In this document: positions 1-64,000 of the stretch, one piece after another
Numbering within the stretch: the stretch's first letter is position 1
Layout of the letters: every line of letters starts with the position of its first letter
Source: Escherichia phage N2
Reading direction: 5' to 3' (one strand)
DNA length: 64,000 nucleotides
Sequence record: ON645936.1
Translations under genes and position numbers: made by a program
The notes under the pieces: generated by a model
The model's database searches: none
The model's input: only the letters and a program-made list of their open reading frames with translations
What the model was told of the DNA's origin: nothing

Positions 1-2
1 CT

Positions 3-350
3 TGTCCACATTGCGGTAAGTCTGGATTAAGCGGGAATATGAATCGATGGCATTTTGATAACTGCCCAAATCACCCCAATCCTAAAGTTAGACCGCCAAT
101 GTCTAAAGAACACAGAAATAATATCTCAAACGGGCTTAAAGCAATCGTTCTTGAAGAAACATCCTGCGAATTCTGCGGAATGATAGGCAAGAAATGCGTT
201 ATCGCAGCGCATAGAAATTTCTGCAAGAAAAATCCAAATGGACGCAAGAAAACTGAAAAGACTGGTACTTGCGTCCATTGTGGTAAAGTTACCACTTTCG
301 GAAATTTATCAAGATGGCATAATGATAATTGTAAATATAAACCTAGCTAA
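3..350 (+). CDS. HNH-family homing endonuclease, C-terminal part (5' end lies outside the window)
   Basis: Frame 3 is open from base 3; repeated Cys/His modules (CPHCG...RWHFDNC, CEFCG, CVHCG...RWHNDNC) resemble the C-terminus of the HNH ORF at 62159-62971; opposite strand to flanking gene 46. Confidence 0.5.
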   Translation, partial: CPHCGKSGLSGNMNRWHFDNCPNHPNPKVRPPMSKEHRNNISNGLKAIVLEETSCEFCGMIGKKCVIAAHRNFCKKNPNGRKKTEKTGTCVHCGKVTTFGNLSRWHNDNCKYKPS

Positions 351-2031
351 TCTTAGCTAAACTAAATCTACCAACTTTTTCCATTTGAATGTGCTGACCA
401 TATTCCTGTGGGTCATGGTCTTTATGCGAAATTATGAAGAAGTTGGTATCCTTCAAACCATCTAAAATTTTAGCCACATTTTTAATACCTTCAGCATCAA
501 ATGCACCGTCATACACTTCATCAAGAAATAAACAACTTATTTTAACACCTGAAACTTTTTCAGCAATATCACGCCAAGTAAATAAAAGAGCAATATCAAT
601 TCGTGCTTTTTCACCTTGACTAAATGAAGCATAACTAAAATCTTCACGACCACGGGATTTAATTGTCTCATTAAATTCTTCATCTAATGTAAACACATAA
701 TCCGCTTCCATTATTTTAAGATAATGGTTAATCTGCTTATTAAATAATGGAATGTACTTTTTAATAATAGCGCCTTTAATACCAGAATCTTTGAGCATAT
801 CAGTCAAAATTCCTCTATGGTATTTTTCCATTACTAAATTAGTTTTTGTCTTAACAATTTTATCAAGTTCTTCTTGAAGCAGTGCTATTTCATCAGCATG
901 GTCAATAAACTCAGATGATGCTTTTTCTATAGCCGCTTTAACTTTTTTAGCTTTATCTACCGTCGTGATTAGAGATTGCTTTTTATTGCGAATATCATTC
1001 GCCAACGTCTGCTGGGTTTTAATATTATCTCGGTATTCGTCAACAAGAACTTTTAAATTATCACGATGTGTTGAAAGCTGTTCAAATGAATGCGTACATT
1101 CAGAAACTTTATCTTTAATTTTAGAAACAACTTTATCACCAGAACTTAATTGTGACAAACAGGTTGGACATAATCCACCTTCGTGATACATATTAATGAC
1201 TTTATTATACGAGTCAATTTTTGATTTAATTAAAAATGCTTCTTGACCGATTTTATTAAATGCATCAGTCGGGTCTTCATCCAAAACAATATTAACTAAT
1301 CTTTCATTAGCTTCTTCTATTTCCGATTTTAACGTTCTAGCTTCTTTCGCCAAATCATCATACATATTCTGCAGACGAGTAAGGTTATCACCAGTTAATT
1401 TTTTCTGGCGTTCAACGTTATCATTATATATTTTAATTTGTTGGATAATACTATCTTTTTTAACATCAAGCACTTGGTTTTGTGAATTTAATTCACGTAT
1501 TAGTGCTTTATTAAGCTTATCCATTTCAGCTAATGTTCCTACCTCAAGCAGGTCTTCCACAAGCTTTCTTCGCGCAGGGGTCGACAAACCCATGAAAGGG
1601 GTATACCCTGCTGTACCAAGGACAACAATCTGCTTGAAACTGGCATATGACATTCCGATAAGCTGTTCAAATTCTGCTTGGAAATCTTTACTGCTGGCAG
1701 ATTCATTAAGACGTGTACCGTTAACGGTGATTTCGAAAACGTTTGGTTTTTGTCCTCTTTTGATATAGTACTTTTTCTCATCATATTCCATCCACAGTTC
1801 AACTAAAAGTTCTTTCTTATTTGTGCTGTTTATTAATTGACCTTTCTTTACATCACGGAATGGCTTGCCAAAAAGCCCAAATGTGATGGCTTCTAACATA
1901 GTAGACTTACCACCGCCATTTCGTCCAGTAATAAGAGTTTTTTGAACCTTATCTAATTGAATGTCAACTCCATTTTGACCAACTGACATTATATTTTTAT
2001 ATTTTACTCTATTAAGTTTAAATGATTTCAT
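343..2031 (-). CDS. 46: recombination endonuclease subunit gp46 (Rad50/SbcC-like ATPase)
   Basis: 562 aa; Walker A GRNGGGKST; long coiled-coil; size and position match T4 gp46. Confidence 0.9.
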   Translation of the reverse strand: MKSFKLNRVKYKNIMSVGQNGVDIQLDKVQKTLITGRNGGGKSTMLEAITFGLFGKPFRDVKKGQLINSTNKKELLVELWMEYDEKKYYIKRGQKPNVFEITVNGTRLNESASSKDFQAEFEQLIGMSYASFKQIVVLGTAGYTPFMGLSTPARRKLVEDLLEVGTLAEMDKLNKALIRELNSQNQVLDVKKDSIIQQIKIYNDNVERQKKLTGDNLTRLQNMYDDLAKEARTLKSEIEEANERLVNIVLDEDPTDAFNKIGQEAFLIKSKIDSYNKVINMYHEGGLCPTCLSQLSSGDKVVSKIKDKVSECTHSFEQLSTHRDNLKVLVDEYRDNIKTQQTLANDIRNKKQSLITTVDKAKKVKAAIEKASSEFIDHADEIALLQEELDKIVKTKTNLVMEKYHRGILTDMLKDSGIKGAIIKKYIPLFNKQINHYLKIMEADYVFTLDEEFNETIKSRGREDFSYASFSQGEKARIDIALLFTWRDIAEKVSGVKISCLFLDEVYDGAFDAEGIKNVAKILDGLKDTNFFIISHKDHDPQEYGQHIQMEKVGRFSLAKIS

Positions 2032-2046
2032 TTTGTATCCAATTGT

Positions 2047-2901
2047 TCACAATGAAGAAAATTCTTTAACTAAAGCCTGTAATGAAGCCTCTATTGGATA
2101 TCCATTCTTAACTAACATTTTCCTAAACATCACATGTTTAGGACGATTATATGATATCCACAATTCATACAATTTATCTTTATTATCCCAATGATAGCCT
2201 TTTCGTCGAGATGCTATATGAGCTTTTCTAATCTCCGGATTTTTCCAACTAGCAGCTACTGAATTTGATATAGCTATTTTATATTCAGGTTTTGATAAAG
2301 CAGCGCGAACAGCCCTTTGGTGTTTAATTTTATTTTCTTCGTTATTAAACCATTCCCTTGAAGCCATTGAAATTTTTTGTTTTGTTTTAAAATTATTTAA
2401 TCTTTCTTTGTTATCTTTTCTATTTTTTGCTACTGAAAAATATTTTAATGCCCTTTCTCTAGCAGCATTTCTATTTTGCGGATTTGAATAATACTGTTGA
2501 AGCCTTTTTGATATTGTGTCACTTACATCTTGTTTTATAAAACTATATTCAGCAGCTATTAAATCAACTTCGGCTAAAGATAAATTTTTATATGTTTTTC
2601 CTGACATCATTCTATTTAAAGCATTTAGCATTTTTCCATTTTTACCTTTTGCTAATAAGAAATGTGCTTTGAAATGATTGAAATGACTTAAATTAACTAA
2701 ATTCCATGTAGATTTTAAATATTCAGGAAATATTGATTTAGGAAGCACGTGATGTGCTTCCGTTTTACCTGGAGTTTTAACAGTTGAATTCATAGAAATA
2801 AAATTAATGTAAGACTTGGCGTCTTCTTCGCTCAACACTAATTTTTCAACTAATTCCTTTATTAAAAATTCATCATTAATATCAAGTTTAAAATTCTTCA
2901 C
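2047..2901 (-). CDS. HNH homing endonuclease (Mob-like), inserted between genes 47 and 46
   Basis: 284 aa; GTG start with AAGGA 8 nt upstream; HNH motif EAHHVLPKS...N...H; C-terminal WKNPEIR-type repeats. Confidence 0.7.
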   Translation of the reverse strand: MKNFKLDINDEFLIKELVEKLVLSEEDAKSYINFISMNSTVKTPGKTEAHHVLPKSIFPEYLKSTWNLVNLSHFNHFKAHFLLAKGKNGKMLNALNRMMSGKTYKNLSLAEVDLIAAEYSFIKQDVSDTISKRLQQYYSNPQNRNAARERALKYFSVAKNRKDNKERLNNFKTKQKISMASREWFNNEENKIKHQRAVRAALSKPEYKIAISNSVAASWKNPEIRKAHIASRRKGYHWDNKDKLYELWISYNRPKHVMFRKMLVKNGYPIEASLQALVKEFSSL

Positions 2902-3104
2902 AAAAGATTCCTTTTAATGTATCTTTTAGACCATTCTATCATATCATCATAATCTAAAAAGTATTCATCAAATTCAGCCATGCAAACAACACCTTGTGCT
3001 GCTTTTGATGTGATATAAATTATTCCAACATATCTAGAATCTTCTTCGGTGTAATCAATATTTGCTATGAATTCATCGTTAATGTCAAATGTCGAAAACT
3101 TCAC
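2898..3104 (-). CDS. hypothetical small acidic protein
   Basis: ORF 2898-3161; likely GTG start at 3104 with AAGGA Shine-Dalgarno; N-terminus VKFSTFDINDEF mirrors the HNH N-terminus. Confidence 0.35.
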   Translation of the reverse strand: MKFSTFDINDEFIANIDYTEEDSRYVGIIYITSKAAQGVVCMAEFDEYFLDYDDMIEWSKRYIKRNLL

Positions 3105-3348
3105 AGTATGCATCCTTAATACAAGATACAGCCATATCTTGTAATGATTTAGGTGTGTCATTATCTAAAATGTTGAAGTTAAAAGATACAGCCCAGTCAG
3201 TGCAGACCGTGACCTTTTTAATACAATTATCTTCAACCTCTAACGGTTCAAACCAATATTCAATAATTTCTTTATGCCCAATATCATCTTTTACTTCACA
3301 TTCAAAATGCTGACTCATCATAACATTTTTAAATTCATCAAAAGTCAT
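3085..3348 (-). CDS. hypothetical protein
   Basis: 87-aa ORF; start overlaps gp47 stop (ATGA coupling). Confidence 0.4.
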   Translation of the reverse strand: MTFDEFKNVMMSQHFECEVKDDIGHKEIIEYWFEPLEVEDNCIKKVTVCTDWAVSFNFNILDNDTPKSLQDMAVSCIKDAYCEVFDI

Positions 3349-4364
3349 TGTGTTGCCTCTACATATAACTGATTTGCATATTGAATAAGTGCTTCGCGAT
3401 CAGAATCAGTGATGTCTGGAATTGCATTAATGTATTCTTCCATCAACGTCTGAAGAGATTGAACTTCAACTTCTTCGCTATCATCTGACTCGACAGAGTT
3501 ATCAATCTTTGACACAACTCGTAATGAATGCACAACTTTTTCTAGTTCAGATTCGAACTTCGTTAGATTTTTGTCTACCTCAGTTACTATAACACGCACT
3601 GATAGATTTGTAAAATCTTTATAGTCAATTTTTCCCTTAAATGGATACTGAATTCGACGATGCCAGGTAGTGTTGTTTGGAATAAATTCCATTCGTTCTG
3701 TTTCTGTATCAAACATCCAGAACCCACGAGAGTCATTCTCGTCACCTGCAGTTAGTGTCCATGGTGTCCCAATATATCTGACGTTAGCAGCCTCAGAGAT
3801 AGTATGGAAGTGACCAGACCACACCTCTTTATAAGTCTTAAGGAAATCAGGTTCAAGACCGTGAGATTTCATTCCTTTATAAAAATAAAATCCATTCAAC
3901 TCCCAGTGACCAACACAAAAAGAAGCAGATGAAGTTTTGATGTGTTCAAGAATTTCACCAGTATTTTCTTCGCACATCCAAGGAATTAAATCAATCAAAC
4001 ATCCGTCAAAATCTACTGTAGTAGGCTTATCATATACTTTAACATTAGGATATTTAGCCAAAAGCTCAGTAGAGGCATTTGGATGCATTACATTTTTATA
4101 GTGGAGATCGTGATTTCCTACAATAGTATGTAATGTGATTCCAACGTCATCAAGCATTTGAACTATTTCGCGAGCAAACTCCATAGTTTTATGCGTGATC
4201 GCTTTTCGCACATCAAAAATATCACCATATTGAATCCATACAGTAATTCCGTTTTTCTTAGAATATTCTATCGCTTGCTTAATTCCATCAATTTGAATAC
4301 CGCGAATCCACTCATCATCAGCTTTAACGCCTAAATGCCAATCACCTAAATTTAAAATTTTCAT
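3345..4364 (-). CDS. 47: recombination endonuclease subunit gp47 (Mre11/SbcD-like phosphoesterase)
   Basis: 339 aa; metallophosphatase motifs GDWHLG, GDIFD, GNHD; matches T4 gp47. Confidence 0.9.
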   Translation of the reverse strand: MKILNLGDWHLGVKADDEWIRGIQIDGIKQAIEYSKKNGITVWIQYGDIFDVRKAITHKTMEFAREIVQMLDDVGITLHTIVGNHDLHYKNVMHPNASTELLAKYPNVKVYDKPTTVDFDGCLIDLIPWMCEENTGEILEHIKTSSASFCVGHWELNGFYFYKGMKSHGLEPDFLKTYKEVWSGHFHTISEAANVRYIGTPWTLTAGDENDSRGFWMFDTETERMEFIPNNTTWHRRIQYPFKGKIDYKDFTNLSVRVIVTEVDKNLTKFESELEKVVHSLRVVSKIDNSVESDDSEEVEVQSLQTLMEEYINAIPDITDSDREALIQYANQLYVEATQ

Positions 4365-4527
4365 ATATCAAGAACCGTCATTGAAATGCAAAATAAAATT
4401 ATTGAAATAAATCCATCTGGAGTGCTAAAGAACCCAATCCAACATGCTCTAGTGAATAGATAAAATGCAAGAAAAAGTATCACATATCCAAGAAATATCA
4501 TTATATCAAACTCCGTATAAAGCTAAA

Positions 4528-4539
4528 GGGCCGAAGCCC
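4528..4539 (-). terminator. stem-loop GGGCUUCGGCCC (UUCG tetraloop) just after a-gt stop
   Basis: perfect 4-bp GC stem with UUCG loop on the minus strand; no clean U-tract. Confidence 0.4.
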
Positions 4540-4540
4540 T

Positions 4541-5743
4541 TTATTTTGTAATAATGTCAAACTGTTCTTTAAAGCAGAAGCTTGAATCTTGATGCTGATA
4601 CAAAAATTCATAAGCTTTTTCACGTTCACGGTCATAAAGAGCTCGGTCAGATGACAGTTCTTTAATACGTTCAAATGTTGATTCCATGTCATTTTCATCA
4701 AACCAAACGATACCGCTATCGTGTGAAATTAATGGAGTATTATCAACACGGAATTTTAAATTTTCGCCAGTAGATTTCCAAAATACCGGAATTGTTCCAC
4801 ATGCACCAAGCTCGAGATGAGTATATTCTAAAGAACGTTGTAGATATTTTTTGTCCAACTTACTCAGCTGATAACCAAATCCGGATTTACTCATGCGTTC
4901 AAGCATTTCGCTATTTACATAACGGTCGAGAATTTGCGTCGGCAAATTAGGAGCAATTTTAATTTGGTCTACTTGGTGAAGACGATAATACTCGTATGGA
5001 ATTCCTTTTTCTTTAATAGGAATGAACGCTGGAGAACGTTCCAGACCTTCCATAATAGTACTTAGTCCTGCAGGTTTAAGATGTTTTTCATGAAAATCAA
5101 ACATCTGATAAAAACCTTTCCATGTAGTCGTACGACCAATCCAACGGTTGATATTCATGTTAATTTCAGAAACATCTTTCCAGTAGGTTGACCGAACCTT
5201 CGCAATATCCATAGGAGGCTGAAAGTTATATACTGCCGGTGCTTCTTCAATATCATCAAACAGAGAAACTGTTTCAGGATACCATTCTTTCATCAGAACT
5301 TTATTAAAATCACCATTATCAGAATGGCTAAAAATAACATCAGCTCGACGAACAGTTTCTTCTAATCCCAAATTTCGGCGCAAAGAAAGAGAAGAATGGT
5401 CATGTTGATAAACTACAACACGAACAGAAGGTTTAATGTTATCAATAATTTTTTTATAGTTATTAATAGTGTCTTCTTCAACCGAAGTAGCAGGAACTGA
5501 ATTGATAATTAGAATATCACAATCATTTACCAGCTTAAGTGTTTTATCGTATTCTTTTGCCAATAAAACTGGAATTGAAAATGATTTATAATCATGCGCG
5601 CAATTACGAGTAAATGATTTATCTTTAGCATAAACCAAAGTCACTTCATGACCATTTTTAATAAACCAATCACGTTGCTCGAGTGAGAATTTTGTTACAC
5701 CACAACCTTCAAGACCTCGAGCCATAAAAATACATACTTTCAT
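4541..5743 (-). CDS. agt: DNA alpha-glucosyltransferase
   Basis: 400 aa; N-terminus (M)KVCIFMARGLEGCGVTKFSLEQRDWFIKNGHEVTLVYAKDKSFTR recognised as T4 AGT. Confidence 0.9.
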   Translation of the reverse strand: MKVCIFMARGLEGCGVTKFSLEQRDWFIKNGHEVTLVYAKDKSFTRNCAHDYKSFSIPVLLAKEYDKTLKLVNDCDILIINSVPATSVEEDTINNYKKIIDNIKPSVRVVVYQHDHSSLSLRRNLGLEETVRRADVIFSHSDNGDFNKVLMKEWYPETVSLFDDIEEAPAVYNFQPPMDIAKVRSTYWKDVSEINMNINRWIGRTTTWKGFYQMFDFHEKHLKPAGLSTIMEGLERSPAFIPIKEKGIPYEYYRLHQVDQIKIAPNLPTQILDRYVNSEMLERMSKSGFGYQLSKLDKKYLQRSLEYTHLELGACGTIPVFWKSTGENLKFRVDNTPLISHDSGIVWFDENDMESTFERIKELSSDRALYDREREKAYEFLYQHQDSSFCFKEQFDIITK

Positions 5744-5796
5744 TTAATATCCTCTTTGTTTTGGTTTATTTTACCAAAAATTTATAAAGCAATATA

Positions 5797-5810
5797 GGAG
5801 CCGAAGCTCC
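5797..5810 (-). terminator. stem-loop GGAGCUUCGGCUCC (UUCG tetraloop)
   Basis: perfect 5-bp stem, intergenic upstream of a-gt. Confidence 0.4.
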
Positions 5811-5980
5811 TATCCACATAATACGTCATACAGAGGCTCATTTGAACTTTTAAATCGAATGGGCTTGTACGTAATAGTTCCTTCGGCTTTAGCTTTATCA
5901 TAAGACTCTTTAAAACGTCTCATTCTTTCTGCTTTGCCTTTACGGATTTTATCGAAATTTTCAGAAGTCTGGGTGTTCAT
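5810..5980 (-). CDS. hypothetical small basic protein (56 aa, below the ORF-track cutoff)
   Basis: ATG at 5980; translation MNTQTSENFDKIRKGKAERMRRFKESYDKAKAEGTITYKPIRFKSSNEPLYDVLCG. Confidence 0.3.
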   Translation of the reverse strand: MNTQTSENFDKIRKGKAERMRRFKESYDKAKAEGTITYKPIRFKSSNEPLYDVLCG

Positions 5981-5983
5981 CTT

Positions 5984-6190
5984 TCACAGTTGCCACCATT
6001 TTTTGACTTGATAAGAATCAACCCACACTTTCATATTAGGGTCTGCTCTTACAATAGGAGGATTAACTTCTTTAATTGAACTATCATGGTATTCTTTTTC
6101 AGAAATTTTCACACAAAGATGACCGTTCAAAGATTCAGTAAATCCTGCATTAATTTTAAGACGCTTGAATTTTACGTGTGTAAGCATCAA
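5984..6190 (-). CDS. hypothetical protein
   Basis: 68-aa ORF; overlaps upstream ORF so true start uncertain. Confidence 0.3.
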   Translation of the reverse strand: MMLTHVKFKRLKINAGFTESLNGHLCVKISEKEYHDSSIKEVNPPIVRADPNMKVWVDSYQVKKWWQL

Positions 6191-6473
6191 TCATATCCTC
6201 AATCTGCGATCTAGTAGTCTTCCAAAGAATACTAATGAGTTCATCGTTATATGGCTGTTTTAGAATATCCCGACTTTTCTTGATAGCATATTCGTATTGA
6301 GCAAAATTATTGTTTTCGGCTGCAATCTGAGCATGTTTATAAAGACGGTTCAGTTCGCGTTTATTTTTAGACAATAACTTATTTGCTTTTCTTTCTGCTT
6401 CAAAACGGTTCTTTTCTTCAATAGAAGAAATAAGCTTTTCCACTTCATCATTAATTTCGGGTTTATCAGTCAT
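6156..6473 (-). CDS. hypothetical protein
   Basis: 105-aa ORF with charged helical composition. Confidence 0.45.
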   Translation of the reverse strand: MTDKPEINDEVEKLISSIEEKNRFEAERKANKLLSKNKRELNRLYKHAQIAAENNNFAQYEYAIKKSRDILKQPYNDELISILWKTTRSQIEDMIDAYTRKIQAS

Positions 6474-6474
6474 A

Positions 6475-6693
6475 TTATTTCTCTAATATAAAATAAAAAT
6501 CATCATCTGTTAAATGATACCGATAGTTTAATTCTACACCATTAGATTTAAAAGCGGTATCATACGGATTTTCTGGATCAATATCAATGTCAAGAGCTAA
6601 AACTTCCCTGAGATACATTTTAAGTAAATAGGGAATAGCTTCAACTTCAGGTATTTCTTCCAAGAATCCGGAGAGGTTAATCGTTAGCCTCAT
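6475..6693 (-). CDS. hypothetical protein
   Basis: 72-aa ORF tightly packed after gene 55. Confidence 0.45.
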
Positions 6694-7234
6694 ATAAAAA
6701 ATCCAAACTAGGAGAATCGTCTACAACACTTTTCTTTTCAGCCCCCGGTGTTCTATAGGTTGATTCTTCGTAATGCGTCATTTTATCGTAGATGTCTTGA
6801 ATAAAAGTTTCATCTACTAACGCAACCATATCGTCGTCACGGCTGTCATAGACATTGTGAACGAAGTAACTATATTTCTTTGCAACTTCCTTACGTTCTT
6901 TTTTAATACGCTGGACGAATGCATTAAAACAAGCTTGAGTTATATACGCATGTGGGTTTTTATATTTCGTTTCATCAAAATTATGAAGCCCCTTAATAGA
7001 AGCTTCTATACCATCTGCAATCATTTCTTGTTTCCAAGACTGGGTGTATCCTGAAAAGTTGAAACGTTTAGATAAGCCTTCTGCAATAAGCATAATGGCT
7101 AATCCGATAGTATCATTCTGACGAACTACTTTATTTGGGTCTTTATTATTTGCTAATTCTGTTTTCCAATCAATAATAGCTTGTAAAAGCTCTTTATTGT
7201 TTACGTAATTATATTTAGGCTTAGTTTCTGACAT
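6677..7234 (-). CDS. 55: late-transcription sigma factor gp55
   Basis: 185 aa from [17 protein letters not shown], recognised as T4 gp55 (ORF track starts 2 codons earlier at 7240). Confidence 0.9.
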
Positions 7235-7312
7235 TTTCACCTCTTAGCTCAATTCATAGATCTATTATATCATAATATTTGAAGATCTATCTTAAAGCAT
7301 AGAGGATATCAG

Positions 7313-7582
7313 TTATCTAAGTAAACAGTATGCTTGGAACACTTTCTCCATCATCTTTTTAAATTCATGAATATCTATGTAATGATCATTAATATCAGCA
7401 CGATATAAAAAGTCTAAAAACTTTTTATGGGTGTTAGAATATTTACTTTCATTTAATTCAGAAACATGGCTTTCCCAATATCCAACACCAATCTTATTTG
7501 GGAAAAATGAAATTTTCATGTATTGGTCAACATAGAAAATACCAAAATTTTCAATAGCAATAGAAATATTAATTAATTTCAT
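7313..7582 (-). CDS. hypothetical protein
   Basis: 89-aa ORF. Confidence 0.4.
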   Translation of the reverse strand: MKLINISIAIENFGIFYVDQYMKISFFPNKIGVGYWESHVSELNESKYSNTHKKFLDFLYRADINDHYIDIHEFKKMMEKVFQAYCLLR

Positions 7583-7794
7583 GCATTCATCAACTTAGCC
7601 GCTTCAAGAGCTGCATCTAGTGAATCAAATTGGTCAACGTATTCAATCAATTCGCCGTAATTAGCGTATAACCACCATTGGCTAAATTCATACTCAAGGA
7701 TGAATCCATTTCCTTCAATTTGAGTTAAACCAATACCGTTTGTATTTACTTCATATCCGGCAAGACGCAAATCGTTAATAAGAGCTTCGTTCAT
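7579..7794 (-). CDS. hypothetical protein
   Basis: 71-aa ORF, ATGA-coupled to neighbour. Confidence 0.4.
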   Translation of the reverse strand: MNEALINDLRLAGYEVNTNGIGLTQIEGNGFILEYEFSQWWLYANYGELIEYVDQFDSLDAALEAAKLMNA

Positions 7795-7796
7795 AA

Positions 7797-8123
7797 TTAT
7801 ACCTTAGCAATTTTCAGGTCTGCAAATTTTTTCTTGCGTTGATTTTTCATGCGACGAATAGTTTTATCGGAAATTTCATGCTTTTGATAAGCTTTAGATT
7901 CTACACCAAAAGCTTTAACATCAAATTCTGACAAGATATATTGAACCAACAATTCACGGACAGTATTGCGTCCAATCTTCTGATCATTCTGTTTCATCAT
8001 TTGATGAAGCTCTTTTTCCCATTTATCCAAAATTTGAGGAGTTACAATATCGCCTTTTTCTAGCAAAGAAACTACTTTATCATATGCGTAAGAATTAATG
8101 ACGTTTTTAATTTGAATAGTCAT
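7797..8123 (-). CDS. hypothetical protein
   Basis: 108-aa ORF. Confidence 0.45.
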   Translation of the reverse strand: MTIQIKNVINSYAYDKVVSLLEKGDIVTPQILDKWEKELHQMMKQNDQKIGRNTVRELLVQYILSEFDVKAFGVESKAYQKHEISDKTIRRMKNQRKKKFADLKIAKV

Positions 8124-8163
8124 ACATTATCCTCAATTACGTTAAAATTTTATTATCCAAAAA

Positions 8164-8175
8164 GGGCCGAAGCCC
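8164..8175 (-). terminator. stem-loop GGGCUUCGGCCC
   Basis: same tetraloop hairpin as at 4528. Confidence 0.35.
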
Positions 8176-8376
8176 TTAGCTAAACCGTTTGGCACCCTTC
8201 CAGCCTTCGTACATCATTGCGGCTGATATTAATATTGCTCCTGAGCAACTTGAATATTTGTGATTCCAAAACCAGTTTAGAAAAACTTCATCATCAATAC
8301 CTTGGGCTATCATATTTTCAAAGAACTGACGACGAGCTTCGGCAATTCGTTGTGATAATTTAGATTCAGGATTCAT
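8176..8376 (-). CDS. hypothetical protein
   Basis: 66-aa ORF. Confidence 0.4.
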   Translation of the reverse strand: MNPESKLSQRIAEARRQFFENMIAQGIDDEVFLNWFWNHKYSSCSGAILISAAMMYEGWKGAKRFS

Positions 8377-8510
8377 TTAAATTTTCCAGTTACCGTTTTC
8401 ATCAATAAATTTAATCCAGTCATTTACTGACCACTTAGTTGTATCACCTTTTGGAGTAACATTTAAAGTGTATAATCCTTGTTTAAAAAGCATTCGTTTG
8501 ATATTCATAT
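8377..8510 (-). CDS. hypothetical small protein
   Basis: ORF 8377-8592; probable internal start (MNIKRM) avoids overlap. Confidence 0.3.
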
Positions 8511-8515
8511 TTTCC

Positions 8516-8809
8516 TCAGCTGTAACGATAACACTCGTTTGATTTACGCTTAGCAACTCGTTGAGAAGTATTATAATCAAAATCATCGTCAATGTAAACT
8601 GATTTTTTCAACTTTCTTACTTCACTACGTAATTGACGATTTAGCTCATCTTTAACTTCTGAATCAATGCCTTTCATTCTACGCCATTTATCAGAGCGAA
8701 AAATGTTTTCAACCATATCTTTATGACTTACACCATCAGGAGCTTTGCGCTTTCCAAAATAGTCATAATCACGTACTTTTAAATCTTTACGACGATATGT
8801 TTTACCCAT
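8516..8809 (-). CDS. hypothetical basic protein
   Basis: ORF 8516-8854; probable internal start MGKTYRRK. Confidence 0.35.
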   Translation of the reverse strand: MGKTYRRKDLKVRDYDYFGKRKAPDGVSHKDMVENIFRSDKWRRMKGIDSEVKDELNRQLRSEVRKLKKSVYIDDDFDYNTSQRVAKRKSNECYRYS

Positions 8810-8984
8810 GGAGTTTAATTTCCTTAGCAACTGAACTAAATACAGCACGATCACAAATCATCTGTTTATGTAACTTGAGTATAAGATAATAAACTTCAAA
8901 ACCGTTTACGTAAGTAACACGAACAACATTACCATTAATAAAATAATATTGTCCCTTTTTAATTTCTTTATCAACCACAACCAT
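8802..8984 (-). CDS. hypothetical protein
   Basis: 60-aa ORF directly downstream of early promoter 9015-9044. Confidence 0.4.
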   Translation of the reverse strand: MVVVDKEIKKGQYYFINGNVVRVTYVNGFEVYYLILKLHKQMICDRAVFSSVAKEIKLHG

Positions 8985-9014
8985 ATCAAATCCTCAAAGG
9001 CAATTCATATGTTA

Positions 9015-9044
9015 ATAATACCACAGTTTGAACTTGTTGTAAAC
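9015..9044 (-). promoter_or_regulatory. T4-type early promoter (-35 GTTTAC, 18-nt spacer, -10 TATTAT)
   Basis: minus strand reads GTTTAC-N18-TATTAT with A/T-rich upstream region. Confidence 0.5.
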
Positions 9045-9122
9045 AACTTTGTGAAATTATTTTAGGGAATGATAAGAAGTGAATGATAGTTAGAATGGTA
9101 ATATACAGAATGTGAGAAAGAA

Positions 9123-9135
9123 AGGCCCAGAGGGC
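9123..9135 (-). terminator. GC-rich stem-loop followed by U-rich tract, downstream of nrdH
   Basis: GGCCC...GGGCC palindrome then T-rich run on minus strand. Confidence 0.4.
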
Positions 9136-9140
9136 CCGTC

Positions 9141-9512
9141 TTAGTCTTCTATGATATCTCTATCATATCCAAGTGAAATGAGAGTTTCTTTGAAGTGTTT
9201 AATGTTCTTTTGTCTAGAATCATTAATGAAAATGACTGGATAACGAATGTTAAGAGATGTGAATCCAGCTCGTTTAGCAAGAGATACAATCAGTGGACGA
9301 TCATACTCAATCTTACCATTATTTGTAAGAACTTTATAGAAAGTAAAAGGAGCATTGAGCTCCTTTAGAAGTTTTGTAACTGATTGACATCCAGGACAAC
9401 GACCTACTTCATCTGGAATTCCATAGACTTCAATCTTATTCTTTAAGTTCGAGTTTTGTTCCACGAGAAATAATTCCTTGATAAGCCCAGTATGGCGGGT
9501 TAACAGAATCAT
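9141..9512 (-). CDS. nrdH: glutaredoxin-like protein NrdH
   Basis: CPGC redox motif in a glutaredoxin-like fold; sits next to nrdG as in T4; start uncertain (ATG 9512 or GTG 9464). Confidence 0.6.
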   Translation of the reverse strand: MILLTRHTGLIKELFLVEQNSNLKNKIEVYGIPDEVGRCPGCQSVTKLLKELNAPFTFYKVLTNNGKIEYDRPLIVSLAKRAGFTSLNIRYPVIFINDSRQKNIKHFKETLISLGYDRDIIED

Positions 9513-9747
9513 CGCCAGAATTTTCTTCAGGAAAATAAACCTGGATAACAAATCCAGATGCATCAAAGGTAAAATAAACCGTAGGCAGTTCACCTAACAA
9601 TTCAGCACGAGCATTAATTTCTTCGAGATCTCGTTCACGTCCAGCCCAAAAACTAGGATTTAGACTACATTCATAGAAATAATAGTCATTACCAAACATA
9701 TCAAACCCCTTCCAACTCTCTACCACATACTGCTCAAAACTAATCAT
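9436..9747 (-). CDS. hypothetical protein
   Basis: 103-aa ORF. Confidence 0.45.
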   Translation of the reverse strand: MISFEQYVVESWKGFDMFGNDYYFYECSLNPSFWAGRERDLEEINARAELLGELPTVYFTFDASGFVIQVYFPEENSGDDSVNPPYWAYQGIISRGTKLELKE

Positions 9748-9749
9748 AA

Positions 9750-9989
9750 TTAAGCCTTTTTATCAAGAACAGCATTAAGCTTGTTAGTAATTTTATCCAG
9801 ACGCTCATTGAACTCGCTAGAAGATAAGCCTTTTTCTGGAGAAATTAAGCTAATTACGAAAAATATAGCAATAAAAGGAATAAGAAAAATAGCACCAACT
9901 GCCATAAACAAAAAGAACGTTACAGTTGTAAGAAAATCAGCTAAACCTTTACGAAATTTATACATATTTACCCTTAATTGATTAACCAA
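9750..9989 (-). CDS. hypothetical small membrane protein
   Basis: 79 aa with one long hydrophobic segment (TVTFFLFMAVGAIFLIPFIAIFFVISLI). Confidence 0.45.
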   Translation of the reverse strand: MVNQLRVNMYKFRKGLADFLTTVTFFLFMAVGAIFLIPFIAIFFVISLISPEKGLSSSEFNERLDKITNKLNAVLDKKA

Positions 9990-10079
9990 GCATTGATAAG
10001 TACTAAACTATACTGCGAATAAAATTCTGGACCAAAATGAAAAATCATATCATTTATAGTATCAATAATATAATTCAGT

Positions 10080-10571
10080 TTAATCATGTTTCCACACCCC
10101 ATCGGTATTTGACCAAAGTCGCTGATTATCTGAACCTCGCCACAGCTTTTTGGTTGGAAGATTTTTCTCATACTTCCCATCAATAATAACATCAACATAT
10201 TTAAGCATTTCTAGTTGTTTAATATCTTCAAACTTGTACCCTGTCCACAACCAAATGCTTTTATTTGGATAAAGATTTTTTACAGTTTGAACAATGCAAT
10301 GAACATCATCTCGGTTATCAGGATAAAGAGGGTCACCTCCAGTTATAGTTAATCCTTCTATATAATCATTATTCAAACATTCAATTAATTGTTCTAGTGT
10401 TTCACCAGTAAATGGAACGCCATTTCTAGCATTCCATGTTGATTTATTATAACACCCTTCGCATTTATGCAAACAACCTGTAACGAAAAGAACTGTCCTG
10501 CATCCAGGACCATTAACAAAGCAGCACGGGTATATTCTGTCATAATTCATAATAATATCCAATTTTTCCAA
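10080..10571 (-). CDS. nrdG: anaerobic ribonucleotide reductase activating protein NrdG (radical SAM)
   Basis: CLHKCEGC radical-SAM cysteine cluster; adjacent to nrdD. Confidence 0.85.
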   Translation of the reverse strand: MEKLDIIMNYDRIYPCCFVNGPGCRTVLFVTGCLHKCEGCYNKSTWNARNGVPFTGETLEQLIECLNNDYIEGLTITGGDPLYPDNRDDVHCIVQTVKNLYPNKSIWLWTGYKFEDIKQLEMLKYVDVIIDGKYEKNLPTKKLWRGSDNQRLWSNTDGVWKHD

Positions 10572-11377
10572 GCTTCATCAGTAGAATTACAGCGTTTTAG
10601 TATAAGATGTCTAGAAACTTTTATGGCATTTGAGCACTTTTTAATTGAATCATATTTAATACCGTCAACTGAAACGGTTTTGCTAGTTGGAGAAATTTTT
10701 CCATACATTGGATTTTTTGAACCAACTTGAAGTCCTTTTAAAGCTTTTGAAAGCTTTTGTCTAGATTCCAATGACATGGGAGAATTCTTTTTACCTTCAA
10801 TAATTCGCTTGCGATGAAGTTCGCGTTCTTCTTCACTCAAAGAATTGTAATATTTTTTAACACCGTTTGATATAGATAATTTATCTTTCTCAGACCGCTC
10901 TCCAGCTAATTTACTTCTAACATCTTTTCGCTTCATAGCTATGCTTACGGCTTTATTTAAATTTGCTTGATGCTCTGGCGTACGTTTATATTTCTTTAAA
11001 GCACGTGAAATAGCTATTTTAGTTTCTTCTGTTCTCTTTTTACCTTTATTTGCTAAACTATTTTTGCGGCGATGTTCAAGTGTCTGTTCATAGGCAGTTC
11101 CACCTTTTCCACCAGGTTTAATATTATATGTATTTTCTTTTAGACAATACTCTTCGGTTACAAGTTCAGCTTCTTTATCATACATTTGTTTTTCATTATC
11201 AAAAACATGTAAAATTTCTTTATTAAAATTTTTTCTACCATATTTTAATAAAGCGGCACGAATCAATGTTCCTGACCCCATATAACCGTCATTTATGTTA
11301 TCGGTGCTATGCGCACCGATATATTCCTTTGAATTAATTATATTTGTTATTTTATAAATTATATAATACCTATGCAT
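10547..11377 (-). CDS. GIY-YIG homing endonuclease (Seg-like), free-standing between nrdD and nrdG
   Basis: 276 aa; YIIYKITN...KEYIG...GYMGSG GIY-YIG module; basic C-terminal DNA-binding region; overlaps both neighbours by a few nt. Confidence 0.7.
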   Translation of the reverse strand: MHRYYIIYKITNIINSKEYIGAHSTDNINDGYMGSGTLIRAALLKYGRKNFNKEILHVFDNEKQMYDKEAELVTEEYCLKENTYNIKPGGKGGTAYEQTLEHRRKNSLANKGKKRTEETKIAISRALKKYKRTPEHQANLNKAVSIAMKRKDVRSKLAGERSEKDKLSISNGVKKYYNSLSEEERELHRKRIIEGKKNSPMSLESRQKLSKALKGLQVGSKNPMYGKISPTSKTVSVDGIKYDSIKKCSNAIKVSRHLILKRCNSTDEAWKNWILL

Positions 11378-12714
11378 GTTTTACTCGTTTTACCATTTCT
11401 TTCATTTTACCTAAATTCCATGGAACAACGCTAGGAGTTCCAAGATATCCGCATGTTCTTCTTATTGTGTTCATCTTTTTAGGATCAGTTTCTCCACAAA
11501 TAGAACAAACAAATCCGTTTTCAGTAGGAGTCATTTCATGGGTACTTCCACATGTAAAACATTTATCTACTGGCATATTAACACCAAAATAATCTAAATG
11601 TTGTGCAGCATAATCCCATACAGCCTCAAGACCTTTTAGGTTATTTTTCATATCAGGAAGTTCAACATAAGAAATGTGACCACCTGTCGCAATGAAATGA
11701 TACGGGGCTTCGCGAGAAATCTTTTCAAACGGAGTAATATTTTCTTCTACTGAAACGTGGAAACTGTTAGTATACCAGCCTTTATCGGTAACATCTTTTA
11801 CACTTCCATATTTCTCAGTATCAAGTTTACAGAAGCGATAGCACAGGTTTTCAGCAGGAGTAGAATACAAACTAAAAGCAAATCCGGTTCTTTCAGTCCA
11901 CTGCTTAAGACGAGCATTCATTTTAGTTAAAATTTCTTGTCCAATATCACGACCGACAAGAATATTCAATTCGTGAATACCAATGTATCCTAAGGACACT
12001 GAACTTCTACCGTTTTTAAATAACTCAATTATATCGTCATCAGGTTTAAGACGAACCCCGAATGCACCTTCTTGGTAAAGAATAGGAGCAACAGTCGCTT
12101 TAACTCCTTTTAAGGAACTAATTCTACACATCAAAGCTTCAAAACATAAATCCATTCGTTCATTGAACAATTCGGCAAATTTCTGTTCATTGAACTGTGT
12201 TCCAATATAAGAATCTAACGCAATACGAGGAAGATTCAGTGTTACAACGCCAAGATTATTACGTCCATCAAGAATTTCATTACCAGTGGAATCTTTCCAT
12301 ACGCCCAAGAAACTACGACAACCCATTGGAGAAACAGGAATAGATGAACCTGTGATAGCTTTATTGTTCTTAGCTGAAATAATATCAGGATACATCCTTT
12401 TGCTTGCGCACTCTAAAGCAAGCTGCTTAATATCATAGTTCGGATCGTCTTTATAAAGATTAACACCCTCTTCAACGAACATAACAAGCTTAGGGAAAAT
12501 AGGAGTTATCCCATCACGACCGAGACCTTTAATACGATTTTTCAGAATTGCTTTCTGAATCATTCGTTCAGTCCAGTCAGTTCCCGTGCCAAACGTAATT
12601 GTTACAAAAGGCGTTTGTCCATTAGAGCTGAAAAGTGTATTTACTTCATCATTATATTCAGCATGAGTCGCAAATTCATGCCCGTTTATATGAAACAACA
12701 AAATTTGGATAGTC
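11370..12714 (-). CDS. nrdD: anaerobic ribonucleotide reductase NrdD, exon 2 (3' splice site approximate)
   Basis: 443-aa open frame ending at the same stop as class III RNR; upstream end of the frame runs into the intron. Confidence 0.8.
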
Positions 12715-13446
12715 CATAGATATGCAACGTTCTTTTATAGTGCTAGGATGAAAATTTAGCGCTTTAGCTGCTTCTATATAAGACGTATACTTAATACCGT
12801 CAACAACCACATATTCAGGAACTTTATGAATAGTAGTCTTAATACTCAAAACAAGAGGATGAGTTTCGACTTCACTTTCAGTGCAATTTAAATATTCCGC
12901 TGCTTTTTTAAAACTTCTAAAAGTTTTATTTTTAAGCTTTATCGATACTTGTTTTTTACTTTTTCGACTATTGATATTATTTTGCACATGTTCCTTAGAT
13001 CTTCCGTTTTTAGCATAATATTCAGCTACAGAAGATTTTATATTGTTTTTATGAGATTCGGATAACACTTTACCCTTATGAGCATCTCTTAATTTTTGAA
13101 TATGTTCTTCAGTATCCGGATGCTTATAAAACTTTTTACCGCCTATGGATTTATTTAAACATTTTTTGCTATAAAAATATTTACGTATGACCTCTTCTTC
13201 ATGTTTTAATGCATCTTTATAACTATCAAATGTTTTTAAAATTATCCATTTAGTAGGTGTATCAGTTTTTAAGCGTTCATTTATATACTTAGATGACGTT
13301 GTGTAAGTTTTCCAGTTTGTGGGCTTGTTTTTAATTGTTCTAAATTTTTTATAACCGATATAAATGTCGCCATTAGAAAACTTAACTAAGTATGTAAATG
13401 CGTCTTTATCTTTTATTTTAGTACAACGTCTTTTTATCCATTTCAT
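12676..13446 (-). CDS. intron-encoded homing endonuclease (I-TevII-like)
   Basis: 256-aa ORF inside the nrdD intron; GDIYIGY motif; T4 nrdD intron encodes I-TevII. Confidence 0.75.
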   Translation of the reverse strand: MKWIKRRCTKIKDKDAFTYLVKFSNGDIYIGYKKFRTIKNKPTNWKTYTTSSKYINERLKTDTPTKWIILKTFDSYKDALKHEEEVIRKYFYSKKCLNKSIGGKKFYKHPDTEEHIQKLRDAHKGKVLSESHKNNIKSSVAEYYAKNGRSKEHVQNNINSRKSKKQVSIKLKNKTFRSFKKAAEYLNCTESEVETHPLVLSIKTTIHKVPEYVVVDGIKYTSYIEAAKALNFHPSTIKERCISMDYPNFVVSYKRA

Positions 13447-13694
13447 TGTTTCACCTCGTATTCATAAGATAATCTTATTTATACAAGATGACTGCTGCAT
13501 GTCGCCATGCAGATTAGACTATATCTTCATCTTTCGATGCCGGCCGTTTCGAATAGCATTAGCTTCTATTCTACACCGCTACATTCATCACGGTTAGTCG
13601 TTAGGCATTTAGTTCAAAAGAACATTTAGCACGGGATTGTCTACTAGAGAGGTTCCCCGTTTAGACCGGTTTTACATGAGCCTGAATTAAATTA
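12715..13694 (-). other. group I self-splicing intron in nrdD (boundaries within a few nt)
   Basis: conserved core ACGGGGAACCUCUCUAGUAGACAAUCCCGUGCUAAAU on minus strand at 13621-13663; P1 pairing UAUGAGU(exon)/GCUCAUG(guide) at the exon 1 end; contains an endonuclease ORF. Confidence 0.8.
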
Positions 13695-14232
13695 ACTCAT
13701 ACGCCTGGAATGCATCGTATACGTCTTTTTCTGTTTTAGATTGGGCATAATTCAATGCATCTGCGATTTGCCATTTTTCCGCGTCCTCAATATGTTTTGC
13801 ATAGGTGCGTTTAACATAAGGAGAAAGTACTTTATCTACATTCGCAAAAGTCGTTCCACCATATTGATGGGAAGCAACCTGTGCAGTAATTTGTGCCATA
13901 ATTGCAGTAGCAACGCCAATTGATTTAGGAGTTTCAATTTGAGCATTGCCTAATTTAAATCCATTCTCAAGCATCCCCTTTAAATCGACTAAACAGCAAT
14001 TAGTAAATGGAAGAGCAGGGGAATAATCAATATCGTGCACGTGAATAATTCCGCTTTCATGCGCTTTCATAATAAAAGACGGGACCATATTTTTGGCAAT
14101 GTGCTTAGACACAATACCAGCCATAAGGTCCCGTTGAGTTGGAAAAACACGAGAATCTTTATTAGCATTCTCGTTTAAAAGGTCTTTATTAGTTTTATGA
14201 ATCAATCCTTCAATTTCTTTTTCAATTGTCAT
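13687..14232 (-). CDS. nrdD: anaerobic ribonucleotide reductase NrdD, exon 1 (in-frame stop at 13687 lies in the intron)
   Basis: 181-aa N-terminal segment followed directly by group I intron core. Confidence 0.8.
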   Translation of the reverse strand: MTIEKEIEGLIHKTNKDLLNENANKDSRVFPTQRDLMAGIVSKHIAKNMVPSFIMKAHESGIIHVHDIDYSPALPFTNCCLVDLKGMLENGFKLGNAQIETPKSIGVATAIMAQITAQVASHQYGGTTFANVDKVLSPYVKRTYAKHIEDAEKWQIADALNYAQSKTEKDVYDAFQAYELI

Positions 14233-14702
14233 TTTAAACTCTTTCTAAGCTGCTTCTTAAATGAAGCTATTAATTGTGTTTTAGTGTCAGATTCATTATA
14301 TTCAAATCCTCTTTGAAGCATCTCAGCCATCATTTCCTCTTTTCCTAAACGAGAAAATTCCTTTGATTTATCTCCAACAAAGTTAGGGTGAATATTATTT
14401 TGGGTGTAATCGGATTTTAAATAAGTAAGTAAATTTTCTAACCATTCAAGATAATCAACACCTTGTCCCTTTAAACCAGAACGATTAAATTTGTGTTTCA
14501 TTTGACCTTCTGCTGCATTGCAGAGATTACAAAGCAATCCACGTACCTTTCCTGCTTTTGGTCCATTTAATTCATGGTCATGGTCAAGGTGATTAGCTTG
14601 AACATCAGGATTTAGTTCTCGTTGGCAAATTAAGCATTTACCGTTTTGTGCATTATAAAATTTTTGTTTTTCTTCTTTGTATAATTTGCCAGTCAATAAC
14701 AT
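14229..14702 (-). CDS. 49: endonuclease VII (Holliday-junction resolvase) gp49
   Basis: 157 aa; MLLTGKLYKEEKQKF...CLICQRELNPDVQANHLDHDHELNGPKAGKVRGLLCNLCN recognised as T4 endo VII. Confidence 0.95.
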   Translation of the reverse strand: MLLTGKLYKEEKQKFYNAQNGKCLICQRELNPDVQANHLDHDHELNGPKAGKVRGLLCNLCNAAEGQMKHKFNRSGLKGQGVDYLEWLENLLTYLKSDYTQNNIHPNFVGDKSKEFSRLGKEEMMAEMLQRGFEYNESDTKTQLIASFKKQLRKSLK

Positions 14703-14751
14703 AATAAAACCCTTACCTTAAATAGATAAGGGTATTTATTATTTTCAAGTA

Positions 14752-15216
14752 TTAAAATGCTCGGTCAGAAAAAGAAATTTGAGTTTCAAGCCATTCAATA
14801 TATTCTGCCGCAGCTTGCATCAAATTTCCTTCATAACCATCGTTATTTTCTTGTGCAGCTAATTTAGCTAATGCATATGAAATACGTTCACCTTGAAAAG
14901 CGGCTTTAGGTTTATGAATAGCTTGATCAACTCGTTCTACGACTTCTTCAATTTCGCCATTTTCTACCGATTCAGTATTCCATAAGCACCAATACGTAAT
15001 TGGCTTATCGTAGATGTTAATAATCTTTCCATCAGAAAGTTCAATTTCAATAATTCCAATATCAGGTTCTATATCATCTTCACATTCTTTTACAAGTTCA
15101 CGAACTTTAAATACAGTACCTGCACTAAGTTCCGGCCAGTAATTACACAGCTCTTTATCAGCACGATTAATTCTAAACCACTTATCTACTGTAATCATGT
15201 CCCATCTCCGTATCAA
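14752..15216 (-). CDS. hypothetical protein (position corresponds to T4 pin / 49.x)
   Basis: 154-aa acidic ORF upstream of gene 49. Confidence 0.45.
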   Translation of the reverse strand: MIRRWDMITVDKWFRINRADKELCNYWPELSAGTVFKVRELVKECEDDIEPDIGIIEIELSDGKIINIYDKPITYWCLWNTESVENGEIEEVVERVDQAIHKPKAAFQGERISYALAKLAAQENNDGYEGNLMQAAAEYIEWLETQISFSDRAF

Positions 15217-15321
15217 TTAAGTCATTTATCGTTGGTTCATTATATACTGTTTCTTCATCAGTGTAAACCGGTTCTTCCGGCTCTGGCTCTACAGTTTCCC
15301 ATCTAACCGCCCACCAGGGTT

Positions 15322-15630
15322 TTATAGCGTAATCCATTCTCGTATTGTCTGAGTTACTACACGTTCACGGGGCTCGACTAATTCAACAGTCGGAACTGCA
15401 TAATACCAGTCAGAATGGTAAGAACCTGAACGGCATTCATTTACGGAAACATGTACATTATGTTTTTGGCTAAAATAAACACACTGCCGATATTGGCATT
15501 TACCATCTTGCACCCAGTCTTCTATTTCGATAGGTTTAAGATAATCCGAAAAATCGAAATCATAATTTTCAGAAAATGCATCATGGTCTTCGATTATTTC
15601 ACTCAAAACTGCATCAACATCGTAAATCAT
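15322..15630 (-). CDS. hypothetical protein
   Basis: 102-aa ORF. Confidence 0.45.
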   Translation of the reverse strand: MIYDVDAVLSEIIEDHDAFSENYDFDFSDYLKPIEIEDWVQDGKCQYRQCVYFSQKHNVHVSVNECRSGSYHSDWYYAVPTVELVEPRERVVTQTIREWITL

Positions 15631-15632
15631 AT

Positions 15633-15848
15633 TTACCCCAGTTTAACCATGCAATCGCCATATTTCCATTTAGAAATAGACTTTTCACCATTAGAATAAT
15701 AAACTTCGAGTTTAGCACGGCCATTTTTAATTTGAATAACCTTTGCTGTCATCAAAGTTCCATACCCATAATAAACTGCAACCTCATCACCCACATATAC
15801 CGCGCTTCCGCGGTAGTCATGGATATAATCAGTTCCTTCAAGCATCAT
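15633..15848 (-). CDS. hypothetical protein
   Basis: 71-aa ORF, ATGA-coupled to nrdC. Confidence 0.45.
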   Translation of the reverse strand: MMLEGTDYIHDYRGSAVYVGDEVAVYYGYGTLMTAKVIQIKNGRAKLEVYYSNGEKSISKWKYGDCMVKLG

Positions 15849-16108
15849 TTAAAGTATTCCCGCAATTGGTCAAATCCACCAATATGACTTCCATCAGGAG
15901 CAAATACTTGTGGCATCGTCAGTCCAATTTGAGTATCACGACCAAGTTTAGTCAGAAGCTCAGCGATTTTCTCATCATCAAAAACACCTTTTTCCGGCAT
16001 AATGTTGATAAATTCAAACGGCTGTTTCTTCACAGTCAAAAGACGTTTTGCATTATCACAATATACACATTTATGGATGTTGCTATCATAACCATATACT
16101 TTAAACAT
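15845..16108 (-). CDS. nrdC: thioredoxin NrdC
   Basis: 87 aa; MFKVYGYDSNIHKCVYCDNAKRLL with CVYC active site, recognised as T4 thioredoxin. Confidence 0.95.
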   Translation of the reverse strand: MFKVYGYDSNIHKCVYCDNAKRLLTVKKQPFEFINIMPEKGVFDDEKIAELLTKLGRDTQIGLTMPQVFAPDGSHIGGFDQLREYFK

Positions 16109-16109
16109 A

Positions 16110-16331
16110 TTATTCCTTAATTCCTAGTACTTGTTTAAAAGTCTCGTCGTAATCAAGACTTTGGCCCGTTTGTTCTTTATGTTTGTATATAATATCACTT
16201 ACTTCTGATAGCATATTTTTATATGAACGAGTTAAAGCAGATTTAAGAACGCTATATCTATCAGGAAATTTACCGTGTTCATTATAATAAGCTATTGCTA
16301 ATTCACGGACTGCTTTTTCAGCAATCTCCAT
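16110..16331 (-). CDS. hypothetical protein
   Basis: ORF 16110-16400; internal start chosen to avoid overlap. Confidence 0.35.
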
Positions 16332-16338
16332 ATATTCT

Positions 16339-16656
16339 TTACGCTTGGTCATTTTCTTCTCTCTCAAATCGGTGTTTGCAATGACGGCATTTATATTCAA
16401 GTTCCGGTTTACGCCAGTTAATCAATTGGACCTGTTCAGTACCGCATTTTGGGCAGTTCGGAACATTCTTAGAAGCCCTTTCGCGGCGTTCAACCATAAC
16501 CATAATGGCATCCCAAGCAGGAGGTTTAAAGTCTAGATCGTCACAACCATGAATCTTTCCACGCATTTCTAGATCGTCTTCTTCACCAGCCATAATAGTT
16601 TTAATTAGACTAGAATTACTTGAAGCTGCAATATCTTCTAATAAGCGCTTTTTCAT
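16339..16656 (-). CDS. hypothetical protein with C-terminal zinc-ribbon (CPKCG...CRHC)
   Basis: 105-aa ORF with two CxxC pairs. Confidence 0.45.
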
Positions 16657-17582
16657 TTCAATACCTCAATAGCATTACGTAAACCATTTGCTTTTGCATT
16701 AAGAGCTTTTAACAATTTAGTGTGTTCGGCAATCTGGGCTTCAACTTCAATCAAACGAGCATTGAGATATTCGCGTTCTTCGCTCAGGTTATCAACCTTT
16801 TCTACTTTAGGTTCTTTTACAACTGGCTTATATGTATTAGGATTCTTCAGTTTAATTAGAATGCGTGAACTGTATAACATTGAACCATTATCTTCGGTTT
16901 CGTCATACATTTCCACTACGTCCATCATCTCCACCATCGTGCAGAGTTTATAAGACAACGAACGAATAGTTTTGTTATGCTTATTAATTTCTCTAGCTGT
17001 CATGGTGCCGAGATTACGTGAGTAATAATAAGGAACCTGGATATTAATTAATACTGATGAACCACCTGGCTTGTGTGTTACTTCATCAGCAATAACCCAG
17101 TCCTTAACATGAACTGTATTTGTACGGTCATCGCCCGCAGTAAATAGTTTACGAGCATGCTTAAAAAGCATATTCACTTGGTCATTGAATTGACAAGCAA
17201 ATTTATCAGCAAATTTAGTTTCAGGAATGGTAGATAACCAATCAGCTAAATGGGTCTTTTTAACATCGTTAACAATAGTAAATTCAACCAAATCGGTTAT
17301 AGATGTCGCAGATTTAATGAAGCTCGGCTTCATAAAGTTTTTAATGTTATCACTAGCTACAGTAGAAGATAACAGACGAGAACGTTTAAACCATTGAAGC
17401 AAATTGCCTAACGAATGAGAATAAGCGTTTTGAGTATCTTTACAGATATGATTTTCCTGGCCAACATATTGAAAGAAATCACGAAGAATATTATTGATTA
17501 CTGCTCTGTGCCCAATCTGATAATTACGGTGTTTAGTAATAAGACTATCAAAATAATCAATATAATGTTTACGAGTTTTCAT
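16653..17582 (-). CDS. hypothetical protein with C-terminal coiled-coil
   Basis: 309-aa ORF. Confidence 0.5.
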   Translation of the reverse strand: MKTRKHYIDYFDSLITKHRNYQIGHRAVINNILRDFFQYVGQENHICKDTQNAYSHSLGNLLQWFKRSRLLSSTVASDNIKNFMKPSFIKSATSITDLVEFTIVNDVKKTHLADWLSTIPETKFADKFACQFNDQVNMLFKHARKLFTAGDDRTNTVHVKDWVIADEVTHKPGGSSVLINIQVPYYYSRNLGTMTAREINKHNKTIRSLSYKLCTMVEMMDVVEMYDETEDNGSMLYSSRILIKLKNPNTYKPVVKEPKVEKVDNLSEEREYLNARLIEVEAQIAEHTKLLKALNAKANGLRNAIEVLK

Positions 17583-17590
17583 GGTGTTCC

Positions 17591-18479
17591 TTAAGATTTA
17601 AGTAAATCAACAATTTTAATTAACTTTTCACGCTCAGATTTAGCTTTACTACTCAATCCAGATAGTCTGAAAATTTCATCATCATATTGTTGAATAGAAA
17701 TATTCAGCTCTTCAATTTGCTTATTAAAATAATCAATTTGTTCAGAATGTTTTTCATTACTATGAACCGGTACAGGTTTTGTAGGCAATTTAGTTGAACT
17801 GGATTCATCCGGGCGATAAATTAAAATACAACTTGAACCAATCGGACATTTAGCACCAGACACATATTCTAATGTTCCGGCTTCTTTTAAAATTTCAAAA
17901 GCTAAACAGAGATGATGCCCCATATTAACATAATCTGTAGAGCGAGCTCTGACGTAATAATCATCTCCATGAGTACTAAATTTAAAGCATTTAAGGTCTT
18001 CTGTATTATTAGTTTTAAAAATCATTTGTTTATCTAGACCTTTAGCTAATCGAGCGCCCAATGCTAATAATCGTCGTTGATTTTCCCACAAATCTGCGAT
18101 CATTTGGTCAAATGATAATTTCGGCATTAGTCGACCATAAAGGTCATATCCTTTATTATAATTGCGAAGAATTTCACTCGCGTTAATGCGAGACAACGCT
18201 CCAATTTTATTAAGGGCTTTCATGATGCGATTAGATAAAAGCATTCCAGACCCGTTTGTTCGTTGTAAATGTTTTTCTAATCCAAATCCAATATCAACTT
18301 TAAACTTATCTAAAATTTCGGCGTGAACATCTTTATCAATAACATTTAAATTTAGTACTGGGTTAAATTTATGAAAAAATTTATCTGACTCGTCGTGTTG
18401 AAGTACAGTCCATTCATTTGATTTTTTTATTAACTAAAGATTTAATTACTGCATTGACATTATTAATTGCTACTGACAT
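17591..18479 (-). pseudogene. hypothetical gene interrupted by a +1 frameshift in an A7 run (or sequencing error)
   Basis: ATG at 18479 sits 8 nt after the upstream stop and reads 21 codons to a stop; the 78 codons upstream of the 217-aa ORF are open and protein-like with no start; the frames join if the A7 tract (18422-18428) loses one A. Confidence 0.45.
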
Positions 18480-18486
18480 ATTTTCC

Positions 18487-18894
18487 TCACTCAATTTCAA
18501 TTTTACTAAATACACAGAATATGATTGAACAGACTACATAAGCACCGCACACAGATTGAACTAATACCATCCCAAAGAACCAAACAATATTATCAAACAG
18601 TGTCTGTTTTACGTCGAAAGGACGTAAACTTACAGTAATATTATCACCTTTTTCTATTGAAGAATACATCTCTGGGGAAATATATTCACTAAATCTATAA
18701 CCGTCTTTGAGTTCATATACAGCAATAAACGATAAACTAGACCCTTTTCCTTGTGTTCCTGTGATAGTATTAACTACAGTAACATCATAATCTTTATAAT
18801 GCATATAATCATTAATTGCGTAATAACCGTATGCAATTGCTATACATAAACAACATATCAATAAATTCAATCTTTTAATTATCAACTGTTTCAT
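18487..18894 (-). CDS. hypothetical membrane protein
   Basis: 135 aa; hydrophobic segments at both N- and C-terminus. Confidence 0.5.
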   Translation of the reverse strand: MKQLIIKRLNLLICCLCIAIAYGYYAINDYMHYKDYDVTVVNTITGTQGKGSSLSFIAVYELKDGYRFSEYISPEMYSSIEKGDNITVSLRPFDVKQTLFDNIVWFFGMVLVQSVCGAYVVCSIIFCVFSKIEIE

Positions 18895-18949
18895 AATAAT
18901 CTCAATTAAAAGGGCTTAGAACCATTATACCATCCTTGGTATAAAGCAG

Positions 18950-19477
18950 TTATGCGAGTACCGTCTTTAACCGTTCTTCAAACTTCCGAAGAGTATTTTG
19001 GCGTTCAGCTCTTTGCTTTTTGTAAGTTTCAATACGCTCTGAAATGAGAGTGTATCGTTCATTTACTGATTCTTTCATAAAATCAGGAATTTCACGAGAA
19101 GCTTTAATCTCATCAAATTTATCAATAACAGCTTGCTCTTCAGCAATTAAATTATCATACATTAAAATATCTTTCTTGATGAACTCAATATCTTCTTGAG
19201 TTACACGAGACATTTTAGATGCTTTATCCTTTTTGTAATGTTCGTTAGTATCACGAGACCAGTGTAATGTACGATTTTTATTCGTATTTTTGTAAATTTC
19301 TACAATACCAATCTCATCGATAATAACGATCCAATTCCAACGGGATTTGTAAATTTGTCCTCCATCAACCGTGATTTCACCTCCGATTGAGATGTCGTTA
19401 AAGAACTTGCTTTGTGCTTCAGATTTAAATTTACCATCGTTGTAATTTACCAAGTTGAAAATATCTTTAGCGTTCAT
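18950..19477 (-). CDS. hypothetical protein
   Basis: 175-aa ORF with GGAGG Shine-Dalgarno, downstream of early promoter 19505-19535. Confidence 0.5.
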   Translation of the reverse strand: MNAKDIFNLVNYNDGKFKSEAQSKFFNDISIGGEITVDGGQIYKSRWNWIVIIDEIGIVEIYKNTNKNRTLHWSRDTNEHYKKDKASKMSRVTQEDIEFIKKDILMYDNLIAEEQAVIDKFDEIKASREIPDFMKESVNERYTLISERIETYKKQRAERQNTLRKFEERLKTVLA

Positions 19478-19504
19478 TTTCTGTTCCTCCGTAGTTGATA
19501 GTTG

Positions 19505-19535
19505 TATAGTACCACAGAGGAACAGTCTTGTAAAC
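19505..19535 (-). promoter_or_regulatory. T4-type early promoter (GTTTAC-N18-TACTATA)
   Basis: minus strand GTTTAC...TGGTACTATACAACTATCAAC motif shared with several other sites. Confidence 0.5.
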
Positions 19536-19537
19536 CA

Positions 19538-19852
19538 CTAAAAGAAACTTCTTTCACAATTTTTTCCACTGAACCATGCGCTCACTGCTTTCTTAGTCTC
19601 AGGAGCAGTGTTATCCATAAACCATTCAAAGGCAGCCTTTTTATGATTCTGGAGGGCTTCTCGGGCTTTAATCTGCTCACGGTCTATTAACACTAACATA
19701 TGAGCCTTTCTTGTCACCATGGGCTTCTTATGATTTTTTGAATACTCCCAGTCATTTGTCCATCGCATTGTCGTTGCGAATTGAAATACAGCTTCTTTAA
19801 TCTTAGTTTCGTAAATTTCACGAGCCTTTGAGTATAACATCACTACCTCCAT
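19538..19852 (-). CDS. hypothetical protein
   Basis: 104-aa ORF. Confidence 0.45.
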   Translation of the reverse strand: MEVVMLYSKAREIYETKIKEAVFQFATTMRWTNDWEYSKNHKKPMVTRKAHMLVLIDREQIKAREALQNHKKAAFEWFMDNTAPETKKAVSAWFSGKNCERSFF

Positions 19853-19921
19853 TCACCAGTTTAATTCTAGTCATCTTTTTGATGGCAGTCCATATAATCT
19901 ATTTCTGAACTGCCTTTTGTC

Positions 19922-20641
19922 TTAGGATTCTTCTAAATGTCTTTTCTGAAAAGTTGATACCATACTACGATACGGTTCATTTGGATATCCGTGTTTTATA
20001 GCTTCCTTTGTAAATTTTCTCCATCCATATTTAGTTTCTTTCCAAAGCTCGAATAATTCATCTTCATACTGCCATATAGTTAAATGAGAACGCTTTGCAG
20101 CTTTAATTCCATTAATATGCTTTTCTTTTACTGCAGGATTGCTTAGTTTCTTTTTAATAATATTACTAACTTTTCTAACAAAAACTGGGTCCTTATATCG
20201 TTGCGAAGTTTTTATTGAAGTGTTTAATTTAGCTTCCGGCGTGGATGTAACCTCTTTCATCTTTTTCTTCATATGCTGTATATGATTAGGATTTTTCCAT
20301 AAATTTATAGAATGCTTTTTGCATTTTATCCTAGTTTCATCTGCAACCTTTCCTCCTTCACCCCCGTATGACAGGTTAACACAGTTTTTTCCATATTTCA
20401 ATTTACCTGCCATGATATATAATATTTCAGCTTGTACCATTTTATCATAATTATCAAAAACTTCTAAAACCGTTTTTGATAATATGTGGTCATTTGACAC
20501 TTTTACACGTTCTATATAATTTCCACTACCAACATACGAATCATTGATGTTATTAGTTATATGTCGACCATAATAGTATTTCTTAATACCTGTCTTTAAA
20601 TTTAATATTTCAGTTTTATAGATAGTAAAATATTTTTTCAT
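19922..20641 (-). CDS. GIY-YIG homing endonuclease (Seg-like)
   Basis: 239 aa; YFTIYKTEIL...YYGRH...YVGSG GIY-YIG-like N-terminus and basic C-terminus; 4-nt overlap with the upstream ATPase. Confidence 0.6.
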   Translation of the reverse strand: MKKYFTIYKTEILNLKTGIKKYYYGRHITNNINDSYVGSGNYIERVKVSNDHILSKTVLEVFDNYDKMVQAEILYIMAGKLKYGKNCVNLSYGGEGGKVADETRIKCKKHSINLWKNPNHIQHMKKKMKEVTSTPEAKLNTSIKTSQRYKDPVFVRKVSNIIKKKLSNPAVKEKHINGIKAAKRSHLTIWQYEDELFELWKETKYGWRKFTKEAIKHGYPNEPYRSMVSTFQKRHLEES

Positions 20642-21618
20642 TTTAATAATACCGTTTCAGCAATTTCTTCCCAATGATTTTTGTCGGTCATAATAAAGTC
20701 AGCAAGATAAAGAGCAGTACGCAGTGAAACATTGCGTAAACGATTAACATTGACTTTCATCCATGATAATGCTTTATAAGTTTCTTCATCAGAAAGACCG
20801 CGCTTTTGCATCATGTCGGTTGAAAGAATAACATCTTCAACCCTGACCATAATTTCTTCATTAGTGTGAACACCCAAATCCAAATAAACTGAGCGGGACA
20901 CTAATGCCTGTAAATGTGGAGCAAGTTTAGTACCACGGTCTAATTCGCGGTCAATGTCAACGTTTGTGATAAAAACAATCGTTCCTTTAAATTCAAACTC
21001 ACGCTCAATGCCTTTTTCTTCTAAGTAAGAAGATGCAGTGCTCCAGCAGACTTTACGGGTTTCTCCGGTGTCCAGAGCGGCTTTTAGAAGATTAAGAATG
21101 TCCATATCAGAGAAAACATCCACATCATCAATCAAAAGGACAGAATTCTCTTCACGATTATTCCAAAGCTGTTCATAAAGACCAATACCAGAGATTTTAC
21201 CATTAATGCTTTTATATTCAATGTATCCAATATCATTTGCTTTATTTAAAGCTTTATCTAAAGAATACGTTTTACCAATACCTGCTGCGCCAGAGATAAT
21301 TAATGAACGAATATTTCCATTAATAATACCGTTCGTCATCATTCCCATAACATTAAATCTTTTATTAATGCGGGTTTTCATATCTTCATATGATTCTTTA
21401 ACTTCTTCAACTTTTACACCATCATATGAAATATCTGATTTGTAAACCCAAACACCGCGACGTTTACCGTCAATTTCAACAAAAACTTTACCATCTCCTT
21501 GTGCATCTACCGGAGCATTATCTGGGAACCATTCGCCTAAGAGCTCAAAAGTTCCAGAGATTTCTTTACCAAAGTAGATACCCTTATTGATAGTTACAGT
21601 TTTCATTTTATTCTCCAA
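20638..21618 (-). CDS. AAA+/P-loop ATPase
   Basis: 326 aa; Walker A GAAGIGKT, Walker B VLLIDDVD, sensor-like TIVFITN. Confidence 0.6.
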   Translation of the reverse strand: MENKMKTVTINKGIYFGKEISGTFELLGEWFPDNAPVDAQGDGKVFVEIDGKRRGVWVYKSDISYDGVKVEEVKESYEDMKTRINKRFNVMGMMTNGIINGNIRSLIISGAAGIGKTYSLDKALNKANDIGYIEYKSINGKISGIGLYEQLWNNREENSVLLIDDVDVFSDMDILNLLKAALDTGETRKVCWSTASSYLEEKGIEREFEFKGTIVFITNVDIDRELDRGTKLAPHLQALVSRSVYLDLGVHTNEEIMVRVEDVILSTDMMQKRGLSDEETYKALSWMKVNVNRLRNVSLRTALYLADFIMTDKNHWEEIAETVLLK

Positions 21619-21642
21619 ATCTGTATCAGTAGTTGATAGTTG

Positions 21643-21673
21643 TATAGTACCATAAAGCTTTATGCTTGTAAAC
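21643..21673 (-). promoter_or_regulatory. T4-type early promoter
   Basis: GTTTAC-N18-TACTATA on minus strand, upstream of ATPase gene. Confidence 0.5.
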
Positions 21674-21702
21674 TGTTTTGTGAAAAAATTTTTGAAATAA
21701 AA

Positions 21703-21724
21703 AGGGGACCTTTAGGGCCCCTTT
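21703..21724 (-). terminator. GC stem-loop followed by U-tract
   Basis: GGGG...CCCC hairpin then T-run on minus strand after the 21733 gene. Confidence 0.4.
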
Positions 21725-21732
21725 GTGTTGAT

Positions 21733-22218
21733 TTATTCCATTTCTACTATATGCATGTTCTTTTTGCTATCAAAATATATGTTTTTAACTATTAACTCAG
21801 AATTAATTGGCAGTAAAAACTCTCTTTCATAATCTACCATACAAAGATTATCATAAAGCTTGTTAAGCTTATCATCGTCAGTTTGGCCAGATTCTTCAAT
21901 TGCGATTAAATTTTCTAAAATGTCAATCATGGCAGTCGAATAGTCGAAAACGTTTGCATTTTTTAACACTACTAAAACATTAGTCATATAGCGTTCTGCC
22001 GCAAACGTTTCAGCTATATGAGACTCACTGCTAAAGGAAGTTATTCTTTTAAATTTGATTCTCCTATTAACTTCAAACTTATAAGATAGCACTTCCTCTA
22101 TTGTAAGTCCTCTAAAAAGTATGTCTTTAATCTCAAGTTTGTCTTTAATGTAATCATTAACACGCTTATGATTAAAATCATTAATTTTGTTGCCAAGGCA
22201 TTGCATTAAAATATGCAT
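21733..22218 (-). CDS. candidate ADP-ribosyltransferase (R-S-E class)
   Basis: 161 aa; ordered motifs F-R-G (res ~35), S-F-S-S (~61), E-R-E-F-L-L-P (~131) match the ART signature aromatic-R / S-T-S / ExE-hydrophobic-LLP. Confidence 0.45.
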   Translation of the reverse strand: MHILMQCLGNKINDFNHKRVNDYIKDKLEIKDILFRGLTIEEVLSYKFEVNRRIKFKRITSFSSESHIAETFAAERYMTNVLVVLKNANVFDYSTAMIDILENLIAIEESGQTDDDKLNKLYDNLCMVDYEREFLLPINSELIVKNIYFDSKKNMHIVEME

Positions 22219-22264
22219 TGTATTCTCCTCAATTTTTAAAGAGCAATTAATTAACTACACATAT

Positions 22265-22294
22265 ATTATAATATGCTTTGTGATAGAAGTAAAC
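22265..22294 (-). promoter_or_regulatory. T4-type early promoter (GTTTAC-N18-TATAAT)
   Basis: canonical -35/-10 on minus strand upstream of 21733-22218. Confidence 0.55.
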
Positions 22295-22323
22295 AACTTT
22301 GTGACGTCATTTTAAACAAAAAA

Positions 22324-22341
22324 AGGGAGCCCGAAGGCTCC
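22324..22341 (-). terminator. rho-independent terminator (GGGAGCC-UUCG-GGCUCCC + U-tract)
   Basis: 7-bp GC stem, UUCG loop, followed by Ts on minus strand; directly after the 22345 stop. Confidence 0.6.
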
Positions 22342-22344
22342 CTA

Positions 22345-23358
22345 TCATTTATAATAACTTCGGTAGTTTTCAAGATAAACCCTCTCAAGGAAGTCATCCC
22401 AAAAACCCATGTCTACTTTTTGCTGCATACCGTTCTTAGAAGCTTCAATGGATGCTGCTTCTACTTGATCGACCACATCTTCCAAAAACTCTTGAACAGT
22501 TTTAAATGGGTGTTTACCCAGCTTCACGTCGAGAATAAATGGAGCGTCTTGAAGTGGATAAACCAAGTCACCAGTTTTGTAAATTTCCAATAGTTGGAGT
22601 CCACCACGACAAGCATGACTTAGAGCTTTCCAGTCAATGCCCTCATTCGCTTCAGCCTTACGAGCACGTTCGCCATATTCAGCATCAAGTTTATTCAAAG
22701 ACTGCTTAAGCTCAATAAGAGAAAGTGTTGTCTGATATTTACGACCCAACACGGTATAGAACATTTGCGGGCCTGTTTTCTCATGGTTATGGAATACCCA
22801 TTCACAGAACTCGTTTTCAGGGAGTCTGTGTTTGATATCTTCTACCTTAGTACGACGAAGTCTATCAGGGATTCCTTCTTGATAGTCGACCCACTGGTCA
22901 GGGATTTGATTAACTACTTTCAATACATCACGTAATGCGGCCAAACGAGAACCCTTGACACCGTATTTAGAAGCTTGCTTGCGGACATATCCTAAATAGG
23001 ATTTCATGTTAGTTGTATAAAACCGTGAACGATTGTCTTGGATAAATTTCCATACATCAGGCAAATCAGATTTAACCACTAGTTCAGGCGGAGTGTGAAG
23101 CATATCCAATGCTACAGTTTCACCATCTGCTGCTAATTTAAAGAAATACTTAAGACTGTACAGTTCATGGTCAATATCATCTTTGGTGTTTTTAGATGAT
23201 GTGTTGTTAGTGTTTTTACTCATATGCTCTTTAACATTTCCGATAAGAATATCGCGAGCAGGAGGAACAAAGATTTCTTTAAAATCTACATCAGATTCTG
23301 GAGTAGAAGTTCCATAAAGATGACTACCAAAATAGCTTTTCATTACTGTTTTCATCAT
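22345..23358 (-). CDS. Pol-beta superfamily nucleotidyltransferase (Cid1/PAP/OAS/CD-NTase-like motif)
   Basis: 337 aa; N-terminal FGSHLYGTSTPESDVDF fits hG[GS]-x10-DhD; downstream LDMLH could supply the third acidic residue. Confidence 0.55.
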   Translation of the reverse strand: MMKTVMKSYFGSHLYGTSTPESDVDFKEIFVPPARDILIGNVKEHMSKNTNNTSSKNTKDDIDHELYSLKYFFKLAADGETVALDMLHTPPELVVKSDLPDVWKFIQDNRSRFYTTNMKSYLGYVRKQASKYGVKGSRLAALRDVLKVVNQIPDQWVDYQEGIPDRLRRTKVEDIKHRLPENEFCEWVFHNHEKTGPQMFYTVLGRKYQTTLSLIELKQSLNKLDAEYGERARKAEANEGIDWKALSHACRGGLQLLEIYKTGDLVYPLQDAPFILDVKLGKHPFKTVQEFLEDVVDQVEAASIEASKNGMQQKVDMGFWDDFLERVYLENYRSYYK

Positions 23359-23816
23359 TCAGCCTTATATTCAATAACAGGACATACTTTAGCTTTACGC
23401 GCTTTTAAAAATTCGACGATAATAGATTTCTTGGGTTGAATAGGAGGTAAACCTTTATACGCCCTATCAATATTTTCTACATGTAAAGCATAATCCTTTT
23501 TCCATTTATAATCTTTATATTTTTCATGCAATTGTGCAGGAATAACAAATGAACCGATAATAAGTAAAACAAGCAAAATGGCAAGTATAAATGCTGCTGG
23601 AATAAGAGTCCATAAACTACCAAAAATAAGCCATTTCTGTATGATTTCTGCACAGATGATAGTTAGACCTGCGAGTATAGTACATCCGAAAAAAGAAACG
23701 AAAAATGTAGGAATAACAATAGACCAAAAATACGCGCATAGTGTCTTAGGTCGTTTCCATTCATCATTAAACATTTTGAATAATTTATAGTGCCAAGAGC
23801 TTTCATTAATAATCAT
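23355..23816 (-). CDS. small 2-TM membrane protein, translationally coupled to the nucleotidyltransferase
   Basis: 153 aa; two long hydrophobic helices (res ~27-48, ~57-90); stop overlaps NTase start (ATGA). Confidence 0.5.
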   Translation of the reverse strand: MIINESSWHYKLFKMFNDEWKRPKTLCAYFWSIVIPTFFVSFFGCTILAGLTIICAEIIQKWLIFGSLWTLIPAAFILAILLVLLIIGSFVIPAQLHEKYKDYKWKKDYALHVENIDRAYKGLPPIQPKKSIIVEFLKARKAKVCPVIEYKAE

Positions 23817-23818
23817 AA

Positions 23819-24340
23819 TTATCCTTTCATTGAAGGTGTAACAGTTGTTAAATACTTAATCATAGCTTCAGCTTCTGATTTTGATAATGAAATTTCTCCA
23901 TTGTTTTGACGAATAGAAATAAAATCCGGATGACGGTCACCACCAGCTTTCAAAACACACATATAAGTATCAGTTTCATCTTCAATATTTGAAATGATTG
24001 AAGCAGTTCCACATGAATGTGGTTTTTGATAAATCAATGCAGCTTTTCTTCCACCGTTTGACTGTTCATAAACTTTTAACACATCAAACAAATCACTTCT
24101 TTTATCAATAGCTAAGATGTTGTTTTCATCTTCAATGTTAAATCCTTCGGATACTTCATAAAGTGTCACCCATAAATCGCCTATATCGATAGTAGCATTT
24201 CCTTTTCCACAACTTTCAAGAGCATGACAAATTTTCTTGATTTCGTCATAACTCATTTTAATAATATCATCTCCTTGAATAAGGAAGATGTCATTTTTAA
24301 ATTCAACATGAATTAAACCACTTTCACTTGAAATAAACAT
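23819..24340 (-). CDS. hypothetical protein, paralog of 24347-24904
   Basis: 173 aa; C-terminus SKSEAEAMIKYLTTVTPSM aligns with DEAIALKTYLDSVIPTM of the neighbour. Confidence 0.5.
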   Translation of the reverse strand: MFISSESGLIHVEFKNDIFLIQGDDIIKMSYDEIKKICHALESCGKGNATIDIGDLWVTLYEVSEGFNIEDENNILAIDKRSDLFDVLKVYEQSNGGRKAALIYQKPHSCGTASIISNIEDETDTYMCVLKAGGDRHPDFISIRQNNGEISLSKSEAEAMIKYLTTVTPSMKG

Positions 24341-24346
24341 ATTTCC

Positions 24347-24904
24347 TCACTTTGAAATCATAGTTGGAATGACAGAATCAAGATAAGTCTTTAGCGCAAT
24401 AGCTTCGTCTTTGGTAAATGTGACAATATGTGATCGAAAATCATCAATTTGACGAATAGTTAAGACATCTCCCTCTTCATAACATTTTGATACATTTAAA
24501 AGAGTTTCATCATTCTGATTGCAATCGTTAGTAATAATAGCATTGCAATTTTTGAGCCATTTTAAACTATGTTTTCTTTCATTAGAATAATAAAAATATT
24601 TAATCTTATCTATAAAACTATCCCAATGAATAACTGATAAACACATTGACTCACTTTTAATATTAAATCCTGGGCATGAAGAATAAAAATGAATTTTGTG
24701 CTCATCATTGATGCTTACTATTTTATCAGTATAAGGATATTCAATTTGGATTAAATGAATGATTTCACTAGGCGTAAAATATAGCATATCGTCTTCTTGC
24801 GTCAAACGATACATATTATTTACTTTTTCTATAGCCAATTCACCAAAAAGCGGACTAACTTCTAATACTAATCGTTTCATATTGATTCTCTTCGACTCAC
24901 TCAC
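24347..24904 (-). CDS. hypothetical protein, paralog of 23819-24340
   Basis: 185 aa; GTG start with AAAGGAG upstream. Confidence 0.5.
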   Translation of the reverse strand: MSESKRINMKRLVLEVSPLFGELAIEKVNNMYRLTQEDDMLYFTPSEIIHLIQIEYPYTDKIVSINDEHKIHFYSSCPGFNIKSESMCLSVIHWDSFIDKIKYFYYSNERKHSLKWLKNCNAIITNDCNQNDETLLNVSKCYEEGDVLTIRQIDDFRSHIVTFTKDEAIALKTYLDSVIPTMISK

Positions 24905-25234
24905 AATTACATACTCCTTTGAATAATATCAATAATGTTGTTCACTAGATTATAAGTAAACATTGGGTAATTATATTGAATCATCACATACACAGCAAAC
25001 AAAACTTTCATTCTCTTCTCCTTGGCAGTTGGCAAGATTACTATACCATAACCTTGCCAACTTGTAAACCATTAAATGACGTTTTCAATAAAATTCTGGA
25101 GTTTTGTGTGAGCATCAACCATGATTTTCATTTCTTCCTTTGCGAAAGCTATGCCTCTTTCCCGAGAAGAACACTCATAGTCAGAAACTGCATTAGCATA
25201 TTCTTCAATTAGCTTCATTAAAAACATCTGCTTT

Positions 25235-25429
25235 TCAGTTTTCATTATTCCACCTAATCATTTCAAGATATTGAACTAACTTAGCTTTAGATTTATCCAA
25301 ATCCTTTTTAGCTGCTGCTATACCTTCGTATGAATATCCTTCACAGTGCTCAACTGCTAATTGATATGAATCTATTTCAATATCACGTGCTAATTTAATG
25401 ATTTTTTCAAACTGTTCACGTGTCAGCAT
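25235..25429 (-). CDS. hypothetical protein
   Basis: 64-aa ORF. Confidence 0.4.
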   Translation of the reverse strand: MLTREQFEKIIKLARDIEIDSYQLAVEHCEGYSYEGIAAAKKDLDKSKAKLVQYLEMIRWNNEN

Positions 25430-25431
25430 AC

Positions 25432-25614
25432 TTAAACTCTCGTATTATGATCGATAATTTCATCAAGAAACATATCTAAAGCTTCTAAAGCATTATCAAC
25501 TTTAGCTTCAAATTCTTCAATACTTGATAAGGCAAAGTTAATGCGTTCCTCATCTGCTTTGCGAATTAAAGCTACCAATTCTTTAATTTTATCTGCTTGT
25601 TCGATACTAATCAT
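25432..25614 (-). CDS. hypothetical protein
   Basis: ORF 25432-25650; probable start MISIEQ at 25614. Confidence 0.35.
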   Translation of the reverse strand: MISIEQADKIKELVALIRKADEERINFALSSIEEFEAKVDNALEALDMFLDEIIDHNTRV

Positions 25615-25802
25615 TATTCCACCACATATGAAAGAGAGAACATTGCACACGCCATATGAGTTGCAGCTTCATCACACATATCATAACGTTTCTTAAGAAG
25701 TTCTACAAGTTCTTCACTAGTAACTTCATCCATGTCGACGAAAAAATCACCATTAATGATAACGTAGATATTTCCTTCTTGATTAAGTGCTTCAATTTTC
25801 AT
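25614..25802 (-). CDS. hypothetical protein
   Basis: ORF 25614-25847; GAGGAG Shine-Dalgarno precedes ATG at 25802; longer ORF would overlap the promoter. Confidence 0.4.
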
Positions 25803-25829
25803 GATGTTCTCCTCTTTATCCGATAGTTG

Positions 25830-25860
25830 TATAGTACCACGGCTCAAACGAAAAGTAAAC
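25830..25860 (-). promoter_or_regulatory. T4-type early promoter
   Basis: GTTTAC-N18-TACTATA on minus strand. Confidence 0.5.
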
Positions 25861-25875
25861 CGGTAAAATGAAAAA

Positions 25876-25893
25876 AGTCTCCCGAAGGAGACT
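25876..25893 (-). terminator. rho-independent terminator (GUCUCC-UUCG-GGAGAC + U-tract)
   Basis: perfect stem, UUCG loop, TTTTTT downstream on minus strand. Confidence 0.55.
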
Positions 25894-25897
25894 AATG

Positions 25898-26284
25898 TTA
25901 TTCGAGGGAAAGAAGATATTTACTCTGGTAAAACATTCCAGTAATATCATCTATCGTGCTTTGGATGGCTGGAGGCATTTCTTTATAAATGCTGTTAGAT
26001 TGGTCTAGTATGCGATCAATCATTTTAATTGTGTCGGTAGGAAGTTTACTGGCATCTGGAATTGAAGGCGTGTATTTTCTACCAGAATACCCCAAATACT
26101 GCTCACCAAATTTATCAATCAAATCTGGCAACTCAGAGAAAATAAAATCGTATGCTTTGTGTCTAGCATAACTTTTAGTTTCAAAATGTGCAGAATGAAA
26201 ATAAGCTTGTGCAGCCATTAATAAACCTAAGTATTCATCTGCCTTTGAAGGTTTTCCACTTTGTGAAAAGTCGCTGAATTTCAT
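25898..26284 (-). CDS. hypothetical protein (rI.-1 position)
   Basis: 128-aa ORF immediately downstream of rI. Confidence 0.5.
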
Positions 26285-26574
26285 TCAGTCTCCAATTTAA
26301 TGTTCATAATTCTAGCGTATGATTGTGCCATCTCCGCGCCTCGCTCTATACATTCAAAATCGGAAGAGCACGGGTCATTTTTATAAGTCGTTCGCATAAA
26401 ACTATAGAACTGTTCAGATGATTCTACGCTTTTATTTTCAAAAAGCATATAAACATGTCTAATACCAGATTCCATAAATTTATCAAAATGAGGATCGACA
26501 TTTGCTTCAATTGGTGGAGATAAAGCAAACGCTAATCCTAGCATGGCAAATAGTGCCGTTGCTTTTAAGGCCAT
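26281..26574 (-). CDS. rI: lysis-inhibition regulator RI (secreted/periplasmic)
   Basis: 97 aa; signal peptide MALKATALFAMLGLAFALSPPIEA; recognised as T4 RI. Confidence 0.85.
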   Translation of the reverse strand: MALKATALFAMLGLAFALSPPIEANVDPHFDKFMESGIRHVYMLFENKSVESSEQFYSFMRTTYKNDPCSSDFECIERGAEMAQSYARIMNIKLETE

Positions 26575-26586
26575 AAAGGCCTCCTA

Positions 26587-26799
26587 TCATTTTTGTCCTG
26601 TATTTACTTTATGCCGGTGCACGGCCTTAACTTTATCAAGGTATTTTTCAAAATTTCGCAATCTAGTATAGTCTGCCGGAGATTGGTTGAGTGATACTTC
26701 TCGACGCAAAGCTGAAATGATATTTCCAACTTCCCTACGAATTTCATCTAATTGAAGAACAGTAAGATTGCGAAGTTGCTTTTCAGTTAATTGTAGCAT
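26587..26799 (-). CDS. hypothetical protein (rI.1 position)
   Basis: 70-aa ORF. Confidence 0.45.
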
Positions 26800-26841
26800 A
26801 TATACCCCTTTAGTTAGATAAACCTATTTATAACTTTTACA

Positions 26842-27423
26842 CTAACCGAGCTTTTTAGTTAATTCATTCCAGTGTTTTCTACACAAAGAAACATAAATTT
26901 CATCACCAATACAGATTTGATTACCTTCTTTAACTGGTGTTCCATCTTCCATTAATCGAGCTGTCATAATAGCTTTTTTACCACAATGACAAACTGCTTT
27001 TAGTTCAATAAGTTTATCTGCAATCGCCAAAAGTTCTTTAGAACCTTCAAATAATTTTCCAGCGAAATCAGTCCTTAGACCATAAGCCATAACAGGAACA
27101 TTATATGTATCAACAATTCGGCTTAATTGATGCACCTGTTCAGTTTTTAAAAACTGGGCTTCATCTACAAATACACAATGAATATCTTTTTGTGCTTCAG
27201 CCCATTTATAGAACTCAAAAATATCCATATCATCCGTAATAATATTCGCTTCCTGTTTAATTCCAATGCGAGAAACGACTTCACAGACAGAATCGCGAGT
27301 ATCAATAGCAGGCTTAAGAACTAATACACCCATTCCGCGTTCTTTATAATTATGCGCAGCAGTCAAAAGAGAAGCAGATTTTCCAGCATTCATTGCTGCA
27401 TACGTAAAAATTAAACTCGCCAT
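26842..27423 (-). CDS. tk: thymidine kinase
   Basis: 193 aa; P-loop AAMNAGKS and C-terminal Cys zinc site; matches T4 Tk. Confidence 0.9.
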   Translation of the reverse strand: MASLIFTYAAMNAGKSASLLTAAHNYKERGMGVLVLKPAIDTRDSVCEVVSRIGIKQEANIITDDMDIFEFYKWAEAQKDIHCVFVDEAQFLKTEQVHQLSRIVDTYNVPVMAYGLRTDFAGKLFEGSKELLAIADKLIELKAVCHCGKKAIMTARLMEDGTPVKEGNQICIGDEIYVSLCRKHWNELTKKLG

Positions 27424-27432
27424 ATCACCTTC

Positions 27433-27639
27433 TTAAAGCGTATTCACATAAGCTATTAATTCATTTTCTTTCTTATCAAACCGATCAGCAAATTCTTCCT
27501 GTTGTTCGGGAGATAGCGGGCCGTATTCATCATAAAAGGTGTTTGCTTCTGTATGCTCATCTAGAAGTTCATGGATAAGCTCAAACAATTTATCTTTTTG
27601 TTCTTTACTCAGACTCATAACCATTGCACCTTTAAGCAA
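27433..27639 (-). CDS. hypothetical protein
   Basis: 68-aa acidic ORF. Confidence 0.4.
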   Translation of the reverse strand: MLKGAMVMSLSKEQKDKLFELIHELLDEHTEANTFYDEYGPLSPEQQEEFADRFDKKENELIAYVNTL

Positions 27640-27827
27640 TATTCTTCTACATGCTGTTTACGTTTATTTTTATCTATAAAAGTATATTCAACATATTCAC
27701 CGATATACCATTTATCAGTGTTGTGTTGACTTTTTATAGGACATTTGGTTACTCGAGTTTCGGTCCAGCGTCGAATAATTTCCGCTTTGTTTTTAGGGTC
27801 AAACGGATGCGGGTAATGTGCTTTCAT
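27615..27827 (-). CDS. hypothetical protein
   Basis: 70-aa ORF. Confidence 0.4.
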   Translation of the reverse strand: MKAHYPHPFDPKNKAEIIRRWTETRVTKCPIKSQHNTDKWYIGEYVEYTFIDKNKRKQHVEEYCLKVQWL

Positions 27828-28278
27828 AATCCACCACTATTAAATCAATATCAGGAGTAAACATGTCGATTAATTTAGAAACCTTATCCCAATCGCCGCC
27901 AGCAATACCACAACCTATGCGTGGAATATAAATTACTGGTTTAAACAAAAGGGTCTCTGCCTGTAGATTTAATTCTATCATGCAGTTTACTAAAGCACCA
28001 TAATCAAGATTAGGACCTGGTTCGTATTGCGTATACAGGTTATAGCATATACCAAATCCTGTAGGATTATGTTTAAAAACAATAGACATATCGCCTAATT
28101 TATCACGAGAACCGTACTCAGTAGTGGTTTTATCTATTTCTAAAATTTTAGGATAGGCCCTTGCTAATTGACCTGCTACACCTGAACCCATAGTATGAAA
28201 ACAATTGCACCCGTGCGCAATAATATTACCTTGAAGAAATAGGGCGACAATATCGCCCTTGATATATTTTACAATCAT
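27799..28278 (-). CDS. macro-domain protein (ADP-ribose binding / hydrolase fold)
   Basis: 159 aa; GDIVAL, NIIAHGCNC, MGSGVAGQL and IPRIGCGIAGGDW match macro-domain signature regions. Confidence 0.65.
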   Translation of the reverse strand: MIVKYIKGDIVALFLQGNIIAHGCNCFHTMGSGVAGQLARAYPKILEIDKTTTEYGSRDKLGDMSIVFKHNPTGFGICYNLYTQYEPGPNLDYGALVNCMIELNLQAETLLFKPVIYIPRIGCGIAGGDWDKVSKLIDMFTPDIDLIVVDYESTLPASV

Positions 28279-28616
28279 CTAGTACTCAATCCTCGATTAT
28301 AAGAATCTACCAAACGGTCAACCATTGAATGACAAGCGGCTTTATCTTTCTCCTCCGCAACTGAACATTCTAAGGTATTCCACTTTTTAGCATATCGTTT
28401 TAATAAAGTATCATTTTTGTATCTGCTTGATTTATCTCTTTCTCCGTCTTTATATGCATATATTAATTTCTGCGCAAATTCAGCTTGGCATGCTTTATTT
28501 TTCCCACAATAATCCGCGGCAGTACGGTTTACATACTCTCTAATTTCAGTGTATGATGTATTTGCTAACACAGAAAATGAAATTAATCCTACACATAAAA
28601 CCAAAATTTTAGTCAT
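28275..28616 (-). CDS. secreted hypothetical protein (vs position)
   Basis: 113 aa with N-terminal signal peptide and several Cys. Confidence 0.45.
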   Translation of the reverse strand: MTKILVLCVGLISFSVLANTSYTEIREYVNRTAADYCGKNKACQAEFAQKLIYAYKDGERDKSSRYKNDTLLKRYAKKWNTLECSVAEEKDKAACHSMVDRLVDSYNRGLSTR

Positions 28617-29154
28617 TTACTATTTCCAACAGTTTATTATTTTTAAGGTAGTTAGCCTTTTCTAGGACTTCAGAAGCATATTTAGAACCTGCTTTAACAT
28701 TCCATCCCGAATTATAAGAGGATATTGCCTTTCTTATATCGCCCTTATGTATATTTAACCAATAAGAAAGTTCAATGTACGCCCAGGAAGCTGAATTGGA
28801 CCGTTTATTCAACATTCTTTTTATTTCGGCATCGGTCATATTATAACCAAGTTCCTTAACTCTTGCTCGCATAGTTGGCAAATAATTTTGGAACATTCCG
28901 TAGGCATGATGCTTTGGTTTAGATTTTAAATTAACTCCGGCAGAGCTTTCTTGCCACAAAATAGCAGCCATTATATGACCCAATCCGCTCTTGTGGATGT
29001 TTTTGTGTGTTTTATATTTTCCATCCTTAGAAAATTGTTCCCCGAATTGATATGCGTAGCGCATGTTATCGAGTTGGACATTACTGAAAGTATGCTCGGA
29101 GCTATGTGCCATCATTGAAATGGCCAATAGACCAGCGAGTAGTGCTTTTCTCAT
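28609..29154 (-). CDS. secreted lytic-transglycosylase-like protein
   Basis: 181 aa; signal peptide; WQESSAG...AYGMFQ resembles the SLT catalytic ES...GLMQ motif. Confidence 0.5.
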   Translation of the reverse strand: MRKALLAGLLAISMMAHSSEHTFSNVQLDNMRYAYQFGEQFSKDGKYKTHKNIHKSGLGHIMAAILWQESSAGVNLKSKPKHHAYGMFQNYLPTMRARVKELGYNMTDAEIKRMLNKRSNSASWAYIELSYWLNIHKGDIRKAISSYNSGWNVKAGSKYASEVLEKANYLKNNKLLEIVND

Positions 29155-29161
29155 GCTTACC

Positions 29162-29623
29162 TCATTGAGTTTTAATTACTGCTTTAGAAGCCTTTCCTGG
29201 TAAACGACGACTGTTGATAATTGCCATCCTACATTGAAGCGACGGGTCTTTGAACTTCGCATTAGGTTTACAAACTGTGAATCCAAGCCAAAGATTTCCA
29301 TCTGTGATTTCTAAACGTCCAGGGCGATATTCAACCCCATCAATAAAATCCTCGTCAATGTCAGGACGCGGAGGCATACTCAGGAATTCATTAACTTCTA
29401 AAACATGGTCTTTTATTTTGTGGAATAATTCAAAAACATATGTCTCATCAATCTCCCGTTGAATTGCACGATCAAGAAGATGCTGAGAATATTTTAGATG
29501 AAACGATGAGACCCCTGCTGCTTTTGATGCCTCACGAATCTCATTGTTAATTTGACGAAACTCCGACTCAAAGTGACGACGAAGCTTATTTCGACGGATA
29601 AAAACTTCTGTGTTGATAGTCAT
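29162..29623 (-). CDS. regB: endoribonuclease RegB
   Basis: 153 aa; MTINTEVFIRRNKLRRHFESEFRQINNEIREASKAAG recognised as T4 RegB. Confidence 0.95.
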   Translation of the reverse strand: MTINTEVFIRRNKLRRHFESEFRQINNEIREASKAAGVSSFHLKYSQHLLDRAIQREIDETYVFELFHKIKDHVLEVNEFLSMPPRPDIDEDFIDGVEYRPGRLEITDGNLWLGFTVCKPNAKFKDPSLQCRMAIINSRRLPGKASKAVIKTQ

Positions 29624-29650
29624 GTTATTCTCCTCTTAACTGATAGAAAA

Positions 29651-29680
29651 ATTATACCACAGTCAAGAGGAAAAGTAAAC
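29651..29680 (-). promoter_or_regulatory. T4-type early promoter (GTTTAC-N18-TATAAT) upstream of regB
   Basis: canonical hexamers with 18-nt spacer on minus strand. Confidence 0.55.
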
Positions 29681-29682
29681 AG

Positions 29683-30003
29683 TTATTCTTTAAATCTAAT
29701 CAATTTATTCATAGACTTTGAAACTTCTGCACGAACCTCATGTAGGTTTTTAAGCTGTTCAAGACGTTGCTCATAGTAAGCAATTTCATCTTCTTCGAGA
29801 CAGTCCTGTGAATCTTCTTTAAGATAACGTGCGTAGTCCTGGAAAGCTTTACGGACTACTTCTTGGAAGTCATCAAGACTTTGAATTTTCTTAGGAGCAA
29901 CAGATACACGACGAGGGGCAGTATAATACTCATAACCAAACCCTGCGCTTAATTGAGCCATTAATATTTTTCCTCTGGTTGGAACACTGCGCGACAAGCC
30001 CAC
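29683..30003 (-). CDS. hypothetical protein (vs.3 position)
   Basis: 106-aa ORF; real start may be internal (MAQLS). Confidence 0.4.
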
Positions 30004-30227
30004 ATACTGGCTTCTTTGAGTTTCGTTTTAGCAATAGTTAACTGATCGAGGCTTTCGGCGTAATTCTTCGCAAGTTCATCATCTTCACAGCTATCAAATG
30101 CTTCCCAAAATTCATCGTATAAAGCATCAAAGATAAGTCCTAAACGAACTTCAGCGTCTTTGATGGCATTCACTTTACCGATTTTCTTTTCAGTATGTGG
30201 CTTATAACCCTTAATATCTTCAATCAT
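29961..30227 (-). CDS. hypothetical protein at the vs.4 position (candidate Acb2-like cyclic-nucleotide sponge)
   Basis: 88-aa ORF, second gene upstream of regB; assignment is positional and by size only. Confidence 0.35.
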
Positions 30228-30441
30228 ATTTTACTTCCTCGCCAGTACCCAAATCATATTCAACTAAACGAATAGGTTCATGAATGCCATATCCCTGAAC
30301 AGAAATTTCTGTCGTAGGATAAATTCCATCAATATCACCCATATTCCATGCTTCATTAAATTGCTGTTCGCCTGAATTACTAAACCACTCGGCGAAAGCA
30401 TTTAGCACATCTTCAGAACCTTCAATAATTATCTTTGCCAT
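30220..30441 (-). CDS. hypothetical protein
   Basis: 73-aa ORF. Confidence 0.4.
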   Translation of the reverse strand: MAKIIIEGSEDVLNAFAEWFSNSGEQQFNEAWNMGDIDGIYPTTEISVQGYGIHEPIRLVEYDLGTGEEVKYD

Positions 30442-30803
30442 TACAGACTCTCAGTAAAGGTACGAGCGATAACGTCGCGCTGCTGTTCCGGAGTCAGAGA
30501 GTTAAAGCGAACTGCATAACCGGATACACGGATGGTCAGCTGCGGATATTTTTCCGGATGCTTAACTGCATCTTCCAGAGTTTCACGACGCAGAACGTTA
30601 ACGTTCAGGTGTTGACCACCTTCAATTTTAACTGTAGGCTGTTGCTCAATTTCAATTTCACGGGCATGCAAACCGTAGAAAATTTCTGGGTCTACAAAAG
30701 AGTCCTCTTTAAAGGTTTTAGAAACAATAATTCGTGCTTGAATACCATCTTCAAAATAAATAGTACCTTTATGTGTGCCTTCAAGAATTTGATATGCTTT
30801 CAT
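30441..30803 (-). CDS. autonomous glycyl-radical cofactor (GrcA/YfiD-like)
   Basis: 120 aa; C-terminal [13 protein letters not shown] glycyl-radical signature. Confidence 0.7.
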
Positions 30804-30809
30804 ATAACC

Positions 30810-31190
30810 TCAATTAGAAAATAAATTTATCCAAGATTGTTCTTTAATTAAAAATGGCTCAGAATCATATGCCATTAAACTTTGGGTGATTAGTCCTTTA
30901 AAAGGCCCATCAATAAATTCCATGGTAAAATATGGAATTTTATTCATTAACTTTGCATTAGGAGCAGTGCACAAAACTCTGCATCCTTTGAATACACCTT
31001 TTTGTAATTTGTATTGCTTAGGATAAAATTCGCTCAAGACGTTGTTATTTGCCAAAATTTCAAAATGATTCACCAATTTATTTTTAATAGTTTTTGGCGA
31101 AAAATAAAGATATTCGAAAAGTTGCGTATCTGTCATCATTGCATTCCAATTACGAAAAACTGCGGACGAGTAATACCACCAATGCAGCAT
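30810..31190 (-). CDS. hypothetical protein
   Basis: 126-aa ORF; start probably internal near 31139. Confidence 0.4.
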   Translation of the reverse strand: MLHWWYYSSAVFRNWNAMMTDTQLFEYLYFSPKTIKNKLVNHFEILANNNVLSEFYPKQYKLQKGVFKGCRVLCTAPNAKLMNKIPYFTMEFIDGPFKGLITQSLMAYDSEPFLIKEQSWINLFSN

Positions 31191-31726
31191 TTACTATTGC
31201 AGCAGTGTTGCACAGTTTCAATATGAATATCGTAAATTTTATCCATATCAGGAGATTTAACAGGCTCATCGATTATATACAAAATTCGAGAAAGCGATAA
31301 ACCTCTGAACTTGCTACCTCTATTACCAACAAAACTACGGACAGAATCAGTAAATAAACGGAATCGAATATCATCGCTAGAATAACGAGAAAATTCTTTT
31401 TTAATGCGGCCCGCAGAAATTTTAGCGTAAGCTGAAGTATTAGAAAGAACAATAACTGTTCCACCGTCATACAACCAATTAGCGGCAAAATTAGTTACTG
31501 CAGTTGATTTACCAGATTGTCTGCCACCATCTAAACGAAGTGTACAATATTCTTTAAATAAATGCGACGAATCAGGTACATAAAATCCACTATTACAAAT
31601 TTCTTCTACTCTAGCATCAGAATGGTGTGTAAAAGCATTCATCAGGGATAGATAAGGACCAGTTAAAAATGTTCTCATTTTATTCTCTCTAAATTTGGGC
31701 CATTCCATGGCGCATGAATTGTCCAT
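31136..31726 (-). CDS. small P-loop NTPase
   Basis: 196-aa ORF; Walker A GGRQSGKST, Walker B ILYIIDEP. Confidence 0.5.
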   Translation of the reverse strand: MDNSCAMEWPKFRENKMRTFLTGPYLSLMNAFTHHSDARVEEICNSGFYVPDSSHLFKEYCTLRLDGGRQSGKSTAVTNFAANWLYDGGTVIVLSNTSAYAKISAGRIKKEFSRYSSDDIRFRLFTDSVRSFVGNRGSKFRGLSLSRILYIIDEPVKSPDMDKIYDIHIETVQHCCNSKCCIGGITRPQFFVIGMQ

Positions 31727-31821
31727 TTCTGTATTTACCCATTACCGCACTTGGGCTCGACCTTATTACAGGTTGGCGGGAATCCCTCATAGAATCATGA
31801 GGTCCAGGTTGTTCCCATGTT

Positions 31822-31892
31822 ATTTGAATGTAAATATTTTTGCCTTAATACTTATACCAGTGTGGCTTCATTAAAATTTTTTCATCGAGTCA
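31822..31892 (-). pseudogene. denV remnant (start codon fused to a diverged copy of the last ~70 nt of denV)
   Basis: minus strand ATGACTCGATGAAAAAATTTTAATGAAGCCACACTGGTATAAG... aligns with the denV start plus the denV 3' end at 32263-32335; reads M-T-R-stop. Confidence 0.5.
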
Positions 31893-31918
31893 TTTTACCT
31901 CTCTAAGTAATTATGAAT

Positions 31919-31948
31919 ATACTATCACAATTTTAGGAGAAAGTAAAC
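31919..31948 (-). promoter_or_regulatory. T4-type early promoter (GTTTAC-N18-TAGTAT); near-identical copy of the denV promoter
   Basis: sequence at 31913-31948 is ~90% identical to 32701-32737. Confidence 0.5.
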
Positions 31949-31950
31949 TG

Positions 31951-32253
31951 TTATTTACCTTTAATTACTTTAGCTGCTTCGATAGCCGCTTGCTGAAGGT
32001 CATCCATAGACATACCGAATTTAGAAGCAAAGTTATCAATTTTCTTTTCGACAGCATTCAAAGGCTTGGCCTGTTTACCTTCATTAGCACCAGGAAGAGC
32101 GAGAATACGCTCTTTGTCAATATAAAGGCTTACAAGTTTCTTACGGTCTTTATCGGACAAATCGTGAAATGAATGGGCCTTTTTATTTATAGCGGCTTCT
32201 AATTTACCTGCACTCACTCGCGCTTCAGTAATAAATTCTTGATATGTTTTCAT
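31951..32253 (-). CDS. ipII: internal protein II (packaged head protein with capsid-targeting sequence)
   Basis: 100 aa; N-terminus MKTYQEFITEA is the T4 IP capsid-targeting sequence with an IxE prohead-protease site. Confidence 0.8.
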   Translation of the reverse strand: MKTYQEFITEARVSAGKLEAAINKKAHSFHDLSDKDRKKLVSLYIDKERILALPGANEGKQAKPLNAVEKKIDNFASKFGMSMDDLQQAAIEAAKVIKGK

Positions 32254-32262
32254 ATGTTTCCT

Positions 32263-32679
32263 TTAAATGTAAATATTTTTACCGTAGTATTTATACCAGT
32301 ATGGTTTCATTAAAATTTTTTCGTTGAGTCGCTGTTGACTCAATTTAATAGCTGATTTGCATGGATTATAATCATTTTTCCATTCTGTTGGAATATCGCT
32401 TATGTCAGGAACTTCAGTGTCTTTTATACTGAACCCGCGTTTTAAGCATTCCATTATAATGTCTGATTGACGCTTTCGCAAAAATTCTAACTTGTCGTAA
32501 AAGAACGTAACATGACCAGAACCTAAAATAAACTCGGAAGATATTTTAAAATCTTTAACCCGCTTGCCATTTGCCACGTGTTTACGAACTATACCAAAAA
32601 CACGTGGCAATTCACGGTATTCTGCAATTAAATGTTGATCAGCAAGTTCAGATACTAAAGTCAAATTAATACGAGTCAT
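32263..32679 (-). CDS. denV: endonuclease V (pyrimidine-dimer glycosylase)
   Basis: 138 aa; [17 protein letters not shown]...WYKYYGK recognised as T4 DenV. Confidence 0.95.
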
Positions 32680-32704
32680 TTTATCCCTCCAAGTAACTGT
32701 GAAT

Positions 32705-32734
32705 ATACTATCACAGTTCTAGGAGAAAGTAAAC
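32705..32734 (-). promoter_or_regulatory. T4-type early promoter upstream of denV
   Basis: GTTTAC-N18-TAGTAT on minus strand. Confidence 0.5.
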
Positions 32735-32738
32735 AACT

Positions 32739-33269
<531 letters not shown>

Positions 33270-33725
33270 TTAAAAGAGGCTGTTCATTATTCGGTAAAGT
33301 GAAGGACCCATCACATATTGCCACTGAGTACGAGGAATAAGAGCAAAAGCATCCATCTCTGGAATCATAACACCATCTTTATTTTCAAAATAAGACTCGC
33401 AATGGCAATTTCTAAACATCTCATGCTCTACTGGAATCGTATAATAAAATAACTGTAAGTCTTTATTACTAGAATATTTAAATACACCTAGGTCTTCTAG
33501 AAGGTCTGGATTATAATTGCTAAAACCAGTCTCTTCTAAACATTCTCTTCGTGCTGCATCTAGTGCGCTTAAATCAGAACTTTCTACACGACCCTTTGGA
33601 ATATCCCAGCGATGGGCCATCATTCCAGGCTTACGAGAACCGGTAACCCGACCCATAAATAAATCTTTATCTTCTGTCATAAAGATAATACCAGCTGATA
33701 ATGTTTTCATTTTAATTTCCTGCAT
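33270..33725 (-). CDS. nudE: Nudix hydrolase NudE
   Basis: 151 aa; Nudix box GRVESSDLSALDAARRECLEETGF. Confidence 0.85.
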   Translation of the reverse strand: MQEIKMKTLSAGIIFMTEDKDLFMGRVTGSRKPGMMAHRWDIPKGRVESSDLSALDAARRECLEETGFSNYNPDLLEDLGVFKYSSNKDLQLFYYTIPVEHEMFRNCHCESYFENKDGVMIPEMDAFALIPRTQWQYVMGPSLYRIMNSLF

Positions 33726-33898
33726 TCAGTAATAAAGTTATTTAAATTTTGAGTATATTTCTTTTCATCAAAAATCTTTTGTTGTCTGCGTAGCCGCCAT
33801 GGCATTTCAATGAACGTGTACCATATCCCAGATAATATTGCTGCTGTAAAAATATTAACAAGTATGGTTAAAAGAATCCAATCTCCTATTCTGTCCAT
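33707..33898 (-). CDS. hypothetical small membrane protein
   Basis: 63 aa with one hydrophobic helix. Confidence 0.4.
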   Translation of the reverse strand: MDRIGDWILLTILVNIFTAAILSGIWYTFIEMPWRLRRQQKIFDEKKYTQNLNNFITECRKLK

Positions 33899-34196
33899 TG
33901 GATTTTTTATAAAAAAAGTAAAATACGAATGATGTCACAGGAAGACTAATAATATACCACAGAATCATAATTTTATCTGTGAACCAATCAGCGTTCGTTA
34001 ACTTAGCGCGACCATTATGAATACACACGAATTTATCATCTGTTGCAGTAGATGGCTTAACTGGTTGATATCCCATTCTAAACTCCCTAATCAGCAAATT
34101 TTTCATATCTTCGGAACAGCCATTCCAGTCAACTCTATCAACTGGAATGCCATCATCCCCATCATCTAAATCATACCAGCGAGTTTTTAAAATCAT
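33855..34196 (-). CDS. hypothetical protein
   Basis: 113-aa ORF. Confidence 0.4.
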   Translation of the reverse strand: MILKTRWYDLDDGDDGIPVDRVDWNGCSEDMKNLLIREFRMGYQPVKPSTATDDKFVCIHNGRAKLTNADWFTDKIMILWYIISLPVTSFVFYFFYKKSNGQNRRLDSFNHTC

Positions 34197-34567
34197 CTGA
34201 TTTTCCTACAATCACTCACAAACTCTTTCATTGATTCATTTTCAATATAAGACATGTAGTTATTATATTCTTTTAATTGTATTTTGTAATCCTTTTTTCT
34301 TTGCCAATTTATTTTAAAATTATCATAATGAAAATATAAAATAATACCAAAGAATGAAAATAATGAAATCGCTATAGTATAATGAAGTTCACTCCAAACT
34401 TCTATTATATCTACTATACCAGTGACGTTACTATTGATGTTTAAAATAAAACAATCAATTAACAGTCCAATAAGACTACCCGCAAGAGCTGCAAATACTG
34501 ATACGGCAAGAATTAATAGTGCCTCAGGAAACGAATATTTGACTTTATTTAGTTTTGGCTTTTGCAT
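34193..34567 (-). CDS. hypothetical membrane protein
   Basis: 124 aa, two hydrophobic segments. Confidence 0.45.
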   Translation of the reverse strand: MQKPKLNKVKYSFPEALLILAVSVFAALAGSLIGLLIDCFILNINSNVTGIVDIIEVWSELHYTIAISLFSFFGIILYFHYDNFKINWQRKKDYKIQLKEYNNYMSYIENESMKEFVSDCRKIR

Positions 34568-34962
34568 CGTGATTCCTTAACAAATTTCATAATTTCGTTA
34601 AATTCATACGCAGCGAGTTTAAGCTGGTGTTCCTTTTTAATCTTTTTACACTGAGCTTTCCATTCACGTACGCGTTTACGATAATGTCTTCCTTGATACC
34701 AGTATCCTACCCAATTTACAGGTACTAATAAAAGCGGAATTATTAATGGAAGAATTAGCGTTGCTCCAAATATTACACCGGATTCAATATCAGTCATAAC
34801 GTCTATAACCATTCCAGCAATCAGCAGAATCACAAATGATACAGCTACCACAGGACCCATTAATACATCAGTAGAAATTATCTGGCGCTTTAGTTCATAC
34901 TTCAAAGGTTTACTTGGAAGGTATAGTGATGGCTTTGACATATTCTCTACATTCCTTAACAA
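34549..34962 (-). CDS. hypothetical membrane protein
   Basis: 137 aa, two hydrophobic segments. Confidence 0.45.
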   Translation of the reverse strand: MLRNVENMSKPSLYLPSKPLKYELKRQIISTDVLMGPVVAVSFVILLIAGMVIDVMTDIESGVIFGATLILPLIIPLLLVPVNWVGYWYQGRHYRKRVREWKAQCKKIKKEHQLKLAAYEFNEIMKFVKESRCKSQN

Positions 34963-35518
34963 ATTTTTCTAATAATAAATCGCTTTCAAAATTAGGATTT
35001 TCTACGAATTTATCAAAAAGATCATCAACAATAGTAAAGATATTCTTTTTACTAAGAATACGCTTATTTTCATATTTTGTTTCAGAGTCAACTATAAGAG
35101 TAAAGAAATATTTCTTTCCCTGAAATTTTACTGTAGTATCAATATAAAATAAATTTGACTTTTGTAAATTACGTCTAAACCCCGCGTCACTTAAACTATA
35201 AACGCCAAGATAATCATAATCGTCGTTTAAATAACAAACTGTCCATTCAGGAGAAATGAAATCAGTAAATTCAACATCAAAATCACATGTCAATGAATGA
35301 ATTGATTCAATACTGTTAATAAGTATTCCAGGACGTATTAAAGACTTTTTACCTCTAGAAAATCTTCCAGAAAGGCTTTCATCAGTTTCATACGAAGACC
35401 CCCAATAGTAATTACGTCCTTCTGCCATACGTTTAAGAGCATTTAGTAATTGGTCTGGAACATCAACCTGTCTTTGGAACTCTTCAAACATTGAATTGAA
35501 ATCATTTTGCATTTTCAT
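34910..35518 (-). CDS. hypothetical protein
   Basis: 202-aa ORF. Confidence 0.45.
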   Translation of the reverse strand: MKMQNDFNSMFEEFQRQVDVPDQLLNALKRMAEGRNYYWGSSYETDESLSGRFSRGKKSLIRPGILINSIESIHSLTCDFDVEFTDFISPEWTVCYLNDDYDYLGVYSLSDAGFRRNLQKSNLFYIDTTVKFQGKKYFFTLIVDSETKYENKRILSKKNIFTIVDDLFDKFVENPNFESDLLLEKFVKECREYVKAITIPSK

Positions 35519-35539
35519 TCCTATTTACTCCAAGTAATA

Positions 35540-35553
35540 GGGGCCGAAGCCCC
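35540..35553 (-). terminator. stem-loop GGGGCUUCGGCCCC between genes
   Basis: perfect 5-bp GC stem with UUCG loop just upstream of the 35518 start. Confidence 0.4.
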
Positions 35554-35559
35554 TTATCA

Positions 35560-36153
35560 TTATTTCAGAGAATTAATATATTCCTGAATATCGGCAGAGG
35601 TGGTTTCAACCCCAGAAATATTACCGTTAAAGGTTTCAACTCGAGCAAGAGTATCTTCAATATCAACCTTAGTTAGCGCTGCGATTTCAACTACATCATC
35701 AGCAGTACTAATTCCAAGGGCATTTGCCGCACGAGTTTCACGGATATATTCCAATTTAACTGCAAGTTCTTGGCGAGCATCATCTAACTCAACTACTTTC
35801 TTGGCGATTTCAATTCGCATTTCAGCATAACCATCAGCTTTAGTAGTCAACTGCTCAGCTGTTCGACGATATAGCAAACCGAGTTTAGCGTGCATTGTTA
35901 CATCTTGACCTTCGGAAAGAAGTTTACGAATTTCACGCTCTTTTGATTCAGCCTGTCTATTCTTTTCGACAATAAGTTCACGAATACGTTTTTCTTCATT
36001 AATAGATTTAACAGAAGCAGTTTTTAAGTCTTTAATTTTATCAAGTAGTTTTGCTGCTGCAGCAGTATACTGTTCTTCAACAGATAGATTTTTAGCCATA
36101 GCAGAACCAAGTTTAGTGCGAATAAACTCAACAATTTTCTTCAGTGTGTTCAT
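35560..36153 (-). CDS. hypothetical coiled-coil protein (possibly PspA/IM30-like)
   Basis: 197 aa, strongly helical charged repeats; family assignment is a guess. Confidence 0.4.
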
Positions 36154-36195
36154 AGTATTTCCTTAGGTTGATTAAAAATTAAAATCTGTGGAAGA

Positions 36196-36225
36196 ATTAT
36201 ATCATGCTATTTAAGAGATGTAAAC
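36196..36225 (-). promoter_or_regulatory. T4-type early promoter (GTTTAC-N18-TATAAT)
   Basis: canonical hexamers on minus strand. Confidence 0.55.
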
Positions 36226-36727
36226 TATTTTTAATTTTACAAATTCGTTCAGCTTCTTCAACAGCGGCGGCGATAATGCTTTTAGCTATAGGAGTACTAA
36301 TACTAGTAGCTTTTACACTTAACACGATTTCTTTATCTTTACCAGGCCAACCCCACGATTTTTCACCGTGAGTGCCTTTAATTACAGCAGACACCTCAAG
36401 TGAGCATCCATTATCATATGTTTTTACATTAACAACCCAAGGGTCACTTTTCTCAATCGGTTTCTCAATCGGTTTATCCCAGTAAATATTAAGAATACGT
36501 GGGATATCAAATTTGGCAGGACAAATCTTAACCGTAAGACCTTCGCTTTCTAGCCAATTAATAAGAGGGCGTTCATACAGACGACGATGTGGGCTTGGGA
36601 TTCGACAAGCCTTATGTCCGTTGCTTGCGGCTTCACTAAGCTGTTCTAATACCTGCTTTTGCATTATTGATAAGATACTATCAAAAGATTTTTCGGAAGT
36701 TTCATTCAGTTCGGTATAAAGAGACAT
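36197..36727 (-). CDS. hypothetical protein
   Basis: 176-aa ORF. Confidence 0.45.
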   Translation of the reverse strand: MSLYTELNETSEKSFDSILSIMQKQVLEQLSEAASNGHKACRIPSPHRRLYERPLINWLESEGLTVKICPAKFDIPRILNIYWDKPIEKPIEKSDPWVVNVKTYDNGCSLEVSAVIKGTHGEKSWGWPGKDKEIVLSVKATSISTPIAKSIIAAAVEEAERICKIKNSLHLLNSMI

Positions 36728-36782
36728 AACAGTTTCCTCAAATTATAGGCTCATAATATCTCAATCATGAGCCTATGTAAAC

Positions 36783-37058
36783 TTATTTCATATTATTGAA
36801 ATATTCTTCTGCGATTTCGTCGTTATCATGGTAAACTTTAGAAGACAGTTTAACATAACCTTCTGCTGTGAACATGTTAATCACAACTTTTACAGTATAC
36901 CATTGACCATCTTCATTACCCATTACTGCGTAAGTTTCAAACATCGGATGGTCAGGACCGATGACTTTAATATCATTCACTGTACGACCGAAATCTTCTG
37001 AAACGCATTTCATAAAGAAGTTGAACAGTTCGCCGTAATTATCCATTTTATTCTCCAA
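36783..37058 (-). CDS. hypothetical protein
   Basis: 91-aa ORF downstream of promoter 37089-37119. Confidence 0.45.
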   Translation of the reverse strand: MENKMDNYGELFNFFMKCVSEDFGRTVNDIKVIGPDHPMFETYAVMGNEDGQWYTVKVVINMFTAEGYVKLSSKVYHDNDEIAEEYFNNMK

Positions 37059-37088
37059 GTTGTTTTCTGTATCAGTAGTTGATATTGA

Positions 37089-37119
37089 TATAGTACCATG
37101 GAAGAACAGGGATGTAAAC
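37089..37119 (-). promoter_or_regulatory. T4-type early promoter
   Basis: GTTTAC-N18-TACTATA on minus strand. Confidence 0.5.
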
Positions 37120-37258
37120 CATTTTGTGAAAAAATTTTTTTAAAAGTTTTAGGGAATTCTAGGGCAGGGAGGGGCAATTAAAGGATAGGATAATATATTA
37201 TAAAGGGTAGAAACTAAATGATGCCTAGAGAGGTCCAAAAAGGCCTAGATACTAAAAA

Positions 37259-37280
37259 GCCCCAACCTTTCGGCTGGGGC
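37259..37280 (-). terminator. rho-independent terminator at the end of the tRNA/small-RNA region
   Basis: 9-bp stem GCCCCAGCC...GGUUGGGGC with GAAA loop then UUUUU on minus strand. Confidence 0.55.
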
Positions 37281-37332
37281 TAAGCCTTGCGGCAACCTTG
37301 TCGGGGTTCCACCTGCTAAGGCAAGTGTTTGT

Positions 37333-37423
37333 ACGAAACGCCGGGATTCGAACCCGGTTATTGAGCAGTTGACGCTACTCAATATTTTAAAAGGCCATAT
37401 CTCGACCATATCCGAACGTTCCG
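37333..37423 (-). ncRNA. tRNA-like structured small RNA (possible rnaC/rnaD-type stable RNA)
   Basis: canonical T-arm CCGGG-UUCGAAU-CCCGG with a 7-bp acceptor-like stem (CGGAACG/CGUUUCG) but ~91 nt and no clean anticodon arm. Confidence 0.3.
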
Positions 37424-37596
37424 TCAAAAACGCTACTCGGTTTACGGCAAAGATATTTCCTCGAATCGATAATTCGGTGCGCCGTTTCTGCTGTGATGTA
37501 AGGGGGCATTAACCGATCGTAAAGATTTGTTAACACAATTCCTTACCCAGGGAACATCAGTCCGACGACTTACCGGTAGCGACCCGGTTTCTCATT

Positions 37597-37673
37597 TGGT
37601 CGAGGCAGAAGGATTCTAACCTTCAACCAACGGATTAGAAATCCGTTGCTCTATACAATTGAGCTATGCCCCG
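37597..37673 (-). tRNA. tRNA-Arg (anticodon UCU), CCA encoded
   Basis: manual fold: acceptor CGGGGCA/UGCCUCG, anticodon stem ACGGA/UCCGU, loop UUUCUAA, T-arm GAAGG-UUAGAAU-CCUUC. Confidence 0.75.
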
Positions 37674-37676
37674 TAA

Positions 37677-38342
37677 TTAAAATTTCATTTTTCGACCTTT
37701 AAACCATCCTTCTGGAATTGGGTCAGTTTTCTTAATACGTTTAGAAACTTTTTCATCTAATGAATGAATCCACATCATACCGAATTGGGAATTCTTTTCA
37801 CCTTGTTGGTGTTTATTTCTGGCGTGAGATTCTTTCATTTTATTAATAGTTTCAGGAGTATGATGCTTATTTAAAAATCTGCTATTATTTAAAAATTTTT
37901 CCCTGTATTCAGGAGTTGACCACAAGCGTTTAAATACATTTGAACCATGTTTACGATATTTTTCTTGAAGTAAAATATCATTTTTAAAACGTGACTTAAA
38001 CGATTTAGCTCCTTTTAAACTAGCGTCTTTCTTCTGATTTAGCATCTCAGGAATATTTAAATGGTCCCATCCACCTTCACCGCCAAGTTTTAAATTATAC
38101 ACATCTGGTCTATTTAAAAACTCTTCTGTGACAATATTTTTCTCGGCTTCAAGCATAGATTCTTTATCATCAAAATACTCTAATATTTCTTTAGAGAAAT
38201 TTTCTATACCATACTTGTCTTGGGCTCTTTTTAATAATTTACCAGAACCCATATATCCATCATCTAAATTTTCGGTAGAATGCACGCCAATATAAATTTT
38301 ATTATTAATTTTATTTGTTATTTTATAAGTGTAATGGAACAT
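37677..38342 (-). CDS. segB: GIY-YIG homing endonuclease SegB
   Basis: 221 aa; YTYKITNKINNKIYIGVH...GYMGSG; located inside the tRNA cluster as T4 segB. Confidence 0.85.
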   Translation of the reverse strand: MFHYTYKITNKINNKIYIGVHSTENLDDGYMGSGKLLKRAQDKYGIENFSKEILEYFDDKESMLEAEKNIVTEEFLNRPDVYNLKLGGEGGWDHLNIPEMLNQKKDASLKGAKSFKSRFKNDILLQEKYRKHGSNVFKRLWSTPEYREKFLNNSRFLNKHHTPETINKMKESHARNKHQQGEKNSQFGMMWIHSLDEKVSKRIKKTDPIPEGWFKGRKMKF

Positions 38343-38383
38343 AAATATCTCCTATTTCTAAGAGTATTTATGTTCCCAAAATA

Positions 38384-38455
38384 TGGCCCTGGGTGGAATT
38401 GAACCACCATCTGGCGATTATGAGTCGCTTGCTTGAACCTTCCAGCTACAGGGCC
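38384..38455 (-). tRNA. tRNA with CAU anticodon (Ile2/Met-type)
   Basis: manual fold: acceptor GGCCCUG/CAGGGCC, anticodon loop CUCAUAA, T-arm GGUGG-UUCAAUU-CCACC. Confidence 0.75.
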
Positions 38456-38456
38456 T

Positions 38457-38532
38457 TGGTGCTGATTGACGGAATCGAACCGCCGACCTTCTCATTACAA
38501 GTGAGTTGCTCTACCTACTGAGCTAAATCAGC
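38457..38532 (-). tRNA. tRNA-Thr (UGU), CCA encoded
   Basis: acceptor GCUGAUU/AAUCAGC, anticodon loop CUUGUAA, T-arm GGCGG-UUCGAUU-CCGUC. Confidence 0.8.
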
Positions 38533-38539
38533 GAAATTA

Positions 38540-38626
38540 CGGAGGCGATAGGATTCGAACCTATGAGTCGCCGGAGCGACTGCCGGTTTTCAAGACCGGT
38601 GCATTAAACCACTCTGCCACGCCTCC
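38540..38626 (-). tRNA. tRNA-Ser (UGA), long variable arm
   Basis: acceptor GGAGGCG/CGCCUCC, anticodon stem-loop CCGGU-CUUGAAA-ACCGG, 87 nt. Confidence 0.8.
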
Positions 38627-38628
38627 AG

Positions 38629-38702
38629 TCTCCATACAAGGATTTGAACCTTGGACCTCCTGATCCCAAATCAGGCGCTCTACCAAACTGAGCTACACGG
38701 AG
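38629..38702 (-). tRNA. tRNA-Pro (UGG)
   Basis: acceptor CUCCGUG/UAUGGAG (two G-U pairs), anticodon loop UUUGGGA, T-arm CAAGG-UUCAAAU-CCUUG. Confidence 0.75.
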
Positions 38703-38712
38703 TAAATTAAAT

Positions 38713-38786
<74 letters not shown>

Positions 38787-38791
38787 AAATT

Positions 38792-38878
38792 TGGTGCGAG
38801 AAGTGGGACTCGAACCCACAAGGAAATCATTCCGCAGCATTTTAAGTGCTGTGCCTTTACCAATTTGACCATTCTCGC
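38792..38878 (-). tRNA. tRNA-Leu (UAA), long variable arm, CCA encoded
   Basis: acceptor GCGAGAA/UUCUCGC, anticodon stem-loop CAGCA-CUUAAAA-UGCUG, 87 nt. Confidence 0.8.
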
Positions 38879-38879
38879 G

Positions 38880-38952
38880 CTGGGAATAAAGGACTCGAAC
38901 CTTTGCATCCTGGAATCAAAATCCAGTGCCTTACCAACTTGGCTAATTCCCA
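38880..38952 (-). tRNA. tRNA-Gln (UUG)
   Basis: acceptor UGGGAAU/AUUCCCA, anticodon stem-loop CUGGA-UUUUGAU-UCCAG. Confidence 0.8.
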
Positions 38953-39038
38953 ATTATTAACAAAGGCTCTCAGGCAAGAACCCTTGATGATAGAGGGTAT
39001 TAATCAATGCGATATGAGTTAATAATAACAAATAATTC

Positions 39039-39554
39039 TTAAAGCAAATCAACCATTTTAACAGTCGGCAAAACAATTTCTTCTTCGATATAAGCAAATT
39101 CTACATGTTCAACTACACGCAAGAAATCATATTCATAGTATTCAGAAGCATGACCAAGAATATCAATGAGGCCTTCAGATATCTTATTACCATTCACAAA
39201 GAATAAGTCAAATACACGTTCTTCATCTTCTTCAGATTTATTACCAAGGTCAACTTCTATATCAAAGACCTTTTTAATGAATTCTGGATAAAGTTGGTCT
39301 GAGAACAGTCCTTCAACCAAATATTCATATATAAAAAGCTCTTGCTCGCTGAACAAACCATTACCACAATAACGGTCAGCTTTAGTGCTAGAATGACGAC
39401 TCTTAAATTTCTTTAAAAGATATTTAAATTGTTGGAGCTCATGCTCTTCTACGCCAAACAGTGTTTTGGTTTTATAGTTGTCACCATCATTTTCGCAGGT
39501 AGTGACATCAATTACGTAGCCCTTAGGAATTGTGCTGCCTAAACGAATATACAT
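39039..39554 (-). CDS. hypothetical acidic protein
   Basis: 171-aa ORF. Confidence 0.45.
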   Translation of the reverse strand: MYIRLGSTIPKGYVIDVTTCENDGDNYKTKTLFGVEEHELQQFKYLLKKFKSRHSSTKADRYCGNGLFSEQELFIYEYLVEGLFSDQLYPEFIKKVFDIEVDLGNKSEEDEERVFDLFFVNGNKISEGLIDILGHASEYYEYDFLRVVEHVEFAYIEEEIVLPTVKMVDLL

Positions 39555-39844
39555 TTGCTCACCATGTTAATGTAAGTATATTTAATACATTCAAGACCCA
39601 AAGGATTCTTGAAAATATCATATTCAAGAGGACCTTTTTCTGTTTCAATAAAAAAATCAAAATTTACTGTGTTAAATTTACGGTCTTCCTTAACTAATTT
39701 AACCTGAGAAGATGAACGGTCAATGTAAACCTTTTCAACTTCAAAACATGATAAAATGCCATAATCATCAATCAAGGCTTTAGCCGCGTCTTGATCATAT
39801 TTATATCCATTTTCAATGGACGATACTTTCGCATAAAGAATCAT
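39539..39844 (-). CDS. hypothetical protein
   Basis: 101-aa ORF. Confidence 0.45.
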   Translation of the reverse strand: MILYAKVSSIENGYKYDQDAAKALIDDYGILSCFEVEKVYIDRSSSQVKLVKEDRKFNTVNFDFFIETEKGPLEYDIFKNPLGLECIKYTYINMVSKCIFV

Positions 39845-39846
39845 TA

Positions 39847-40257
39847 TTAACCTCTATCAACGATAGCATGAGTATGAGCATTTACAATTTGCCACCAGTC
39901 GAAACGATTGGAACCATAATCTGGTTTATTTTCATTTTCTTTAATGATATCACGTAGTTTATCTTCTGTTTCAGCATACGCAATTAAATCATCATATCCA
40001 CCGCAAGGATAATAATTATCACCTGCGAATAAAAGAAAATTTACCTTAGATGGATTTACGTAATAACAGTCTTTAGGATATTTAGTTCCTCTCCAATCAG
40101 TTACTTCAACATAACGGTAAGAAAATCCATTTTTGCTTTCAATCCAACTCCACGCTTCAAAAGGAGTATTAAAAACTTTATCAGGTATTAAATTACCTTC
40201 AAAATGAGAAGGATTTGCATAATCCCCAGCATAAACATAATATTCGTTAATACTCAT
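39847..40257 (-). CDS. hypothetical protein
   Basis: 136-aa ORF. Confidence 0.45.
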   Translation of the reverse strand: MSINEYYVYAGDYANPSHFEGNLIPDKVFNTPFEAWSWIESKNGFSYRYVEVTDWRGTKYPKDCYYVNPSKVNFLLFAGDNYYPCGGYDDLIAYAETEDKLRDIIKENENKPDYGSNRFDWWQIVNAHTHAIVDRG

Positions 40258-40482
40258 TTATTCACCTTTAGAAATTTTATCCATAACAATAGCGATTAAA
40301 CCAATTAAAAATGCTACTACAAGTGAAAACACATTTTCTGCTGTAGTCAATAATCCGCATATAAATCCAACAAACATTGAAAAACTAAATGCAGAAGCAG
40401 AAATTGCAATAGCAACATTTCGAATTAATTCACAGCGTTTCATTTTTATTCTCCTCAGTAGTTGATAGGGTAATAATATCAC
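40258..40482 (-). CDS. hypothetical small membrane protein
   Basis: 74 aa with two hydrophobic segments; downstream of promoter 40473-40502. Confidence 0.45.
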   Translation of the reverse strand: MILLPYQLLRRIKMKRCELIRNVAIAISASAFSFSMFVGFICGLLTTAENVFSLVVAFLIGLIAIVMDKISKGE

Positions 40483-40502
40483 TACCCCATCTAAAAGTAA
40501 AC
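40473..40502 (-). promoter_or_regulatory. T4-type early promoter (GTTTAC-N18-TATTAT)
   Basis: minus-strand hexamers with 18-nt spacer. Confidence 0.5.
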
Positions 40503-40514
40503 TGTTTTTATAAA

Positions 40515-40823
40515 CTATTTTATTCCGCGTGATGCAATTGTATTCTGTCGTTTAGCACCAGTTTGTTTAAAGTCATGATTGTCGATTTGATCGGTACGAG
40601 CAACTCCGAATGATGATTTAATCTTAGCTTTAGATCCTTTAGTTATAGAAATAAACATCTCGGAAGCCCCTTTCTTAAAGTCCGAAGCAATTACTTCAAC
40701 ACCGTTCTTAGCAAGTGACTTCAGAATTGCCTCCGCGTACTCATCATCAAGACTCGCTTGAGTATTAATAACGAATGTCTTTGGCGCAGCCGCTTCATTG
40801 ATAAATTCTTTAAATGTTTTCAT
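40515..40823 (-). CDS. internal-protein-like packaged protein (IPI-type) with capsid-targeting sequence
   Basis: 102 aa; N-terminus MKTFKEFINEA (CTS with I-N-E cleavage motif); basic. Confidence 0.6.
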   Translation of the reverse strand: MKTFKEFINEAAAPKTFVINTQASLDDEYAEAILKSLAKNGVEVIASDFKKGASEMFISITKGSKAKIKSSFGVARTDQIDNHDFKQTGAKRQNTIASRGIK

Positions 40824-40853
40824 TTTATTTTCCTAATTAATTTTGATGAGATA

Positions 40854-40883
40854 ATAGTACCACAACCCTATTTAAAAGTAAAC
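40854..40883 (-). promoter_or_regulatory. T4-type early promoter
   Basis: GTTTAC-N18-TACTAT on minus strand. Confidence 0.5.
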
Positions 40884-41156
40884 TCATTTTAAATAAATTG
40901 CGTATTTTTTATAACCCGCTGACTCATGACGAAGACCCTTATCATTAGCAAAACGCTCAATGTTGTTAATTTGATTCTGGTCAAGTTCAGAGATGTCAAA
41001 CACGAAAAAGTTACGTTTGTTACCAACTGTTACATAGTCAGTTAAATCAATATCATATAGGTAATTGATGTCAGCAATCAAAGTCTTGACAGCTTTGCTA
41101 ATTTTTACTTTTTCGTTAAAAGTAGCTTCATTGATAAATTCTTTAAATGTTTTCAT
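40884..41156 (-). CDS. second internal-protein-like packaged protein with capsid-targeting sequence
   Basis: ORF 40884-41168; start taken at MKTFKEFINEA to match the CTS. Confidence 0.55.
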   Translation of the reverse strand: MKTFKEFINEATFNEKVKISKAVKTLIADINYLYDIDLTDYVTVGNKRNFFVFDISELDQNQINNIERFANDKGLRHESAGYKKYAIYLK

Positions 41157-41192
41157 TTTATTCTCCAATCACCCATTTATTTTGATAGGGTA

Positions 41193-41222
41193 ATAGTATC
41201 ACAACTAAAACCCCGTGTAAAT
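41193..41222 (-). promoter_or_regulatory. T4-type early promoter (ATTTAC variant)
   Basis: ATTTAC-N18-TACTAT on minus strand. Confidence 0.4.
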
Positions 41223-41234
41223 AACTTTGTGAAA

Positions 41235-41931
<697 letters not shown>

Positions 41932-41932
<1 letters not shown>

Positions 41933-42657
41933 TATAGTACCTTTAGTGTATTTTTAATTTTAGAAAAAAGTTCTTCAAGAGAACCATCGTTTGTAATTAC
42001 TAAATCGCCATCACGAATTGGCAATCCAGCTTCTGTAATATGAGTATCATTGGATTTTTGACCAGGACGAACTACATGAATTACTGTAGCACCCATCGCC
42101 CTAGCCGCATCCATTTCATGATCTTGACGAGTATCAGGAACGATATAATAATCATAACCTGAGTTAAATTTATCAAGATAATCTAAAGCAAATAATTTTA
42201 CCCAATACATGCGGTCGAAGTTATTAACAATCAAATCCGTACCTAGGGCTTGCATCAGACGACGGACTGACCATTGATCTTCAATATTATTTATAACGTC
42301 AGCAATCTTGTTAAATGCTACGAAAGTAACTGATTCTTTTCCTTCGTCATCAAAAACAAGCACACCTTTAATTGGGCTTTTACTATTAAGATAGCAAAAT
42401 GCTTGTTCCATAATCGTAATTACTTCTAATTTAGTCAGATTTAAATTAGTTTCACGATCATAGTCAATTCCTTCAAACTCTTTACGAGTTAAACAAGGAT
42501 AGTCGGTGTTTGCTGCAAATACACCCCATGCATATGCCAATGCATCCTTAATAGGACCAGCAAGTTGATATTTAACTGCAGAATAATTTTCCATGATAAA
42601 ATCTGCAGTAGTATCTTTTCCACTGCGCTTTACACCACTTAAAAAGATTAGTTTCAT
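41932..42657 (-). CDS. 1: deoxynucleoside monophosphate kinase gp1
   Basis: 241 aa; P-loop GVKRSGKDT; matches T4 gp1. Confidence 0.9.
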
Positions 42658-42706
42658 ATGTTTCTCCTCAAATTTAGTTAAGATTATAACACATGAAACT
42701 GAAGCA

Positions 42707-43237
42707 TTAAACTTCTGCTATAATTTTGCCATCTTTTTCTACTTGAAAATACGTATAAGGAATCGTTGCTGTGCATACTAAAGCTGGGTCTGAATCTTCC
42801 GTGTAGCTAAATTCTACTTCAGACAGGTCAGAAACCCAAGGCTTATAAAAATTTATTGACATCACGATTTCAGTTTTACTGTTATCTAAAATGTAAAGCG
42901 TAATGTATTCAGGACCTGTTTTTTGGGCAGTATTTTCGCCTGTAAGATAGTTACTAGTTCCTAGCATCCATTCATACATTCCTATCCACGACTTAAGCTC
43001 TTCATCAACTATAAATCTCACGATGAGTGGATCGTACTCAAATGTAACTCCTGGACGCTGTGCTCGGCCTAGTCCAAACGGCCCAGTCACGGTATCGGTA
43101 ACAGGTATTCTAATTCCTGGAATAGGAACTGACTGAGCATTTAAAGTAAAAGCAGATGTAGTATTACTATGCGGTATTGATACTACAAAGTTAGTTGTAT
43201 TTGCTTGGTTAAAAATTTGTTGCAGAGCTTGTGACAT
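42707..43237 (-). CDS. 3: tail completion / sheath stabiliser gp3
   Basis: ORF 42707-43318; start at MSQALQQIF gives 176 aa as in T4 gp3. Confidence 0.8.
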   Translation of the reverse strand: MSQALQQIFNQANTTNFVVSIPHSNTTSAFTLNAQSVPIPGIRIPVTDTVTGPFGLGRAQRPGVTFEYDPLIVRFIVDEELKSWIGMYEWMLGTSNYLTGENTAQKTGPEYITLYILDNSKTEIVMSINFYKPWVSDLSEVEFSYTEDSDPALVCTATIPYTYFQVEKDGKIIAEV

Positions 43238-43343
43238 ATATTCCTCATAATGCTTTATAAATGTTGGTGGTATAATGGGTCTAAGTCCCTTCCATTCAAT
43301 TCCAATTAGAACAAACAATAGAAAAGAATGGAAGATAATAGAA

Positions 43344-44168
43344 TTAGATATTTGACCAGACTTTGTTTGCAGAGAAACGTTTTCCTTTTGAAACGAACTG
43401 CTGAAGTGGCATTAACACAACGTTCGCCCAGTCTTTCGGGGCGATTTCAACTAGGCTACCCATAATATTACCAGGTATATATGCCTTAATCATTTGGTCT
43501 GCACCCCTAAATCCTTTCACTTGACTCCAATCAATTTTTAATTTCGTTTTATTAGTAATAGTAGGTGTATTCGAATATTGCTTTAAAAGCTCTTCTAGAA
43601 ATTGCTGACGAGCTTTAGGTGGAATATAGTGCAAGTTCAATCCGTACATTAAATTGTGTTTACCTAAACCGAGGTAAATTATCAAAGGAAATTTATCCCA
43701 ATAAGGAAGAGTTTCTTTGTGTTTAGCATCGTAAGCAAAAGCATATATTCGTCCCGGCTGCGGGCGAACAACTTTATGTCCTTTTACTTGCTTAATAGTT
43801 TCAGCAAACCACTTTCTGGTTTTATTATTAATTGCTGCACCTTCATTACGAATTTTATCACGCAATGTTTGTCTGAATGAATTTATCATAAGCAGTTGTC
43901 TTTCTTGCTTATTGAGTTTATTCATTGGTTTTGATTCAAGCTTTTGAATCTTTTCAGCCGTTTTAATTCCTGAAGCATATTTTGACATTGCCGAAGTAAA
44001 CGTAGAATATTTAATTCCTCTTTCTTCAGCAAATTGCTTTCCTGTCATTCCTTTTGCTTTGGCCTTTTTGTATTCAAGACCTATCTGAATCCATTTCTTT
44101 TCGTTTAATGATTGCTTAACCTTTGGAACTTGGGGAGTGCTTTCATTAATTATTTGAAAAATAGCCAT
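43344..44168 (-). CDS. 2: DNA end-protector protein gp2
   Basis: 274 aa; size and position match T4 gp2. Confidence 0.85.
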
Positions 44169-44620
44169 TATGCCCCCTTAAAGCCAAGAGCTCTTAATCC
44201 ATCTTCTGTTAGAATTCTAAATTTTATTCCACGCTTTTCAGCTAAAGCTTGCGCTGCTTTCCATTTGTCAGTATTAACGGAATATGTATAAATTTCATTC
44301 ATAAATCTTTTCTTCGCTGCAGTTGTTAGATGTGCTGGTTTAACCGGCGGTTGTGTTTCTTTTTTAGGTTTTATTTCAATAAAAAATTCTTGTCCAGAAG
44401 AATCTTTCATCCAAATATCCATGAAGTATCTACGTTTTTTCCCTTCTGCATTACAAAAATAAGGAATTACTGCTGTTTCACTACCCCATGCAATAATTTC
44501 TGGATTTTTATCTAACCATTCAAAAAAGAATTTTTCCCAATTTGATCTATACGTAATTTTTTTAGGGTCACCTCTATATTTTGATATATTTTTAGGAACC
44601 CATTTTCCAGAATATGCCAT
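44168..44620 (-). CDS. 4: head completion protein gp4
   Basis: 150 aa; size and position match T4 gp4. Confidence 0.85.
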
Positions 44621-44631
44621 TGGATTCTCCT

Positions 44632-44639
44632 TATAAATA
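44632..44639 (+). promoter_or_regulatory. late promoter TATAAATA for gene 53
   Basis: exact TATAAATA 29 nt upstream of the 53 start, followed by AGGAGGG Shine-Dalgarno. Confidence 0.6.
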
Positions 44640-44646
44640 GATAATA

Positions 44647-44654
44647 TATTTATA
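44647..44654 (-). promoter_or_regulatory. divergent late promoter TATAAATA for genes 4-2-3
   Basis: exact TATAAATA on minus strand in the 4/53 intergenic region. Confidence 0.55.
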
Positions 44655-44667
44655 AACAGGAGGGCCC

Positions 44668-45258
44668 ATGCTCTTTACATTTTTTGATCCGATTGAATAT
44701 GCGGCCAAAACGGTGAATAAAAACGCGCCGACTATTCCTATGACAGATATTTTTAGAAACTATAAAGACTATTTCAAACGTGCTCTTGCGGGATACCGTT
44801 TACGCACTTATTATATTAAAGGTTCACCACGCCCGGAAGAATTAGCAAATGCTATATATGGAAATCCGCAGTTGTATTGGGTTTTATTGATGTGTAATGA
44901 TAATTATGATCCGTATTATGGATGGATTACTTCGCAAGAAGCTGCTTATCAAGCATCTATACAAAAATACAAAAACGTAGGTGGAGACCAAATAGTATAT
45001 CATGTGAATGAGAATGGTGAAAAATTTTATAATTTAATATCATACGATGATAATCCGTATGTTTGGTATGACAAAGGCGATAAAGCCAGAAAATATCCTC
45101 AATATGAAGGAGCACTTGCTGCGGTCGATACGTATGAAGCTGCTGTTCTTGAAAATGAAAAACTTCGTCAAATAAAAATAATAGCAAAATCAGACATTAA
45201 TTCATTTATGAACGACCTTATACGTATAATGGAGAAATCTTATGGAAATGATAAGTAA
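44668..45258 (+). CDS. 53: baseplate wedge subunit gp53
   Basis: 196 aa; size and order match T4. Confidence 0.9.
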   Translation: MLFTFFDPIEYAAKTVNKNAPTIPMTDIFRNYKDYFKRALAGYRLRTYYIKGSPRPEELANAIYGNPQLYWVLLMCNDNYDPYYGWITSQEAAYQASIQKYKNVGGDQIVYHVNENGEKFYNLISYDDNPYVWYDKGDKARKYPQYEGALAAVDTYEAAVLENEKLRQIKIIAKSDINSFMNDLIRIMEKSYGNDK

Positions 45259-46972
45259 TAACCTCAACTGGTTTGTTGGTGTTGTTGAAGATAGAATGGA
45301 CCCATTAAAATTAGGTCGTGTTCGTGTTCGTGTGGTTGGTCTGCATCCACCCCAAAGAGCGCAAGGCGATGTAATGGGTATTCCAACCGATAAATTGCCA
45401 TGGATGTCAGTTATTCAACCGATAACTTCTGCAGCAATGTCTGGAATTGGAGGTTCTGTTACAGGACCAGTAGAAGGAACTAGAGTTTATGGTCATTTTT
45501 TAGACAAATGGAAAACTAACGGAATTGTCCTTGGCACGTATGGTGGGATAGTTCGCGAAAAACCTAATAGACTTGAAGGATTTTCTGACCCAACTGGGCA
45601 GTATCCTAGACGTCTAGGAAATGATACTAACGTATTAAACCAAGGCGGAGAAGTAGGATATGATTCGTCTTCTAACATTATCCAAGATAGCAATCTAGAC
45701 ACTGCGATAAATCCTGATGATAGACCGCTATCAGAGATTCCAACTGATGATAATCCAAATATGTCAATGGCTGAAATGCTTCGCCGTGATGAAGGATTAA
45801 GACTAAAAGTTTATTGGGATACAGAAGGATATCCGACAATTGGTATTGGTCATCTTATCATGAAGCAGCCAGTTCGTGATATGGCCCAAATTAATAAAGT
45901 TTTATCAAAACAAGTTGGTCGTGAAATTACCGGAAATCCAGGTTCTATTACAATGGAAGAAGCGGTAACTTTATTTGAACGTGATTTGGCTGATATGCAA
46001 CGTGACATTAAATTACATTCTAAAGTTGGCCCAGTTTGGCAGGCAGTTAATCGTTCTCGTCAAATGGCATTAGAAAATATGGCATTTCAGATGGGCGTCG
46101 GCGGTGTAGCTAAATTTAACACAATGTTAACTGCTATGTTAGCCGGAGATTGGGAAAAAGCATACAAAGCCGGTCGTGATTCATTATGGTATCAACAAAC
46201 AAAAGGCCGTGCATCCCGTGTTACCATGATTATTCTTACAGGGAATTTGGAATCATACGGTATTGAAGTGAAAACTCCAGCTAGGTCTTTATCAGCAATG
46301 GCTGCTACTGTAGCAAAGTCTTCTGACCCGGCTGACCCTCCTATTCCGAATGATTCGAGAATTTTATTCAAAGAACCTGTTTCTTCATATAAAGGTGAAT
46401 ATCCGTATGTTCACACAATGGAAACTGAAAGCGGTCATATTCAGGAATTTGATGATACCCCTGGGCAAGAACGATACAGATTAGTTCATCCGACTGGAAC
46501 GTATGAGGAAGTATCACCATCAGGAAGAAGAACAAGAAAAACTGTTGATAATTTGTATGATATAACAAATGCTGATGGTAATTTTTTAGTAGCCGGCGAT
46601 AAAAAGACTAACGTCGGTGGATCAGAAATTTATTACAACATGGATAATCGTCTTCACCAAATAGATGGAAGCAACACAATATTTGTGCGTGGCGATGAAA
46701 CTAAGACAGTTGAAGGTAATGGAACTATCCTAGTCAAAGGTAATGTTACTATTGTAGTTGAAGGTAATGCTGACATTACAGTTAAAGGAGATGCTACTAC
46801 TTTAGTTGAAGGAAATCAGACTAATACAGTAAATGGAAATCTTTCTTGGAAAGTTGCTGGGACAGTTGATTGGGACGTTGGTGGCGATTGGACAGAAAAA
46901 ATGGCATCTATGAGTTCTATTTCATCTGGTCAATACACAATTGATGGTAGCCGTATAGACGTAGGTTTATAA
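45242..46972 (+). CDS. 5: baseplate hub / tail lysozyme gp5
   Basis: 576 aa; internal lysozyme domain EGLRLKVYWDTEGYPTIGIGHL; C-terminal beta-helix VxGxxxxx repeats. Confidence 0.95.
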   Translation: MEMISNNLNWFVGVVEDRMDPLKLGRVRVRVVGLHPPQRAQGDVMGIPTDKLPWMSVIQPITSAAMSGIGGSVTGPVEGTRVYGHFLDKWKTNGIVLGTYGGIVREKPNRLEGFSDPTGQYPRRLGNDTNVLNQGGEVGYDSSSNIIQDSNLDTAINPDDRPLSEIPTDDNPNMSMAEMLRRDEGLRLKVYWDTEGYPTIGIGHLIMKQPVRDMAQINKVLSKQVGREITGNPGSITMEEAVTLFERDLADMQRDIKLHSKVGPVWQAVNRSRQMALENMAFQMGVGGVAKFNTMLTAMLAGDWEKAYKAGRDSLWYQQTKGRASRVTMIILTGNLESYGIEVKTPARSLSAMAATVAKSSDPADPPIPNDSRILFKEPVSSYKGEYPYVHTMETESGHIQEFDDTPGQERYRLVHPTGTYEEVSPSGRRTRKTVDNLYDITNADGNFLVAGDKKTNVGGSEIYYNMDNRLHQIDGSNTIFVRGDETKTVEGNGTILVKGNVTIVVEGNADITVKGDATTLVEGNQTNTVNGNLSWKVAGTVDWDVGGDWTEKMASMSSISSGQYTIDGSRIDVGL

Positions 46973-46975
46973 ATA
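46968..46975 (+). promoter_or_regulatory. late promoter TATAAATA overlapping the gene 5 stop
   Basis: exact TATAAATA 16 nt upstream of the Seg-like ORF. Confidence 0.5.
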
Positions 46976-46990
46976 ATTCAGAGGTGAATT

Positions 46991-47857
46991 ATGAAAAAAT
47001 CTAACACTGTTCAATTTAGATACATATATAAAACAACCGTTACTAATCCGAAAGGATTAGTACGTGTTTATATTGGTAAACATGAATCTAGATATTTTGA
47101 TTTAGAAAATGACAAGTATATAGGTTCCGGTGATTATATTAAAAAGATACGCAATAAACCTGGTTATAAAATAGATTTTGAAATAATTGAATTTGTTTCT
47201 ACTTATGAAATTCTTAATTTAAGAGAAAGGTATTGGATTTCGAAATATAAATCATCTGACATTCTATGTACCAATATAAAATCCGGCGGTGATGGTTTTT
47301 CATCCGAAGATTTGAAGAGAATGTGGTCTAATCCTGAATATAGGAAAGCTCAATTGAAGGCATTAGCTAAATCAACGTCAACTAAAGAATTTTCAGAGAA
47401 AATATCTAAAATAAACAAAGAAAGATGCGCATCACCAGAATATCGAAAGAAAATGAGTAATGCGATGAAAACTGCTTTTGAAAATGACCCAACATTAAAA
47501 ATTCGTATTTCTAATACCGTTAAATCTTTATGGAAATCCGATGAATACAGAAATAAATTAATCAATCATCCAGGAAAAATAGAAGGAACGAAACAATCAT
47601 GGAATGATCCTTTGATAAGAAAATCGAGATTAGATGCTAGAAATAAAAAACTAAGATCAGTTGAACCTTGGATTAGTATAGAAAAAGTCAAAAAACTTTG
47701 GGAGGATTTGGGAAAACCACATCCACAGAAATACAAATGGTTTAGAGAAAAAGCAATTGAACATGACCTCCCGGATGTAAGTTATAACGCAATTTTAAAA
47801 GCTTTGAAAAAATGTGATTATAAATTTACATCATTAGAGAATTCAACAATTGGCTAA
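46991..47857 (+). CDS. GIY-YIG homing endonuclease (Seg-like) inserted after gene 5
   Basis: 288 aa; YIYKTTVTN...VRVYIGKH...YIGSG; three WxNPEYR-type DNA-binding repeats. Confidence 0.75.
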   Translation: MKKSNTVQFRYIYKTTVTNPKGLVRVYIGKHESRYFDLENDKYIGSGDYIKKIRNKPGYKIDFEIIEFVSTYEILNLRERYWISKYKSSDILCTNIKSGGDGFSSEDLKRMWSNPEYRKAQLKALAKSTSTKEFSEKISKINKERCASPEYRKKMSNAMKTAFENDPTLKIRISNTVKSLWKSDEYRNKLINHPGKIEGTKQSWNDPLIRKSRLDARNKKLRSVEPWISIEKVKKLWEDLGKPHPQKYKWFREKAIEHDLPDVSYNAILKALKKCDYKFTSLENSTIG

Positions 47858-48386
47858 TATACTTCCAATGAGCGCTGATTTAGGAGAATCCATGGAAGGT
47901 TCTTCTATCGACGTCACCTTTACCGCTCAATTAGAAACGGGTGAAACGTTAGTATCTATAAATATAACTAGTTACGAAGAAACTCCTGGGGTTTTAGTAG
48001 AAGAAAATCGTTTATATGGAACGTATGAATCTGTATTTGGATTTGGAAATGATGCGCTGAAATATCGTTTAGATAATGAATTTAAAACTGCTTCTTCATG
48101 GGAAGACCTTCCAACTGATTCTAATACTCAGTTATATTTATGGAAAGCTCCTCAAAACCTCCAGAAGACATTCACTTACGAAGTAACATTAATATATGAC
48201 TACCAAGAACAAGGTGAATCTGGAGGTTCTAGCAGTAATTCTAGGTCATCTTCTGATACTACTGAACCAACGAATCCTCCAGCTCCAATAAGAAAAACCC
48301 TTGTTAAAAATTATACAAAAACTATAGTTGGAAATTGGAGTCGTTGGGCTAATAAATTGAGAAGCTACGTGTATGAGAGGCCATAA
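47850..48386 (+). CDS. hypothetical protein (5.1 position)
   Basis: 178-aa ORF between the Seg-like gene and 5.4. Confidence 0.5.
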
Positions 48387-48680
48387 ATGTCAGGATTAAG
48401 TTATGATAAGTGTGTTACTGCTGGCCATGAAGCATGGCCTCCAACAGTTGTGAATGCTACACAAAGTAAAGTATTCACTGGAGGAATTGCTGTTCTCGTA
48501 GCAGGTGATCCAATTACAGAACATACAGAAATTAAAAAGCCATATGAAACACATGGCGGAGTGACACAACCTAGAACTTCTAAGGTATATGTCACTGGAA
48601 AGAAAGCTGTTCAAATGGCTGATCCAATATCATGCGGTGATACTGTGGCTCAGGCATCATCTAAAGTATTCATTAAATAG
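48387..48680 (+). CDS. 5.4: baseplate spike tip PAAR-like protein gp5.4
   Basis: 97 aa; size and position match T4 gp5.4. Confidence 0.8.
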
Positions 48681-48688
48681 GATTCAAA

Positions 48689-50671
48689 ATGGCAAATACC
48701 CCTGTAAATTATCAATTAACAAGAACAGCAAATGCTATTCCCGAGATATTCGTCGGGGGTACATTTGCTGAAATAAAACAAAACCTCATTGAATGGCTTA
48801 ATGGTCAAAATGAATTTTTGGATTATGATTTTGAAGGATCAAGATTAAACGTTCTGTGTGACCTTTTAGCTTATAATACATTATACATTCAGCAGTTTGG
48901 TAATGCTGCCGTATATGAAAGCTTTATGCGTACTGCTAACTTACGTAGTTCAGTAGTTCAAGCTGCACAAGATAATGGATATTTACCTACTTCAAAATCA
49001 GCTGCTCAAACTGAAATTATGCTAACTTGTACAGACGCATTGAATAGAAATTACATTACTATTCCTCGTGGTACTCGCTTTTTAGCATATGCAAAGGATA
49101 CTTCTGTTAATCCTTATAACTTTGTCTCTACCGAAGATGTTATTGCTATTCGCGATAAAAATAACCAATATTTTCCGCGTTTAAAATTGGCCCAGGGACG
49201 TATAGTAAGAACTGAAATCATTTATGATAAATTAACACCTATTATCATTTATGACAAAAATATAGATAGAAACCAAGTTAAGCTGTATGTTGATGGAGCA
49301 GAATGGATTAACTGGACAAGAAAGTCAATGGTTCATGCTGGTTCTACATCAACAATTTACTACATGCGTGAAACTATTGATGGAAATACTGAATTTTATT
49401 TTGGTGAAGGTGAGATTTCCGTTAATGCGGCAGAAGGAGCATTGACTGCTAATTATATTGGAGGTCTTAAACCTACTCAGAACTCTACGATTGTTATTGA
49501 GTATATCAGTACTAACGGTGCAGATGCGAATGGTGCAGTCGGATTTTCATACGCAGATACATTAACAAATATAACTGTCATCAATATTAACGAAAATCCA
49601 AATGATGACCCAGATTTTGTTGGGGCAGATGGCGGCGGCGATCCAGAAGATATTGAGCGTATTCGCGAATTGGGTACTATTAAACGCGAAACCCAGCAAC
49701 GCTGCGTAACTGCAACCGACTATGATACATTCGTCTCAGAAAGATTCGGTTCTATTATTCAAGCGGTTCAGACTTTCACTGATTCTACTAAACCTGGTTA
49801 TGCATTTATTGCTGCTAAACCTAAATCAGGACTATATTTAACTACTGTACAACGCGAAGATATTAAAAATTATCTCAAAGATTATAATTTAGCTCCTATT
49901 ACACCATCAATTATTTCTCCTAATTATCTTTTTGTTAAGACTAATTTAAAAGTCACATATGCTTTAAATAAGCTGCAAGAATCAGAACAGTGGCTAGAAG
50001 GTCAAATAATTGATAAAATTGATCGTTATTATACCGAAGACGTAGAAATTTTTAATTCATCTTTCGCTAAATCTAAGATGTTGACATATGTAGATGATGC
50101 AGATCATTCTATCATTGGCTCATCAGCGACAATTCAGATGGTACGTGAAGTACAAAACTTCTATAAAACGCCTGAAGCAGGTATTAAATACAATAATCAA
50201 ATAAAAGATCGTTCTATGGAATCTAATACGTTTTCATTTAATTCTGGACGAAAGGTTGTAAATCCTGATACTGGCTTAGAAGAAGATGTATTATATGACG
50301 TTCGTATAGTATCAACAGACCGAGATTCTAAAGGAATTGGTAAAGTTATTATTGGTCCATTTGCTTCGGGTGATGTTACAGAAAATGAAAACATTCAGCC
50401 ATATACAGGCAATGATTTTAATAAATTAGCAAGTTCCGATGGACGTGACAAATACTATGTTATCGGTGAAATAAATTATCCAGCTGATGTGATTTATTGG
50501 AATATCGCTAAAATTAATTTAACATCTGAAAAATTTGAAGTTCAGACTATTGAATTATATTCTGACCCAACCGATGATGTTATCTTTACTCGCGATGGTT
50601 CACTGATTGTATTTGAAAATGACTTACGTCCACAATACTTAACTATCGATTTGGAGCCTATATCACAATGA
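48689..50671 (+). CDS. 6: baseplate wedge subunit gp6
   Basis: 660 aa, as T4 gp6. Confidence 0.9.
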   Translation: MANTPVNYQLTRTANAIPEIFVGGTFAEIKQNLIEWLNGQNEFLDYDFEGSRLNVLCDLLAYNTLYIQQFGNAAVYESFMRTANLRSSVVQAAQDNGYLPTSKSAAQTEIMLTCTDALNRNYITIPRGTRFLAYAKDTSVNPYNFVSTEDVIAIRDKNNQYFPRLKLAQGRIVRTEIIYDKLTPIIIYDKNIDRNQVKLYVDGAEWINWTRKSMVHAGSTSTIYYMRETIDGNTEFYFGEGEISVNAAEGALTANYIGGLKPTQNSTIVIEYISTNGADANGAVGFSYADTLTNITVININENPNDDPDFVGADGGGDPEDIERIRELGTIKRETQQRCVTATDYDTFVSERFGSIIQAVQTFTDSTKPGYAFIAAKPKSGLYLTTVQREDIKNYLKDYNLAPITPSIISPNYLFVKTNLKVTYALNKLQESEQWLEGQIIDKIDRYYTEDVEIFNSSFAKSKMLTYVDDADHSIIGSSATIQMVREVQNFYKTPEAGIKYNNQIKDRSMESNTFSFNSGRKVVNPDTGLEEDVLYDVRIVSTDRDSKGIGKVIIGPFASGDVTENENIQPYTGNDFNKLASSDGRDKYYVIGEINYPADVIYWNIAKINLTSEKFEVQTIELYSDPTDDVIFTRDGSLIVFENDLRPQYLTIDLEPISQ

Positions 50672-53600
50672 CAGTAAAAGCACCTTCAGTCACTAGTCTC
50701 AGAATTTCCAAGTTATCCGCAAATCAGGTGCAAGTACGCTGGGATGACGTTGGTGCTAATTTCTACTATTTTGTAGAAATCGCTGAGACAAAAACAGACT
50801 CGGGGGAAAATCTCCCGAGTAATCAATACAAATGGATTAACTTAGGATATACTGCAAATAACAGCTTCTTTTTTGATGATGCTGATCCGTTAACATCATA
50901 CATTATTAGAGTAGCTACAGCTGCACAAGATTTTGAGCAGTCTGATTGGATTTATACCGAAGAGTTTGAAACTTTTGCTACAAACGCTTATACATTTCAA
51001 AACATGATTGAAATGCAATTAGCTAATAAATTCATTCAGGAAAAATTTACTCTTAATAATTCTGACTATGTCAATTTTAACAATGACACTATAATGGCTG
51101 CATTGATGAATGAATCGTTTCAATTCAGCCCATCATATGTTGATGTTTCATCAATAAGTAATTTTATTATTGGTGAAAATGAGTATCATGAAATACAAGG
51201 TTCTATTCAGCAAGTATGTAAGGATATTAATCGAGTTTATTTGATGGAATCAGAAGGGATTCTATATCTTTTTGAGCGCTATCAGCCTGTAGTTAAAGTA
51301 TCCAATGATAAAGGACAAACCTGGAAAGCTGTAAAGCTCTTCAATGACCGTGTAGGATATCCTTTATCTAAGACAGTATATTACCAATCTGCAAACACAA
51401 CATACGTTCTAGGATACGACAAGATTTTCTATGGCCGCAAATCTACTGATGTTAGATGGTCAGCTGATGATGTCAGATTTAGTTCGCAGGATATAACATT
51501 CGCTAAACTCGGTGACCAATTACATCTAGGATTTGATGTAGAAATTTTTGCCACTTACGCGACTTTACCAGCTAATGTATACCGTATTGCAGAAGCTATT
51601 ACTTGCACCGATGATTACATTTACGTTGTCGCCAGAGACAAAGTTAGATACATAAAAACGAGTAATGCACCTATAGATTCTGATCCATTATCTCCGACAT
51701 ATTCGGAAAGACTTTTTGAACCTGATACAATGACTATAACCGGAAATCCTAAAGCAGTATGCTATAAAATGGATTCTGTCGGTGATAAAGTTTTTGCTCT
51801 TATTATTGGTGAAGTTGAAACATTAAATGCTAATCCTAGAACATCAAAAATAATTGATTCTGTTGATAAAGGAATATATGTTTTAAATCATGACACAAAA
51901 ACGTGGAAAAGAGTTTTTGGCAACACTGAAGAAGAAAGAAGACGTATTCAACCAGGGTATGCGAATATGTCAACTGATGGTAAATTAGTTTCTTTATCAT
52001 CGAGTAATTTTAAATTTTTAAGTGATAACGTTGTTAATGACCCTGAAACTGTGGTGAAATATCAGTTAATCGGTGCTGTTAAATATGAATTTCCTCGTGA
52101 ATGGCTAGCTGATAAGCATTATCATATGATGGCATTTATAGCAGATGAAAAGTCTGATTGGGAAACTTTTACTCCTCAGCCGATGAAATACTACGCTGAA
52201 CCATTCTTTAACTGGTCTAAAAAATCTAACACACGTTGTTGGATAAACAACTCTGATAGGGTTGTAGTAGTTTATGCTGATTTAAAATATACTAAAGTTA
52301 TAGAAAACATTCCTGAAACATCACCAGATAGATTAGTTCATGAATACTGGGATGATGGCGATTGTACGATAGTAATGCCAAATGTTAAATTCACGGGATT
52401 TAAAAAATACGCATCTGGGATGCTTTTTTATAAGTCTTCTGGTGAAATAATTTCTTACTATGATTTTAACTATCGAGTGAGAGACACGGTTGAAATAATT
52501 TGGAAGCCAACTGAAATATTTTTAAAAGCATTTTTACAAAACCAAGAGCGTGAAACTCCTTGGTCCCCGGAAGAAGAGCATGGATTAGCTGATCCTGATT
52601 TAAGACCATTGATTGGCACAATGATGCCTGATTCTTATTTGCTACAGGATTCGAATTTTGAGGCATTTTGCGAAGCATATATTCAGTATCTTTCTGATGG
52701 ATATGGAACTCAGTATAACAATTTACGAAATTTAATTCGTAACAAATATCCACGAGAAGAGCATGCATGGGAATATTTGTGGTCAGAGATATATAAAAGA
52801 AACATTTATTTAAATGCTGACAAACGCGATGCTGTTGCAAGATTTTTCGAATCACGTAGCTATGATTTTTATTCTACTAAAGGAATTGAAGCATCATACA
52901 AATTTCTTTTTAAAGTTCTTTATAATGAAGAGGTTGAAATTGAAATTGAGTCTGGGGCTGGTACTGAATATGATATAATCGTTCAATCTGATTCTTTGAC
53001 TGAAGATTTAGTAGGACAAACGATTTATACAGCTACAGGAAGATGTAATGTTACTTATATAGAAAGAAGCTATTCCAATGGCAAATTGCAATGGACCGTA
53101 ACTATTCATAATCTTTTGGGAAGATTAATTGCCGGTCAAGAAGTTAAAGCAGAAAGACTCCCTAGTTTCGAAGGTGAAATTATTCGCGGGGTTAAAGGAA
53201 AGGATTTGCTTCAAAATAATATAGACTATATTAATAGAAGTAGATCATATTATGTAATGAAAATTAAATCCAATTTACCTTCTTCCCGCTGGAAATCTGA
53301 CGTTATTCGTTTTGTTCATCCAGTAGGATTTGGATTTATAGCAATTACCCTTTTAACAATGTTTATTAATGTTGGTTTAACTCTTAAACACACAGAGACT
53401 ATAATTAATAAATACAAAAACTATAAATGGGATTCTGGATTGCCTACTGAATATGCTGATAGAGTAGCCAAATTGACTCCAACCGGTGAAATTGAGCATG
53501 ATTCAGTAACAGGCGAAGCAATTTATGAACCTGGCCCAATGGCTGGTGTAGAATATCCTCTTCCTGATGACTATAATGCTGAAAATAATAATTCAATATT

Positions 53601-53766
53601 TCAAGGTCAATTGCCATCTGAACGACGTAAATTAATGAGTCCTCTATTTGATGCATCTGGAACAACATTTGCACAATTTAGGGATTTAGTTAATAAACGC
53701 CTAAAAGATAATATAGGAAATCCAAGAGACCCTGAAAATCCAACACAGGTTAAAATAGATGAATGA
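50668..53766 (+). CDS. 7: baseplate wedge subunit gp7
   Basis: 1032 aa, as T4 gp7. Confidence 0.9.
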   Translation: MTVKAPSVTSLRISKLSANQVQVRWDDVGANFYYFVEIAETKTDSGENLPSNQYKWINLGYTANNSFFFDDADPLTSYIIRVATAAQDFEQSDWIYTEEFETFATNAYTFQNMIEMQLANKFIQEKFTLNNSDYVNFNNDTIMAALMNESFQFSPSYVDVSSISNFIIGENEYHEIQGSIQQVCKDINRVYLMESEGILYLFERYQPVVKVSNDKGQTWKAVKLFNDRVGYPLSKTVYYQSANTTYVLGYDKIFYGRKSTDVRWSADDVRFSSQDITFAKLGDQLHLGFDVEIFATYATLPANVYRIAEAITCTDDYIYVVARDKVRYIKTSNAPIDSDPLSPTYSERLFEPDTMTITGNPKAVCYKMDSVGDKVFALIIGEVETLNANPRTSKIIDSVDKGIYVLNHDTKTWKRVFGNTEEERRRIQPGYANMSTDGKLVSLSSSNFKFLSDNVVNDPETVVKYQLIGAVKYEFPREWLADKHYHMMAFIADEKSDWETFTPQPMKYYAEPFFNWSKKSNTRCWINNSDRVVVVYADLKYTKVIENIPETSPDRLVHEYWDDGDCTIVMPNVKFTGFKKYASGMLFYKSSGEIISYYDFNYRVRDTVEIIWKPTEIFLKAFLQNQERETPWSPEEEHGLADPDLRPLIGTMMPDSYLLQDSNFEAFCEAYIQYLSDGYGTQYNNLRNLIRNKYPREEHAWEYLWSEIYKRNIYLNADKRDAVARFFESRSYDFYSTKGIEASYKFLFKVLYNEEVEIEIESGAGTEYDIIVQSDSLTEDLVGQTIYTATGRCNVTYIERSYSNGKLQWTVTIHNLLGRLIAGQEVKAERLPSFEGEIIRGVKGKDLLQNNIDYINRSRSYYVMKIKSNLPSSRWKSDVIRFVHPVGFGFIAITLLTMFINVGLTLKHTETIINKYKNYKWDSGLPTEYADRVAKLTPTGEIEHDSVTGEAIYEPGPMAGVEYPLPDDYNAENNNSIFQGQLPSERRKLMSPLFDASGTTFAQFRDLVNKRLKDNIGNPRDPENPTQVKIDE

Positions 53767-54763
53767 TTCAAGTGTTATCTATCGTGCGATAGTTACTTCA
53801 AAATTTAGAACAGAAAAAATGTTGAATTTTTATAATTCAATTGGAAGTGGTCCGGATAAAAACACTATCTTTATTACATTTGGAAGATCAGAACCGTGGT
53901 CATCAAACGAAAATGAGGTGGGATTTGCCCCACCTTATCCCACCGATTCTGTGTTAGGTGTAACTGACATGTGGACTCATATGATGGGAACCGTGAAGGT
54001 TCTTCCATCTATGCTTGATGCAGTTATTCCTCGTCGAGATTGGGGAGATACTAGATATCCGGATCCATACACATTTAGAATTAACGATATTGTAGTGTGT
54101 AACTCAGCTCCTTACAACGCTACCGAATCAGGCGCAGGCTGGTTAGTATATCGTTGTTTAGATGTTCCTGATACTGGAATGTGCTCAATTGAGTCTTTAA
54201 CTAATAAGGATGAATGCCTTAAGCTAGGTGGAAAATGGACTCCTTCTGTTAGGTCAATGACTCCTCCTGAAGGTCGAGGAGACGCGGAAGGAACAATCGA
54301 ACCTGGAGACGGGTATGTATGGGAATATCTTTTTGAGATTCCGCCTGATGTATCTATAAACAGATGCACGAATGAATATATCGTGGTTCCTTGGCCTGAG
54401 GAATTAAAAGAAGATCCGACTAGATGGGGGTATGAAGATAACCTCACTTGGCAGCAAGATGATTTTGGATTAATTTACCGGGTTAAGGCAAATACTATTC
54501 GTTTTAAAGCATACTTAGATTCAGTTTATTTTCCTGAAGCTGCATTGCCAGGAAATAAAGGATTTAGACAAATATCGATAATCACAAATCCTCTTGAAGC
54601 TAAAGTTCATCCAAATGACCCAAACGTTAAAGCTGAAAAGGATTACTATGATCCGGAAGATTTAATGAGGCATTCGGGCGAAATGATTTATATGGAAAAT
54701 AGGCCACCTATTATTATGGCAATGGATCAAACAGAAGAAATCAATATTCTGTTTACATTTTAA
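53759..54763 (+). CDS. 8: baseplate wedge subunit gp8
   Basis: 334 aa, as T4 gp8. Confidence 0.9.
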   Translation: MNDSSVIYRAIVTSKFRTEKMLNFYNSIGSGPDKNTIFITFGRSEPWSSNENEVGFAPPYPTDSVLGVTDMWTHMMGTVKVLPSMLDAVIPRRDWGDTRYPDPYTFRINDIVVCNSAPYNATESGAGWLVYRCLDVPDTGMCSIESLTNKDECLKLGGKWTPSVRSMTPPEGRGDAEGTIEPGDGYVWEYLFEIPPDVSINRCTNEYIVVPWPEELKEDPTRWGYEDNLTWQQDDFGLIYRVKANTIRFKAYLDSVYFPEAALPGNKGFRQISIITNPLEAKVHPNDPNVKAEKDYYDPEDLMRHSGEMIYMENRPPIIMAMDQTEEINILFTF

Positions 54764-54768
54764 ATTAA

Positions 54769-54786
54769 GGGAGCCCATGGGCTCCC
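54769..54786 (+). terminator. rho-independent terminator after gene 8
   Basis: GGGAGCCC-AU-GGGCUCCC hairpin followed by UUUUU. Confidence 0.6.
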
Positions 54787-54794
54787 TTTTTCTT

Positions 54795-54802
54795 TATAAA
54801 TA
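54795..54802 (+). promoter_or_regulatory. late promoter TATAAATA for gene 9
   Basis: exact TATAAATA 25 nt upstream of the gene 9 start. Confidence 0.6.
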
Positions 54803-54826
54803 CTATAAACTCATAAGGAAACCGCT

Positions 54827-55693
54827 ATGTTCATTCAAGAACCAAAGAAATTGATTGATACCGGCGAAATTGGTAACGCTTCTACTGGTGATATCTTATT
54901 CGACGGTGGTAATAAAATTAATAGTGATTTTAACGCAATTTATAACGCGTTTGGTGATCAGCGTAAAATGGCAGTAGCAAATGGCACTGGCGCTGACGGC
55001 CAAATTATCCATGCTACTGGATATTATCAAAAGCATTCTATCACAGAGTACGCAACTCCGGTGAAAGTTGGTACTAGACATGATATTGATACCTCTACTG
55101 TTGGTGTTAAAGTTATCATTGAAAGAGGCGAACTTGGTGACTGCGTTGAATTTATTAACTCAAATGGATCAATATCAGTTACTAATCCTTTAACAATTCA
55201 AGCCATTGATTCAATTAAAGGTGTTTCAGGTAATTTAGTAGTAACTAGCCCATATAGTAAAGTAACTTTACGTTGTATTTCATCTGATAATTCTACATCG
55301 GTGTGGAATTATTCTATTGAAAGTATGTTTGGTCAAAAGGAATCACCAGCTGAAGGTACATGGAATATTTCTACATCCGGATCAGTTGATATTCCACTAT
55401 TTCATCGTACTGAATATAACATGGCTAAGTTGTTAGTTACATGCCAATCAGTAGATGGAAGAAAAATTAAAACGGCAGAAATAAATATTCTTGTGGATAC
55501 TGTTAATTCAGAGGTCATTTCTTCTGAATATGCTGTCATGCGAGTTGGGAATGAAACCGAAGAAGACGAAATCGCTAATATTGCATTTAGTATTAAAGAA
55601 AATTATGTAACGGCGACTATAAGTTCTTCAACTGTCGGTATGAGAGCAGCAGTTAAAGTTATCGCTACGCAGAAAATCGGGGTGGCTCAATAA
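54827..55693 (+). CDS. 9: baseplate wedge / long tail fibre socket gp9
   Basis: 288 aa, as T4 gp9. Confidence 0.9.
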   Translation: MFIQEPKKLIDTGEIGNASTGDILFDGGNKINSDFNAIYNAFGDQRKMAVANGTGADGQIIHATGYYQKHSITEYATPVKVGTRHDIDTSTVGVKVIIERGELGDCVEFINSNGSISVTNPLTIQAIDSIKGVSGNLVVTSPYSKVTLRCISSDNSTSVWNYSIESMFGQKESPAEGTWNISTSGSVDIPLFHRTEYNMAKLLVTCQSVDGRKIKTAEINILVDTVNSEVISSEYAVMRVGNETEEDEIANIAFSIKENYVTATISSSTVGMRAAVKVIATQKIGVAQ

Positions 55694-57501
55694 TGAAACA
55701 AAATATTAATATCGGTAATGTTGTTGATGATGGTACCGGTGACTACCTGCGTAAAGGTGGTATAAAAATAAATGAAAACTTTGATGAGCTTTATTATGAG
55801 CTCGGTGATGGAGATGTTCCATATTCAGCCGGTGCCTGGAAAACTTATGATGCTTCATCTGGCCAAACACTAAAAGCCGAATGGGGAAAATCATACGCTA
55901 TTAATACCTCTTCTGGAAGAGTAACTATAAATCTTCCAAAAGGAACTGTCAATGATTACAACAAGGTAATTAGAGCTAGAGACGTATTTGCTACATGGAA
56001 CGTCAACCCAGTTACACTAGTAGCTGCTTCCGGCGATACGATTAAAGGGTCTGCAGTACCAGTTGAAATTAATGTTCAATTCAGCGATTTAGAATTAGTG
56101 TATTGCGCCCCAGGACGTTGGGAATATGTCAAAAATAAGCAAATTGACAAAATTACCAGTTCAGACATTAGTAATGTAGCTCGTAAAGAATTTTTAGTCG
56201 AAGTCCAAGGACAAACAGACTTTTTAGATGTTTTCCGTGGAACTAGTTATAATGTAAATAACATCCGAGTAAAACATCGTGGTAACGAATTGTATTACGG
56301 CGATGTATTTAGTGAAAACAGCGATTTTGGCTCTCCGGGAGAAAATGAAGGTGAATTAGTTCCTCTTGATGGATTTAATATTCGATTAAGACAGCCTTGT
56401 AATATTGGTGACACTGTTCAAATTGAAACATTTATGGATGGTGTATCACAATGGAGAAGTTCATATACAAGACGCCAAATTAGACTGTTAGATTCAAAAT
56501 TAACGTCAAAGACTTCTTTAGAAGGAAGCATTTACGTTACTGATTTATCAACAATGAAATCAATTCCGTTTTCAGCTTTTGGATTAATTCCAGGTGAACC
56601 TATTAATCCTAATTCTCTTGAGGTCCGTTTTAATGGAATTTTACAAGAATTGGCTGGAACAGTTGGAATGCCATTATTTCATTGTGTTGGTGCCGATTCA
56701 GACGATGAAGTAGAATGCTCTGTTTTAGGTGGAACTTGGGAACAGTCTCATACAGACTATTCAGTTGAAACTGATGAAAACGGCATACCAGAAATTTTAC
56801 ATTTCGATAGAGTATTTGAGCATGGCGACATTATCAATATCACCTGGTTTAATAATGATTTAGGCACATTATTAACAAAAGATGAGATTATTGATGAAAC
56901 TGATAATCTCTATGTATCGCAAGGACCAGGAGTAGATATTTCCGGTGATGTAAATTTAACAGACTTCGATAAAATTGGTTGGCCAAATGTAGAAGCAGTT
57001 CAATCTTATCAACGTGAATTTAATGCTGTTTCAAATATCTTTGATACGATTTATCCTATTGGAACTATATATGAAAACGCTGTTAATCCAAATAACCCTG
57101 TTACATATATGGGATTCGGCTCATGGAAATTATTTGGGCAAGGAAAAGTTTTAGTTGGATGGAATGAAGATATTTCGGACCCTAACTTTGCTCTAAATAA
57201 CAACGATTTAGATTCGGGTGGAAATCCTTCACATACTGCGGGCGGAACAGGTGGTTCTACTTCTGTTACATTGGAAAATGCTAATCTTCCTGCAACCGAA
57301 ACAGATGAAGAAGTTCTAATAGTTGATGAAAATGGATCAGTCATTGTTGGTGGATGTCAATACGATCCAGATGAATCCGGTCCAGTTTACACGAAATACC
57401 GTGAAGCTAAAGCATCTACTAACTCTACTCACACTCCGCCAACATCAATAACTAACATTCAACCATATATTACAGTTTATCGTTGGATAAGGATTGCATA
57501 A
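55693..57501 (+). CDS. 10: baseplate wedge / tail pin gp10
   Basis: 602 aa, as T4 gp10. Confidence 0.9.
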
Positions 57502-58160
57502 TGAGTTTACTTAATAATAAAGCGGGAGTTATTTCCCGCTTAGCCGATTTTCTTGGTTTTAGACCTAAAACTGGCGACATCGATGTAATGAATCGTCAAT
57601 CAGTTGGGTCAGTGACAATTTCTCAACTAGCGAAAGGATTTTATGAACCAAACGTAGAATCAGCTATTAATGATGTTCATAATTTTTCTATAAAAGACGT
57701 TGGTACAATTATTACTAATAAAACTGGTGTTTCTCCTGAGGGTGTTTCTCAAACTGATTATTGGGCGTTTTCGGGAACTGTAACAGATGATTCGCTTCCT
57801 CCTGGTTCTCCTGTTACTGTATTAGTATTCGGTCTTCCAGTTTCAGCAACAACCGGAATGACAGCTATTGAGTTTGTCGCCAAAGTTCGTGTTGCTCTAC
57901 AAGAAGCTATTGCGTCATTTACTGCTATCAATTCATATAAAGACCATCCAACCGATGGTAGTAAATTAGAAGTTACTTATTTAGATAATCAGAAACATGT
58001 ATTAAGCACATATTCCACATATGGAATAACTATTTCCCAAGAAATTATTTCAGAATCTAAGCCTGGATATGGCACATGGAATTTGCTTGGTGCACAAACT
58101 GTAACTTTAGATAATCAGCAAACTCCAATAGTACTTTATCATTTTGAGAGAACAGCATGA
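57501..58160 (+). CDS. 11: baseplate wedge / short tail fibre connector gp11
   Basis: start at [20 protein letters not shown] (219 aa); ATG overlaps gp10 stop. Confidence 0.9.
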
Positions 58161-59740
58161 GTAATAATACATATCAACACGTTTCTAATGAATCTCGCTA
58201 TGTAAAATTTGATCCAACTGGTACAAATTTTCCGGCAGAGATTACTGATGTTCAGGCTGCTATAGCAGCCATTTCTCCTGCTGGTGTAAATGGAGTTCCT
58301 GATGCATCATCAACAACAAAAGGAATTTTATTTCTTGCCACTGAACAGGAAGTTATCGACGGAACTGATAATACCAAAGCAGTTACACCAGCAACGTTGG
58401 CAACAAGATTATCTTATCCAAACGCAACTGAAACTGTTTATGGATTAACAAGATATTCAACCAATGATGAAGCAATTGCCGGAGTTAATAATGAATCTTC
58501 TATAACTCCCGCTAAATTTACTGTTGCCCTTAATAATGCCTTTGAAACACGAGTTTCAACTGAATCATCAAATGGAGTTATTAAAATTTCATCTCTACCG
58601 CAAGCATTAGCTGGCGCAGATGATACTACTGCGATGACTCCGTTAAAAACGCAGCAGTTAGCTATTAAACTAATTGCGCAAATCGCTCCTTCTGAAACCA
58701 CAGCTACCGAATCGGACCAAGGTGTTGTTCAATTAGCGACAGTAGCTCAAGTTCGTCAAGGAACCTTAAGAGAAGGCTATGCAATTTCTCCTTATACGTT
58801 CATGAATTCTACTGCTACTGAAGAATATAAAGGCGTAATTAAATTAGGAACACAATCAGAAGTTAACTCGAATAATGCTTCTGTTGCGGTTACTGGTGCA
58901 ACTCTTAATGGTCGTGGTTCTACAACGTCAATGAGAGGCGTAGTTAAATTAACTACAACTGCCGGCTCACAGAGTGGAGGCGATGCTTCATCAGCATTAG
59001 CTTGGAATGCTGATGTTATCCACCAAAGAGGTGGTCAAACGATTAATGGAACACTTCGCATTAATAATACGCTCACAATAGCTTCAGGCGGAGCAAATAT
59101 TACCGGAACAGTTAACATGACCGGTGGTTATATTCAGGGTAAGCGTGTTGTAACGCAGAATGAAATAGATAGAACTATTCCTGTCGGAGCTATTATGATG
59201 TGGGCGGCTGATAGTCTTCCTAGTGATGCTTGGCGTTTTTGTCACGGTGGAACTGTTTCAGCGTCAGATTGTCCATTATATGCTTCTAGAATTGGAACAA
59301 GATACGGCGGAAGCTCATCAAATCCTGGATTACCTGATATGCGTGGTCTTTTTGTTCGTGGCTCTGGTCGTGGCTCTCACTTAACAAATCCAAATGTTAA
59401 TGGTAATGACCAATTCGGTAAACCTAGATTAGGTGTAGGTTGTACCGGTGGATATGTTGGTGAAGTACAAAAACAACAGATGTCTTATCATAAACACGCT
59501 GGCGGATTTGGTGAGCATGATGATTCTGGAGCATTCGGTAATACCCGTAGATCAAATTTTGTTGGTACACGTAAAGGACTTGACTGGGATAACCGTTCAT
59601 ACTTCACCAATGATGGATATGAAATTGACCCAGCATCACAACGAAATTCCAAATATACATTAAATCGTCCTGAATTAATTGGAAATGAAACACGTCCATG
59701 GAACATTTCTTTAAACTACATAATTAAGGTAAAAGAATGA
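58157..59740 (+). CDS. 12: short tail fibre gp12
   Basis: 527 aa, as T4 gp12. Confidence 0.9.
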
Positions 59741-61200
59741 CAGATATTGTACTGAATGACTTACCATTCGTTGACGGCCCTCCTGCAGAGGGCCAGAGCC
59801 GCATTTCCTGGATTAAAAACGGCGAAGAAATATTAGGAGCTGACACACAGTATGGAAGCGAAGGTTCAATGAATAGACCTACAGTTTCTGTACTAAGAAA
59901 TGTTGAAGTTCTTGATAAAAACATTGGAATACTTAAAACATCTTTAGAAACCGCAAATAGTGATATTAAAACAATTCAGGGCATCTTAGATGTATCTGGT
60001 GATATTGAAGCTTTGGCCCAAATAAGTATCAATAAAAAGGATATTTCTGACCTTAAAACGCTAACCAGTGAACATACAGAAATATTAAATGGGACTAATA
60101 GTACGGTTGACAGCATTCTTGCTGATATTGGTCCATTTAACTCCGAGGCCAACTCTGTATACAGAACGATCAGAAATGATTTACTGTGGATAAAGCGTGA
60201 ACTTGGACAATACACGGGTCAAGATATTAATGGTCTTCCTGTTGTAGGAAATCCTAGCACAGGAATGAAGCATCGCATTATTAATAATACTGATGTCATC
60301 ACTTCACAGGGAATACGTTTAAGCGAATTAGAAACAAAATTTATTGAATCTGATGTAGGTTCTTTAACTATTGAAGTTGGTAATCTTCGCGAAGAGCTTG
60401 GACCTAAACCACCGTCATTTTCACAAAACATCTACAGTCGTTTAAATGAAATTGACACTAAACAGACAACAGTTGAGTCTGACATTAGTGCTATTAAGAC
60501 CTCAATAGGATATCCAGGAAATAATTCGATTATCACGAGTGTTAATACAAACACTGATAATATTGCATCTATTAATTTAGAGCTAAATCAAAGTGGAGGT
60601 ATTAAACAACGTTTAACCGTTATTGAAACTTCTATTGGTTCAGATGATATTCCTTCGAGTATTAAAGGTCAAATCAAAGATAATACGACTTCAATTGAAG
60701 CTCTAAATGGAATCGTCGGTGAAAACACTTCATCCGGTTTAAGAGCGAATGTTTCGTGGTTAAACCAAATTGTTGGAACTGATTCTAGCGGTGGACAACC
60801 TTCTCCTCCTGGGTCTCTTTTAAACCGAGTTTCTACAATTGAAACTTCTGTTTCAAGCTTGAACAACGATGTTCAGAACCTACAAGTAGAGATTGGTAAT
60901 AACAGCACAGGAATTAAAGGGCAAGTTGTAGCGTTAAATACTTTAGTAAATGGAACTAATCCAAACGGTTCAACTGTCGAAGAACGTGGATTAACCAATT
61001 CAATAAAAGCTAACGAAACCAACATTGCATCAGTTACACAAGAAGTGAATACAGCCAAAGGTAGTATATCTTCTCTGCAAGGTGATGTTCAAGCTCTACA
61101 AGAAGCAGGTTATATTCCTGAAGCTCCAAAAGATGGTCAAGCTTACGTTCGTAAAGACGGCGAATGGGTATTACTTTCTACCTTTTTATCACCAGCATAA
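59737..61200 (+). CDS. wac: fibritin (whisker) Wac
   Basis: 487 aa; coiled-coil heptads; C-terminal foldon [27 protein letters not shown]. Confidence 0.95.
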
Positions 61201-61203
61201 CAT

Positions 61204-61219
61204 GGGGCCGCAAGGCCCC
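61204..61219 (+). terminator. stem-loop GGGGCC-GCAA-GGCCCC after wac
   Basis: 6-bp GC stem with GNRA loop; weak U-tract. Confidence 0.45.
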
Positions 61220-61232
61220 AAAGGATTTTTAA

Positions 61233-63743
<2,511 letters not shown>

Positions 63744-63784
63744 TAAATATTATAAACTAATTAAAGCCCAGATTAGGAGAAATC

Positions 63785-64000
63785 ATGTTTGGTTATTTTT
63801 ATAATTCGTCTTTTAGACGATATGCTACCTTGATGGGCGATTTGTTTTCAAATATCCAAATCAAACGTCAGTTAGAATCTGGTGATAAGTTTATACGTGT
63901 TCCTATTACGTATGCATCAAAGGAACACTTCATGATGAAATTAAATAAATGGACGTCGATAAATTCACAAGAAGATGTAGCTAAAGTTGAAACTATTCTA
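63785..64000 (+). CDS. 15: tail sheath stabiliser / tail terminator gp15 (3' end outside the window)
   Basis: N-terminus MFGYFYNSSFRRYATLMGDLFSNIQIKRQ; open to the window end. Confidence 0.85.
   Translation, partial: MFGYFYNSSFRRYATLMGDLFSNIQIKRQLESGDKFIRVPITYASKEHFMMKLNKWTSINSQEDVAKVETIL

Follow-up and report, generated by a model that had tools for sequence, protein, structure and literature searches.

Genes 46 and 47 are among the most conserved genes of T4-like phages. According to public phage records they encode an SbcC/SbcD-like nuclease that recombination and the breakdown of host DNA depend on, and gene 46 is essential. In the DNA analysed here, a stretch of 64,000 nucleotides (the window) from Escherichia phage N2 (sequence record ON645936.1), which is a T4-like (Tequatrovirus) genome, a gene for an HNH endonuclease lies between the two, and its first codons resemble those of the small gene 46.1 next to it. 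The locus raises the question from which gene the endonuclease gene has its start, and what the likeness to gene 46.1 means.

Gene Order and the HNH Protein

All genes of the locus are on the minus strand. Gene 47 (3345–4364; assigned from the open reading frame list and the T4 annotation, an SbcD-like nuclease subunit according to public records) heads a translationally overlapping run of 47, 46.2, 46.1 and the HNH gene. Gene 46.2 (3085–3348), a member of the T4_Y03C family (Pfam PF25721, E = 1e-43), is the upstream neighbour of gene 46.1 and overlaps the start of the latter with its end by 20 nt. Gene 46.1 (2898–3104; Pfam PF17589 and T4 annotation) begins with GTG and encodes a DUF5487 protein of 68 amino acids, which matches PF17589 over the full length of the model (residues 1–66 of 66, E = 2.2e-49). 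Homologs are found in Tequatrovirus, Mosigvirus and Gelderlandvirus, the gene product being a small conserved protein with its own pattern across the three genera. Gene callers disagree about the start of 46.1. The HNH open reading frame (2047–2901; 284 amino acids) also starts with GTG, which overlaps the stop codon TGA of 46.1 (2900–2898) as GTGA. Gene 46 (343–2031; 562 amino acids; open reading frame list and T4 annotation), an SbcC-like nuclease subunit in public records, follows.

The HNH protein matches PHROG 655 (“homing endonuclease”) with residues 1–282 (E = 8e-45) and PHROG 12434 (“HNH endonuclease”) with E = 6e-16. In tblastn searches it is 29.6% identical to mobD of T4/RB55 over residues 47–281 (E = 4e-11) and 36% identical to MobC-like genes over residues 30–236 (E = 3e-22). 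The catalytic region comprises residues 48–80 (2662–2760; EAHHVLPKS...NLVNLSHFNHFKAH), and H50, H51, N67, H76 and H80 are invariant in alignments of five family members from four loci. There was no Pfam HNH model at E ≤ 0.1, no NCBIfam match and no PDB sequence match for the protein. As judged from its sequence, the element belongs to the Mob-type free-standing HNH homing endonuclease genes, with putative activity and target. The diversity of the family was drawn from tblastn on phage genomes; a word-indexed search with the HNH protein gave only 6 clusters. The cluster members of the HNH protein all begin with MKNFKLDINDEF and are therefore uninformative on its history.

The Insert in Gene 46 and the Captured Start

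Pairwise alignment with T4 revealed that exactly 870 bp of the window (2014–2883) are missing in T4. There, gene 46 itself has AAGGA-N7-GTGAAGAATTTTAAACTT as its start; it begins with GTGAAGAATTTTAAACTTAATAGA and overlaps the stop codon of 46.1 as GTGA. The first 18 nt of the HNH gene and the DNA upstream of them are identical to this T4 gene 46 start: codons 1–6 of the HNH gene (2884–2901) are those with which gene 46 formerly opened, and the rest is endonuclease. Because the insert follows codon 6, the HNH open reading frame inherits from gene 46 both AAGGA-N7-GTG (2899–2913; AAGGA at 2913–2909, a 7-nt spacer, and GTG at 2901–2899) and the six codons for (V)KNFKL. Gene 46 receives a substitute start from the 3′ end of the insert, GGA-N6-ATGAAATCATTTAAACTT (2029–2046, read from the sequence; GGA at 2040–2038, a 6-nt spacer, ATG at 2031–2029), in which the ATG is 15 nt past the HNH stop codon and is followed by AAA TCA TTT AAA CTT. 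The insert is thus made up of the HNH body, a replacement initiation region and the first six codons for gene 46, whose product now begins with MKSFKL. The first 15 nt of this gene 46 are identical to the gene 46 start of RB69, and the replacement start has its homolog at the junction of HNH and gene 46 in phage Melville (GGATAYWAAATGAAAWCWTTTAAACTTAATAGAG). Compared with T4 in 30-nt bins over 520 nt, gene 46 is 90–100% identical over nt 31–510.

A repeat search found a 13-nt direct repeat flanking the insert with a spacing of 870 and an identity of 12/13. The left copy, TTTAAACTTGATA (2880–2892), belongs to the old gene 46 start and is now in the HNH open reading frame, and the right copy, TTTAAACTTAATA (2010–2022), lies in codons 4–8 of the present gene 46. 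On this comparison the true duplication is that of the HNH start and the gene 46 start, with the 13-nt repeat around the 870-bp insert, and the captured gene 46 start accounts for most of the apparent duplicated start. We consider it probable that gene 46 carries, in frame and 18 nt from its start, an inserted HNH homing endonuclease gene of the free-standing Mob type, which is promoter-less. The original prediction had the HNH gene enter by recombination within the start of a resident small gene. Comparison with the 46–47 interval of T4, which it had proposed as a check, bears this out as far as a resident gene start is concerned, but the gene is 46 rather than the small gene 46.1. A transposon-type insertion with target-site duplication was considered and rejected: the flanking repeat is 12/13, the identity over the start block is 13/18, as of two diverged gene 46 starts, and the sole open reading frame in the element is that of the HNH nuclease. 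It should be noted that the HNH-less allele of T4 could be a precise-deletion revertant instead of the ancestral state, since 13-nt repeats would allow such a deletion; “capture” is therefore to be understood as a reading of the structure and not as a dated history.

A further sequence, TTGTGAACAATT across the HNH stop codon (2041–2052), agrees in 11 of 12 positions with the 46.1-stop/gene-46-start junction TTGTGAAGAATT (2892–2903). With at most one mismatch the motif has 4 matches in the window (1.3 expected), of which 2 are these junctions. It is possibly the relic of an older junction, the match being post hoc and weak.

Distribution and Co-Conversion

The 870-bp insert is present in 71 of 518 matching phage records, in the identical arrangement in all 71, and the HNH gene is thus found in about one in seven T4-like phages. 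The copies are 95–100% identical in DNA in 70 records and 71% in one record of low quality. The gene is intact in T6 and frameshifted in T2, RB51 and RB68; the RB51 record leaves it unannotated. In Mosigvirus AV112 and in Gelderlandvirus Melville, an HNH gene with 45% identity immediately precedes gene 46. In Melville nt 1–60 of gene 46 are T4-like and the remainder is S16-like, and in AV112 there is a T4-like patch at nt 31–60. The contig L006 is 97–100% RB69/AV112-like and thus has a Mosigvirus backbone, yet it contains the T4-type cassette, in a T4-type tract that extends from about codon 47 of 46.1 (approximately 100 nt of this gene) to about nt 90 of gene 46. These foreign patches beside the insert, including a T4-type cassette in a Mosigvirus, argue for transfer by homing-type gene conversion. 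In L032 and L035, which lack the HNH gene, a patch identical to T4 ends at nt ~14–20 of gene 46.

How the gene may be expressed and spread can be proposed from these data. Translation of the HNH gene would be coupled to that of 46.1, as was translation of gene 46 before the insertion. From the insertion site and the tract boundaries, the intact target would span the gene 46 start and would be split by the insert, so that carrier genomes would be immune; neither junction in the carriers keeps the intact gene 46 start sequence. The element would then spread by break-induced gene conversion (homing), dragging flanking sequence along.

The Repeat Shared with Gene 46.1

The likeness of the HNH start to that of 46.1, from which the original prediction departed, is real. 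The GTG codons at 2901 (HNH) and 3104 (46.1) are preceded by AAGGA and followed by AAG as described, and both genes encode D-I-N-D-E-F at codons 7–12 (GATATTAATGATGAATTT, 2883–2866, in the HNH gene; GACATTAACGATGAATTC, 3086–3069, in 46.1; start-anchored comparison and degenerate 18-mer scan). The AAGGA-N8 spacing ascribed to both applies to 46.1 (8 nt, TGCATACT) but not to the HNH gene (7 nt, ATCTTTT). The alignment has 27/36 identities from the start codon and 24/33 without it, which is above chance, and an independent repeat search ranks 2858–2902 versus 3061–3105 (45 nt, 73%) first in length among the direct repeats of this region. When 5565 pairs of gene starts from the window were compared, only three other pairs, all of them true paralogs coding for internal head proteins, reached 24/33 or more, and non-paralogous pairs did not exceed 21/33. 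In non-paralogs an identical peptide in register extends over no more than 4 residues, as against 6 for HNH/46.1. A degenerate 18-mer with at most two mismatches finds only these two sites within the 64 kb (0.13 expected).

The block is made up of two parts. The first half (SD, GTG and codons 1–6), which in the HNH gene is identical to the T4 gene 46 start, compares weakly with 46.1 (11/18 for nt 4–21). Specifically common to the HNH gene and 46.1 are only codons 7–12 (15/18 nt), and in the HNH gene these 18 nt sit within insert-specific DNA. Otherwise the two genes share an ordinary type of initiation: AAGGA, a GTG start and AAG as second codon. The SD/GTG/AAG region of both may derive from gene 46, because in less derived relatives the 46.1 start is still like that of gene 46: 14–15/18 in the L032/L035 type, as compared with 9/18 in S16 and 10/18 in T4.

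Origin of Codons 7–12

The DINDEF block looks native to the HNH gene, because HNH paralogs at other loci begin with MDIN. For example, the N-terminus is MDINFKS in PYps10T and KM16 (56/soc locus), the HNH start of PYps10T carrying ATGGATATTAAT; it is MQDIKNK in Cognac (another locus) and MIDAET in Melville. The block is, on these sequences, probably the native HNH N-terminus, and its identity with the T4-type 46.1 is probably due to a short recombination or conversion patch between neighbouring starts with GATGAATT as pivot, the direction from HNH to 46.1 being slightly favoured. At codons 7–12 other 46.1 types have NLDDEF, NLGDEF, NLGNGW or SIGDGY. The T4-type 46.1 differs from other types at codons 7–9 by conservative N/D and L/I changes only, and ordinary divergence could be their source. 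The 35 DUF5487 clusters fall into two main N-terminal haplotypes, KFSTFDINDEFI and KTFEFNL[DG]DEFV, plus one RB69-type cluster; no recombinant between codons 6 and 7 of 46.1 was found among the 35 N-termini.

There is some chance, although clearly the smaller one, that the identity of codons 7–12 is a coincidence, similar acidic, Asn-rich N-termini ([ND][LI][DGN]DEF in 46.1 and DINxEx in HNH) having drifted to identity by conservative changes. Each half has native support, since DIN occurs in paralogs of HNH and DEF in 46.1 of other types; another short match, SEED versus TEED, is demonstrably a coincidence, both motifs being native to their respective families; and about 1 in 1000 unrelated protein pairs in the window share some 6-mer in any register. 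However, an in-register identity of six residues within the first 12 codons was not seen in any of the 5565 pairs when paralogs are set aside (maximum 4). The identity also extends to the DNA including third positions (15/18 in the window and 17/18 between the HNH gene of L006 and 46.1 of T4), and the recombination boundary in L032 and L035 is exactly at GATGAATTC, from which it follows that the DINDEF block does take part in exchanges.

Unlikely, too, is the course of events that follows most directly from the original prediction: the HNH cassette recombined into the start of a T4-type 46.1, keeping the first 12 codons, and a later ectopic crossover between the initiation regions of 46.1 and 46, which are alike, moved it behind an intact 46.1, so that codons 1–6 came from gene 46 and DINDEF is a relic of 46.1. 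There is a precedent in AV112, where the first 7 codons of the HNH gene (22 nt) are identical to the 46.1 start of RB69 and the body of 46.1 is replaced by HNH; in HNH coordinates the AV112 junction and the DINDEF block of the window end within one codon of each other. Moreover, the block is 15–17/18 identical in DNA and in register, and DEF is native to the Tequatrovirus-type 46.1. Against this stands that M-D-I-N or M-x-D-I-K opens the HNH paralogs of other genera and of unrelated loci, so that DIN appears native rather than borrowed, and that HNH replaces 46.1 in 0 of the 71 Tequatrovirus copies. An intermediate allele, with HNH fused to the 46.1 start, was found neither in 50,697 phage records nor in IMG/VR or the JGI metagenomes. 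Exact-pattern scans of the latter two collections for HNH on a 46.1 start (MKFSTFDINDEF-LIKEL) or for other DINDEF-LIKE contexts gave no hit, and a profile-based locus search gave nothing in IMG/VR and only distant relatives in metagenomes.

The original prediction had also considered shared translational control. We regard it as highly improbable that the shared block is a cis-acting control element (RNA structure or repressor operator) for 46.1 and HNH. Both genes do have AAGGA, GTG and AAG, each start lies over the end of the open reading frame before it (46.1 that of 46.2 by 20 nt, HNH that of 46.1 as GTGA), and translational coupling and operator-like sites have been reported for other T4 endonuclease genes (PMC2988022). 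But the predicted folds at the three starts are no more stable than those of shuffled sequences (z = 0.26, −1.57 and 0.38), which speaks against control via an RNA element, and four 90-nt folds around the starts gave no significant z-score. The SD/GTG half of the block is the old gene 46 initiation region, which is present in T4 without the HNH gene. Since the part that is conserved keeps the reading frame and varies at synonymous positions, the constraint is expected to be at the level of coding and not of RNA. A late promoter (TATAAATA) was not found within 1900–4600, and scans for sigma-70-like promoters and terminators were at background except for three terminator-like hairpins, none of them at the starts.

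That 46.1 is the decayed remnant of an older HNH copy, or its paralog, with the N-terminal likeness reflecting common descent of the whole proteins, is effectively refuted: although MAFFT can place 46.1 along the first ~70 HNH residues and BLASTP gives E = 0.001 over residues 1–39, there is no similarity past the shared N-terminal 12 residues (Smith-Waterman against shuffles, z = 4.8 with and ~0 without them), every cross-genus pair is at chance in the same test, the hhalign profile-profile probability is 0.1%, and 46.1 is itself a small protein conserved with its own pattern in three genera.

Start Capture Elsewhere and Its Meaning

To judge from their N-terminal sequences, start capture recurs in relatives of the HNH gene, namely in AV112 at 46.1 and in mobC and MobC-like genes at nrdG. 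A copy of nrdG codons 1–13 opens the MobC-like HNH gene (24/33), and one of codons 1–7 opens T4 mobC. Start capture is not a universal property of Mob genes: the starts of mobD and of the HNH genes upstream of 43 and 56 are of the ordinary MNYxKIY type and bear no relation to the neighbouring genes.

More speculatively, and with the odds rather against it, the HNH genes of this subfamily may be start-dependent cassettes that are placed in frame a few codons into resident genes (46, 46.1 and nrdG), use the initiation region of the host gene and carry its recoded 5′ end, and the whole 47–46 interval (46.2, 46.1 and HNH) may be the product of successive insertions at the start of gene 46, each of which would have left a copy of the start block (MTFDEF, MKTFEF, MKNFKL and MKSFKL, with the clustered motif TGAWGAATTT). 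As break repair could stop at the first start copy, the endonuclease would also drive conversion in genomes that never keep the HNH gene, and the patch in L032 and L035 suggests such conversion in HNH-less genomes. If serial insertion is true, the DINDEF identity is the footprint of such a repair event.

Capture of the gene 46 start would provide a promoter-less selfish gene lacking its own ribosome-binding site with a simple route to expression without harm to its host. The insertion also alters the translation signals of gene 46, from a strong SD with GTG to a weak SD with ATG. The locus marks a hot spot of break and repair that moves DNA between phage genera. For the uncharacterised endonuclease of the classic phages T2 and T6 it offers a testable target, and for genome annotation it is relevant in view of the unannotated copy in RB51 and the frameshifted copies in T2 and RB68.

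Comparison with Known Systems

The only other comparable start-anchored identity in the window (25–31/33) is that of the N-terminal targeting sequence of the T4 internal head proteins. These are, however, paralogs with a functional signal peptide, whereas HNH and 46.1 are unrelated beyond 12 residues. With intron and intein homing the element shares the immunity that disruption of the recognition site would confer, and the observed co-conversion of flanks. Here, however, neither an intron nor an intein is involved, and the reading frame is restored not by splicing but through a duplicate of the 5′ end that is recoded in part.

Among the closest known systems are mobA–E of T4 (PMC2988022). Like these, the HNH gene encodes an HNH nuclease domain with a distinct region C-terminal to it, is a promoter-less cassette on a host transcript adjoining a conserved gene of DNA metabolism, has its start codon over the upstream stop codon, which suggests translational coupling, and is polymorphic in presence among T-even phages; there is also sequence homology to mobD and to mobC-like genes. 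It differs in not being one of the five T4 genes, the 46.1/46 junction being empty in T4, in opening with six codons of the neighbouring gene and in bringing a substitute start for gene 46. Insertion into coding sequence is known from mobE inside nrdA of Aeh1 (“genes in pieces”) and from mobA in gene 39/60 of T4 (both cited in PMC2988022). In these cases too the site of a free-standing endonuclease gene is inside a coding sequence, and the host gene keeps its function owing to new signals for start and stop; but the host protein is split into two polypeptides that need reassembly, while gp46 remains in one piece, its six codons having been displaced and re-supplied with two conservative-looking changes at the N-terminus (MKNFKL to MKSFKL).

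The closest architectural parallel is mobC, or its MobC-like counterpart, between nrdD and nrdG, where the open reading frame opens with the first codons of the downstream gene: MNYDRIY in T4 and MNYDRFYPCDFVN in UFV-AREG1, as compared with MNYDRIYPC(C/D)FVN in NrdG. A mention of this N-terminal copy was not found in the review PMC2988022. The MobC-like protein of UFV-AREG1 is 36% identical to the HNH protein of the window from residue 30. The host gene and the locus are different, and both nrd copies keep an ATG start. The element in gene 46 is of a known kind, with an instructive architecture.

Gene order at the 47-46 locus

On the minus strand, a-gt (4541–5743), 47.1 (4361–4501), 47 (3345–4364), 46.2 (3085–3348, with the start MTFDEF), 46.1 (2898–3104, DUF5487), the ORF for a Mob-type HNH homing endonuclease (2047–2901) and 46 (343–2031) follow one another. 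The region is 100% identical in the Escherichia phage BYEP01 and 98–99% identical in many Tequatrovirus genomes. Between a-gt and 47.1, a hairpin rich in G+C runs into a stretch of T (TAAAGGGCCGAAGCCCTTTA TTTTGT; 4524–4543, plus strand) and scored as terminator-like on the plus strand.

It should be noted that 46.1 has an in-frame ATG (3111–3113, minus strand) three codons 5′ of its GTG (AAGG ATG CAT ACT GTG), which is picked by many gene callers and yields 71-aa products beginning MHTVKFSTF. The GTG, chosen in the T4 RefSeq entry, is the more plausible start because the upstream ATG falls within the AAGGA box. An equivalent in-frame ATG is kept in RB69 and in L032, an HNH-less phage sequence, as a consequence of lying within the coding sequence of 46.2.

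Just past the 3′ end of gene 46 there is an opposite-strand ORF of 103 aa (39–350, plus strand), at the place of gene 45.2 in T4 and of a 238-aa opposite-strand ORF in L032. It matches homing endonucleases in their DNA-binding C-terminal region (PHROG 655, E = 8e-8; PHROG 12324, "intron-like DNA endonuclease", E = 8e-6). Counting the HNH gene, endonuclease genes or their remnants therefore seem to lie on both sides of gene 46 in this phage.

The repeat at the HNH and 46.1 starts

The HNH gene begins AAGGA-ATCTTTT-GTG AAG AAT TTT AAA CTT GAT ATT AAT GAT GAA TTT and 46.1 begins AAGGA-TGCATACT-GTG AAG TTT TCG ACA TTT GAC ATT AAC GAT GAA TTC. The original prediction of a common AAGGA-N8-GTGAAG holds apart from the spacer, which is 7 nt in HNH and 8 nt in 46.1. 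Counted from the start codon, 27 of 36 nucleotides are identical, and a repeat search found this pair to be the longest direct repeat in 1980–3400 (45 nt, 73%, spacing 203). For comparison, the first 36 nt of the 106 genes called in the window were compared in all 5565 pairs. The best unrelated pair reached 21/33 (start codon excluded), and none had more than 4 identical in-register residues. A degenerate 18-mer, GAYATTAAYGATGAATTY, occurs with at most 2 mismatches only at the HNH and 46.1 sites in the window (0.13 expected). The duplicated start block is thus real and its identity above chance.

Only three pairs reached at least 24/33, all among internal head protein genes (40514–40823, 40883–41156 and 31950–32253, minus strand), which served as positive controls. 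Their start-anchored block (MKTFKEFINEA or MKTYQEFITEA; 25–31/33 nt identical across the three genes) is presumably an N-terminal targeting sequence; the two genes that were scanned fall into internal head protein families (PHROG 2667 and 7857).

Capture of the gene 46 start

In the alignment of 1960–3130 with T4, the comparison that had been proposed for the 46-47 interval, T4 lacks exactly 870 bp. Gene 46 of T4 begins GTG AAG AAT TTT AAA CTT AAT AGA, its GTG overlapping the 46.1 stop (GTGA), and it is this DNA, including the upstream sequence, AAGGA, GTG and 18 coding nucleotides, that the HNH gene uses as its start. Past AAACTT the window reads GATATT in the HNH gene and T4 reads AATAGA in gene 46, which in the window picks up 870 bp downstream with a new start (TGA ACAATTGGATACAAA ATG AAA TCA TTT AAA CTT AAT AGA). 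A 13-nt repeat, TTTAAACTT(G/A)ATA, stands on either side of the insert, at 2880–2892 and 2010–2022 (spacing 870). The proposal that the HNH gene entered by recombination within the start of a resident small gene is therefore right in that a resident start was taken, and wrong in the gene, which is 46 and not 46.1. The informative duplication, absent from the original prediction, is that of the HNH and gene 46 starts, (V)KNFKL versus MKSFKL, and the architecture of the element accounts for most of the repeat.

Origin of the DINDEF codons

Codons 7–12 of both genes encode DINDEF, which in the HNH gene lies within insert-specific DNA. HNH paralogs at other loci begin MDINFKS (PYps10T and KM16, between genes 56 and soc; ATGGATATTAAT), MQDIKNK (Cognac) and MIDAET (Melville). 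From the MDIN-type starts, DIN looks like an original part of the endonuclease, and the ORF in the window can be read as a fusion of gp46 codons 1–6 to an HNH protein from its second codon. At the same positions, other 46.1 types have NLDDEF or NLGDEF (L032 and L035, both HNH-less), NLGNGW (S16) and SIGDGY (RB69), and DEF is therefore native to 46.1, the T4 type departing from these by N/D and L/I substitutions. Half of DINDEF thus belongs to each family.

In-register identity at 15–17 of 18 nt is unlikely to arise by chance, and a tract boundary in L032 and L035 sits exactly on GATGAATTC; a recombination or conversion patch between the neighboring starts is therefore favored. Recombination has probably left the 18-nt identity as its footprint, through a short patch that may have passed between the HNH and 46.1 starts in either direction. 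No intermediate allele was found in phage records, IMG/VR, JGI metagenomes or DUF5487 clusters. Pure coincidence, to which each family would have brought its own half, keeps a minor but real share of the probability. Somewhat less probable again is the original route, in which the HNH gene inherited the block from 46.1. That 46.1 is a decayed HNH gene was rejected: the profile-profile probability is 0.1%, the Smith-Waterman score (2000 shuffles) is significant with the first 12 residues (z = 4.8) and not without them (z about 0), and all cross-genus pairs are at chance.

Translation of the junctions

Shared translational control of the HNH gene and 46.1 had also been suggested, and gained nothing from RNA folding: 90-nt folds at the HNH, 46.1, new gene 46 and T4 gene 46 starts were no stabler than shuffles. 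Most likely the HNH gene is translationally coupled to 46.1 via GTGA, like gene 46 in T4, and gene 46 would now rely on GGA-N6-ATG, 15 nt past the HNH stop. A natural HNH variant of 290 aa from Logan contigs (P0055), ending ...EFLHCEQLDTK, looks, from the protein sequence alone, like a near-end frameshift; the TGA of the longer ORF would then form ATGA with the new start codon of gene 46, restoring a coupled junction.

Probable movement by homing and possible growth of the interval

Mosaics in genes 46 and 46.1 argue that the element moves by homing. The clearest case is L006, a Logan contig (ERR10686928) with a Mosigvirus backbone. It is 97–100% identical to RB69/AV112 over 47, 46.2 and the first two thirds of 46.1, and again in gene 46 from about nt 100 onward. 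Between 46.1 codon ~47 and gene 46 nt ~90 it is 95–100% identical to the window, HNH included, and its 46.1 is chimeric, of RB69 type over the N-terminal two thirds and of T4 type over the C-terminal third (contig 3001–4200). We read this as a Mosigvirus genome that has received a T4-type cassette along with short co-converted flanking stretches, and hence as a natural inter-genus homing product. Immediately upstream of gene 46, AV112 (Mosigvirus) and Melville (Gelderlandvirus) have HNH genes of 45% identity, which are absent from most relatives of these two phages. In both, gene 46 is mosaic within its first 60 nt: in Melville, nt 1–60 are T4-like and the rest S16-like; AV112 is RB69-like with a T4-like patch at nt 31–60. 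In the more distant L032 and L035, 47, 46.2 and 46 are only ~70% identical to T4, with a near-identical patch (2530–2725 of L032 and L035) that opens at codon 10 of 46.1 (GATGAATTC) and reaches nt ~14–20 of gene 46, ending where carrier genomes have the HNH insert. This is what a repair tract ending at the start block would leave.

Post hoc comparisons, suggestive only, hint that the 47-46 interval was enlarged as one insertion after another entered at the start of gene 46. The MTFDEF start of 46.2 is one of these hints. The L032-type 46.1 start (ATG AAG ACT TTT GAA TTT AAT) matches gene 46 starts at 14–15 of 18 positions (P = 9e-4 for at least 14 among window gene-start pairs), and TTGTGAACAATT across the HNH stop matches the 46.1-stop/46-start junction at 11/12. 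TGAWGAATTT has 5 copies in the window (1.8 expected), three of them within 475 nt (2866–3340, minus strand) at 46.2 codons 4–6, the old gene 46 start and HNH codons 10–12; codons 10–12 of T4 46.1 read TGATGAATTC. The cluster could be recombination microhomology, part of an endonuclease site or relics of start duplication.

Recurrence of start capture and class of the element

Start capture is recurrent, not universal. For example, the AV112 HNH gene has its first 7 codons in common with RB69-type 46.1 (22 identical nt, MTKTDYE), the 46.1 body being replaced by HNH. The HNH gene of Melville starts on a codon overlapping the gene 47 stop; the 46.1 start has this position in S16, and so does the gene 46 start in STML-198, where gene 46 begins on a GTGA overlapping that stop. 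Within Gelderlandvirus, S16 has 46.1 (742–948) and STML-198 is precisely without it (742), the indel being bounded by RTGAAA at both start codons. At the nrdD/nrdG locus, the MobC-like HNH gene of UFV-AREG1 (1917–2800 of L005) begins MNYDRFYPCDFVN, a copy of MNYDRIYPCCFVN in NrdG (24/33 nt) that spans 13 nrdG codons with the YPCDFVN motif, and T4 mobC (4850–5560 of L027) has its first seven codons in common with nrdG (MNYDRIY, 20/33 nt); the review PMC2988022 makes no mention of this copy. The starts of mobD and of HNH genes upstream of genes 43 and 56 are unrelated, without start capture.

The HNH insert is found in 71 of 518 matching phage records, always in the same arrangement and, for 70 copies, at 95–100% DNA identity (71% in one low-quality record). 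The T6 copy is intact. From the matching records and the proteins P0045 and P0002, the T2 (864 nt, 204-aa product) and RB68 (865 nt, 208-aa product) copies are frameshifted, and RB51 has an 865-nt span as in RB68, 1 nt shorter, with no ORF annotated there. The protein has no match in Pfam, NCBIfam or PDB sequences; along its entire length it matches PHROG 655, "homing endonuclease" (E = 8e-45), with T4 mobD and MobC-like genes as homologues and the H-H...N...H..H residues invariant. The element belongs to a known class and is itself uncharacterised. No T4 late promoter occurs in 1900–4600, and the HNH gene is therefore a promoter-less cassette, as several T4 mob genes have likewise been described (PMC2988022).

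Follow-up and report, generated by a model that had tools for sequence, protein, structure and literature searches.

As soon as infection begins, T4-like early promoters capture the RNA polymerase of the host; they form a very strong promoter class. In T4 they are described as UP/-35/TGn/-10 promoters (PMC2988021), and the promoter of regB is regarded as a typical early promoter (PMC3014915). Promoter-early stem-loops (PeSLs) of T4-like phages were reported by Arbiol et al. 2010 (PMC2839356) and Comeau et al. 2014 (PMC4122927); under this concept, cassettes of promoter and terminator mark the points of accessory-gene exchange. The consensus published for the PeSLs of T4/PST, TTTACW-N17-TAYWAT, is the same motif as that of the phage N2 sites treated here (PMC4122927). 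Recombination in T4 is said to need homology patches of <50 bp (PMC2839356). Early-gene translation initiation regions carry the RegB/S1 target, for which the consensus GG*AGRAYARAA was given (PMC3014915). Polymorphism of the T-even internal-protein locus is attributed to Repoila et al. 1994 in the summaries of PMC2839356 and PMC4122927.

The window analysed here, 64,000 nucleotides of Escherichia phage N2 (ON645936.1), is T4-like coliphage genome sequence (Tequatrovirus). It contains 17 sites which are very probably T4-type sigma-70 early promoters, many of them followed by leaders predicted to be cleavable by RegB; a subset of the sites appears to participate secondarily in cassette exchange. 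The assignment is based on motif statistics, T4 orthology, constraint, strand and position, association with RegB sites and cassette boundaries, and from these features actual transcription initiation and RegB cleavage are predicted for N2. The initial annotation had reported at least 13 minus-strand copies of GTTTAC-N18-TA(C/T)(T/A)AT; a search of the whole window recovered exactly 13, all on the minus (early-gene) strand, compared with a mean of 0.06 in 100 shuffles, none of which reached 13. Twelve of these strict matches lie within the span 9015-41222 originally given, but one (8570-8599) falls just outside, and the site at the end of the span, 41222, is an ATTTAC variant and not a strict GTTTAC match. 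The spacing is indeed fixed (13 matches at N18, 0-1 at every other spacing from 13 to 23), but the value of 18 nt results from the hexamer register, as the same sites scanned as TTTACA/TTTACT have the canonical spacer of 17 bp between TTTACW and the -10 hexamer at all 17 sites. Relaxation by one base adds 25040-25069, 31919-31948, 32705-32734 and 41193-41222, and a PWM scan of the window detected no sites beyond the resulting 17 and none in shuffles. Sites are labelled by their higher coordinate; site 25860, for example, is 25831..25860 (minus strand). The predicted promoters are as follows.

8570..8599, minus strand: promoter motif GTTTAC-N18-TATAAT inside a gp55.5-like ORF, 61 nt upstream of a 55.4-like start; without TGn or extended consensus; T4 ortholog 41261; leave-one-out PWM score 11.6
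9015..9044, minus strand: early promoter in the 156-nt nrdH/55.6 gap; TGn; TTTCACAAAGTT UP-proximal block; T4 41708
15239..15268, minus strand: hexamer-only match and weakest candidate, in the 49.1 ORF upstream of pin; T4 ortholog 47452; leave-one-out PWM score -6.4
19506..19535, minus strand: early promoter upstream of nrdC.8; downstream block exact; T4 53943
21644..21673, minus strand: early promoter of nrdC.10; downstream block exact; T4 55383
22265..22294, minus strand: early promoter of an inserted ART-like cassette; absent in T4, RB51 and phage 132
25040..25069, minus strand: early promoter variant upstream of mobD.2; -10 TATAGT; TGn; T4 57990
25831..25860, minus strand: early promoter ahead of mobD.5, with a UUCG terminator before it; T4 58781
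29651..29680, minus strand: regB early promoter; T4 62797, 99% identical
31919..31948, minus strand: denV-type promoter copy; -10 TAGTAT; T4 counterpart a variant only; a denV remnant, consisting of ATGACTCG and the final ~70 nt, comes next (repeats D5, D6)
32705..32734, minus strand: denV promoter; -10 TAGTAT; TGn; T4 66498
36196..36225, minus strand: early promoter of e.6, with three separate breakpoint edges in or beside it
36753..36782, minus strand: early promoter serving the swapped ORF 36197-36727; without TGn; T4 70359; three breakpoint edges; leave-one-out PWM score 4.4
37090..37119, minus strand: early promoter of e.8; near-copy of downstream block, leader and Shine-Dalgarno; T4 70695
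40473..40502, minus strand: early promoter of trna.4, bordering the internal-protein locus; repeat D2
40854..40883, minus strand: early promoter between two internal-head-protein genes
41193..41222, minus strand: early promoter with the variant -35 ATTTAC, ahead of the second internal-protein gene; T4 73939 has GTTTAC

The -35 hexamer is GTTTAC at 16 of the 17 sites and ATTTAC at site 41222. A strict -10 hexamer, TA(C/T)(A/T)AT, is present at 14 (the 13 strict GTTTAC sites and site 41222 with TACTAT), and the remaining three read TATAGT (once) or TAGTAT (twice). An extended -10 of the TGn type accompanies 13 of the 17 sites, and the UP region upstream of the -35, in which the TTTCACAAAGTT block recurs, contains 77% A+T compared with a background of 65% (p=2e-6). 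The downstream block TGGTACTATACAACTATCAAC, previously described as conserved, is exact at only two sites and has three mismatches at two more; CTATCAA constitutes a weaker downstream consensus of wider spread. All sites fall in the early-gene block, between 8.5 and 41.2 kb, and the late-gene half contains none. Fifteen are intergenic; sites 15268 and 8599 lie inside ORFs, so that their conservation could reflect coding constraint, and these two together with site 36782 show little match beyond the hexamers. The first gene begins 25-61 nt past the -10, with a Shine-Dalgarno and ATG there at 16 of the 17 sites. Two further statements of the initial annotation proved too strong. Promoters do not flank nearly every gene, as their density is roughly one per 2-5 genes (five per ~20 genes in the nrdC-rI block, three per seven in the tRNA-57B block). 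Nor are the copies near-identical: identity within the repeat family is 62-80%, and the exact run common to the median pair is 8 nt long. Homology in the best pairs covers 20-67 nt (27-67 nt at ≥85% identity), the upper value being the 67-nt repeat of sites 31948 and 32734, and most pairs share essentially the hexamers only.

Positional T4 orthologs exist for 13 of the 17 sites and the remaining four have orthologs in other relatives; sites 22294, 36225 and 40883 have no counterpart in T4, as the cassettes to which they belong are absent there. The hexamers are kept in nearly all orthologs, and their conservation exceeds that of the spacer about 10-fold (differences at 6 of 936 compared with 76 of 1170 positions, p=5e-14), and the TG of TGn is invariant. 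Across ~75 T4-like loci from many genera the motif occurs in the sense strand only, with no antisense match. The T4 RefSeq and GenBank genome records contain no annotated promoter features, and a literature search did not find a genome-wide T4 start-site map. A separate T4 GenBank record of the ndd region, X75802, carries a depositor-annotated promoter (-35 GTTTACA, 17 nt, TACTAT) which is near-identical to site 21673. The earlier interpretation as early promoters is thus strongly supported by the published T4 consensus, the T4 orthologs, the constraint on the hexamers and the absolute strand bias.

The strong Shine-Dalgarno sequences noted previously were also recovered: of 16 promoter-proximal genes, 11 have GGAG ≤20 nt from the start codon, compared with 10 of 78 others (p=1.2e-5). 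All four perfect matches to GGAGRAYARAA in the window represent the Shine-Dalgarno of the first gene past an early promoter, as exemplified by the following element.

21606..21616, minus strand: perfect RegB/S1 consensus GGAGAATAAAA, Shine-Dalgarno of nrdC.10

The same sequence recurs at 37046-37056, 40444-40454 and 41156-41166. One-mismatch versions are present at four further promoter-proximal Shine-Dalgarno sites, and that of regB itself is among the one-mismatch matches. The Shine-Dalgarno of the cassettes is therefore a predicted RegB cleavage site, which extends the initial annotation.

Many sites had been thought to be preceded by UUCG or GNRA hairpins. This view overstates the association: only two UUCG hairpins (22343-22324 and 25893-25876) adjoin a site, and the GAAA hairpin is 140 nt away. 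The stem-loops found upstream of the sites are listed below.

9123..9137, minus strand: terminator-like hairpin with a UCU loop, preceding site 9044 by 73 nt
21705..21721, minus strand: terminator-like hairpin with a CUAAA loop, closing the ART-like cassette on its 3' side
22324..22343, minus strand: intrinsic terminator with a cUUCGg tetraloop, following nrdC.11 and preceding the -35 by 29 nt
25876..25893, minus strand: terminator with a cUUCGg tetraloop, preceding the -35 of site 25860 by 15 nt
37258..37281, minus strand: terminator with a GAAA tetraloop, following the rnaC/tRNA cluster and preceding site 37119 by 140 nt

A terminator-like hairpin is accordingly present within 100 nt at four sites, at 140 nt for one and absent at 12, and the stability of upstream hairpins does not differ between the sites and random positions (p=0.15). 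The hairpin 37258-37281 is duplicated around insertions of 0.5-1.2 kb in relatives; an annotation note of RB51 is further evidence for this element. Rfam detected only eight tRNAs in the window, and the cassettes are covered by no family.

The clearest candidate for a transferred cassette is located between nrdC.11 and nrdC.10.

21700..22300, minus strand: mobile island in which promoter core and leader are followed by an ART-like ORF (21733-22218) and a hairpin

This ~600-nt promoter-plus-ORF island is 88-98% identical to the Citrobacter Moonvirus phages CF1 and Moon, with flanks that are mostly ~50-85% identical. It is joined via a ~40-nt linker composed of a T-run, TTTTTTCACAAA and GTTTAC. 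Three of the promoter-bracketed variable genes encode internal head proteins; the internal-protein genes share a 42-nt leader/N-terminal repeat of 98% identity (repeat D4), and homologs of one of them sit at the other internal-protein locus in another lineage. Pfam assigned no family to the five swapped cargo genes. Among single genes bracketed by promoters, four of five are variable, compared with 20 of 77 others (p=0.024). Alignment of flanks across relatives, as originally suggested, gave a clear result for nrdC.11/nrdC.10, but no significant enrichment of breakpoints at promoter junctions: breakpoints occur at 10 of 15 promoter junctions compared with 29 of 66 others (p=0.096) in a panel of 10 genomes, its size being due to the few close relatives provided by IMG/VR. 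With random choice of junctions 11 breakpoint edges would be expected at promoter junctions, and 15 were observed (p=0.13). The footprint counts derive from related sequences and do not represent independent events.

A chance or compositional origin of the motif in an A+T-rich genome, or its emergence as a coding by-product, appears highly improbable. Generic sigma-70-like matches do occur at chance level (86 compared with 86.5 expected; 76 compared with 71.2) and are therefore uninformative, and two sites reside inside ORFs. The excess of the specific motif, its fixed spacing, the absolute strand bias over many genera, the intergenic position of 15 of the 17 sites and the conservation of hexamers beside varying spacers refute this origin for the sites taken together; for sites 15268 and 8599 individually it is possible. 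[quoted passage not shown] However, the sites contain GTTTAC at -35 instead of a TGCTT MotA box at -30, the box (a/t)(a/t)TGCTT(t/c)a is absent from them, as is TATAAATA, and none of the predicted T4 starts coincides with a mapped middle promoter; separate gaps with TGCTT match PnrdC.7 (53325) and PtRNA (72593). This identity is effectively refuted, and we regard it as barely conceivable.

Having assigned the sites to early promoters, their role in gene exchange has to be judged. They might be passengers rather than drivers, exchange proceeding via illegitimate or micro-homology events or via homing endonucleases; new genes would survive only with their own early promoter and sometimes a terminator, in a moron-like manner, and variable genes would thereby become promoter-associated. 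In line with this possibility, the cross-genus island brings its own promoter, breakpoint enrichment is a general feature of gene boundaries and is not significant at promoter junctions, most promoter copies share very short homology, and 20 of 24 variable genes are not bracketed by promoters. Moreover, seg/mob endonucleases, an intron and 13-30-nt non-promoter repeats are involved in many events and account for much of the variation. However, the filled and empty nrdC.11/nrdC.10 sites have the ~40-nt linker (T-run, UP, -35) in common exactly at the junction, two to three distinct edges from different lineages fall within 30 nt at each of the sites 36225, 36782, 31948, 32734 and 40502, and PeSL mini-circles were demonstrated experimentally in RB49/phi1 (PMC2839356). 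We therefore consider a pure passenger role possible but somewhat unlikely. The proposal of PeSL-driven shuffling, advanced for this region before, receives support at four to five loci; it does not hold as a general description, with a stem-loop at only 4-5 of the 17 sites and most variable genes unbracketed. Only a minority of the variation in gene content of the region is explained by promoter-linked exchange.

Consistent with these data, we propose the following scenario for early promoters in N2. Immediately after infection, unmodified host RNA polymerase would read the very strong sigma-70 sites, each combining an A/T-rich UP element, a -35 G-TTTAC(A/T), a 17-bp spacer, usually TGn and a -10 TA(C/T)(A/T)AT, and each promoter would head one short early transcription unit. 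The phage endoribonuclease RegB would then cut the Shine-Dalgarno, typically at GGAG and at four sites within the full GGAGAATAAAA. As the Shine-Dalgarno is the presumed RegB target, such a unit is proposed to give a burst of expression followed by shut-off. At a minority of sites the terminator U-tract would also serve the promoter that follows as its UP element. Short homology patches would be provided by the T-run/UP/-35 segment and by the leader, Shine-Dalgarno and first codons; through these patches a few cassettes, namely the ART-like ORF, ORF 36197-36727, the internal-protein genes and denV/ipII, may have been inserted, replaced or transferred. We further speculate, as a rather unlikely extension, that the linker (terminator U-tract, UP and -35, i.e. 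T-run, TTTTTTCACAAA and GTTTAC) together with the leader and RegB-type Shine-Dalgarno forms a dedicated, selected exchange site. If so, units of terminator, promoter, gene and RegB Shine-Dalgarno would move between T4-like genera as an integrase-free, integron-like system, exemplified by the island common to N2 (Tequatrovirus) and the Moonvirus phages CF1 and Moon. An exchange site was already proposed for PeSLs, and the idea is therefore an extension and not a discovery. Likewise, the promoter class and the PeSL concept are both textbook or published knowledge, and the core finding contains nothing new. Its practical value is in annotation: 17 predicted early transcription starts for N2, marking independent early units of internal proteins, the ART-like gene and a number of ORFans. 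A note of caution comes from the quantitative checks, in which a stem-loop partner is the exception and not the rule.

Compared with morons and integron-like cassettes, the N2 unit similarly places a single accessory gene with its own promoter, and sometimes a terminator, between resident genes. Unlike these, the N2 insertion lacks an integrase and an attC-type site and is oriented as its neighbours, the junction being a promoter/terminator linker. With PeSLs, N2 shares the T4/PST promoter consensus, hyperplastic early regions, adjoining small genes of unknown function, some sites flanking indels or replacements and one insertion joined by a hairpin-promoter linker. It differs in the adjacent stem-loop at 4-5 of 17 sites only, in copies of 62-80% identity and in a breakpoint enrichment which is not significant among 10 genomes; the PeSL picture thus applies to a subset of the N2 sites. 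With regard to RegB/S1 targets, 5 of the 16 promoter-proximal genes in N2 deviate by the absence of GGAG. The internal-protein genes of the window represent another instance of the T-even locus polymorphism, without difference. Finally, the sites do not differ in substance from the early promoters (Pe) of T4, with which they share the -35, the 17-bp spacer, TGn, the -10 and an A/T-rich UP element.

The pattern GTTTAC-N18-TA(C/T)(T/A)AT occurs exactly 13 times in the window, each time on the minus strand, whereas 100 dinucleotide-preserving shuffles of the window contained a mean of 0.06 matches and none of the 100 reached 13. The core observation of the initial annotation, at least 13 minus-strand sites, is real and lies far beyond chance; the span assigned to it, 9015-41222, encloses 12 of the strict matches but not the one at 8570-8599, and its end point belongs to an ATTTAC variant. 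When one deviation was allowed, four sites were added, bringing the total to 17 (sites are named below by their higher coordinate):

25040-25069, minus strand, near-variant with TATAGT
31919-31948, minus strand, near-variant with TAGTAT
32705-32734, minus strand, near-variant with TAGTAT
41193-41222, minus strand, near-variant with ATTTAC

A weight matrix derived from the 17 sites detected no further site on either strand of the window and none in the shuffles; in leave-one-out scoring, 15268, 36782 and 8599 retained little beyond the hexamers. In an unbiased repeat search the promoter emerged as the top direct-repeat family of the region, with seven copies (family D1) and four copies (family D2) at 62-80% identity. 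Varying the spacer from 13 to 23 nt gave 13 matches for N18 and 0-1 for every other length. The spacing is thus fixed as claimed, but the value of 18 nt is a register effect and becomes 17 when counted from TTTACW. In the output of a sigma-70 scanner the sites appear as TTTACA/TTTACT followed by 17 nt of spacer, two promoters are annotated in the T4 GenBank record X75802 with a -35 GTTTACA, 17 nt and a -10 TACTAT, and TTTACW-N17-TAYWAT is the promoter consensus of the promoter-early stem-loop (PeSL) cassettes of T4/PST (Comeau et al. 2014, PMC4122927). The motif is this PeSL consensus shifted by one base.

Some 800 phage records, the majority from Tequatrovirus of Escherichia and Shigella, matched a 7-kb stretch of the window, with phage W143 as the best match (97% identity). 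T4 is colinear with the window from ~33.3 to 78 kb in the same orientation, with a dozen insertions, deletions or replacements between the two, and the minus strand carries early genes up to ~45 kb, where the GC skew flips and the late baseplate genes start. The 17 sites are very probably ordinary T4-type early promoters from which transcription would initiate, a reading to which T4 orthology, conserved hexamers and the restriction to the sense strand all point. They display the full UP/-35/TGn/-10 architecture of T4 early promoters as described in Hinton's review (PMC2988021), with TGn present in 13/17, a recurrent TTTCACAAAGTT block just upstream of the -35 element and an A+T content of 77% in the 24 upstream nucleotides versus 65% in the background (p=2e-6). 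For 13 sites T4 carries an ortholog in the same place, that of 31948 being a variant, and the remaining four (22294, 36225, 40883 and, taken as one, the duplicated 31948/32734 pair) reside in cassettes absent from T4, with orthologs elsewhere among the relatives, for instance in T2, RB51, W143 or phage 132. Site 29680 is the promoter of the endoribonuclease gene regB, referred to as "a typical early promoter" (PMC3014915). Among 78 distinct orthologous sequences, which are related by descent so that mismatch counts do not represent independent events, mismatches affect 6/936 hexamer positions compared with 76/1170 spacer positions (Fisher p=5e-14) and 4-7% of the flanks, and the TG of TGn is invariant. 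A survey of ~75 loci drawn from many genera of T4-like phages gave 0-15 strict matches per locus, all of them on the sense strand of the early genes and none antisense. Hexamer changes among orthologs are very rare; one is GTCTAC in place of GTTTAC in T2, at the ortholog of the promoter that precedes denV/e (T2 escape-mutant record, ~26764).

An identity as middle promoters was rejected, as no predicted T4 start site coincides with the mapped middle promoters in Hinton's list. Motifs of other promoter classes are located in separate gaps of the window, two of which correspond to the T4 middle promoters PnrdC.7 (53325) and PtRNA (72593):

18895-18949 and 38953-39038, middle-promoter motif TGCTT-N14-TATAAT/TATTAT, matching the mapped PnrdC.7 and PtRNA starts
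26800-26841, 33234-33269 and 44621-44700, late TATAAATA motifs

The downstream block, described initially as conserved, holds up only in part: two sites (19494, 21632) carry TGGTACTATACAACTATCAAC unchanged, two more carry it with three mismatches, and a moderate CTATCAA consensus is left otherwise. Promoter 21673 and a T4 promoter of the distant ndd region have the UP-proximal block in common and differ in their spacers; they are alike over ~50 nt, from TGGTACTAT through the leader and GGAGAATAAAATG to the first codons, with one mismatch. Because of this long similarity within a subfamily, and because the 15 nt after the -10 element are the least conserved segment among the orthologs (7.4% mismatches), we read the block as a probable subfamily signature of copied cassettes combined with the moderate consensus and not as a strongly constrained element.

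The strong Shine-Dalgarno sequences noted after the sites were borne out, GGAG being found no more than 20 nt from the start codon of 11/16 promoter-proximal genes versus 10/78 others (p=1.2e-5). According to the review of Uzan and Miller (PMC3014915), GG*AGRAYARAA is the consensus of those sites in early-gene initiation regions that RegB/S1 cleaves strongly. The window contains four perfect GGAGRAYARAA matches, all reading GGAGAATAAAA, and each constitutes the Shine-Dalgarno sequence of the first gene after early promoter 21673, 37119, 40502 or 41222; matches with one mismatch follow 22294, 25069, 29680 (regB itself) and 40883. Since these Shine-Dalgarno sequences match the RegB consensus, promoter, short leader and a presumably cleavable Shine-Dalgarno sequence may form a unit that would be expressed in a burst and then inactivated in a programmed way. 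Such a RegB-mediated sequence of events is known T4 biology, and the RegB site is an addition to the initial account.

The proposal that the promoters are often paired with tetraloop terminators was overstated. The strongest hairpin in the 100 nt upstream of the sites has a median stability of -7.3 kcal/mol compared with -7.0 kcal/mol at random minus-strand positions (p=0.15, not significant), and terminator-like hairpins, defined as a G+C-rich stem followed by a T-run, were found within this distance at four sites, two of them with a UUCG loop, and at none of the others:

upstream of 9044 (73 nt away), terminator-like hairpin, loop UCU
upstream of 21673, terminator-like hairpin, loop CUAAA
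upstream of 22294, terminator-like hairpin, loop UUCG
upstream of 25860, terminator-like hairpin, loop UUCG
37258-37281 (140 nt upstream of 37119), GAAA hairpin, terminator of the rnaC/tRNA cluster

All six cUUCGg hairpins of the window lie on the sense strand and none on the other, and four (4524-4543, 5794-5813, 8162-8177 and 35539-35554) have no neighbouring early promoter, two of these bracketing the alpha-glucosyltransferase gene. The UUCG hairpin is therefore a general intercistronic feature, as in the older T4 literature, and not a regular partner of the promoter.

At least five relatives have an insertion of 0.5-1.2 kb at the GAAA-tetraloop terminator after rnaC, and a copy of the hairpin (22-36 nt) stands on either side of it; the RB51 annotation describes an ORF as "flanked by 34 bp imperfect direct repeat". 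The insertion is a stem-loop-mediated event without a promoter. The 94-nt "tRNA-Lys (ttt)" called by ARAGORN at 37331-37424, for which the Rfam tRNA model makes no call, occupies the position of T4 rnaC (species 1 RNA), a tRNA-like stable RNA.

Many intergenic gaps measure ~59-60 nt and are made up of a single promoter directly after a stop codon. Promoters do not, as had been supposed, flank nearly every gene, their number being five for ~20 genes in nrdC-rI and three for seven genes in tRNA-57B. Nor are the copies near-identical: the repeat family is 62-80% identical, the best pairs extend over 67, 37, 34 and 32 nt at ≥85% identity, and the median pair has an exact run of 8 nt. Chained colinear matches between the window and 10 relatives (T4, T2, RB51, W143, phage 132 and five IMG/VR genomes) yielded 71 distinct breakpoint edges, 15 of which are no more than 30 nt away from a promoter core, compared with 2.9 for random positions and 11.0 for random gene junctions (p=0.13); an edge is present at 10/15 promoter junctions versus 29/66 others (p=0.096). 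Breakpoints thus fall at gene boundaries in general, and in this panel promoter junctions are favoured only weakly beyond that. As a less likely alternative, the promoters might be passengers of acquired genes and not drivers of recombination. Of the five single genes with a promoter on either side, four are missing from or replaced in one or more relatives, versus 20/77 of the other genes (p=0.024), although 20/24 variable genes lack such bracketing. The claim of promoter-linked gene shuffling stands at four to five loci but does not extend to most variable genes, and a secondary role of the promoters as homology linkers for cassette exchange, covering a minority of the variation here, is well supported at the following loci:

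(a) nrdC.11/nrdC.10, inserted promoter plus ORF module, also in T2
(b) ORF 36197-36727, in place of T4 e.7
(c) 57B-proximal internal protein (IP) locus, two genes for internal head proteins (PHROGs), both with a promoter of their own
(d) denV/ipII, 67-nt promoter duplication plus denV remnant

At locus (a), T4 and RB51 have a UUCG hairpin, a T-run/UP element and the nrdC.10 promoter; the extra module of the window and T2, composed of promoter core, leader, a 161-aa ORF and a second hairpin, is joined via ~40 nt of common sequence (T-run, TTTTTTCACAAA, GTTTAC). DNA identity to the Citrobacter phages CF1 and Moon (genus Moonvirus) and a third genome is mostly 50-85% over nrdC.11 and nrdC.10 but reaches 88-98% between the promoter at ~22300 and the ORF end/hairpin at ~21700-21760. 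The cargo protein is 92.5% identical versus 67% and 76-77% for the proteins of the flanking genes, and its ORF is absent from Merlin of the same genus. This ~600-nt island evidently reflects horizontal transfer of a promoter-plus-gene cassette. The name "RNA polymerase ADP-ribosylase" given to the cargo ORF (21733-22218) in relatives is doubtful, since no Pfam family matches the ORF and its PHROG match (phrog_832, profile positions 1275-1424 of 1480) is only partial.

At locus (b), three distinct endpoints from different lineages cluster at each flanking promoter. The two IP genes of locus (c) have in common a 42-nt leader/N-terminal repeat of 98% identity (family D4), and homologs of the internal head protein 40515-40823 (50% aa identity) are found at the other IP locus (denV-vs.8) in IMG/VR T4-like contigs (~440-2030), consistent with a movement of IP genes between loci. 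The promoter duplication and denV remnant of locus (d) mark a rearrangement. The relic of the T4-position denV (31823-31948) comprises a promoter copy, ATGACTCG and the last ~70 nt of denV, and aligns with the intact copy (32262-32734) through direct repeats D5 (87%) and D6 (89%). As in RB51, intact denV (32263-32679), ~75% identical to T4 denV, adjoins gene e; ipIII is missing.

Homing endonucleases of the seg/mob type, the nrdD intron with I-TevII and short repeats unrelated to promoters are involved in much of the remaining variation. Homing-endonuclease genes present or absent among relatives (10547-11377, 12649-13697, 19922-20641 and 37677-38342, encompassing seg-like ORFs, I-TevII in the nrdD intron and segB) form a large share of the gene-content differences without promoter link. 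At 17571-17589, all nine relatives assessed have ~2.1 kb more (nrdC.4, nrdC.5); this deletion, specific to the window, is flanked by 19-nt repeats located at the translation-initiation regions of nrdC.3 and nrdC.5 and does not lie at a promoter. Next to it, nrdC.6 (17591-18486) looks disrupted, with an ORF of 217 aa (17591-18244) versus 275-296 aa in T4 and RB51 and in-frame stops in the first ~17 codons of the expected frame that leave a 240-nt stretch without ORF; the alternatives are a pseudogene and a frameshift from sequencing.

Feature type, consensus and the hypothesis of gene shuffling have all been published, and the finding is for this reason already known. The exchange loci (a)-(d) match the PeSL proposals of Arbiol 2010 (PMC2839356) and Comeau 2014 (PMC4122927), both of which credit Repoila 1994 for the IP loci.

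Follow-up and report, generated by a model that had tools for sequence, protein, structure and literature searches.

The window, the whole 64,000-nt stretch of DNA analysed here, belongs to a Tequatrovirus (T4-like phage). On its minus strand it carries, in order, gp49, nrdD exon 1, a group I intron, nrdD exon 2, segH and nrdG. The features of the locus are:

14232-13695, minus strand: nrdD exon 1, 538 nt, codons 1-179 and the first base of codon 180
13694-12650, minus strand: group I intron, 1045 nt (T4 intron: 1033 nt), ends set by alignment to intronless alleles and T4
13694-13495, minus strand: ribozyme core P1-P9 (the Rfam match, 13730-13495, takes in some exon)
13446-12676, minus strand: gene for the intron GIY-YIG homing endonuclease, 256 aa, by sequence a sister lineage of I-TevII
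12649-11370, minus strand: nrdD exon 2, 1280 nt, stop codon included
11377-10547, minus strand: segH, free-standing gene for a predicted GIY-YIG homing endonuclease of 276 aa
10550-10080, minus strand: nrdG, activase, 156 aa, its ATG inside the ATGA stop overlap of segH

The open reading frames underlying these calls (14232-13687; 13446-12676, 256 aa; 12701-11370; 11377-10547, 276 aa) lie where an initial annotation of this DNA had placed them. To the span it gave to the locus, 11370-14232, nrdG (10080-10550) should be added if its claim of an overlap with that gene is kept.

Exon 1, whose ATG overlaps the gp49 stop, is 94.8% identical to T4 exon 1 and covers Pfam NRDD profile positions 1-141. 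Exon 2 is 95.6% identical to its T4 counterpart when two divergent ends are left out, and covers profile positions 145-562 plus the Gly_radical domain. Joined at 13695|12649, the exons encode a NrdD of 605 aa. Alignment to a class III ribonucleotide reductase had been proposed as a check on the split-gene claim: residues 1-604 align without gaps to T4 NrdD (PDB 1h78), the NRDD domain becomes continuous, and the glycyl-radical motif RRTCGYLG is present at the C-terminal end.

We place the 3′ splice site at 12650|12649 because eight intronless nrdD alleles, aligned at the nucleotide level, and the gapless protein alignment both put it there. Intronless alleles read ...TATGA(A/G)T|ATGAAGTAAATAC..., which sets the start of exon 2 at 12649. 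The insertion falls inside codon 180 (...AYE|YEV...; GAGU|AUGAA), as in the T4 sunY/nrdD intron; the base before the 5′ splice site is U and the last intron base is G (G12650). The ligated exon junction is predicted to read ...GCGUAUGAGU-AUGAAGUAAAU..., which can also be written ...GCGTATGAGT|ATGAAGTAAATAC....

The intron ORF had been thought to run past the 3′ splice site into exon 2. Its stop codon (12678-12676) instead falls 26 nt short, leaving one further intron segment:

12675-12650, minus strand: 3′-terminal piece of the intron, following the ORF stop

Upstream of 12649 the exon-2 frame continues without a stop for 52 nt into the intron, as far as a TTG at 12701, which looks like an ORF overlap. 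That frame overlaps the end of the intron ORF at 12676, yet a true crossing of the 3′ splice site by the ORF, or a splice site upstream of 12676, is extremely improbable, given the exon-2 start in intronless alleles, the lack of any counterpart of 12701-12650 in any intronless nrdD or in 1h78, and a matching layout in T4 and two metagenomic lineages, where 21-39 nt separate the ORF stop from the conserved AAUG|AUGAA.

The intron itself was found in a local scan with Rfam RF00028 (Intron_gpI), the covariance-model check suggested with the initial annotation: the match at 13730-13495 (minus strand) covers the full model (1-253) and scores 70.6 bits (E 1.3e-17; gathering score 50). A scan of the whole 64-kb window at gathering threshold returned tRNAs only and missed the intron. 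The 37-nt core motif has a single exact occurrence, at 13624-13660 on the minus strand, within 3 nt of the position first given for the core (13621-13663), and 0 matches in shuffles. The proposed pairing of the exon 1 end with an internal guide is likewise present:

13701-13675, minus strand: P1, exon-1 UAUGAGU (13701-13695) pairing with the internal guide GCUCAUG (13681-13675)

This helix has seven pairs, with U13695·G13681 as the splice-site pair.

The endonuclease ORF within the intron was described at the outset as I-TevII-like, and its product does align to T4 I-TevII, at 56% identity (256 of 258 aa, E 1e-101). It has the GIY-YIG catalytic fold and residues, and Y29, G31, E83 and N98 are invariant among 14 relatives. 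Such conservation suggests that the enzyme probably cleaves its target. A word-indexed search of 5.8 billion proteins yielded only two 90% clusters at E<=1e-5, those of the window endonuclease and of I-TevII, and an IMG/VR scan with the endonuclease gave no confirmed relatives. Sequence searches of the PDB with both endonucleases of the locus gave no meaningful matches; since the PDB holds I-TevI (1ln0, 1i3j), the window endonuclease has no detectable sequence similarity to that enzyme, and a Foldseek match to the I-TevI DNA-binding domain was weak (E 0.46). The T4 td intron, which encodes I-TevI, also differs in host gene and in where the ORF lies within the intron.

Three features precede the endonuclease gene:

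13491-13451, minus strand: hairpin masking the ribosome-binding site (RBS), covering the endonuclease Shine-Dalgarno GAGG (13457-13454)
13483-13476, minus strand: T4 late-promoter-like TATAAATA, inside the RBS-masking hairpin
13470-13449, minus strand: putative ‘operator’ resembling the homing site, directly before the endonuclease ATG

The hairpin has a predicted energy of -17.3 kcal/mol (z -5.1), and 0/200 shuffles fold equally well; its T4 counterpart, at -15.5 kcal/mol (z -5.7), also contains TATAAATA. A regulatory role for such a hairpin has been described for I-TevII (PMC2988022). The operator-like site matches the intronless nrdD homing site at 17 of 22 positions, modestly beyond chance (equalled by 4/200 shuffles). 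Its position equals that of the putative I-TevII operator (PMC2988022), and T4 likewise has a homing-site-like sequence before the ATG.

The resemblance to T4 invites the reading that the element is nothing other than the nrdD intron of T4, I-TevII included, which is already characterized. Host gene, insertion position within the codon, and the order of core, GIY-YIG ORF and short 3′ tail are all the same, and the ORFs are of similar length (256 versus 258 aa). Yet the intron, 12 nt longer than T4's, shares only 64% DNA identity with it and the endonucleases 56% protein identity, within exons that are ~95% identical to T4. With the window intron as query, megablast found T4 matching over only 42 nt, located in the td intron. 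Database copies fall into two discrete classes, at >=95% or <=57% identity, and the window intron is common to 43 independent records, which argues against a sequencing or assembly error over 1 kb. Direct alignment and the megablast result led us to reject T4's own intron; the chance that it is the right reading is negligible. Judged by sequence, the intron belongs with its endonuclease to a deeply diverged sister lineage of the T4 intron and I-TevII, distinct from the T4 element. The initial annotation had missed this distinction. A literature search, with slight coverage of subscription journals, found no description of a variant I-TevII lineage.

Among phage genomes the two intron types occupy one site without intermediates: the T4 type in 25 records and the window type in ~44, with ~610 of 683 related records intronless. 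In most of the ~44 genomes the endonuclease ORF shows 99.6-100% identity. It is not always maintained, since a few genomes hold a broken copy (in F1 and 236Ecol005PP the match is split in two). Further relatives come from metagenomes: P0003 and P0004, full-length at 36-37% identity, sit in group I introns (66-82 bits) at the same codon of nrdD genes that are far more divergent, on short contigs.

Comparison across these lineages bears on the fold. Relative to the T4 intron, 13/53 predicted pairs are compensatory and 0 are broken; P6a, P7.1, P7.2 and P8 have sequences unlike those of T4 and are preserved by compensatory changes. Over four lineages 18/49 pairs are compensatory. The P1 exon and guide are counted as covarying because an A-U pair turns into U-A in the metagenomic lineages; P7 (GACUA/UAGUC) is invariant and therefore uninformative on covariation. 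In the 3′ tail the motifs U-N-GCGA and GAAYAY(A)AAUG|AUGAA are kept in all four. The window's tail can form a local stem CAUGA/UCAUG (-7.6 kcal/mol, z -1.9), and each lineage is able to form a stem round the conserved UNGCGA loop. The stems stand in two alignment registers, so no formal covariation count applies; RNAalifold on the 3′ intron tail gave no consensus helix.

From this conservation we infer that the intron would be spliced. The alternative is that nrdD is split without splicing, as two separate polypeptides or a dead gene. SP21535, IME537 and others are annotated with a 181-aa CDS and a 443-aa CDS, and phage Aeh1 is known to have a split nrdA that is functional without splicing (PMC3045599). 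Against this, the RNA between the exons scores highly as a group I ribozyme, with helices preserved by compensatory changes, and the ‘443-aa’ CDS starts at a TTG inside the intron, a start that lacks homology support. The exons meet exactly at the intronless junction, both are ~95% identical to T4, and the protein round the junction is unchanged. We consider an unspliced nrdD very improbable. The annotation implied by the spliced reading is a single nrdD CDS, join(14232..13695, 12649..11370), accompanied by features for the intron, its endonuclease and segH. Among GenBank relatives, many show two ‘NrdD’ CDSs or name segH ‘segD’.

The second element lies downstream. As had been reported for this free-standing GIY-YIG gene, it adjoins exon 2 and has an overlap at each end: its ATG and the nrdD stop share 8 nt (ATGCATAG), and its TGA overlaps the nrdG ATG as ATGA. 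Comparison with Seg genes, which had been suggested, identifies it as segH, 100% identical to PP01 segH and 99.8% to LZ2 segH (AY262139.2). The protein matches Pfam NUMOD3 and, weakly, I-TevI_DNA-bd. Its score against SegE_GIY-YIG, 18.6 bits, is below the cut-off of 25; a YIIY-x10-YIG motif can be seen on inspection. The window also encodes a SegB-like protein, with which residues 4-93 of SegH share 53% identity (E 3e-31). The two endonucleases of the locus had been assigned to different lineages. This stands at the level of subfamilies, not of families, because both are predicted GIY-YIG/NUMOD endonucleases and are 29% identical (E 7e-10). NrdG matches Fer4_12 (4e-48) and Radical_SAM and equals T4, fPS-2 and IME537 NrdG in length.

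SegH of T4-related phages was reportedly the subject of work by Sandegren, Nord & Sjoberg in 2005 (NAR 33:6203), with the LZ2 gene deposited as AY262139. The window's segH shows essentially no difference from it, at 99.8% DNA identity and in the same slot between nrdD and nrdG. In T4 this slot holds mobC, whose start and stop codons likewise overlap both neighbours; mobC belongs to the HNH family, in contrast to the GIY-YIG segH, and mobC alleles have the standard NrdD C-terminus. Intron and segH assort independently, their combinations varying among fPS-2, IME537, LZ2 and RB7. LZ2 and RB7 have segH but are intronless, whereas the window has segH with the variant intron, a combination found in at least 13 records at 99-100% coverage.

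Each element is associated with an altered stretch of nrdD:

12642-12621, minus strand: synonymous tract, six substitutions, exon-2 +8 to +29, specific to the window's intron lineage
11438-11370, minus strand: replaced nrdD 3′ end, last 22 codons, TPSVVPWNLGKMKEMVKRVKHA, which travels with segH

The synonymous tract is common to the window and IME537, differs from the T4-type flank and from the eight intronless alleles, and leaves the protein unchanged. The replaced 3′ end, with 57% DNA identity to T4, was present at 5/5 segH-positive and 0/6 segH-negative loci, irrespective of intron state. The 5′ region of nrdG, considered as a second segH-linked tract, is variable and does not track with segH.

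Such tracts could have been left behind passively by co-conversion from a divergent donor. Alternatively, they could be changes selected for cleavage resistance of intron-bearing or recombinant alleles, a possibility that we regard as doubtful. In its favour, both intron lineages depart from the intronless consensus at three shared wobble positions (+14, +17 and +20), and the NrdD tail swap linked to segH is a like pattern at the opposite end of the gene. Bell-Pedersen et al. are said to have mapped the I-TevII cut site, in 1990, to around +13 to +15. [quoted passage not shown] We think it improbable that the fuller claim holds, namely that the 256-aa enzyme is a natural, uncharacterized I-TevII sister long in circulation at the nrdD site and that both the exon-2 tract (+8 to +29) and the altered NrdD tail linked to segH are selected target-site immunity alleles, not neutral co-conversion scars. 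If it were true, the tracts would be traces of an arms race that pits rival homing endonucleases against the reductase gene, and the window enzyme and I-TevII might tolerate sequence variation at the cut site to different degrees.

We are confident that this is a T4-like phage's class III ribonucleotide reductase operon (nrdD-nrdG) and that it carries two independent selfish elements, a mobile group I intron of a lineage sister to T4's, and segH. This architecture is textbook for T4-like phages, already known, and involves no new principle. The compensatory pairs, the RBS-masking hairpin and the synonymous tracts by the insertion site fit what an active, mobile intron would leave in the sequence. 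In the mechanism that we propose, the ribozyme would fold and excise itself from the pre-mRNA, restoring the 605-aa NrdD. In read-through transcripts the hairpin would hide the endonuclease RBS, which would become accessible only when transcription starts at the internal late promoter. In a mixed infection the endonuclease would cut intronless nrdD alleles slightly inside exon 2, and repair would transfer to the recipient the intron together with some tens of bases of adjoining exon. The segH gene is translationally coupled to nrdD and nrdG, and the replaced coding sequence for the last 22 NrdD residues goes with it.

Sandegren and Sjoberg (2004, JBC 279:22218) reportedly held that such introns are old and were transferred recently; the two diverged intron versions agree with that published view. 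The finding is of modest value: T4-like phages hold two deeply diverged versions of one mobile intron inside near-identical exons. They offer a natural pair for studying drift in a GIY-YIG homing endonuclease and its ribozyme under a constant target.

Several Tequatrovirus genomes, among them GRNsp7, SP21535 and CE1, match the 4.8 kb around the nrdD locus at 98% identity, and the window is thus from a T4-like phage. The minus strand carries every gene of the locus, in this order:

14702-14229, minus strand, gp49
14232-13687, minus strand, NrdD N-terminal ORF
13446-12676, minus strand, intron ORF, 256 aa
12701-11370, minus strand, NrdD C-terminal ORF
11377-10547, minus strand, free-standing ORF, 276 aa
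start ATG 10550, minus strand, nrdG, last in order, after the 276-aa ORF

The ATG at 10550 is the true nrdG start, giving 156 aa as in T4, fPS-2 and IME537. This architecture is already known, with precedents in the I-TevII-encoding sunY/nrdD intron of T4 and in segH standing in for mobC. The initial annotation, which had nrdD split by a group I intron with an I-TevII-like ORF and followed by a free-standing GIY-YIG gene, was largely correct in observation and right in outline in interpretation; its error was the 3′ splice site.

The proposed 37-nt intron core has a single exact match, at 13624-13660 (minus strand), and is matched in none of 100 shuffles. A local Rfam scan finds Intron_gpI at 13730-13495 (E 1.3e-17; 70.6 bits, where the gathering score is 50). 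The group I intron (12650-13730) is absent from the output of the whole-window 64-kb scan at the gathering threshold, apparently lost to speed filters; negative whole-window Rfam scans are not to be trusted for ORF-bearing introns. The proposed P1 also holds: it is formed by UAUGAGU (13701-13695) and GCUCAUG (13681-13675) and puts a U·G pair at the splice site.

Splice sites were placed by alignment to T4 and eight intronless nrdD alleles (JE01, RB33, RB7, SP18, JS09, p000y, S143_2 and LZ2), after U13695 (5′) and after G12650 (3′), yielding an intron of 1045 nt. The joined exons (1818 nt, 605 aa) encode a continuous NrdD: residues 1-604 align gaplessly, through the AFQAYE/YEVNTL junction, with the sequence of the T4 NrdD crystal structure 1h78. 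Exon 1 covers Pfam NRDD profile positions 1-141 and exon 2 continues contiguously with 145-562; the protein also has the Gly_radical domain. Given a 3′ splice site after G12650, the intron ORF does not run into exon 2 as had been thought; its stop codon (12678-12676) comes 26 nt before that site. By chance the exon-2 frame is open 52 nt into the intron, and this explains the '443-aa NrdD' that several GenBank records begin at an intron TTG. Close GenBank relatives split nrdD into two CDSs, the downstream one from this TTG (PQ615101, 2221-3552 and 4538-5083; MT179807), and the RB3, RB7 and RB10 records label segH 'segD'; both look like annotation errors.

DNA identity to T4 is 94.8% in exon 1 and 95.6% in the bulk of exon 2, against 64.2% for the whole intron (5′ core, 68%; endonuclease ORF, 63%), which rules out that the intron is T4's own nrdD intron. 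The intron endonuclease is 56% identical to I-TevII over its full length. The intron and its endonuclease form a lineage that is sister to the T4 element and common in sequenced genomes; no description of it was found in the searchable literature, whose reach does not extend to key papers. In a megablast search with the intron, the sole T4 match was a 42-nt identity in the td intron core. This stretch (13624-13665) is 100% identical to the td intron, and adjoining core segments match introns of FelixO1-like phages (97.6% over 42 nt) and of Campylobacter and rV5-like phages (about 80-82% over about 120-130 nt). Such matches across unrelated phages point to ribozyme modules in common.

Between the window and T4 introns 13 of 53 predicted base pairs are changed on both sides and none is broken; P3, P4, P6a, P7.1 and P7.2 all have such changes. 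Adding two metagenomic lineages brings the compensatory count to 18 of 49 pairs, and in P1 an A-U pair becomes U-A through matched changes in exon and guide sequence; P7 (GACUA/UAGUC) is invariant and so uninformative on covariation. The endonuclease gene is 99.6-100% identical in most carrier genomes and broken in F1 and 236Ecol005PP. Its product scores above the Pfam cut-off for SegE_GIY-YIG and also matches NUMOD1; Foldseek yielded no more than a weak hit, on the DNA-binding domain of I-TevI. Upstream of its ATG is a hairpin (-17.3 kcal/mol, z -5.1) with the Shine-Dalgarno sequence in the 3′ arm and a late-promoter-like motif, TATAAATA, within it. I-TevII has a like arrangement, its ribosome binding site being exposed in late transcripts only (PMC2988022). 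Over 13470-13449, 17 of 22 positions agree with the intronless homing site, and as good a match arises in 4 of 200 shuffles; this recalls both the operator proposed for I-TevII (PMC2988022) and the resemblance to the target that Loizos et al. are credited with noting in intron sequence on either side of the ORF (PMC3984707). Covariation, endonuclease conservation and these upstream features are evidence, at the sequence level, for a functional intron element.

The NrdD protein near the junction is identical at 12 loci, the only exceptions being single changes, one in JS09 and one in p000y, towards the far end of the compared stretch. Synonymous sites at +8 to +29 of exon 2 fall into three haplotypes: an intronless consensus (ATGAAGTAAATACTCTCTTTAGTTCAAAC), a T4-type flank (...GTGAACACGTTATTCAGTTCAAAC) and one shared by the window and IME537 (...GTAAATACACTTTTCAGCTCTAAT). 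Neither intron lineage has the intronless base at +14, +17 or +20. Position -2 is G in intron-bearing alleles, as P1 (GAGU) needs, and A in seven of the eight intronless alleles, JS09 having G. Co-conversion of donor exon sequence during homing is the simplest reading of the exon-2 haplotypes, though they may instead reflect selection for resistance to cleavage.

The free-standing gene does overlap the nrdD stop (ATGCATAG) and the nrdG start (ATGA). It is segH, 100% identical to PP01 segH and 99.8% to LZ2 segH (AY262139.2, a record carrying the segH annotation); the name is the one in the title of Sandegren et al. 2005. SegH shares only 29% identity with the intron enzyme. Over its first 90 residues it has 53% identity to the N-terminal domain of a SegB-like GIY-YIG protein of the window (221 aa; 37677-38342, minus strand), whose gene lies, like T4 segB, between a tRNA-Arg (37597-37673) and a seven-tRNA block (38384-38952). 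Nearby, ARAGORN calls a 94-nt 'tRNA-Lys(ttt)' (37331-37424, minus strand) where the Rfam tRNA model has no match; it may be a spurious prediction or a small stable RNA like those by the T4 tRNA cluster. In T4 the slot held by segH is instead filled by mobC (HNH). T4 mobC opens, at about 5015-5039 of our T4 locus, with ATGAATTATGACAGAATCTAT (MNYDRIY), its first seven codons the same as those of nrdG, whose start seems to have been duplicated by the mobC insertion.

The last 22 nrdD codons (11370-11438), directly after the glycyl-radical motif RRTCGYLG, occur in two very different versions. The tail is TPSVVPWNLGKMKEMVKRVKHA in all five segH-positive loci and NPNERGFNLGKNKEIMHRVKHQ in all six segH-negative loci, irrespective of intron state. 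This perfect tracking over 11 loci (5/5 versus 0/6) indicates that segH travels with a rewritten nrdD 3′ end. The intron and segH assort independently among the phages compared: LZ2 and RB7 have segH only, IME537 the window-type intron only, and fPS-2 the T4-type intron, segH and a third endonuclease gene upstream of nrdD; the window's combination of intron and segH is in at least 13 records. The third endonuclease gene of Yersinia phage fPS-2 (5062-5883) lies between gp49 and nrdD, so that one reductase gene is surrounded by three selfish nucleases.

In the phage collection the T4-type intron is in 25 records (T4 isolates plus PST, RB55, RB59, U5, fPS-2, G8, EC128 and Manna) and the window type in about 44 at protein identity of at least 95%, with no endonucleases between 57% and 95%; the nrdD junction is uninterrupted in about 610 of 683 related records. 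At E<=1e-5, only the T4-type and window-type clusters came out of a word-indexed search of 5.8 billion proteins. An exhaustive profile search added two full-length metagenomic relatives (P0003 and P0004; 36-37% identity), in whose contigs a group I intron (66-82 bits) with the endonuclease separates NrdD exons 1 and 2. The contigs are short (L013, 433-1528; L016, 876-1988). Directly ahead of the 3′ splice site, U-N-GCGA and GAAYAY(A)AAUG are preserved in the intron tail of each of the four lineages. The P0003 and P0004 introns interrupt the same codon (LE/YE, GAGT/ATGAA) in much more divergent host nrdD genes, which argues that the association of intron plus endonuclease with this exact nrdD site is old, with several lineages.

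Follow-up and report, generated by a model that had tools for sequence, protein, structure and literature searches.

An apparent A6-to-A7 expansion splits the nrdC.6 gene in a T-even-type phage genome segment

The window analysed here, a stretch of DNA 64,000 nt in length, is a segment of a T4-like (Tequatrovirus) genome that covers roughly gene 45 through gene 16/17, with its early genes on the minus strand. Within the nrdC-mobD block of this segment, an ATG at a well-placed position opens a reading frame that enters a run of seven adenines and closes shortly beyond it, and a second, much longer frame continues on the far side of the run. The locus raises the question of what stands at this position: two short genes, one gene whose product is completed by a programmed change of frame, a gene recently broken by mutation, or an intact gene whose homopolymer was miscounted. 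The change is very probably an unprogrammed homopolymer indel, be it a mutation or a miscall. That the extra A is a genuine and recent replication-slippage mutation in the phage DNA stands at about even chances, and is slightly likelier than a base-calling error.

Anatomy of the split locus

On the minus strand, the ATG (18479-18477) begins 8 nt past the final base of the TGA stop of the upstream gene (18489-18487), and the short frame runs from there through the A7 tract to its own stop, as a preliminary description of this DNA had stated (Table 1). The layout in T4 is alike, with nrdC.6 starting 8 nt past the nrdC.7 stop. The +1 frame that takes over at the run has no ATG, GTG or TTG in its first 63 codons, and its earliest start is the ATG at 18244, which is preceded by a weak GGA only; an ATG at 18417, near the run, sits in the third frame. 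The preliminary description had likewise reported a startless stretch upstream of Met 18244. The stretch exists, and its length is 63 codons rather than the 78 given, a figure that corresponds to the number of residues preceding Met 18244 in the repaired protein. Its further claim that removal of one A would fuse the two frames also held, with a product of 295 aa, not about 297, and the fused product would carry the junction peptide SLVNKKSNEWTVLQ. The 217-aa ORF that begins at Met 18244 is a mechanical ORF and no gene in its own right.

Table 1. Features of the nrdC.6 locus, its neighbours and the second split gene in the window
Feature	Position	Strand	Remarks
Upstream neighbour, nrdC.7-type membrane protein (PF26908), intact	18487..18894	-	ORF and family match
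Shine-Dalgarno-like GAGG	18485..18488	-	overlaps the nrdC.7-type TGA, 5 nt before ATG 18479; read from the sequence
Whole nrdC.6 ortholog (PF26899; phrog_2257)	17591..18479	-	295 aa if one A fewer
Severed N-terminal fragment, 21 codons (MSVAINNVNAVIKSLVNKKIK) plus TGA 18416-18414	18414..18479	-	ORF from ATG 18479
A7 homopolymer (T7 on plus strand)	18422-18428	-	Lys18-Lys19 codons and first base of next codon; site of the extra base
+1 frame, open for 280 codons (residues 20-295)	17591..18433	-	stop at 17593-17591
217-aa ORF from first in-frame ATG	17591..18244	-	would miss about 78 conserved N-terminal residues
Downstream neighbour, nrdC.3/nrdC.4-type (PF26897), intact	16653..17582	-	ORF and family match
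e.2 ortholog, split	33707-34196	-	coding-strand T6 to T7; plus-strand A7 at 33911-33917

Identity of the gene and its run in related phages

The repaired product matches the phrog_2257 profile over residues 1-295, the profile having 303 positions (E = 2.3e-149), and all 105 homolog clusters matched by it carry PF26899 (Phage_T4_Y05B); the copy of Pfam that was searched predates the PF26899 model and gave no match. Full-length similarity to PF26899 and phrog_2257 is found at the locus, as is the position directly downstream of an nrdC.7-type gene that is usual in the family. An uninterrupted reading frame is lacking, since in the window copy A7 replaces A6 and breaks the frame. The window locus is a disrupted, or apparently disrupted, copy of nrdC.6, known in T4 as T4p090 (UniProt Y05B_BPT4, PF26899, phrog_2257). 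It shares with the T4 gene the same genomic position and the same N-terminus, and, once repaired, its product shares more than 90% identity with Tequatrovirus members along the full length. Unlike the T4 gene, the window copy is interrupted by an extra A at codon 19-20; the T4 reference has an in-frame A7+TGATG at the run and a 1-nt deletion of its own near the 3' end. Because the repaired product matches phrog_2257/PF26899 and orthologs carry an intact 888-bp CDS, the split lies beyond what chance would produce.

The NrdC.6 family is restricted to T-even-type phages and is conserved over its full length down to about 40% identity; nrdC.6 is a conserved accessory gene found in these phages only. 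Among 30 aligned family members, M1, S2, I5, N6 and K13 show little or no variation, and the upstream Met is the start in all 30 homologs. With these conserved residues at the N-terminus, ATG 18479 is therefore where the gene genuinely starts, and what the 21-codon ORF encodes is the cut-off front end of a real protein. AlphaFold modelling of a homolog with 94% identity (pLDDT 77.5, pTM 0.65) puts the two lysines specified by the run within the first helix, which is confidently modelled; fold searches returned no informative match. In the literature searched, no mention of nrdC.6 by name was found. Many GenBank and UniRef records label NrdC.6, and indeed the whole nrdC.1-nrdC.11 block, as 'thioredoxin'. 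Pfam, the AlphaFold model and the fold searches gave no support for this label in the sequence or predicted fold of NrdC.6, and it looks like a carry-over from the locus name.

A single intact 888-bp CDS occupies the locus in HY03, sutha, fPS-2 and other phages. A6 and a 295-aa ORF are found in all 13 other loci, from 11 distinct sources, that share the ...AAT(A)nTCAAATGAATGG context, and the string ...GTTAAT-A6-TCAAATGAATGG, present in HY03, sutha, G8, IME537 and seven metagenomic or SRA-derived contigs, is identical to the run context of the window minus one A. No perfect match to an 81-nt stretch of the window was found among 435 related phage records. In-frame run lengths dominate in the best 40 and in 60 evenly sampled rows of these 435, and the window allele is absent from both sets. 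Nor was the allele found in the gene-position collection; IMG/VR contains the A6 pattern and yielded no A7 pattern; and exact look-up of the 217-aa, 33-aa and 113-aa products of the window returned no record anywhere. Since the relatives have A6 and the allele was found nowhere else, the split is a private A6-to-A7 expansion of an ancestrally intact gene. This result upholds the central proposal of the preliminary description, that a +1 shift of frame in A7 divides a single gene, with the closest relatives having exactly A6 and a 295-aa ORF. The orthologs it had asked to be compared are not split at nrdC.6, where split ones would have spoken against its reading. The nearest relatives are only 96-97% identical to the window across the nrdC.6 region, so that a private allele had ample time to arise and is unremarkable.

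Other lengths of the run occur as well. T4, Lv5cm and five T2 records carry a different allele, A7+TGATG, which is in frame. In the A(n)+TGATGAATG allele class, the T2 record LC348380 (A6) and EPIMAM01 (A8) are out of frame relative to the in-frame A7, and in both the annotation has translation restarting at the ATG made by the last A of the run. Three run-length variants of nrdC.6 are each private to one record, namely A7 in the window, A6 in LC348380 and A8 in EPIMAM01. Some of these private variants may be artefacts; for the T2 variant, at least, other data disagree with the record.

The surrounding nrdC block shows further variation among these phages. The window has no nrdC.5 (DUF7235, about 1 kb) in the interval 16653-17593 and carries a single PF26897 gene directly after nrdC.6, as does Yersinia phage fPS-2; SRA-derived contigs that encode the identical 309-aa protein have, between the two genes, nrdC.5 and a further PF26897 paralog. 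An MKTR... N-terminus is common to the PF26897 paralogs and may mediate such deletions. The nrdC.5 gene itself is annotated in two pieces in HY03 (2618-3641) and in one SRA-derived contig (861-1889), making it another accessory gene of this block with recurrent breaks. Between the nrdC.9-type and nrdC.10-type genes of the window lies a 239-aa ORF (19922-20641, minus strand) with a GIY-YIG-like N-terminus of the homing-endonuclease type, which is present in Lv5cm (as 'DNA endonuclease') and IME537 and absent from sutha and fPS-2.

Mutation or miscall

A genuine mutation would have arisen by strand slippage on the coding-strand homopolymer, expanding A6 to A7 by a single base at nrdC.6 codons 18-19. 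Ribosomes initiating at the well-placed ATG 18479 would then terminate after 21 codons, and the remaining 276 codons would offer neither a start codon nor a ribosome-binding site over a stretch of 63 codons. A tract of seven adenines is too short for RNA-polymerase or ribosome slippage to provide meaningful rescue. As written, the window allele would be null. The anatomy of the locus, the A6 of the relatives, the absence of the allele elsewhere and the lack of recoding signals are observed; the presence of the extra base in the phage DNA, the null state of the allele and the dispensability of nrdC.6 for this phage are inferred.

Damage to nrdC.6 is known from three other phages. The gene of the T4 reference (NC_000866, CDS 52066-52893, 275 aa) bears a 1-nt deletion, GAGCTG-ATATTTC, that replaces its last 45 or so codons, including the invariant DDEIFRL C-terminal helix of the family. 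In T2 (PV958097), an in-frame TGA at codon 202 truncates the product to 201 aa, and in Pinarejo an internal deletion that begins right after the A-run has removed most of the gene. Because T4, T2 and Pinarejo were damaged independently, the gene is dispensable at least in laboratory stocks.

The whole window was compared with sutha and Lv5cm, which made about 60 kb comparable and left 4.3 kb uncovered. It contains 70 homopolymers of at least 6 nt, eight of them 7-mers, and two of these eight break a reading frame: the run in nrdC.6 and another in e.2. The latter splits a 162-aa membrane protein into products of 113 aa (33855..34196) and 63 aa (33707..33898). In RB51 and at least 25 other records, e.2 is identical to the window across 121 nt but has T6. 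A T7 is also present in CJY920, in a haplotype only about 94% identical to the window around e.2, and it is therefore an independent recurrence. This record was considered as an arbiter between a real change and an error and was set aside: it is not riddled with homopolymer breaks, and an independent T7 settles nothing. The e.2 gene of the T4 reference (NC_000866, CDS 67652-67960) encodes 102 aa, having A5 where RB51 has A6 and then a stop, and beyond that stop the ancestral frame is regained through a compensating +1 insertion some 76 nt downstream. Two more candidate breaks in the window were examined and rejected. The one at about 37063 (A4 versus A5) precedes a well-placed start (GGAG, 8 nt, ATG) and breaks no gene, and the apparent split of 49.2/49.3 reflects a fusion in Lv5cm, the window being unbroken there.

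Several of these results favour a mutation over a miscall. In the roughly 60 kb compared, nrdC.6 and e.2 are the only frame-broken genes and both are accessory, and the structural block at 44-64 kb is without a broken gene despite holding 22 of the 70 runs. Agreement with relatives extends to 41 of the 43 comparable homopolymers, and the window has no ambiguous bases. Breaks in accessory genes only are the pattern expected if selection filtered the changes. The independent damage to nrdC.6 in T4, T2 and Pinarejo, the independent changes of the e.2 tract in the T4 reference and CJY920, and the rate of +/-1 variants published for T-even homopolymers point the same way. Other results weigh against a mutation: the allele is private and its truncated products are unrecorded, a second private 6-to-7 expansion breaks e.2, and the nrdC.6 run is one base short in LC348380, which means that miscounts or stock-private variants do occur. 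The conservation of the family to about 40% identity also implies that null alleles are selected against in nature.

An overcall of the homopolymer by one base in the consensus, with the phage truly having A6 and an intact nrdC.6, falls somewhat short of even chances. The allele is a singleton when set against the 435 related records, IMG/VR and the gene-position collection, and e.2 supplies a second singleton 6-to-7 expansion. Two events in 70 runs would also fit an error-prone platform, and both frame-breaking runs are among the window's only eight 7-mers. There is even a precedent at the same run, for T2 LC348380 has A6 and five other T2 records have 7; a T2 stock from another laboratory had 7 in 2526 of 2527 Illumina reads, scored as '(T)6->7' against the LC348380 reference. 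That record (LC348380 / NC_054931) resembles the window in having a private one-base difference in this run and an apparently split nrdC.6. The two cases differ in that the odd T2 record is contradicted by independent records and deep reads, whereas the window is known from one consensus sequence. Against an artefact stands the small number of affected runs, 2 of 70, with no essential gene among them. Undercalls were also not seen among the comparable 6-mers, 35 of 36 of which match relatives, the odd one being sutha's. Homopolymer-error-prone platforms usually leave more errors than this, and in both directions. The recent pseudogene and the sequencing error put forward in the preliminary description come out nearly level, the pseudogene slightly ahead.

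Contingency loci, recoding and the meaning of the split

Whichever of the two applies, the event is of an already known kind, an ordinary Streisinger-type slippage frameshift or a base-calling error mimicking one. According to a preprint on T-even phages (Gomez, Barrick and Waters, bioRxiv 10.1101/2025.10.21.683753), T2, T4 and T6 contain 168-191 homopolymers of at least 6 nt, most of which show +/-1 variants at about 3e-4 per run; fast reversion was measured at the agt and rIIA runs, and such runs are framed as phage 'contingency loci'. The tables of this preprint include the nrdC.6 run among the simple repeats of T2 and T4 and give the T4 run as a 7-mer (nt 52-58) that was unchanged in 1546 of 1546 reads from one population (bioRxiv 10.1101/2025.10.21.683753). 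The nrdC.6 run of the window is a homopolymer of at least 6 nt inside an ORF, one criterion for such a locus, and the likeness extends to a +/-1 change and to the accessory nature of the gene. An engineered +1 A in the A6 run of rIIA, as described in that preprint, behaves as does the nrdC.6 change in the window (bioRxiv 10.1101/2025.10.21.683753). The published loci differ from the window in the data at hand, which there comprise reads and reversion and here one consensus sequence.

It is enticing to go further and to regard the nrdC.6 A-run and the e.2 T6/A6 tract as functional on/off contingency loci, with the window as an 'off' variant, but this is improbable. Such loci would act through reversible +/-1 slippage, switching proteins that might be costly on some hosts or sensed by host defence. 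Both tracts show apparently recurrent independent length changes, nrdC.6 has been inactivated recurrently (T4, T2 and Pinarejo), and the TGATG class has a restart ATG after the run, all of which point in this direction. Plain hypermutability or error-proneness under weak selection would account just as well for the recurrence at both tracts.

A programmed role for the run, as a site of +1 ribosomal frameshifting (tRNA-Lys moving from AAA to AAA) or of transcriptional slippage that yields full-length NrdC.6, is very unlikely. The preliminary description had listed programmed frameshifting as an alternative, which the unsplit orthologs lead us to reject. The attraction of the idea is that a P-site tRNA-Lys could pair again without mismatch after a +1 shift on A_AAA_AAA_T and that the +1 product would exactly equal the ortholog sequence ...VNKKSNEWT.... 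This re-pairing is one of the marks of a programmed +1 site; the others, conservation and a stimulator or slow codon, are missing. The arrangement is unconserved, the orthologs examined being all in frame or private variants. The A site holds ATC (Ile), a common codon that is neither a stop nor rare, and the stop follows two codons later; the 15 nt upstream of the run contain no SD-like stimulator, and downstream RNA structure is lacking as well, the sequence folding worse than its shuffled versions (z = +1.95). T4-type phages are transcribed by E. coli RNA polymerase, and at 7 nt the run is below the 8-9 nt or more needed for efficient slippage by this host enzyme. Slippage by E. coli RNA polymerase is undetectable below T7/A8, and no deletion slippage occurs on poly(A) (PMC6260861). 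Selection against A/T runs becomes evident genome-wide from about 9 nt (PMC1088944), and E. coli ribosomes read two consecutive AAA codons without sliding, robust sliding being seen at about A11 (PMC4363877). In prfB-type +1 frameshifting and in the slippage known from T. thermophilus dnaX, IS elements and Shigella mxiE, a slippery homopolymer likewise joins overlapping frames. Unlike those cases, with their runs of 8-9 nt, the window has a shorter run that is unconserved and without stimulators. Programmed frameshifting and slippage are rejected on these three counts: no conservation, no stimulators and too short a run.

Least probable of all is a pair of genuine genes, one for a 21-aa peptide and one for a protein of 217 aa (or longer, from a non-canonical start) with initiation of its own, for although out-of-frame A(n)+TGATG records (LC348380, EPIMAM01) are annotated with a restart after the run, the TCAAATG of the window allele offers no in-frame start close to it (ATG 18417 being in the third frame), the independent downstream start that the preliminary description had named as counter-evidence does not appear within 63 codons free of in-frame ATG, GTG or TTG, the first start thereafter has its weak GGA and loses conserved residues 1-78, the 217-aa product is unrecorded, and all 30 aligned homologs start at the upstream Met.

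For the T-even-type phages, the significance of the split is mostly one of annotation. Rather than two hypothetical proteins, the annotation should show a single disrupted nrdC.6 for the 21-codon and 217-aa ORFs, or a sequence corrected after resequencing, and the 'thioredoxin' label carried by the family has no foundation. Should the extra A be real, the window would add a further natural knockout, which would point to both nrdC.6 and e.2 as dispensable genes, and would contribute a modest data point to the recent idea that homopolymers in the accessory genes of T-even phages act as mutational switches.
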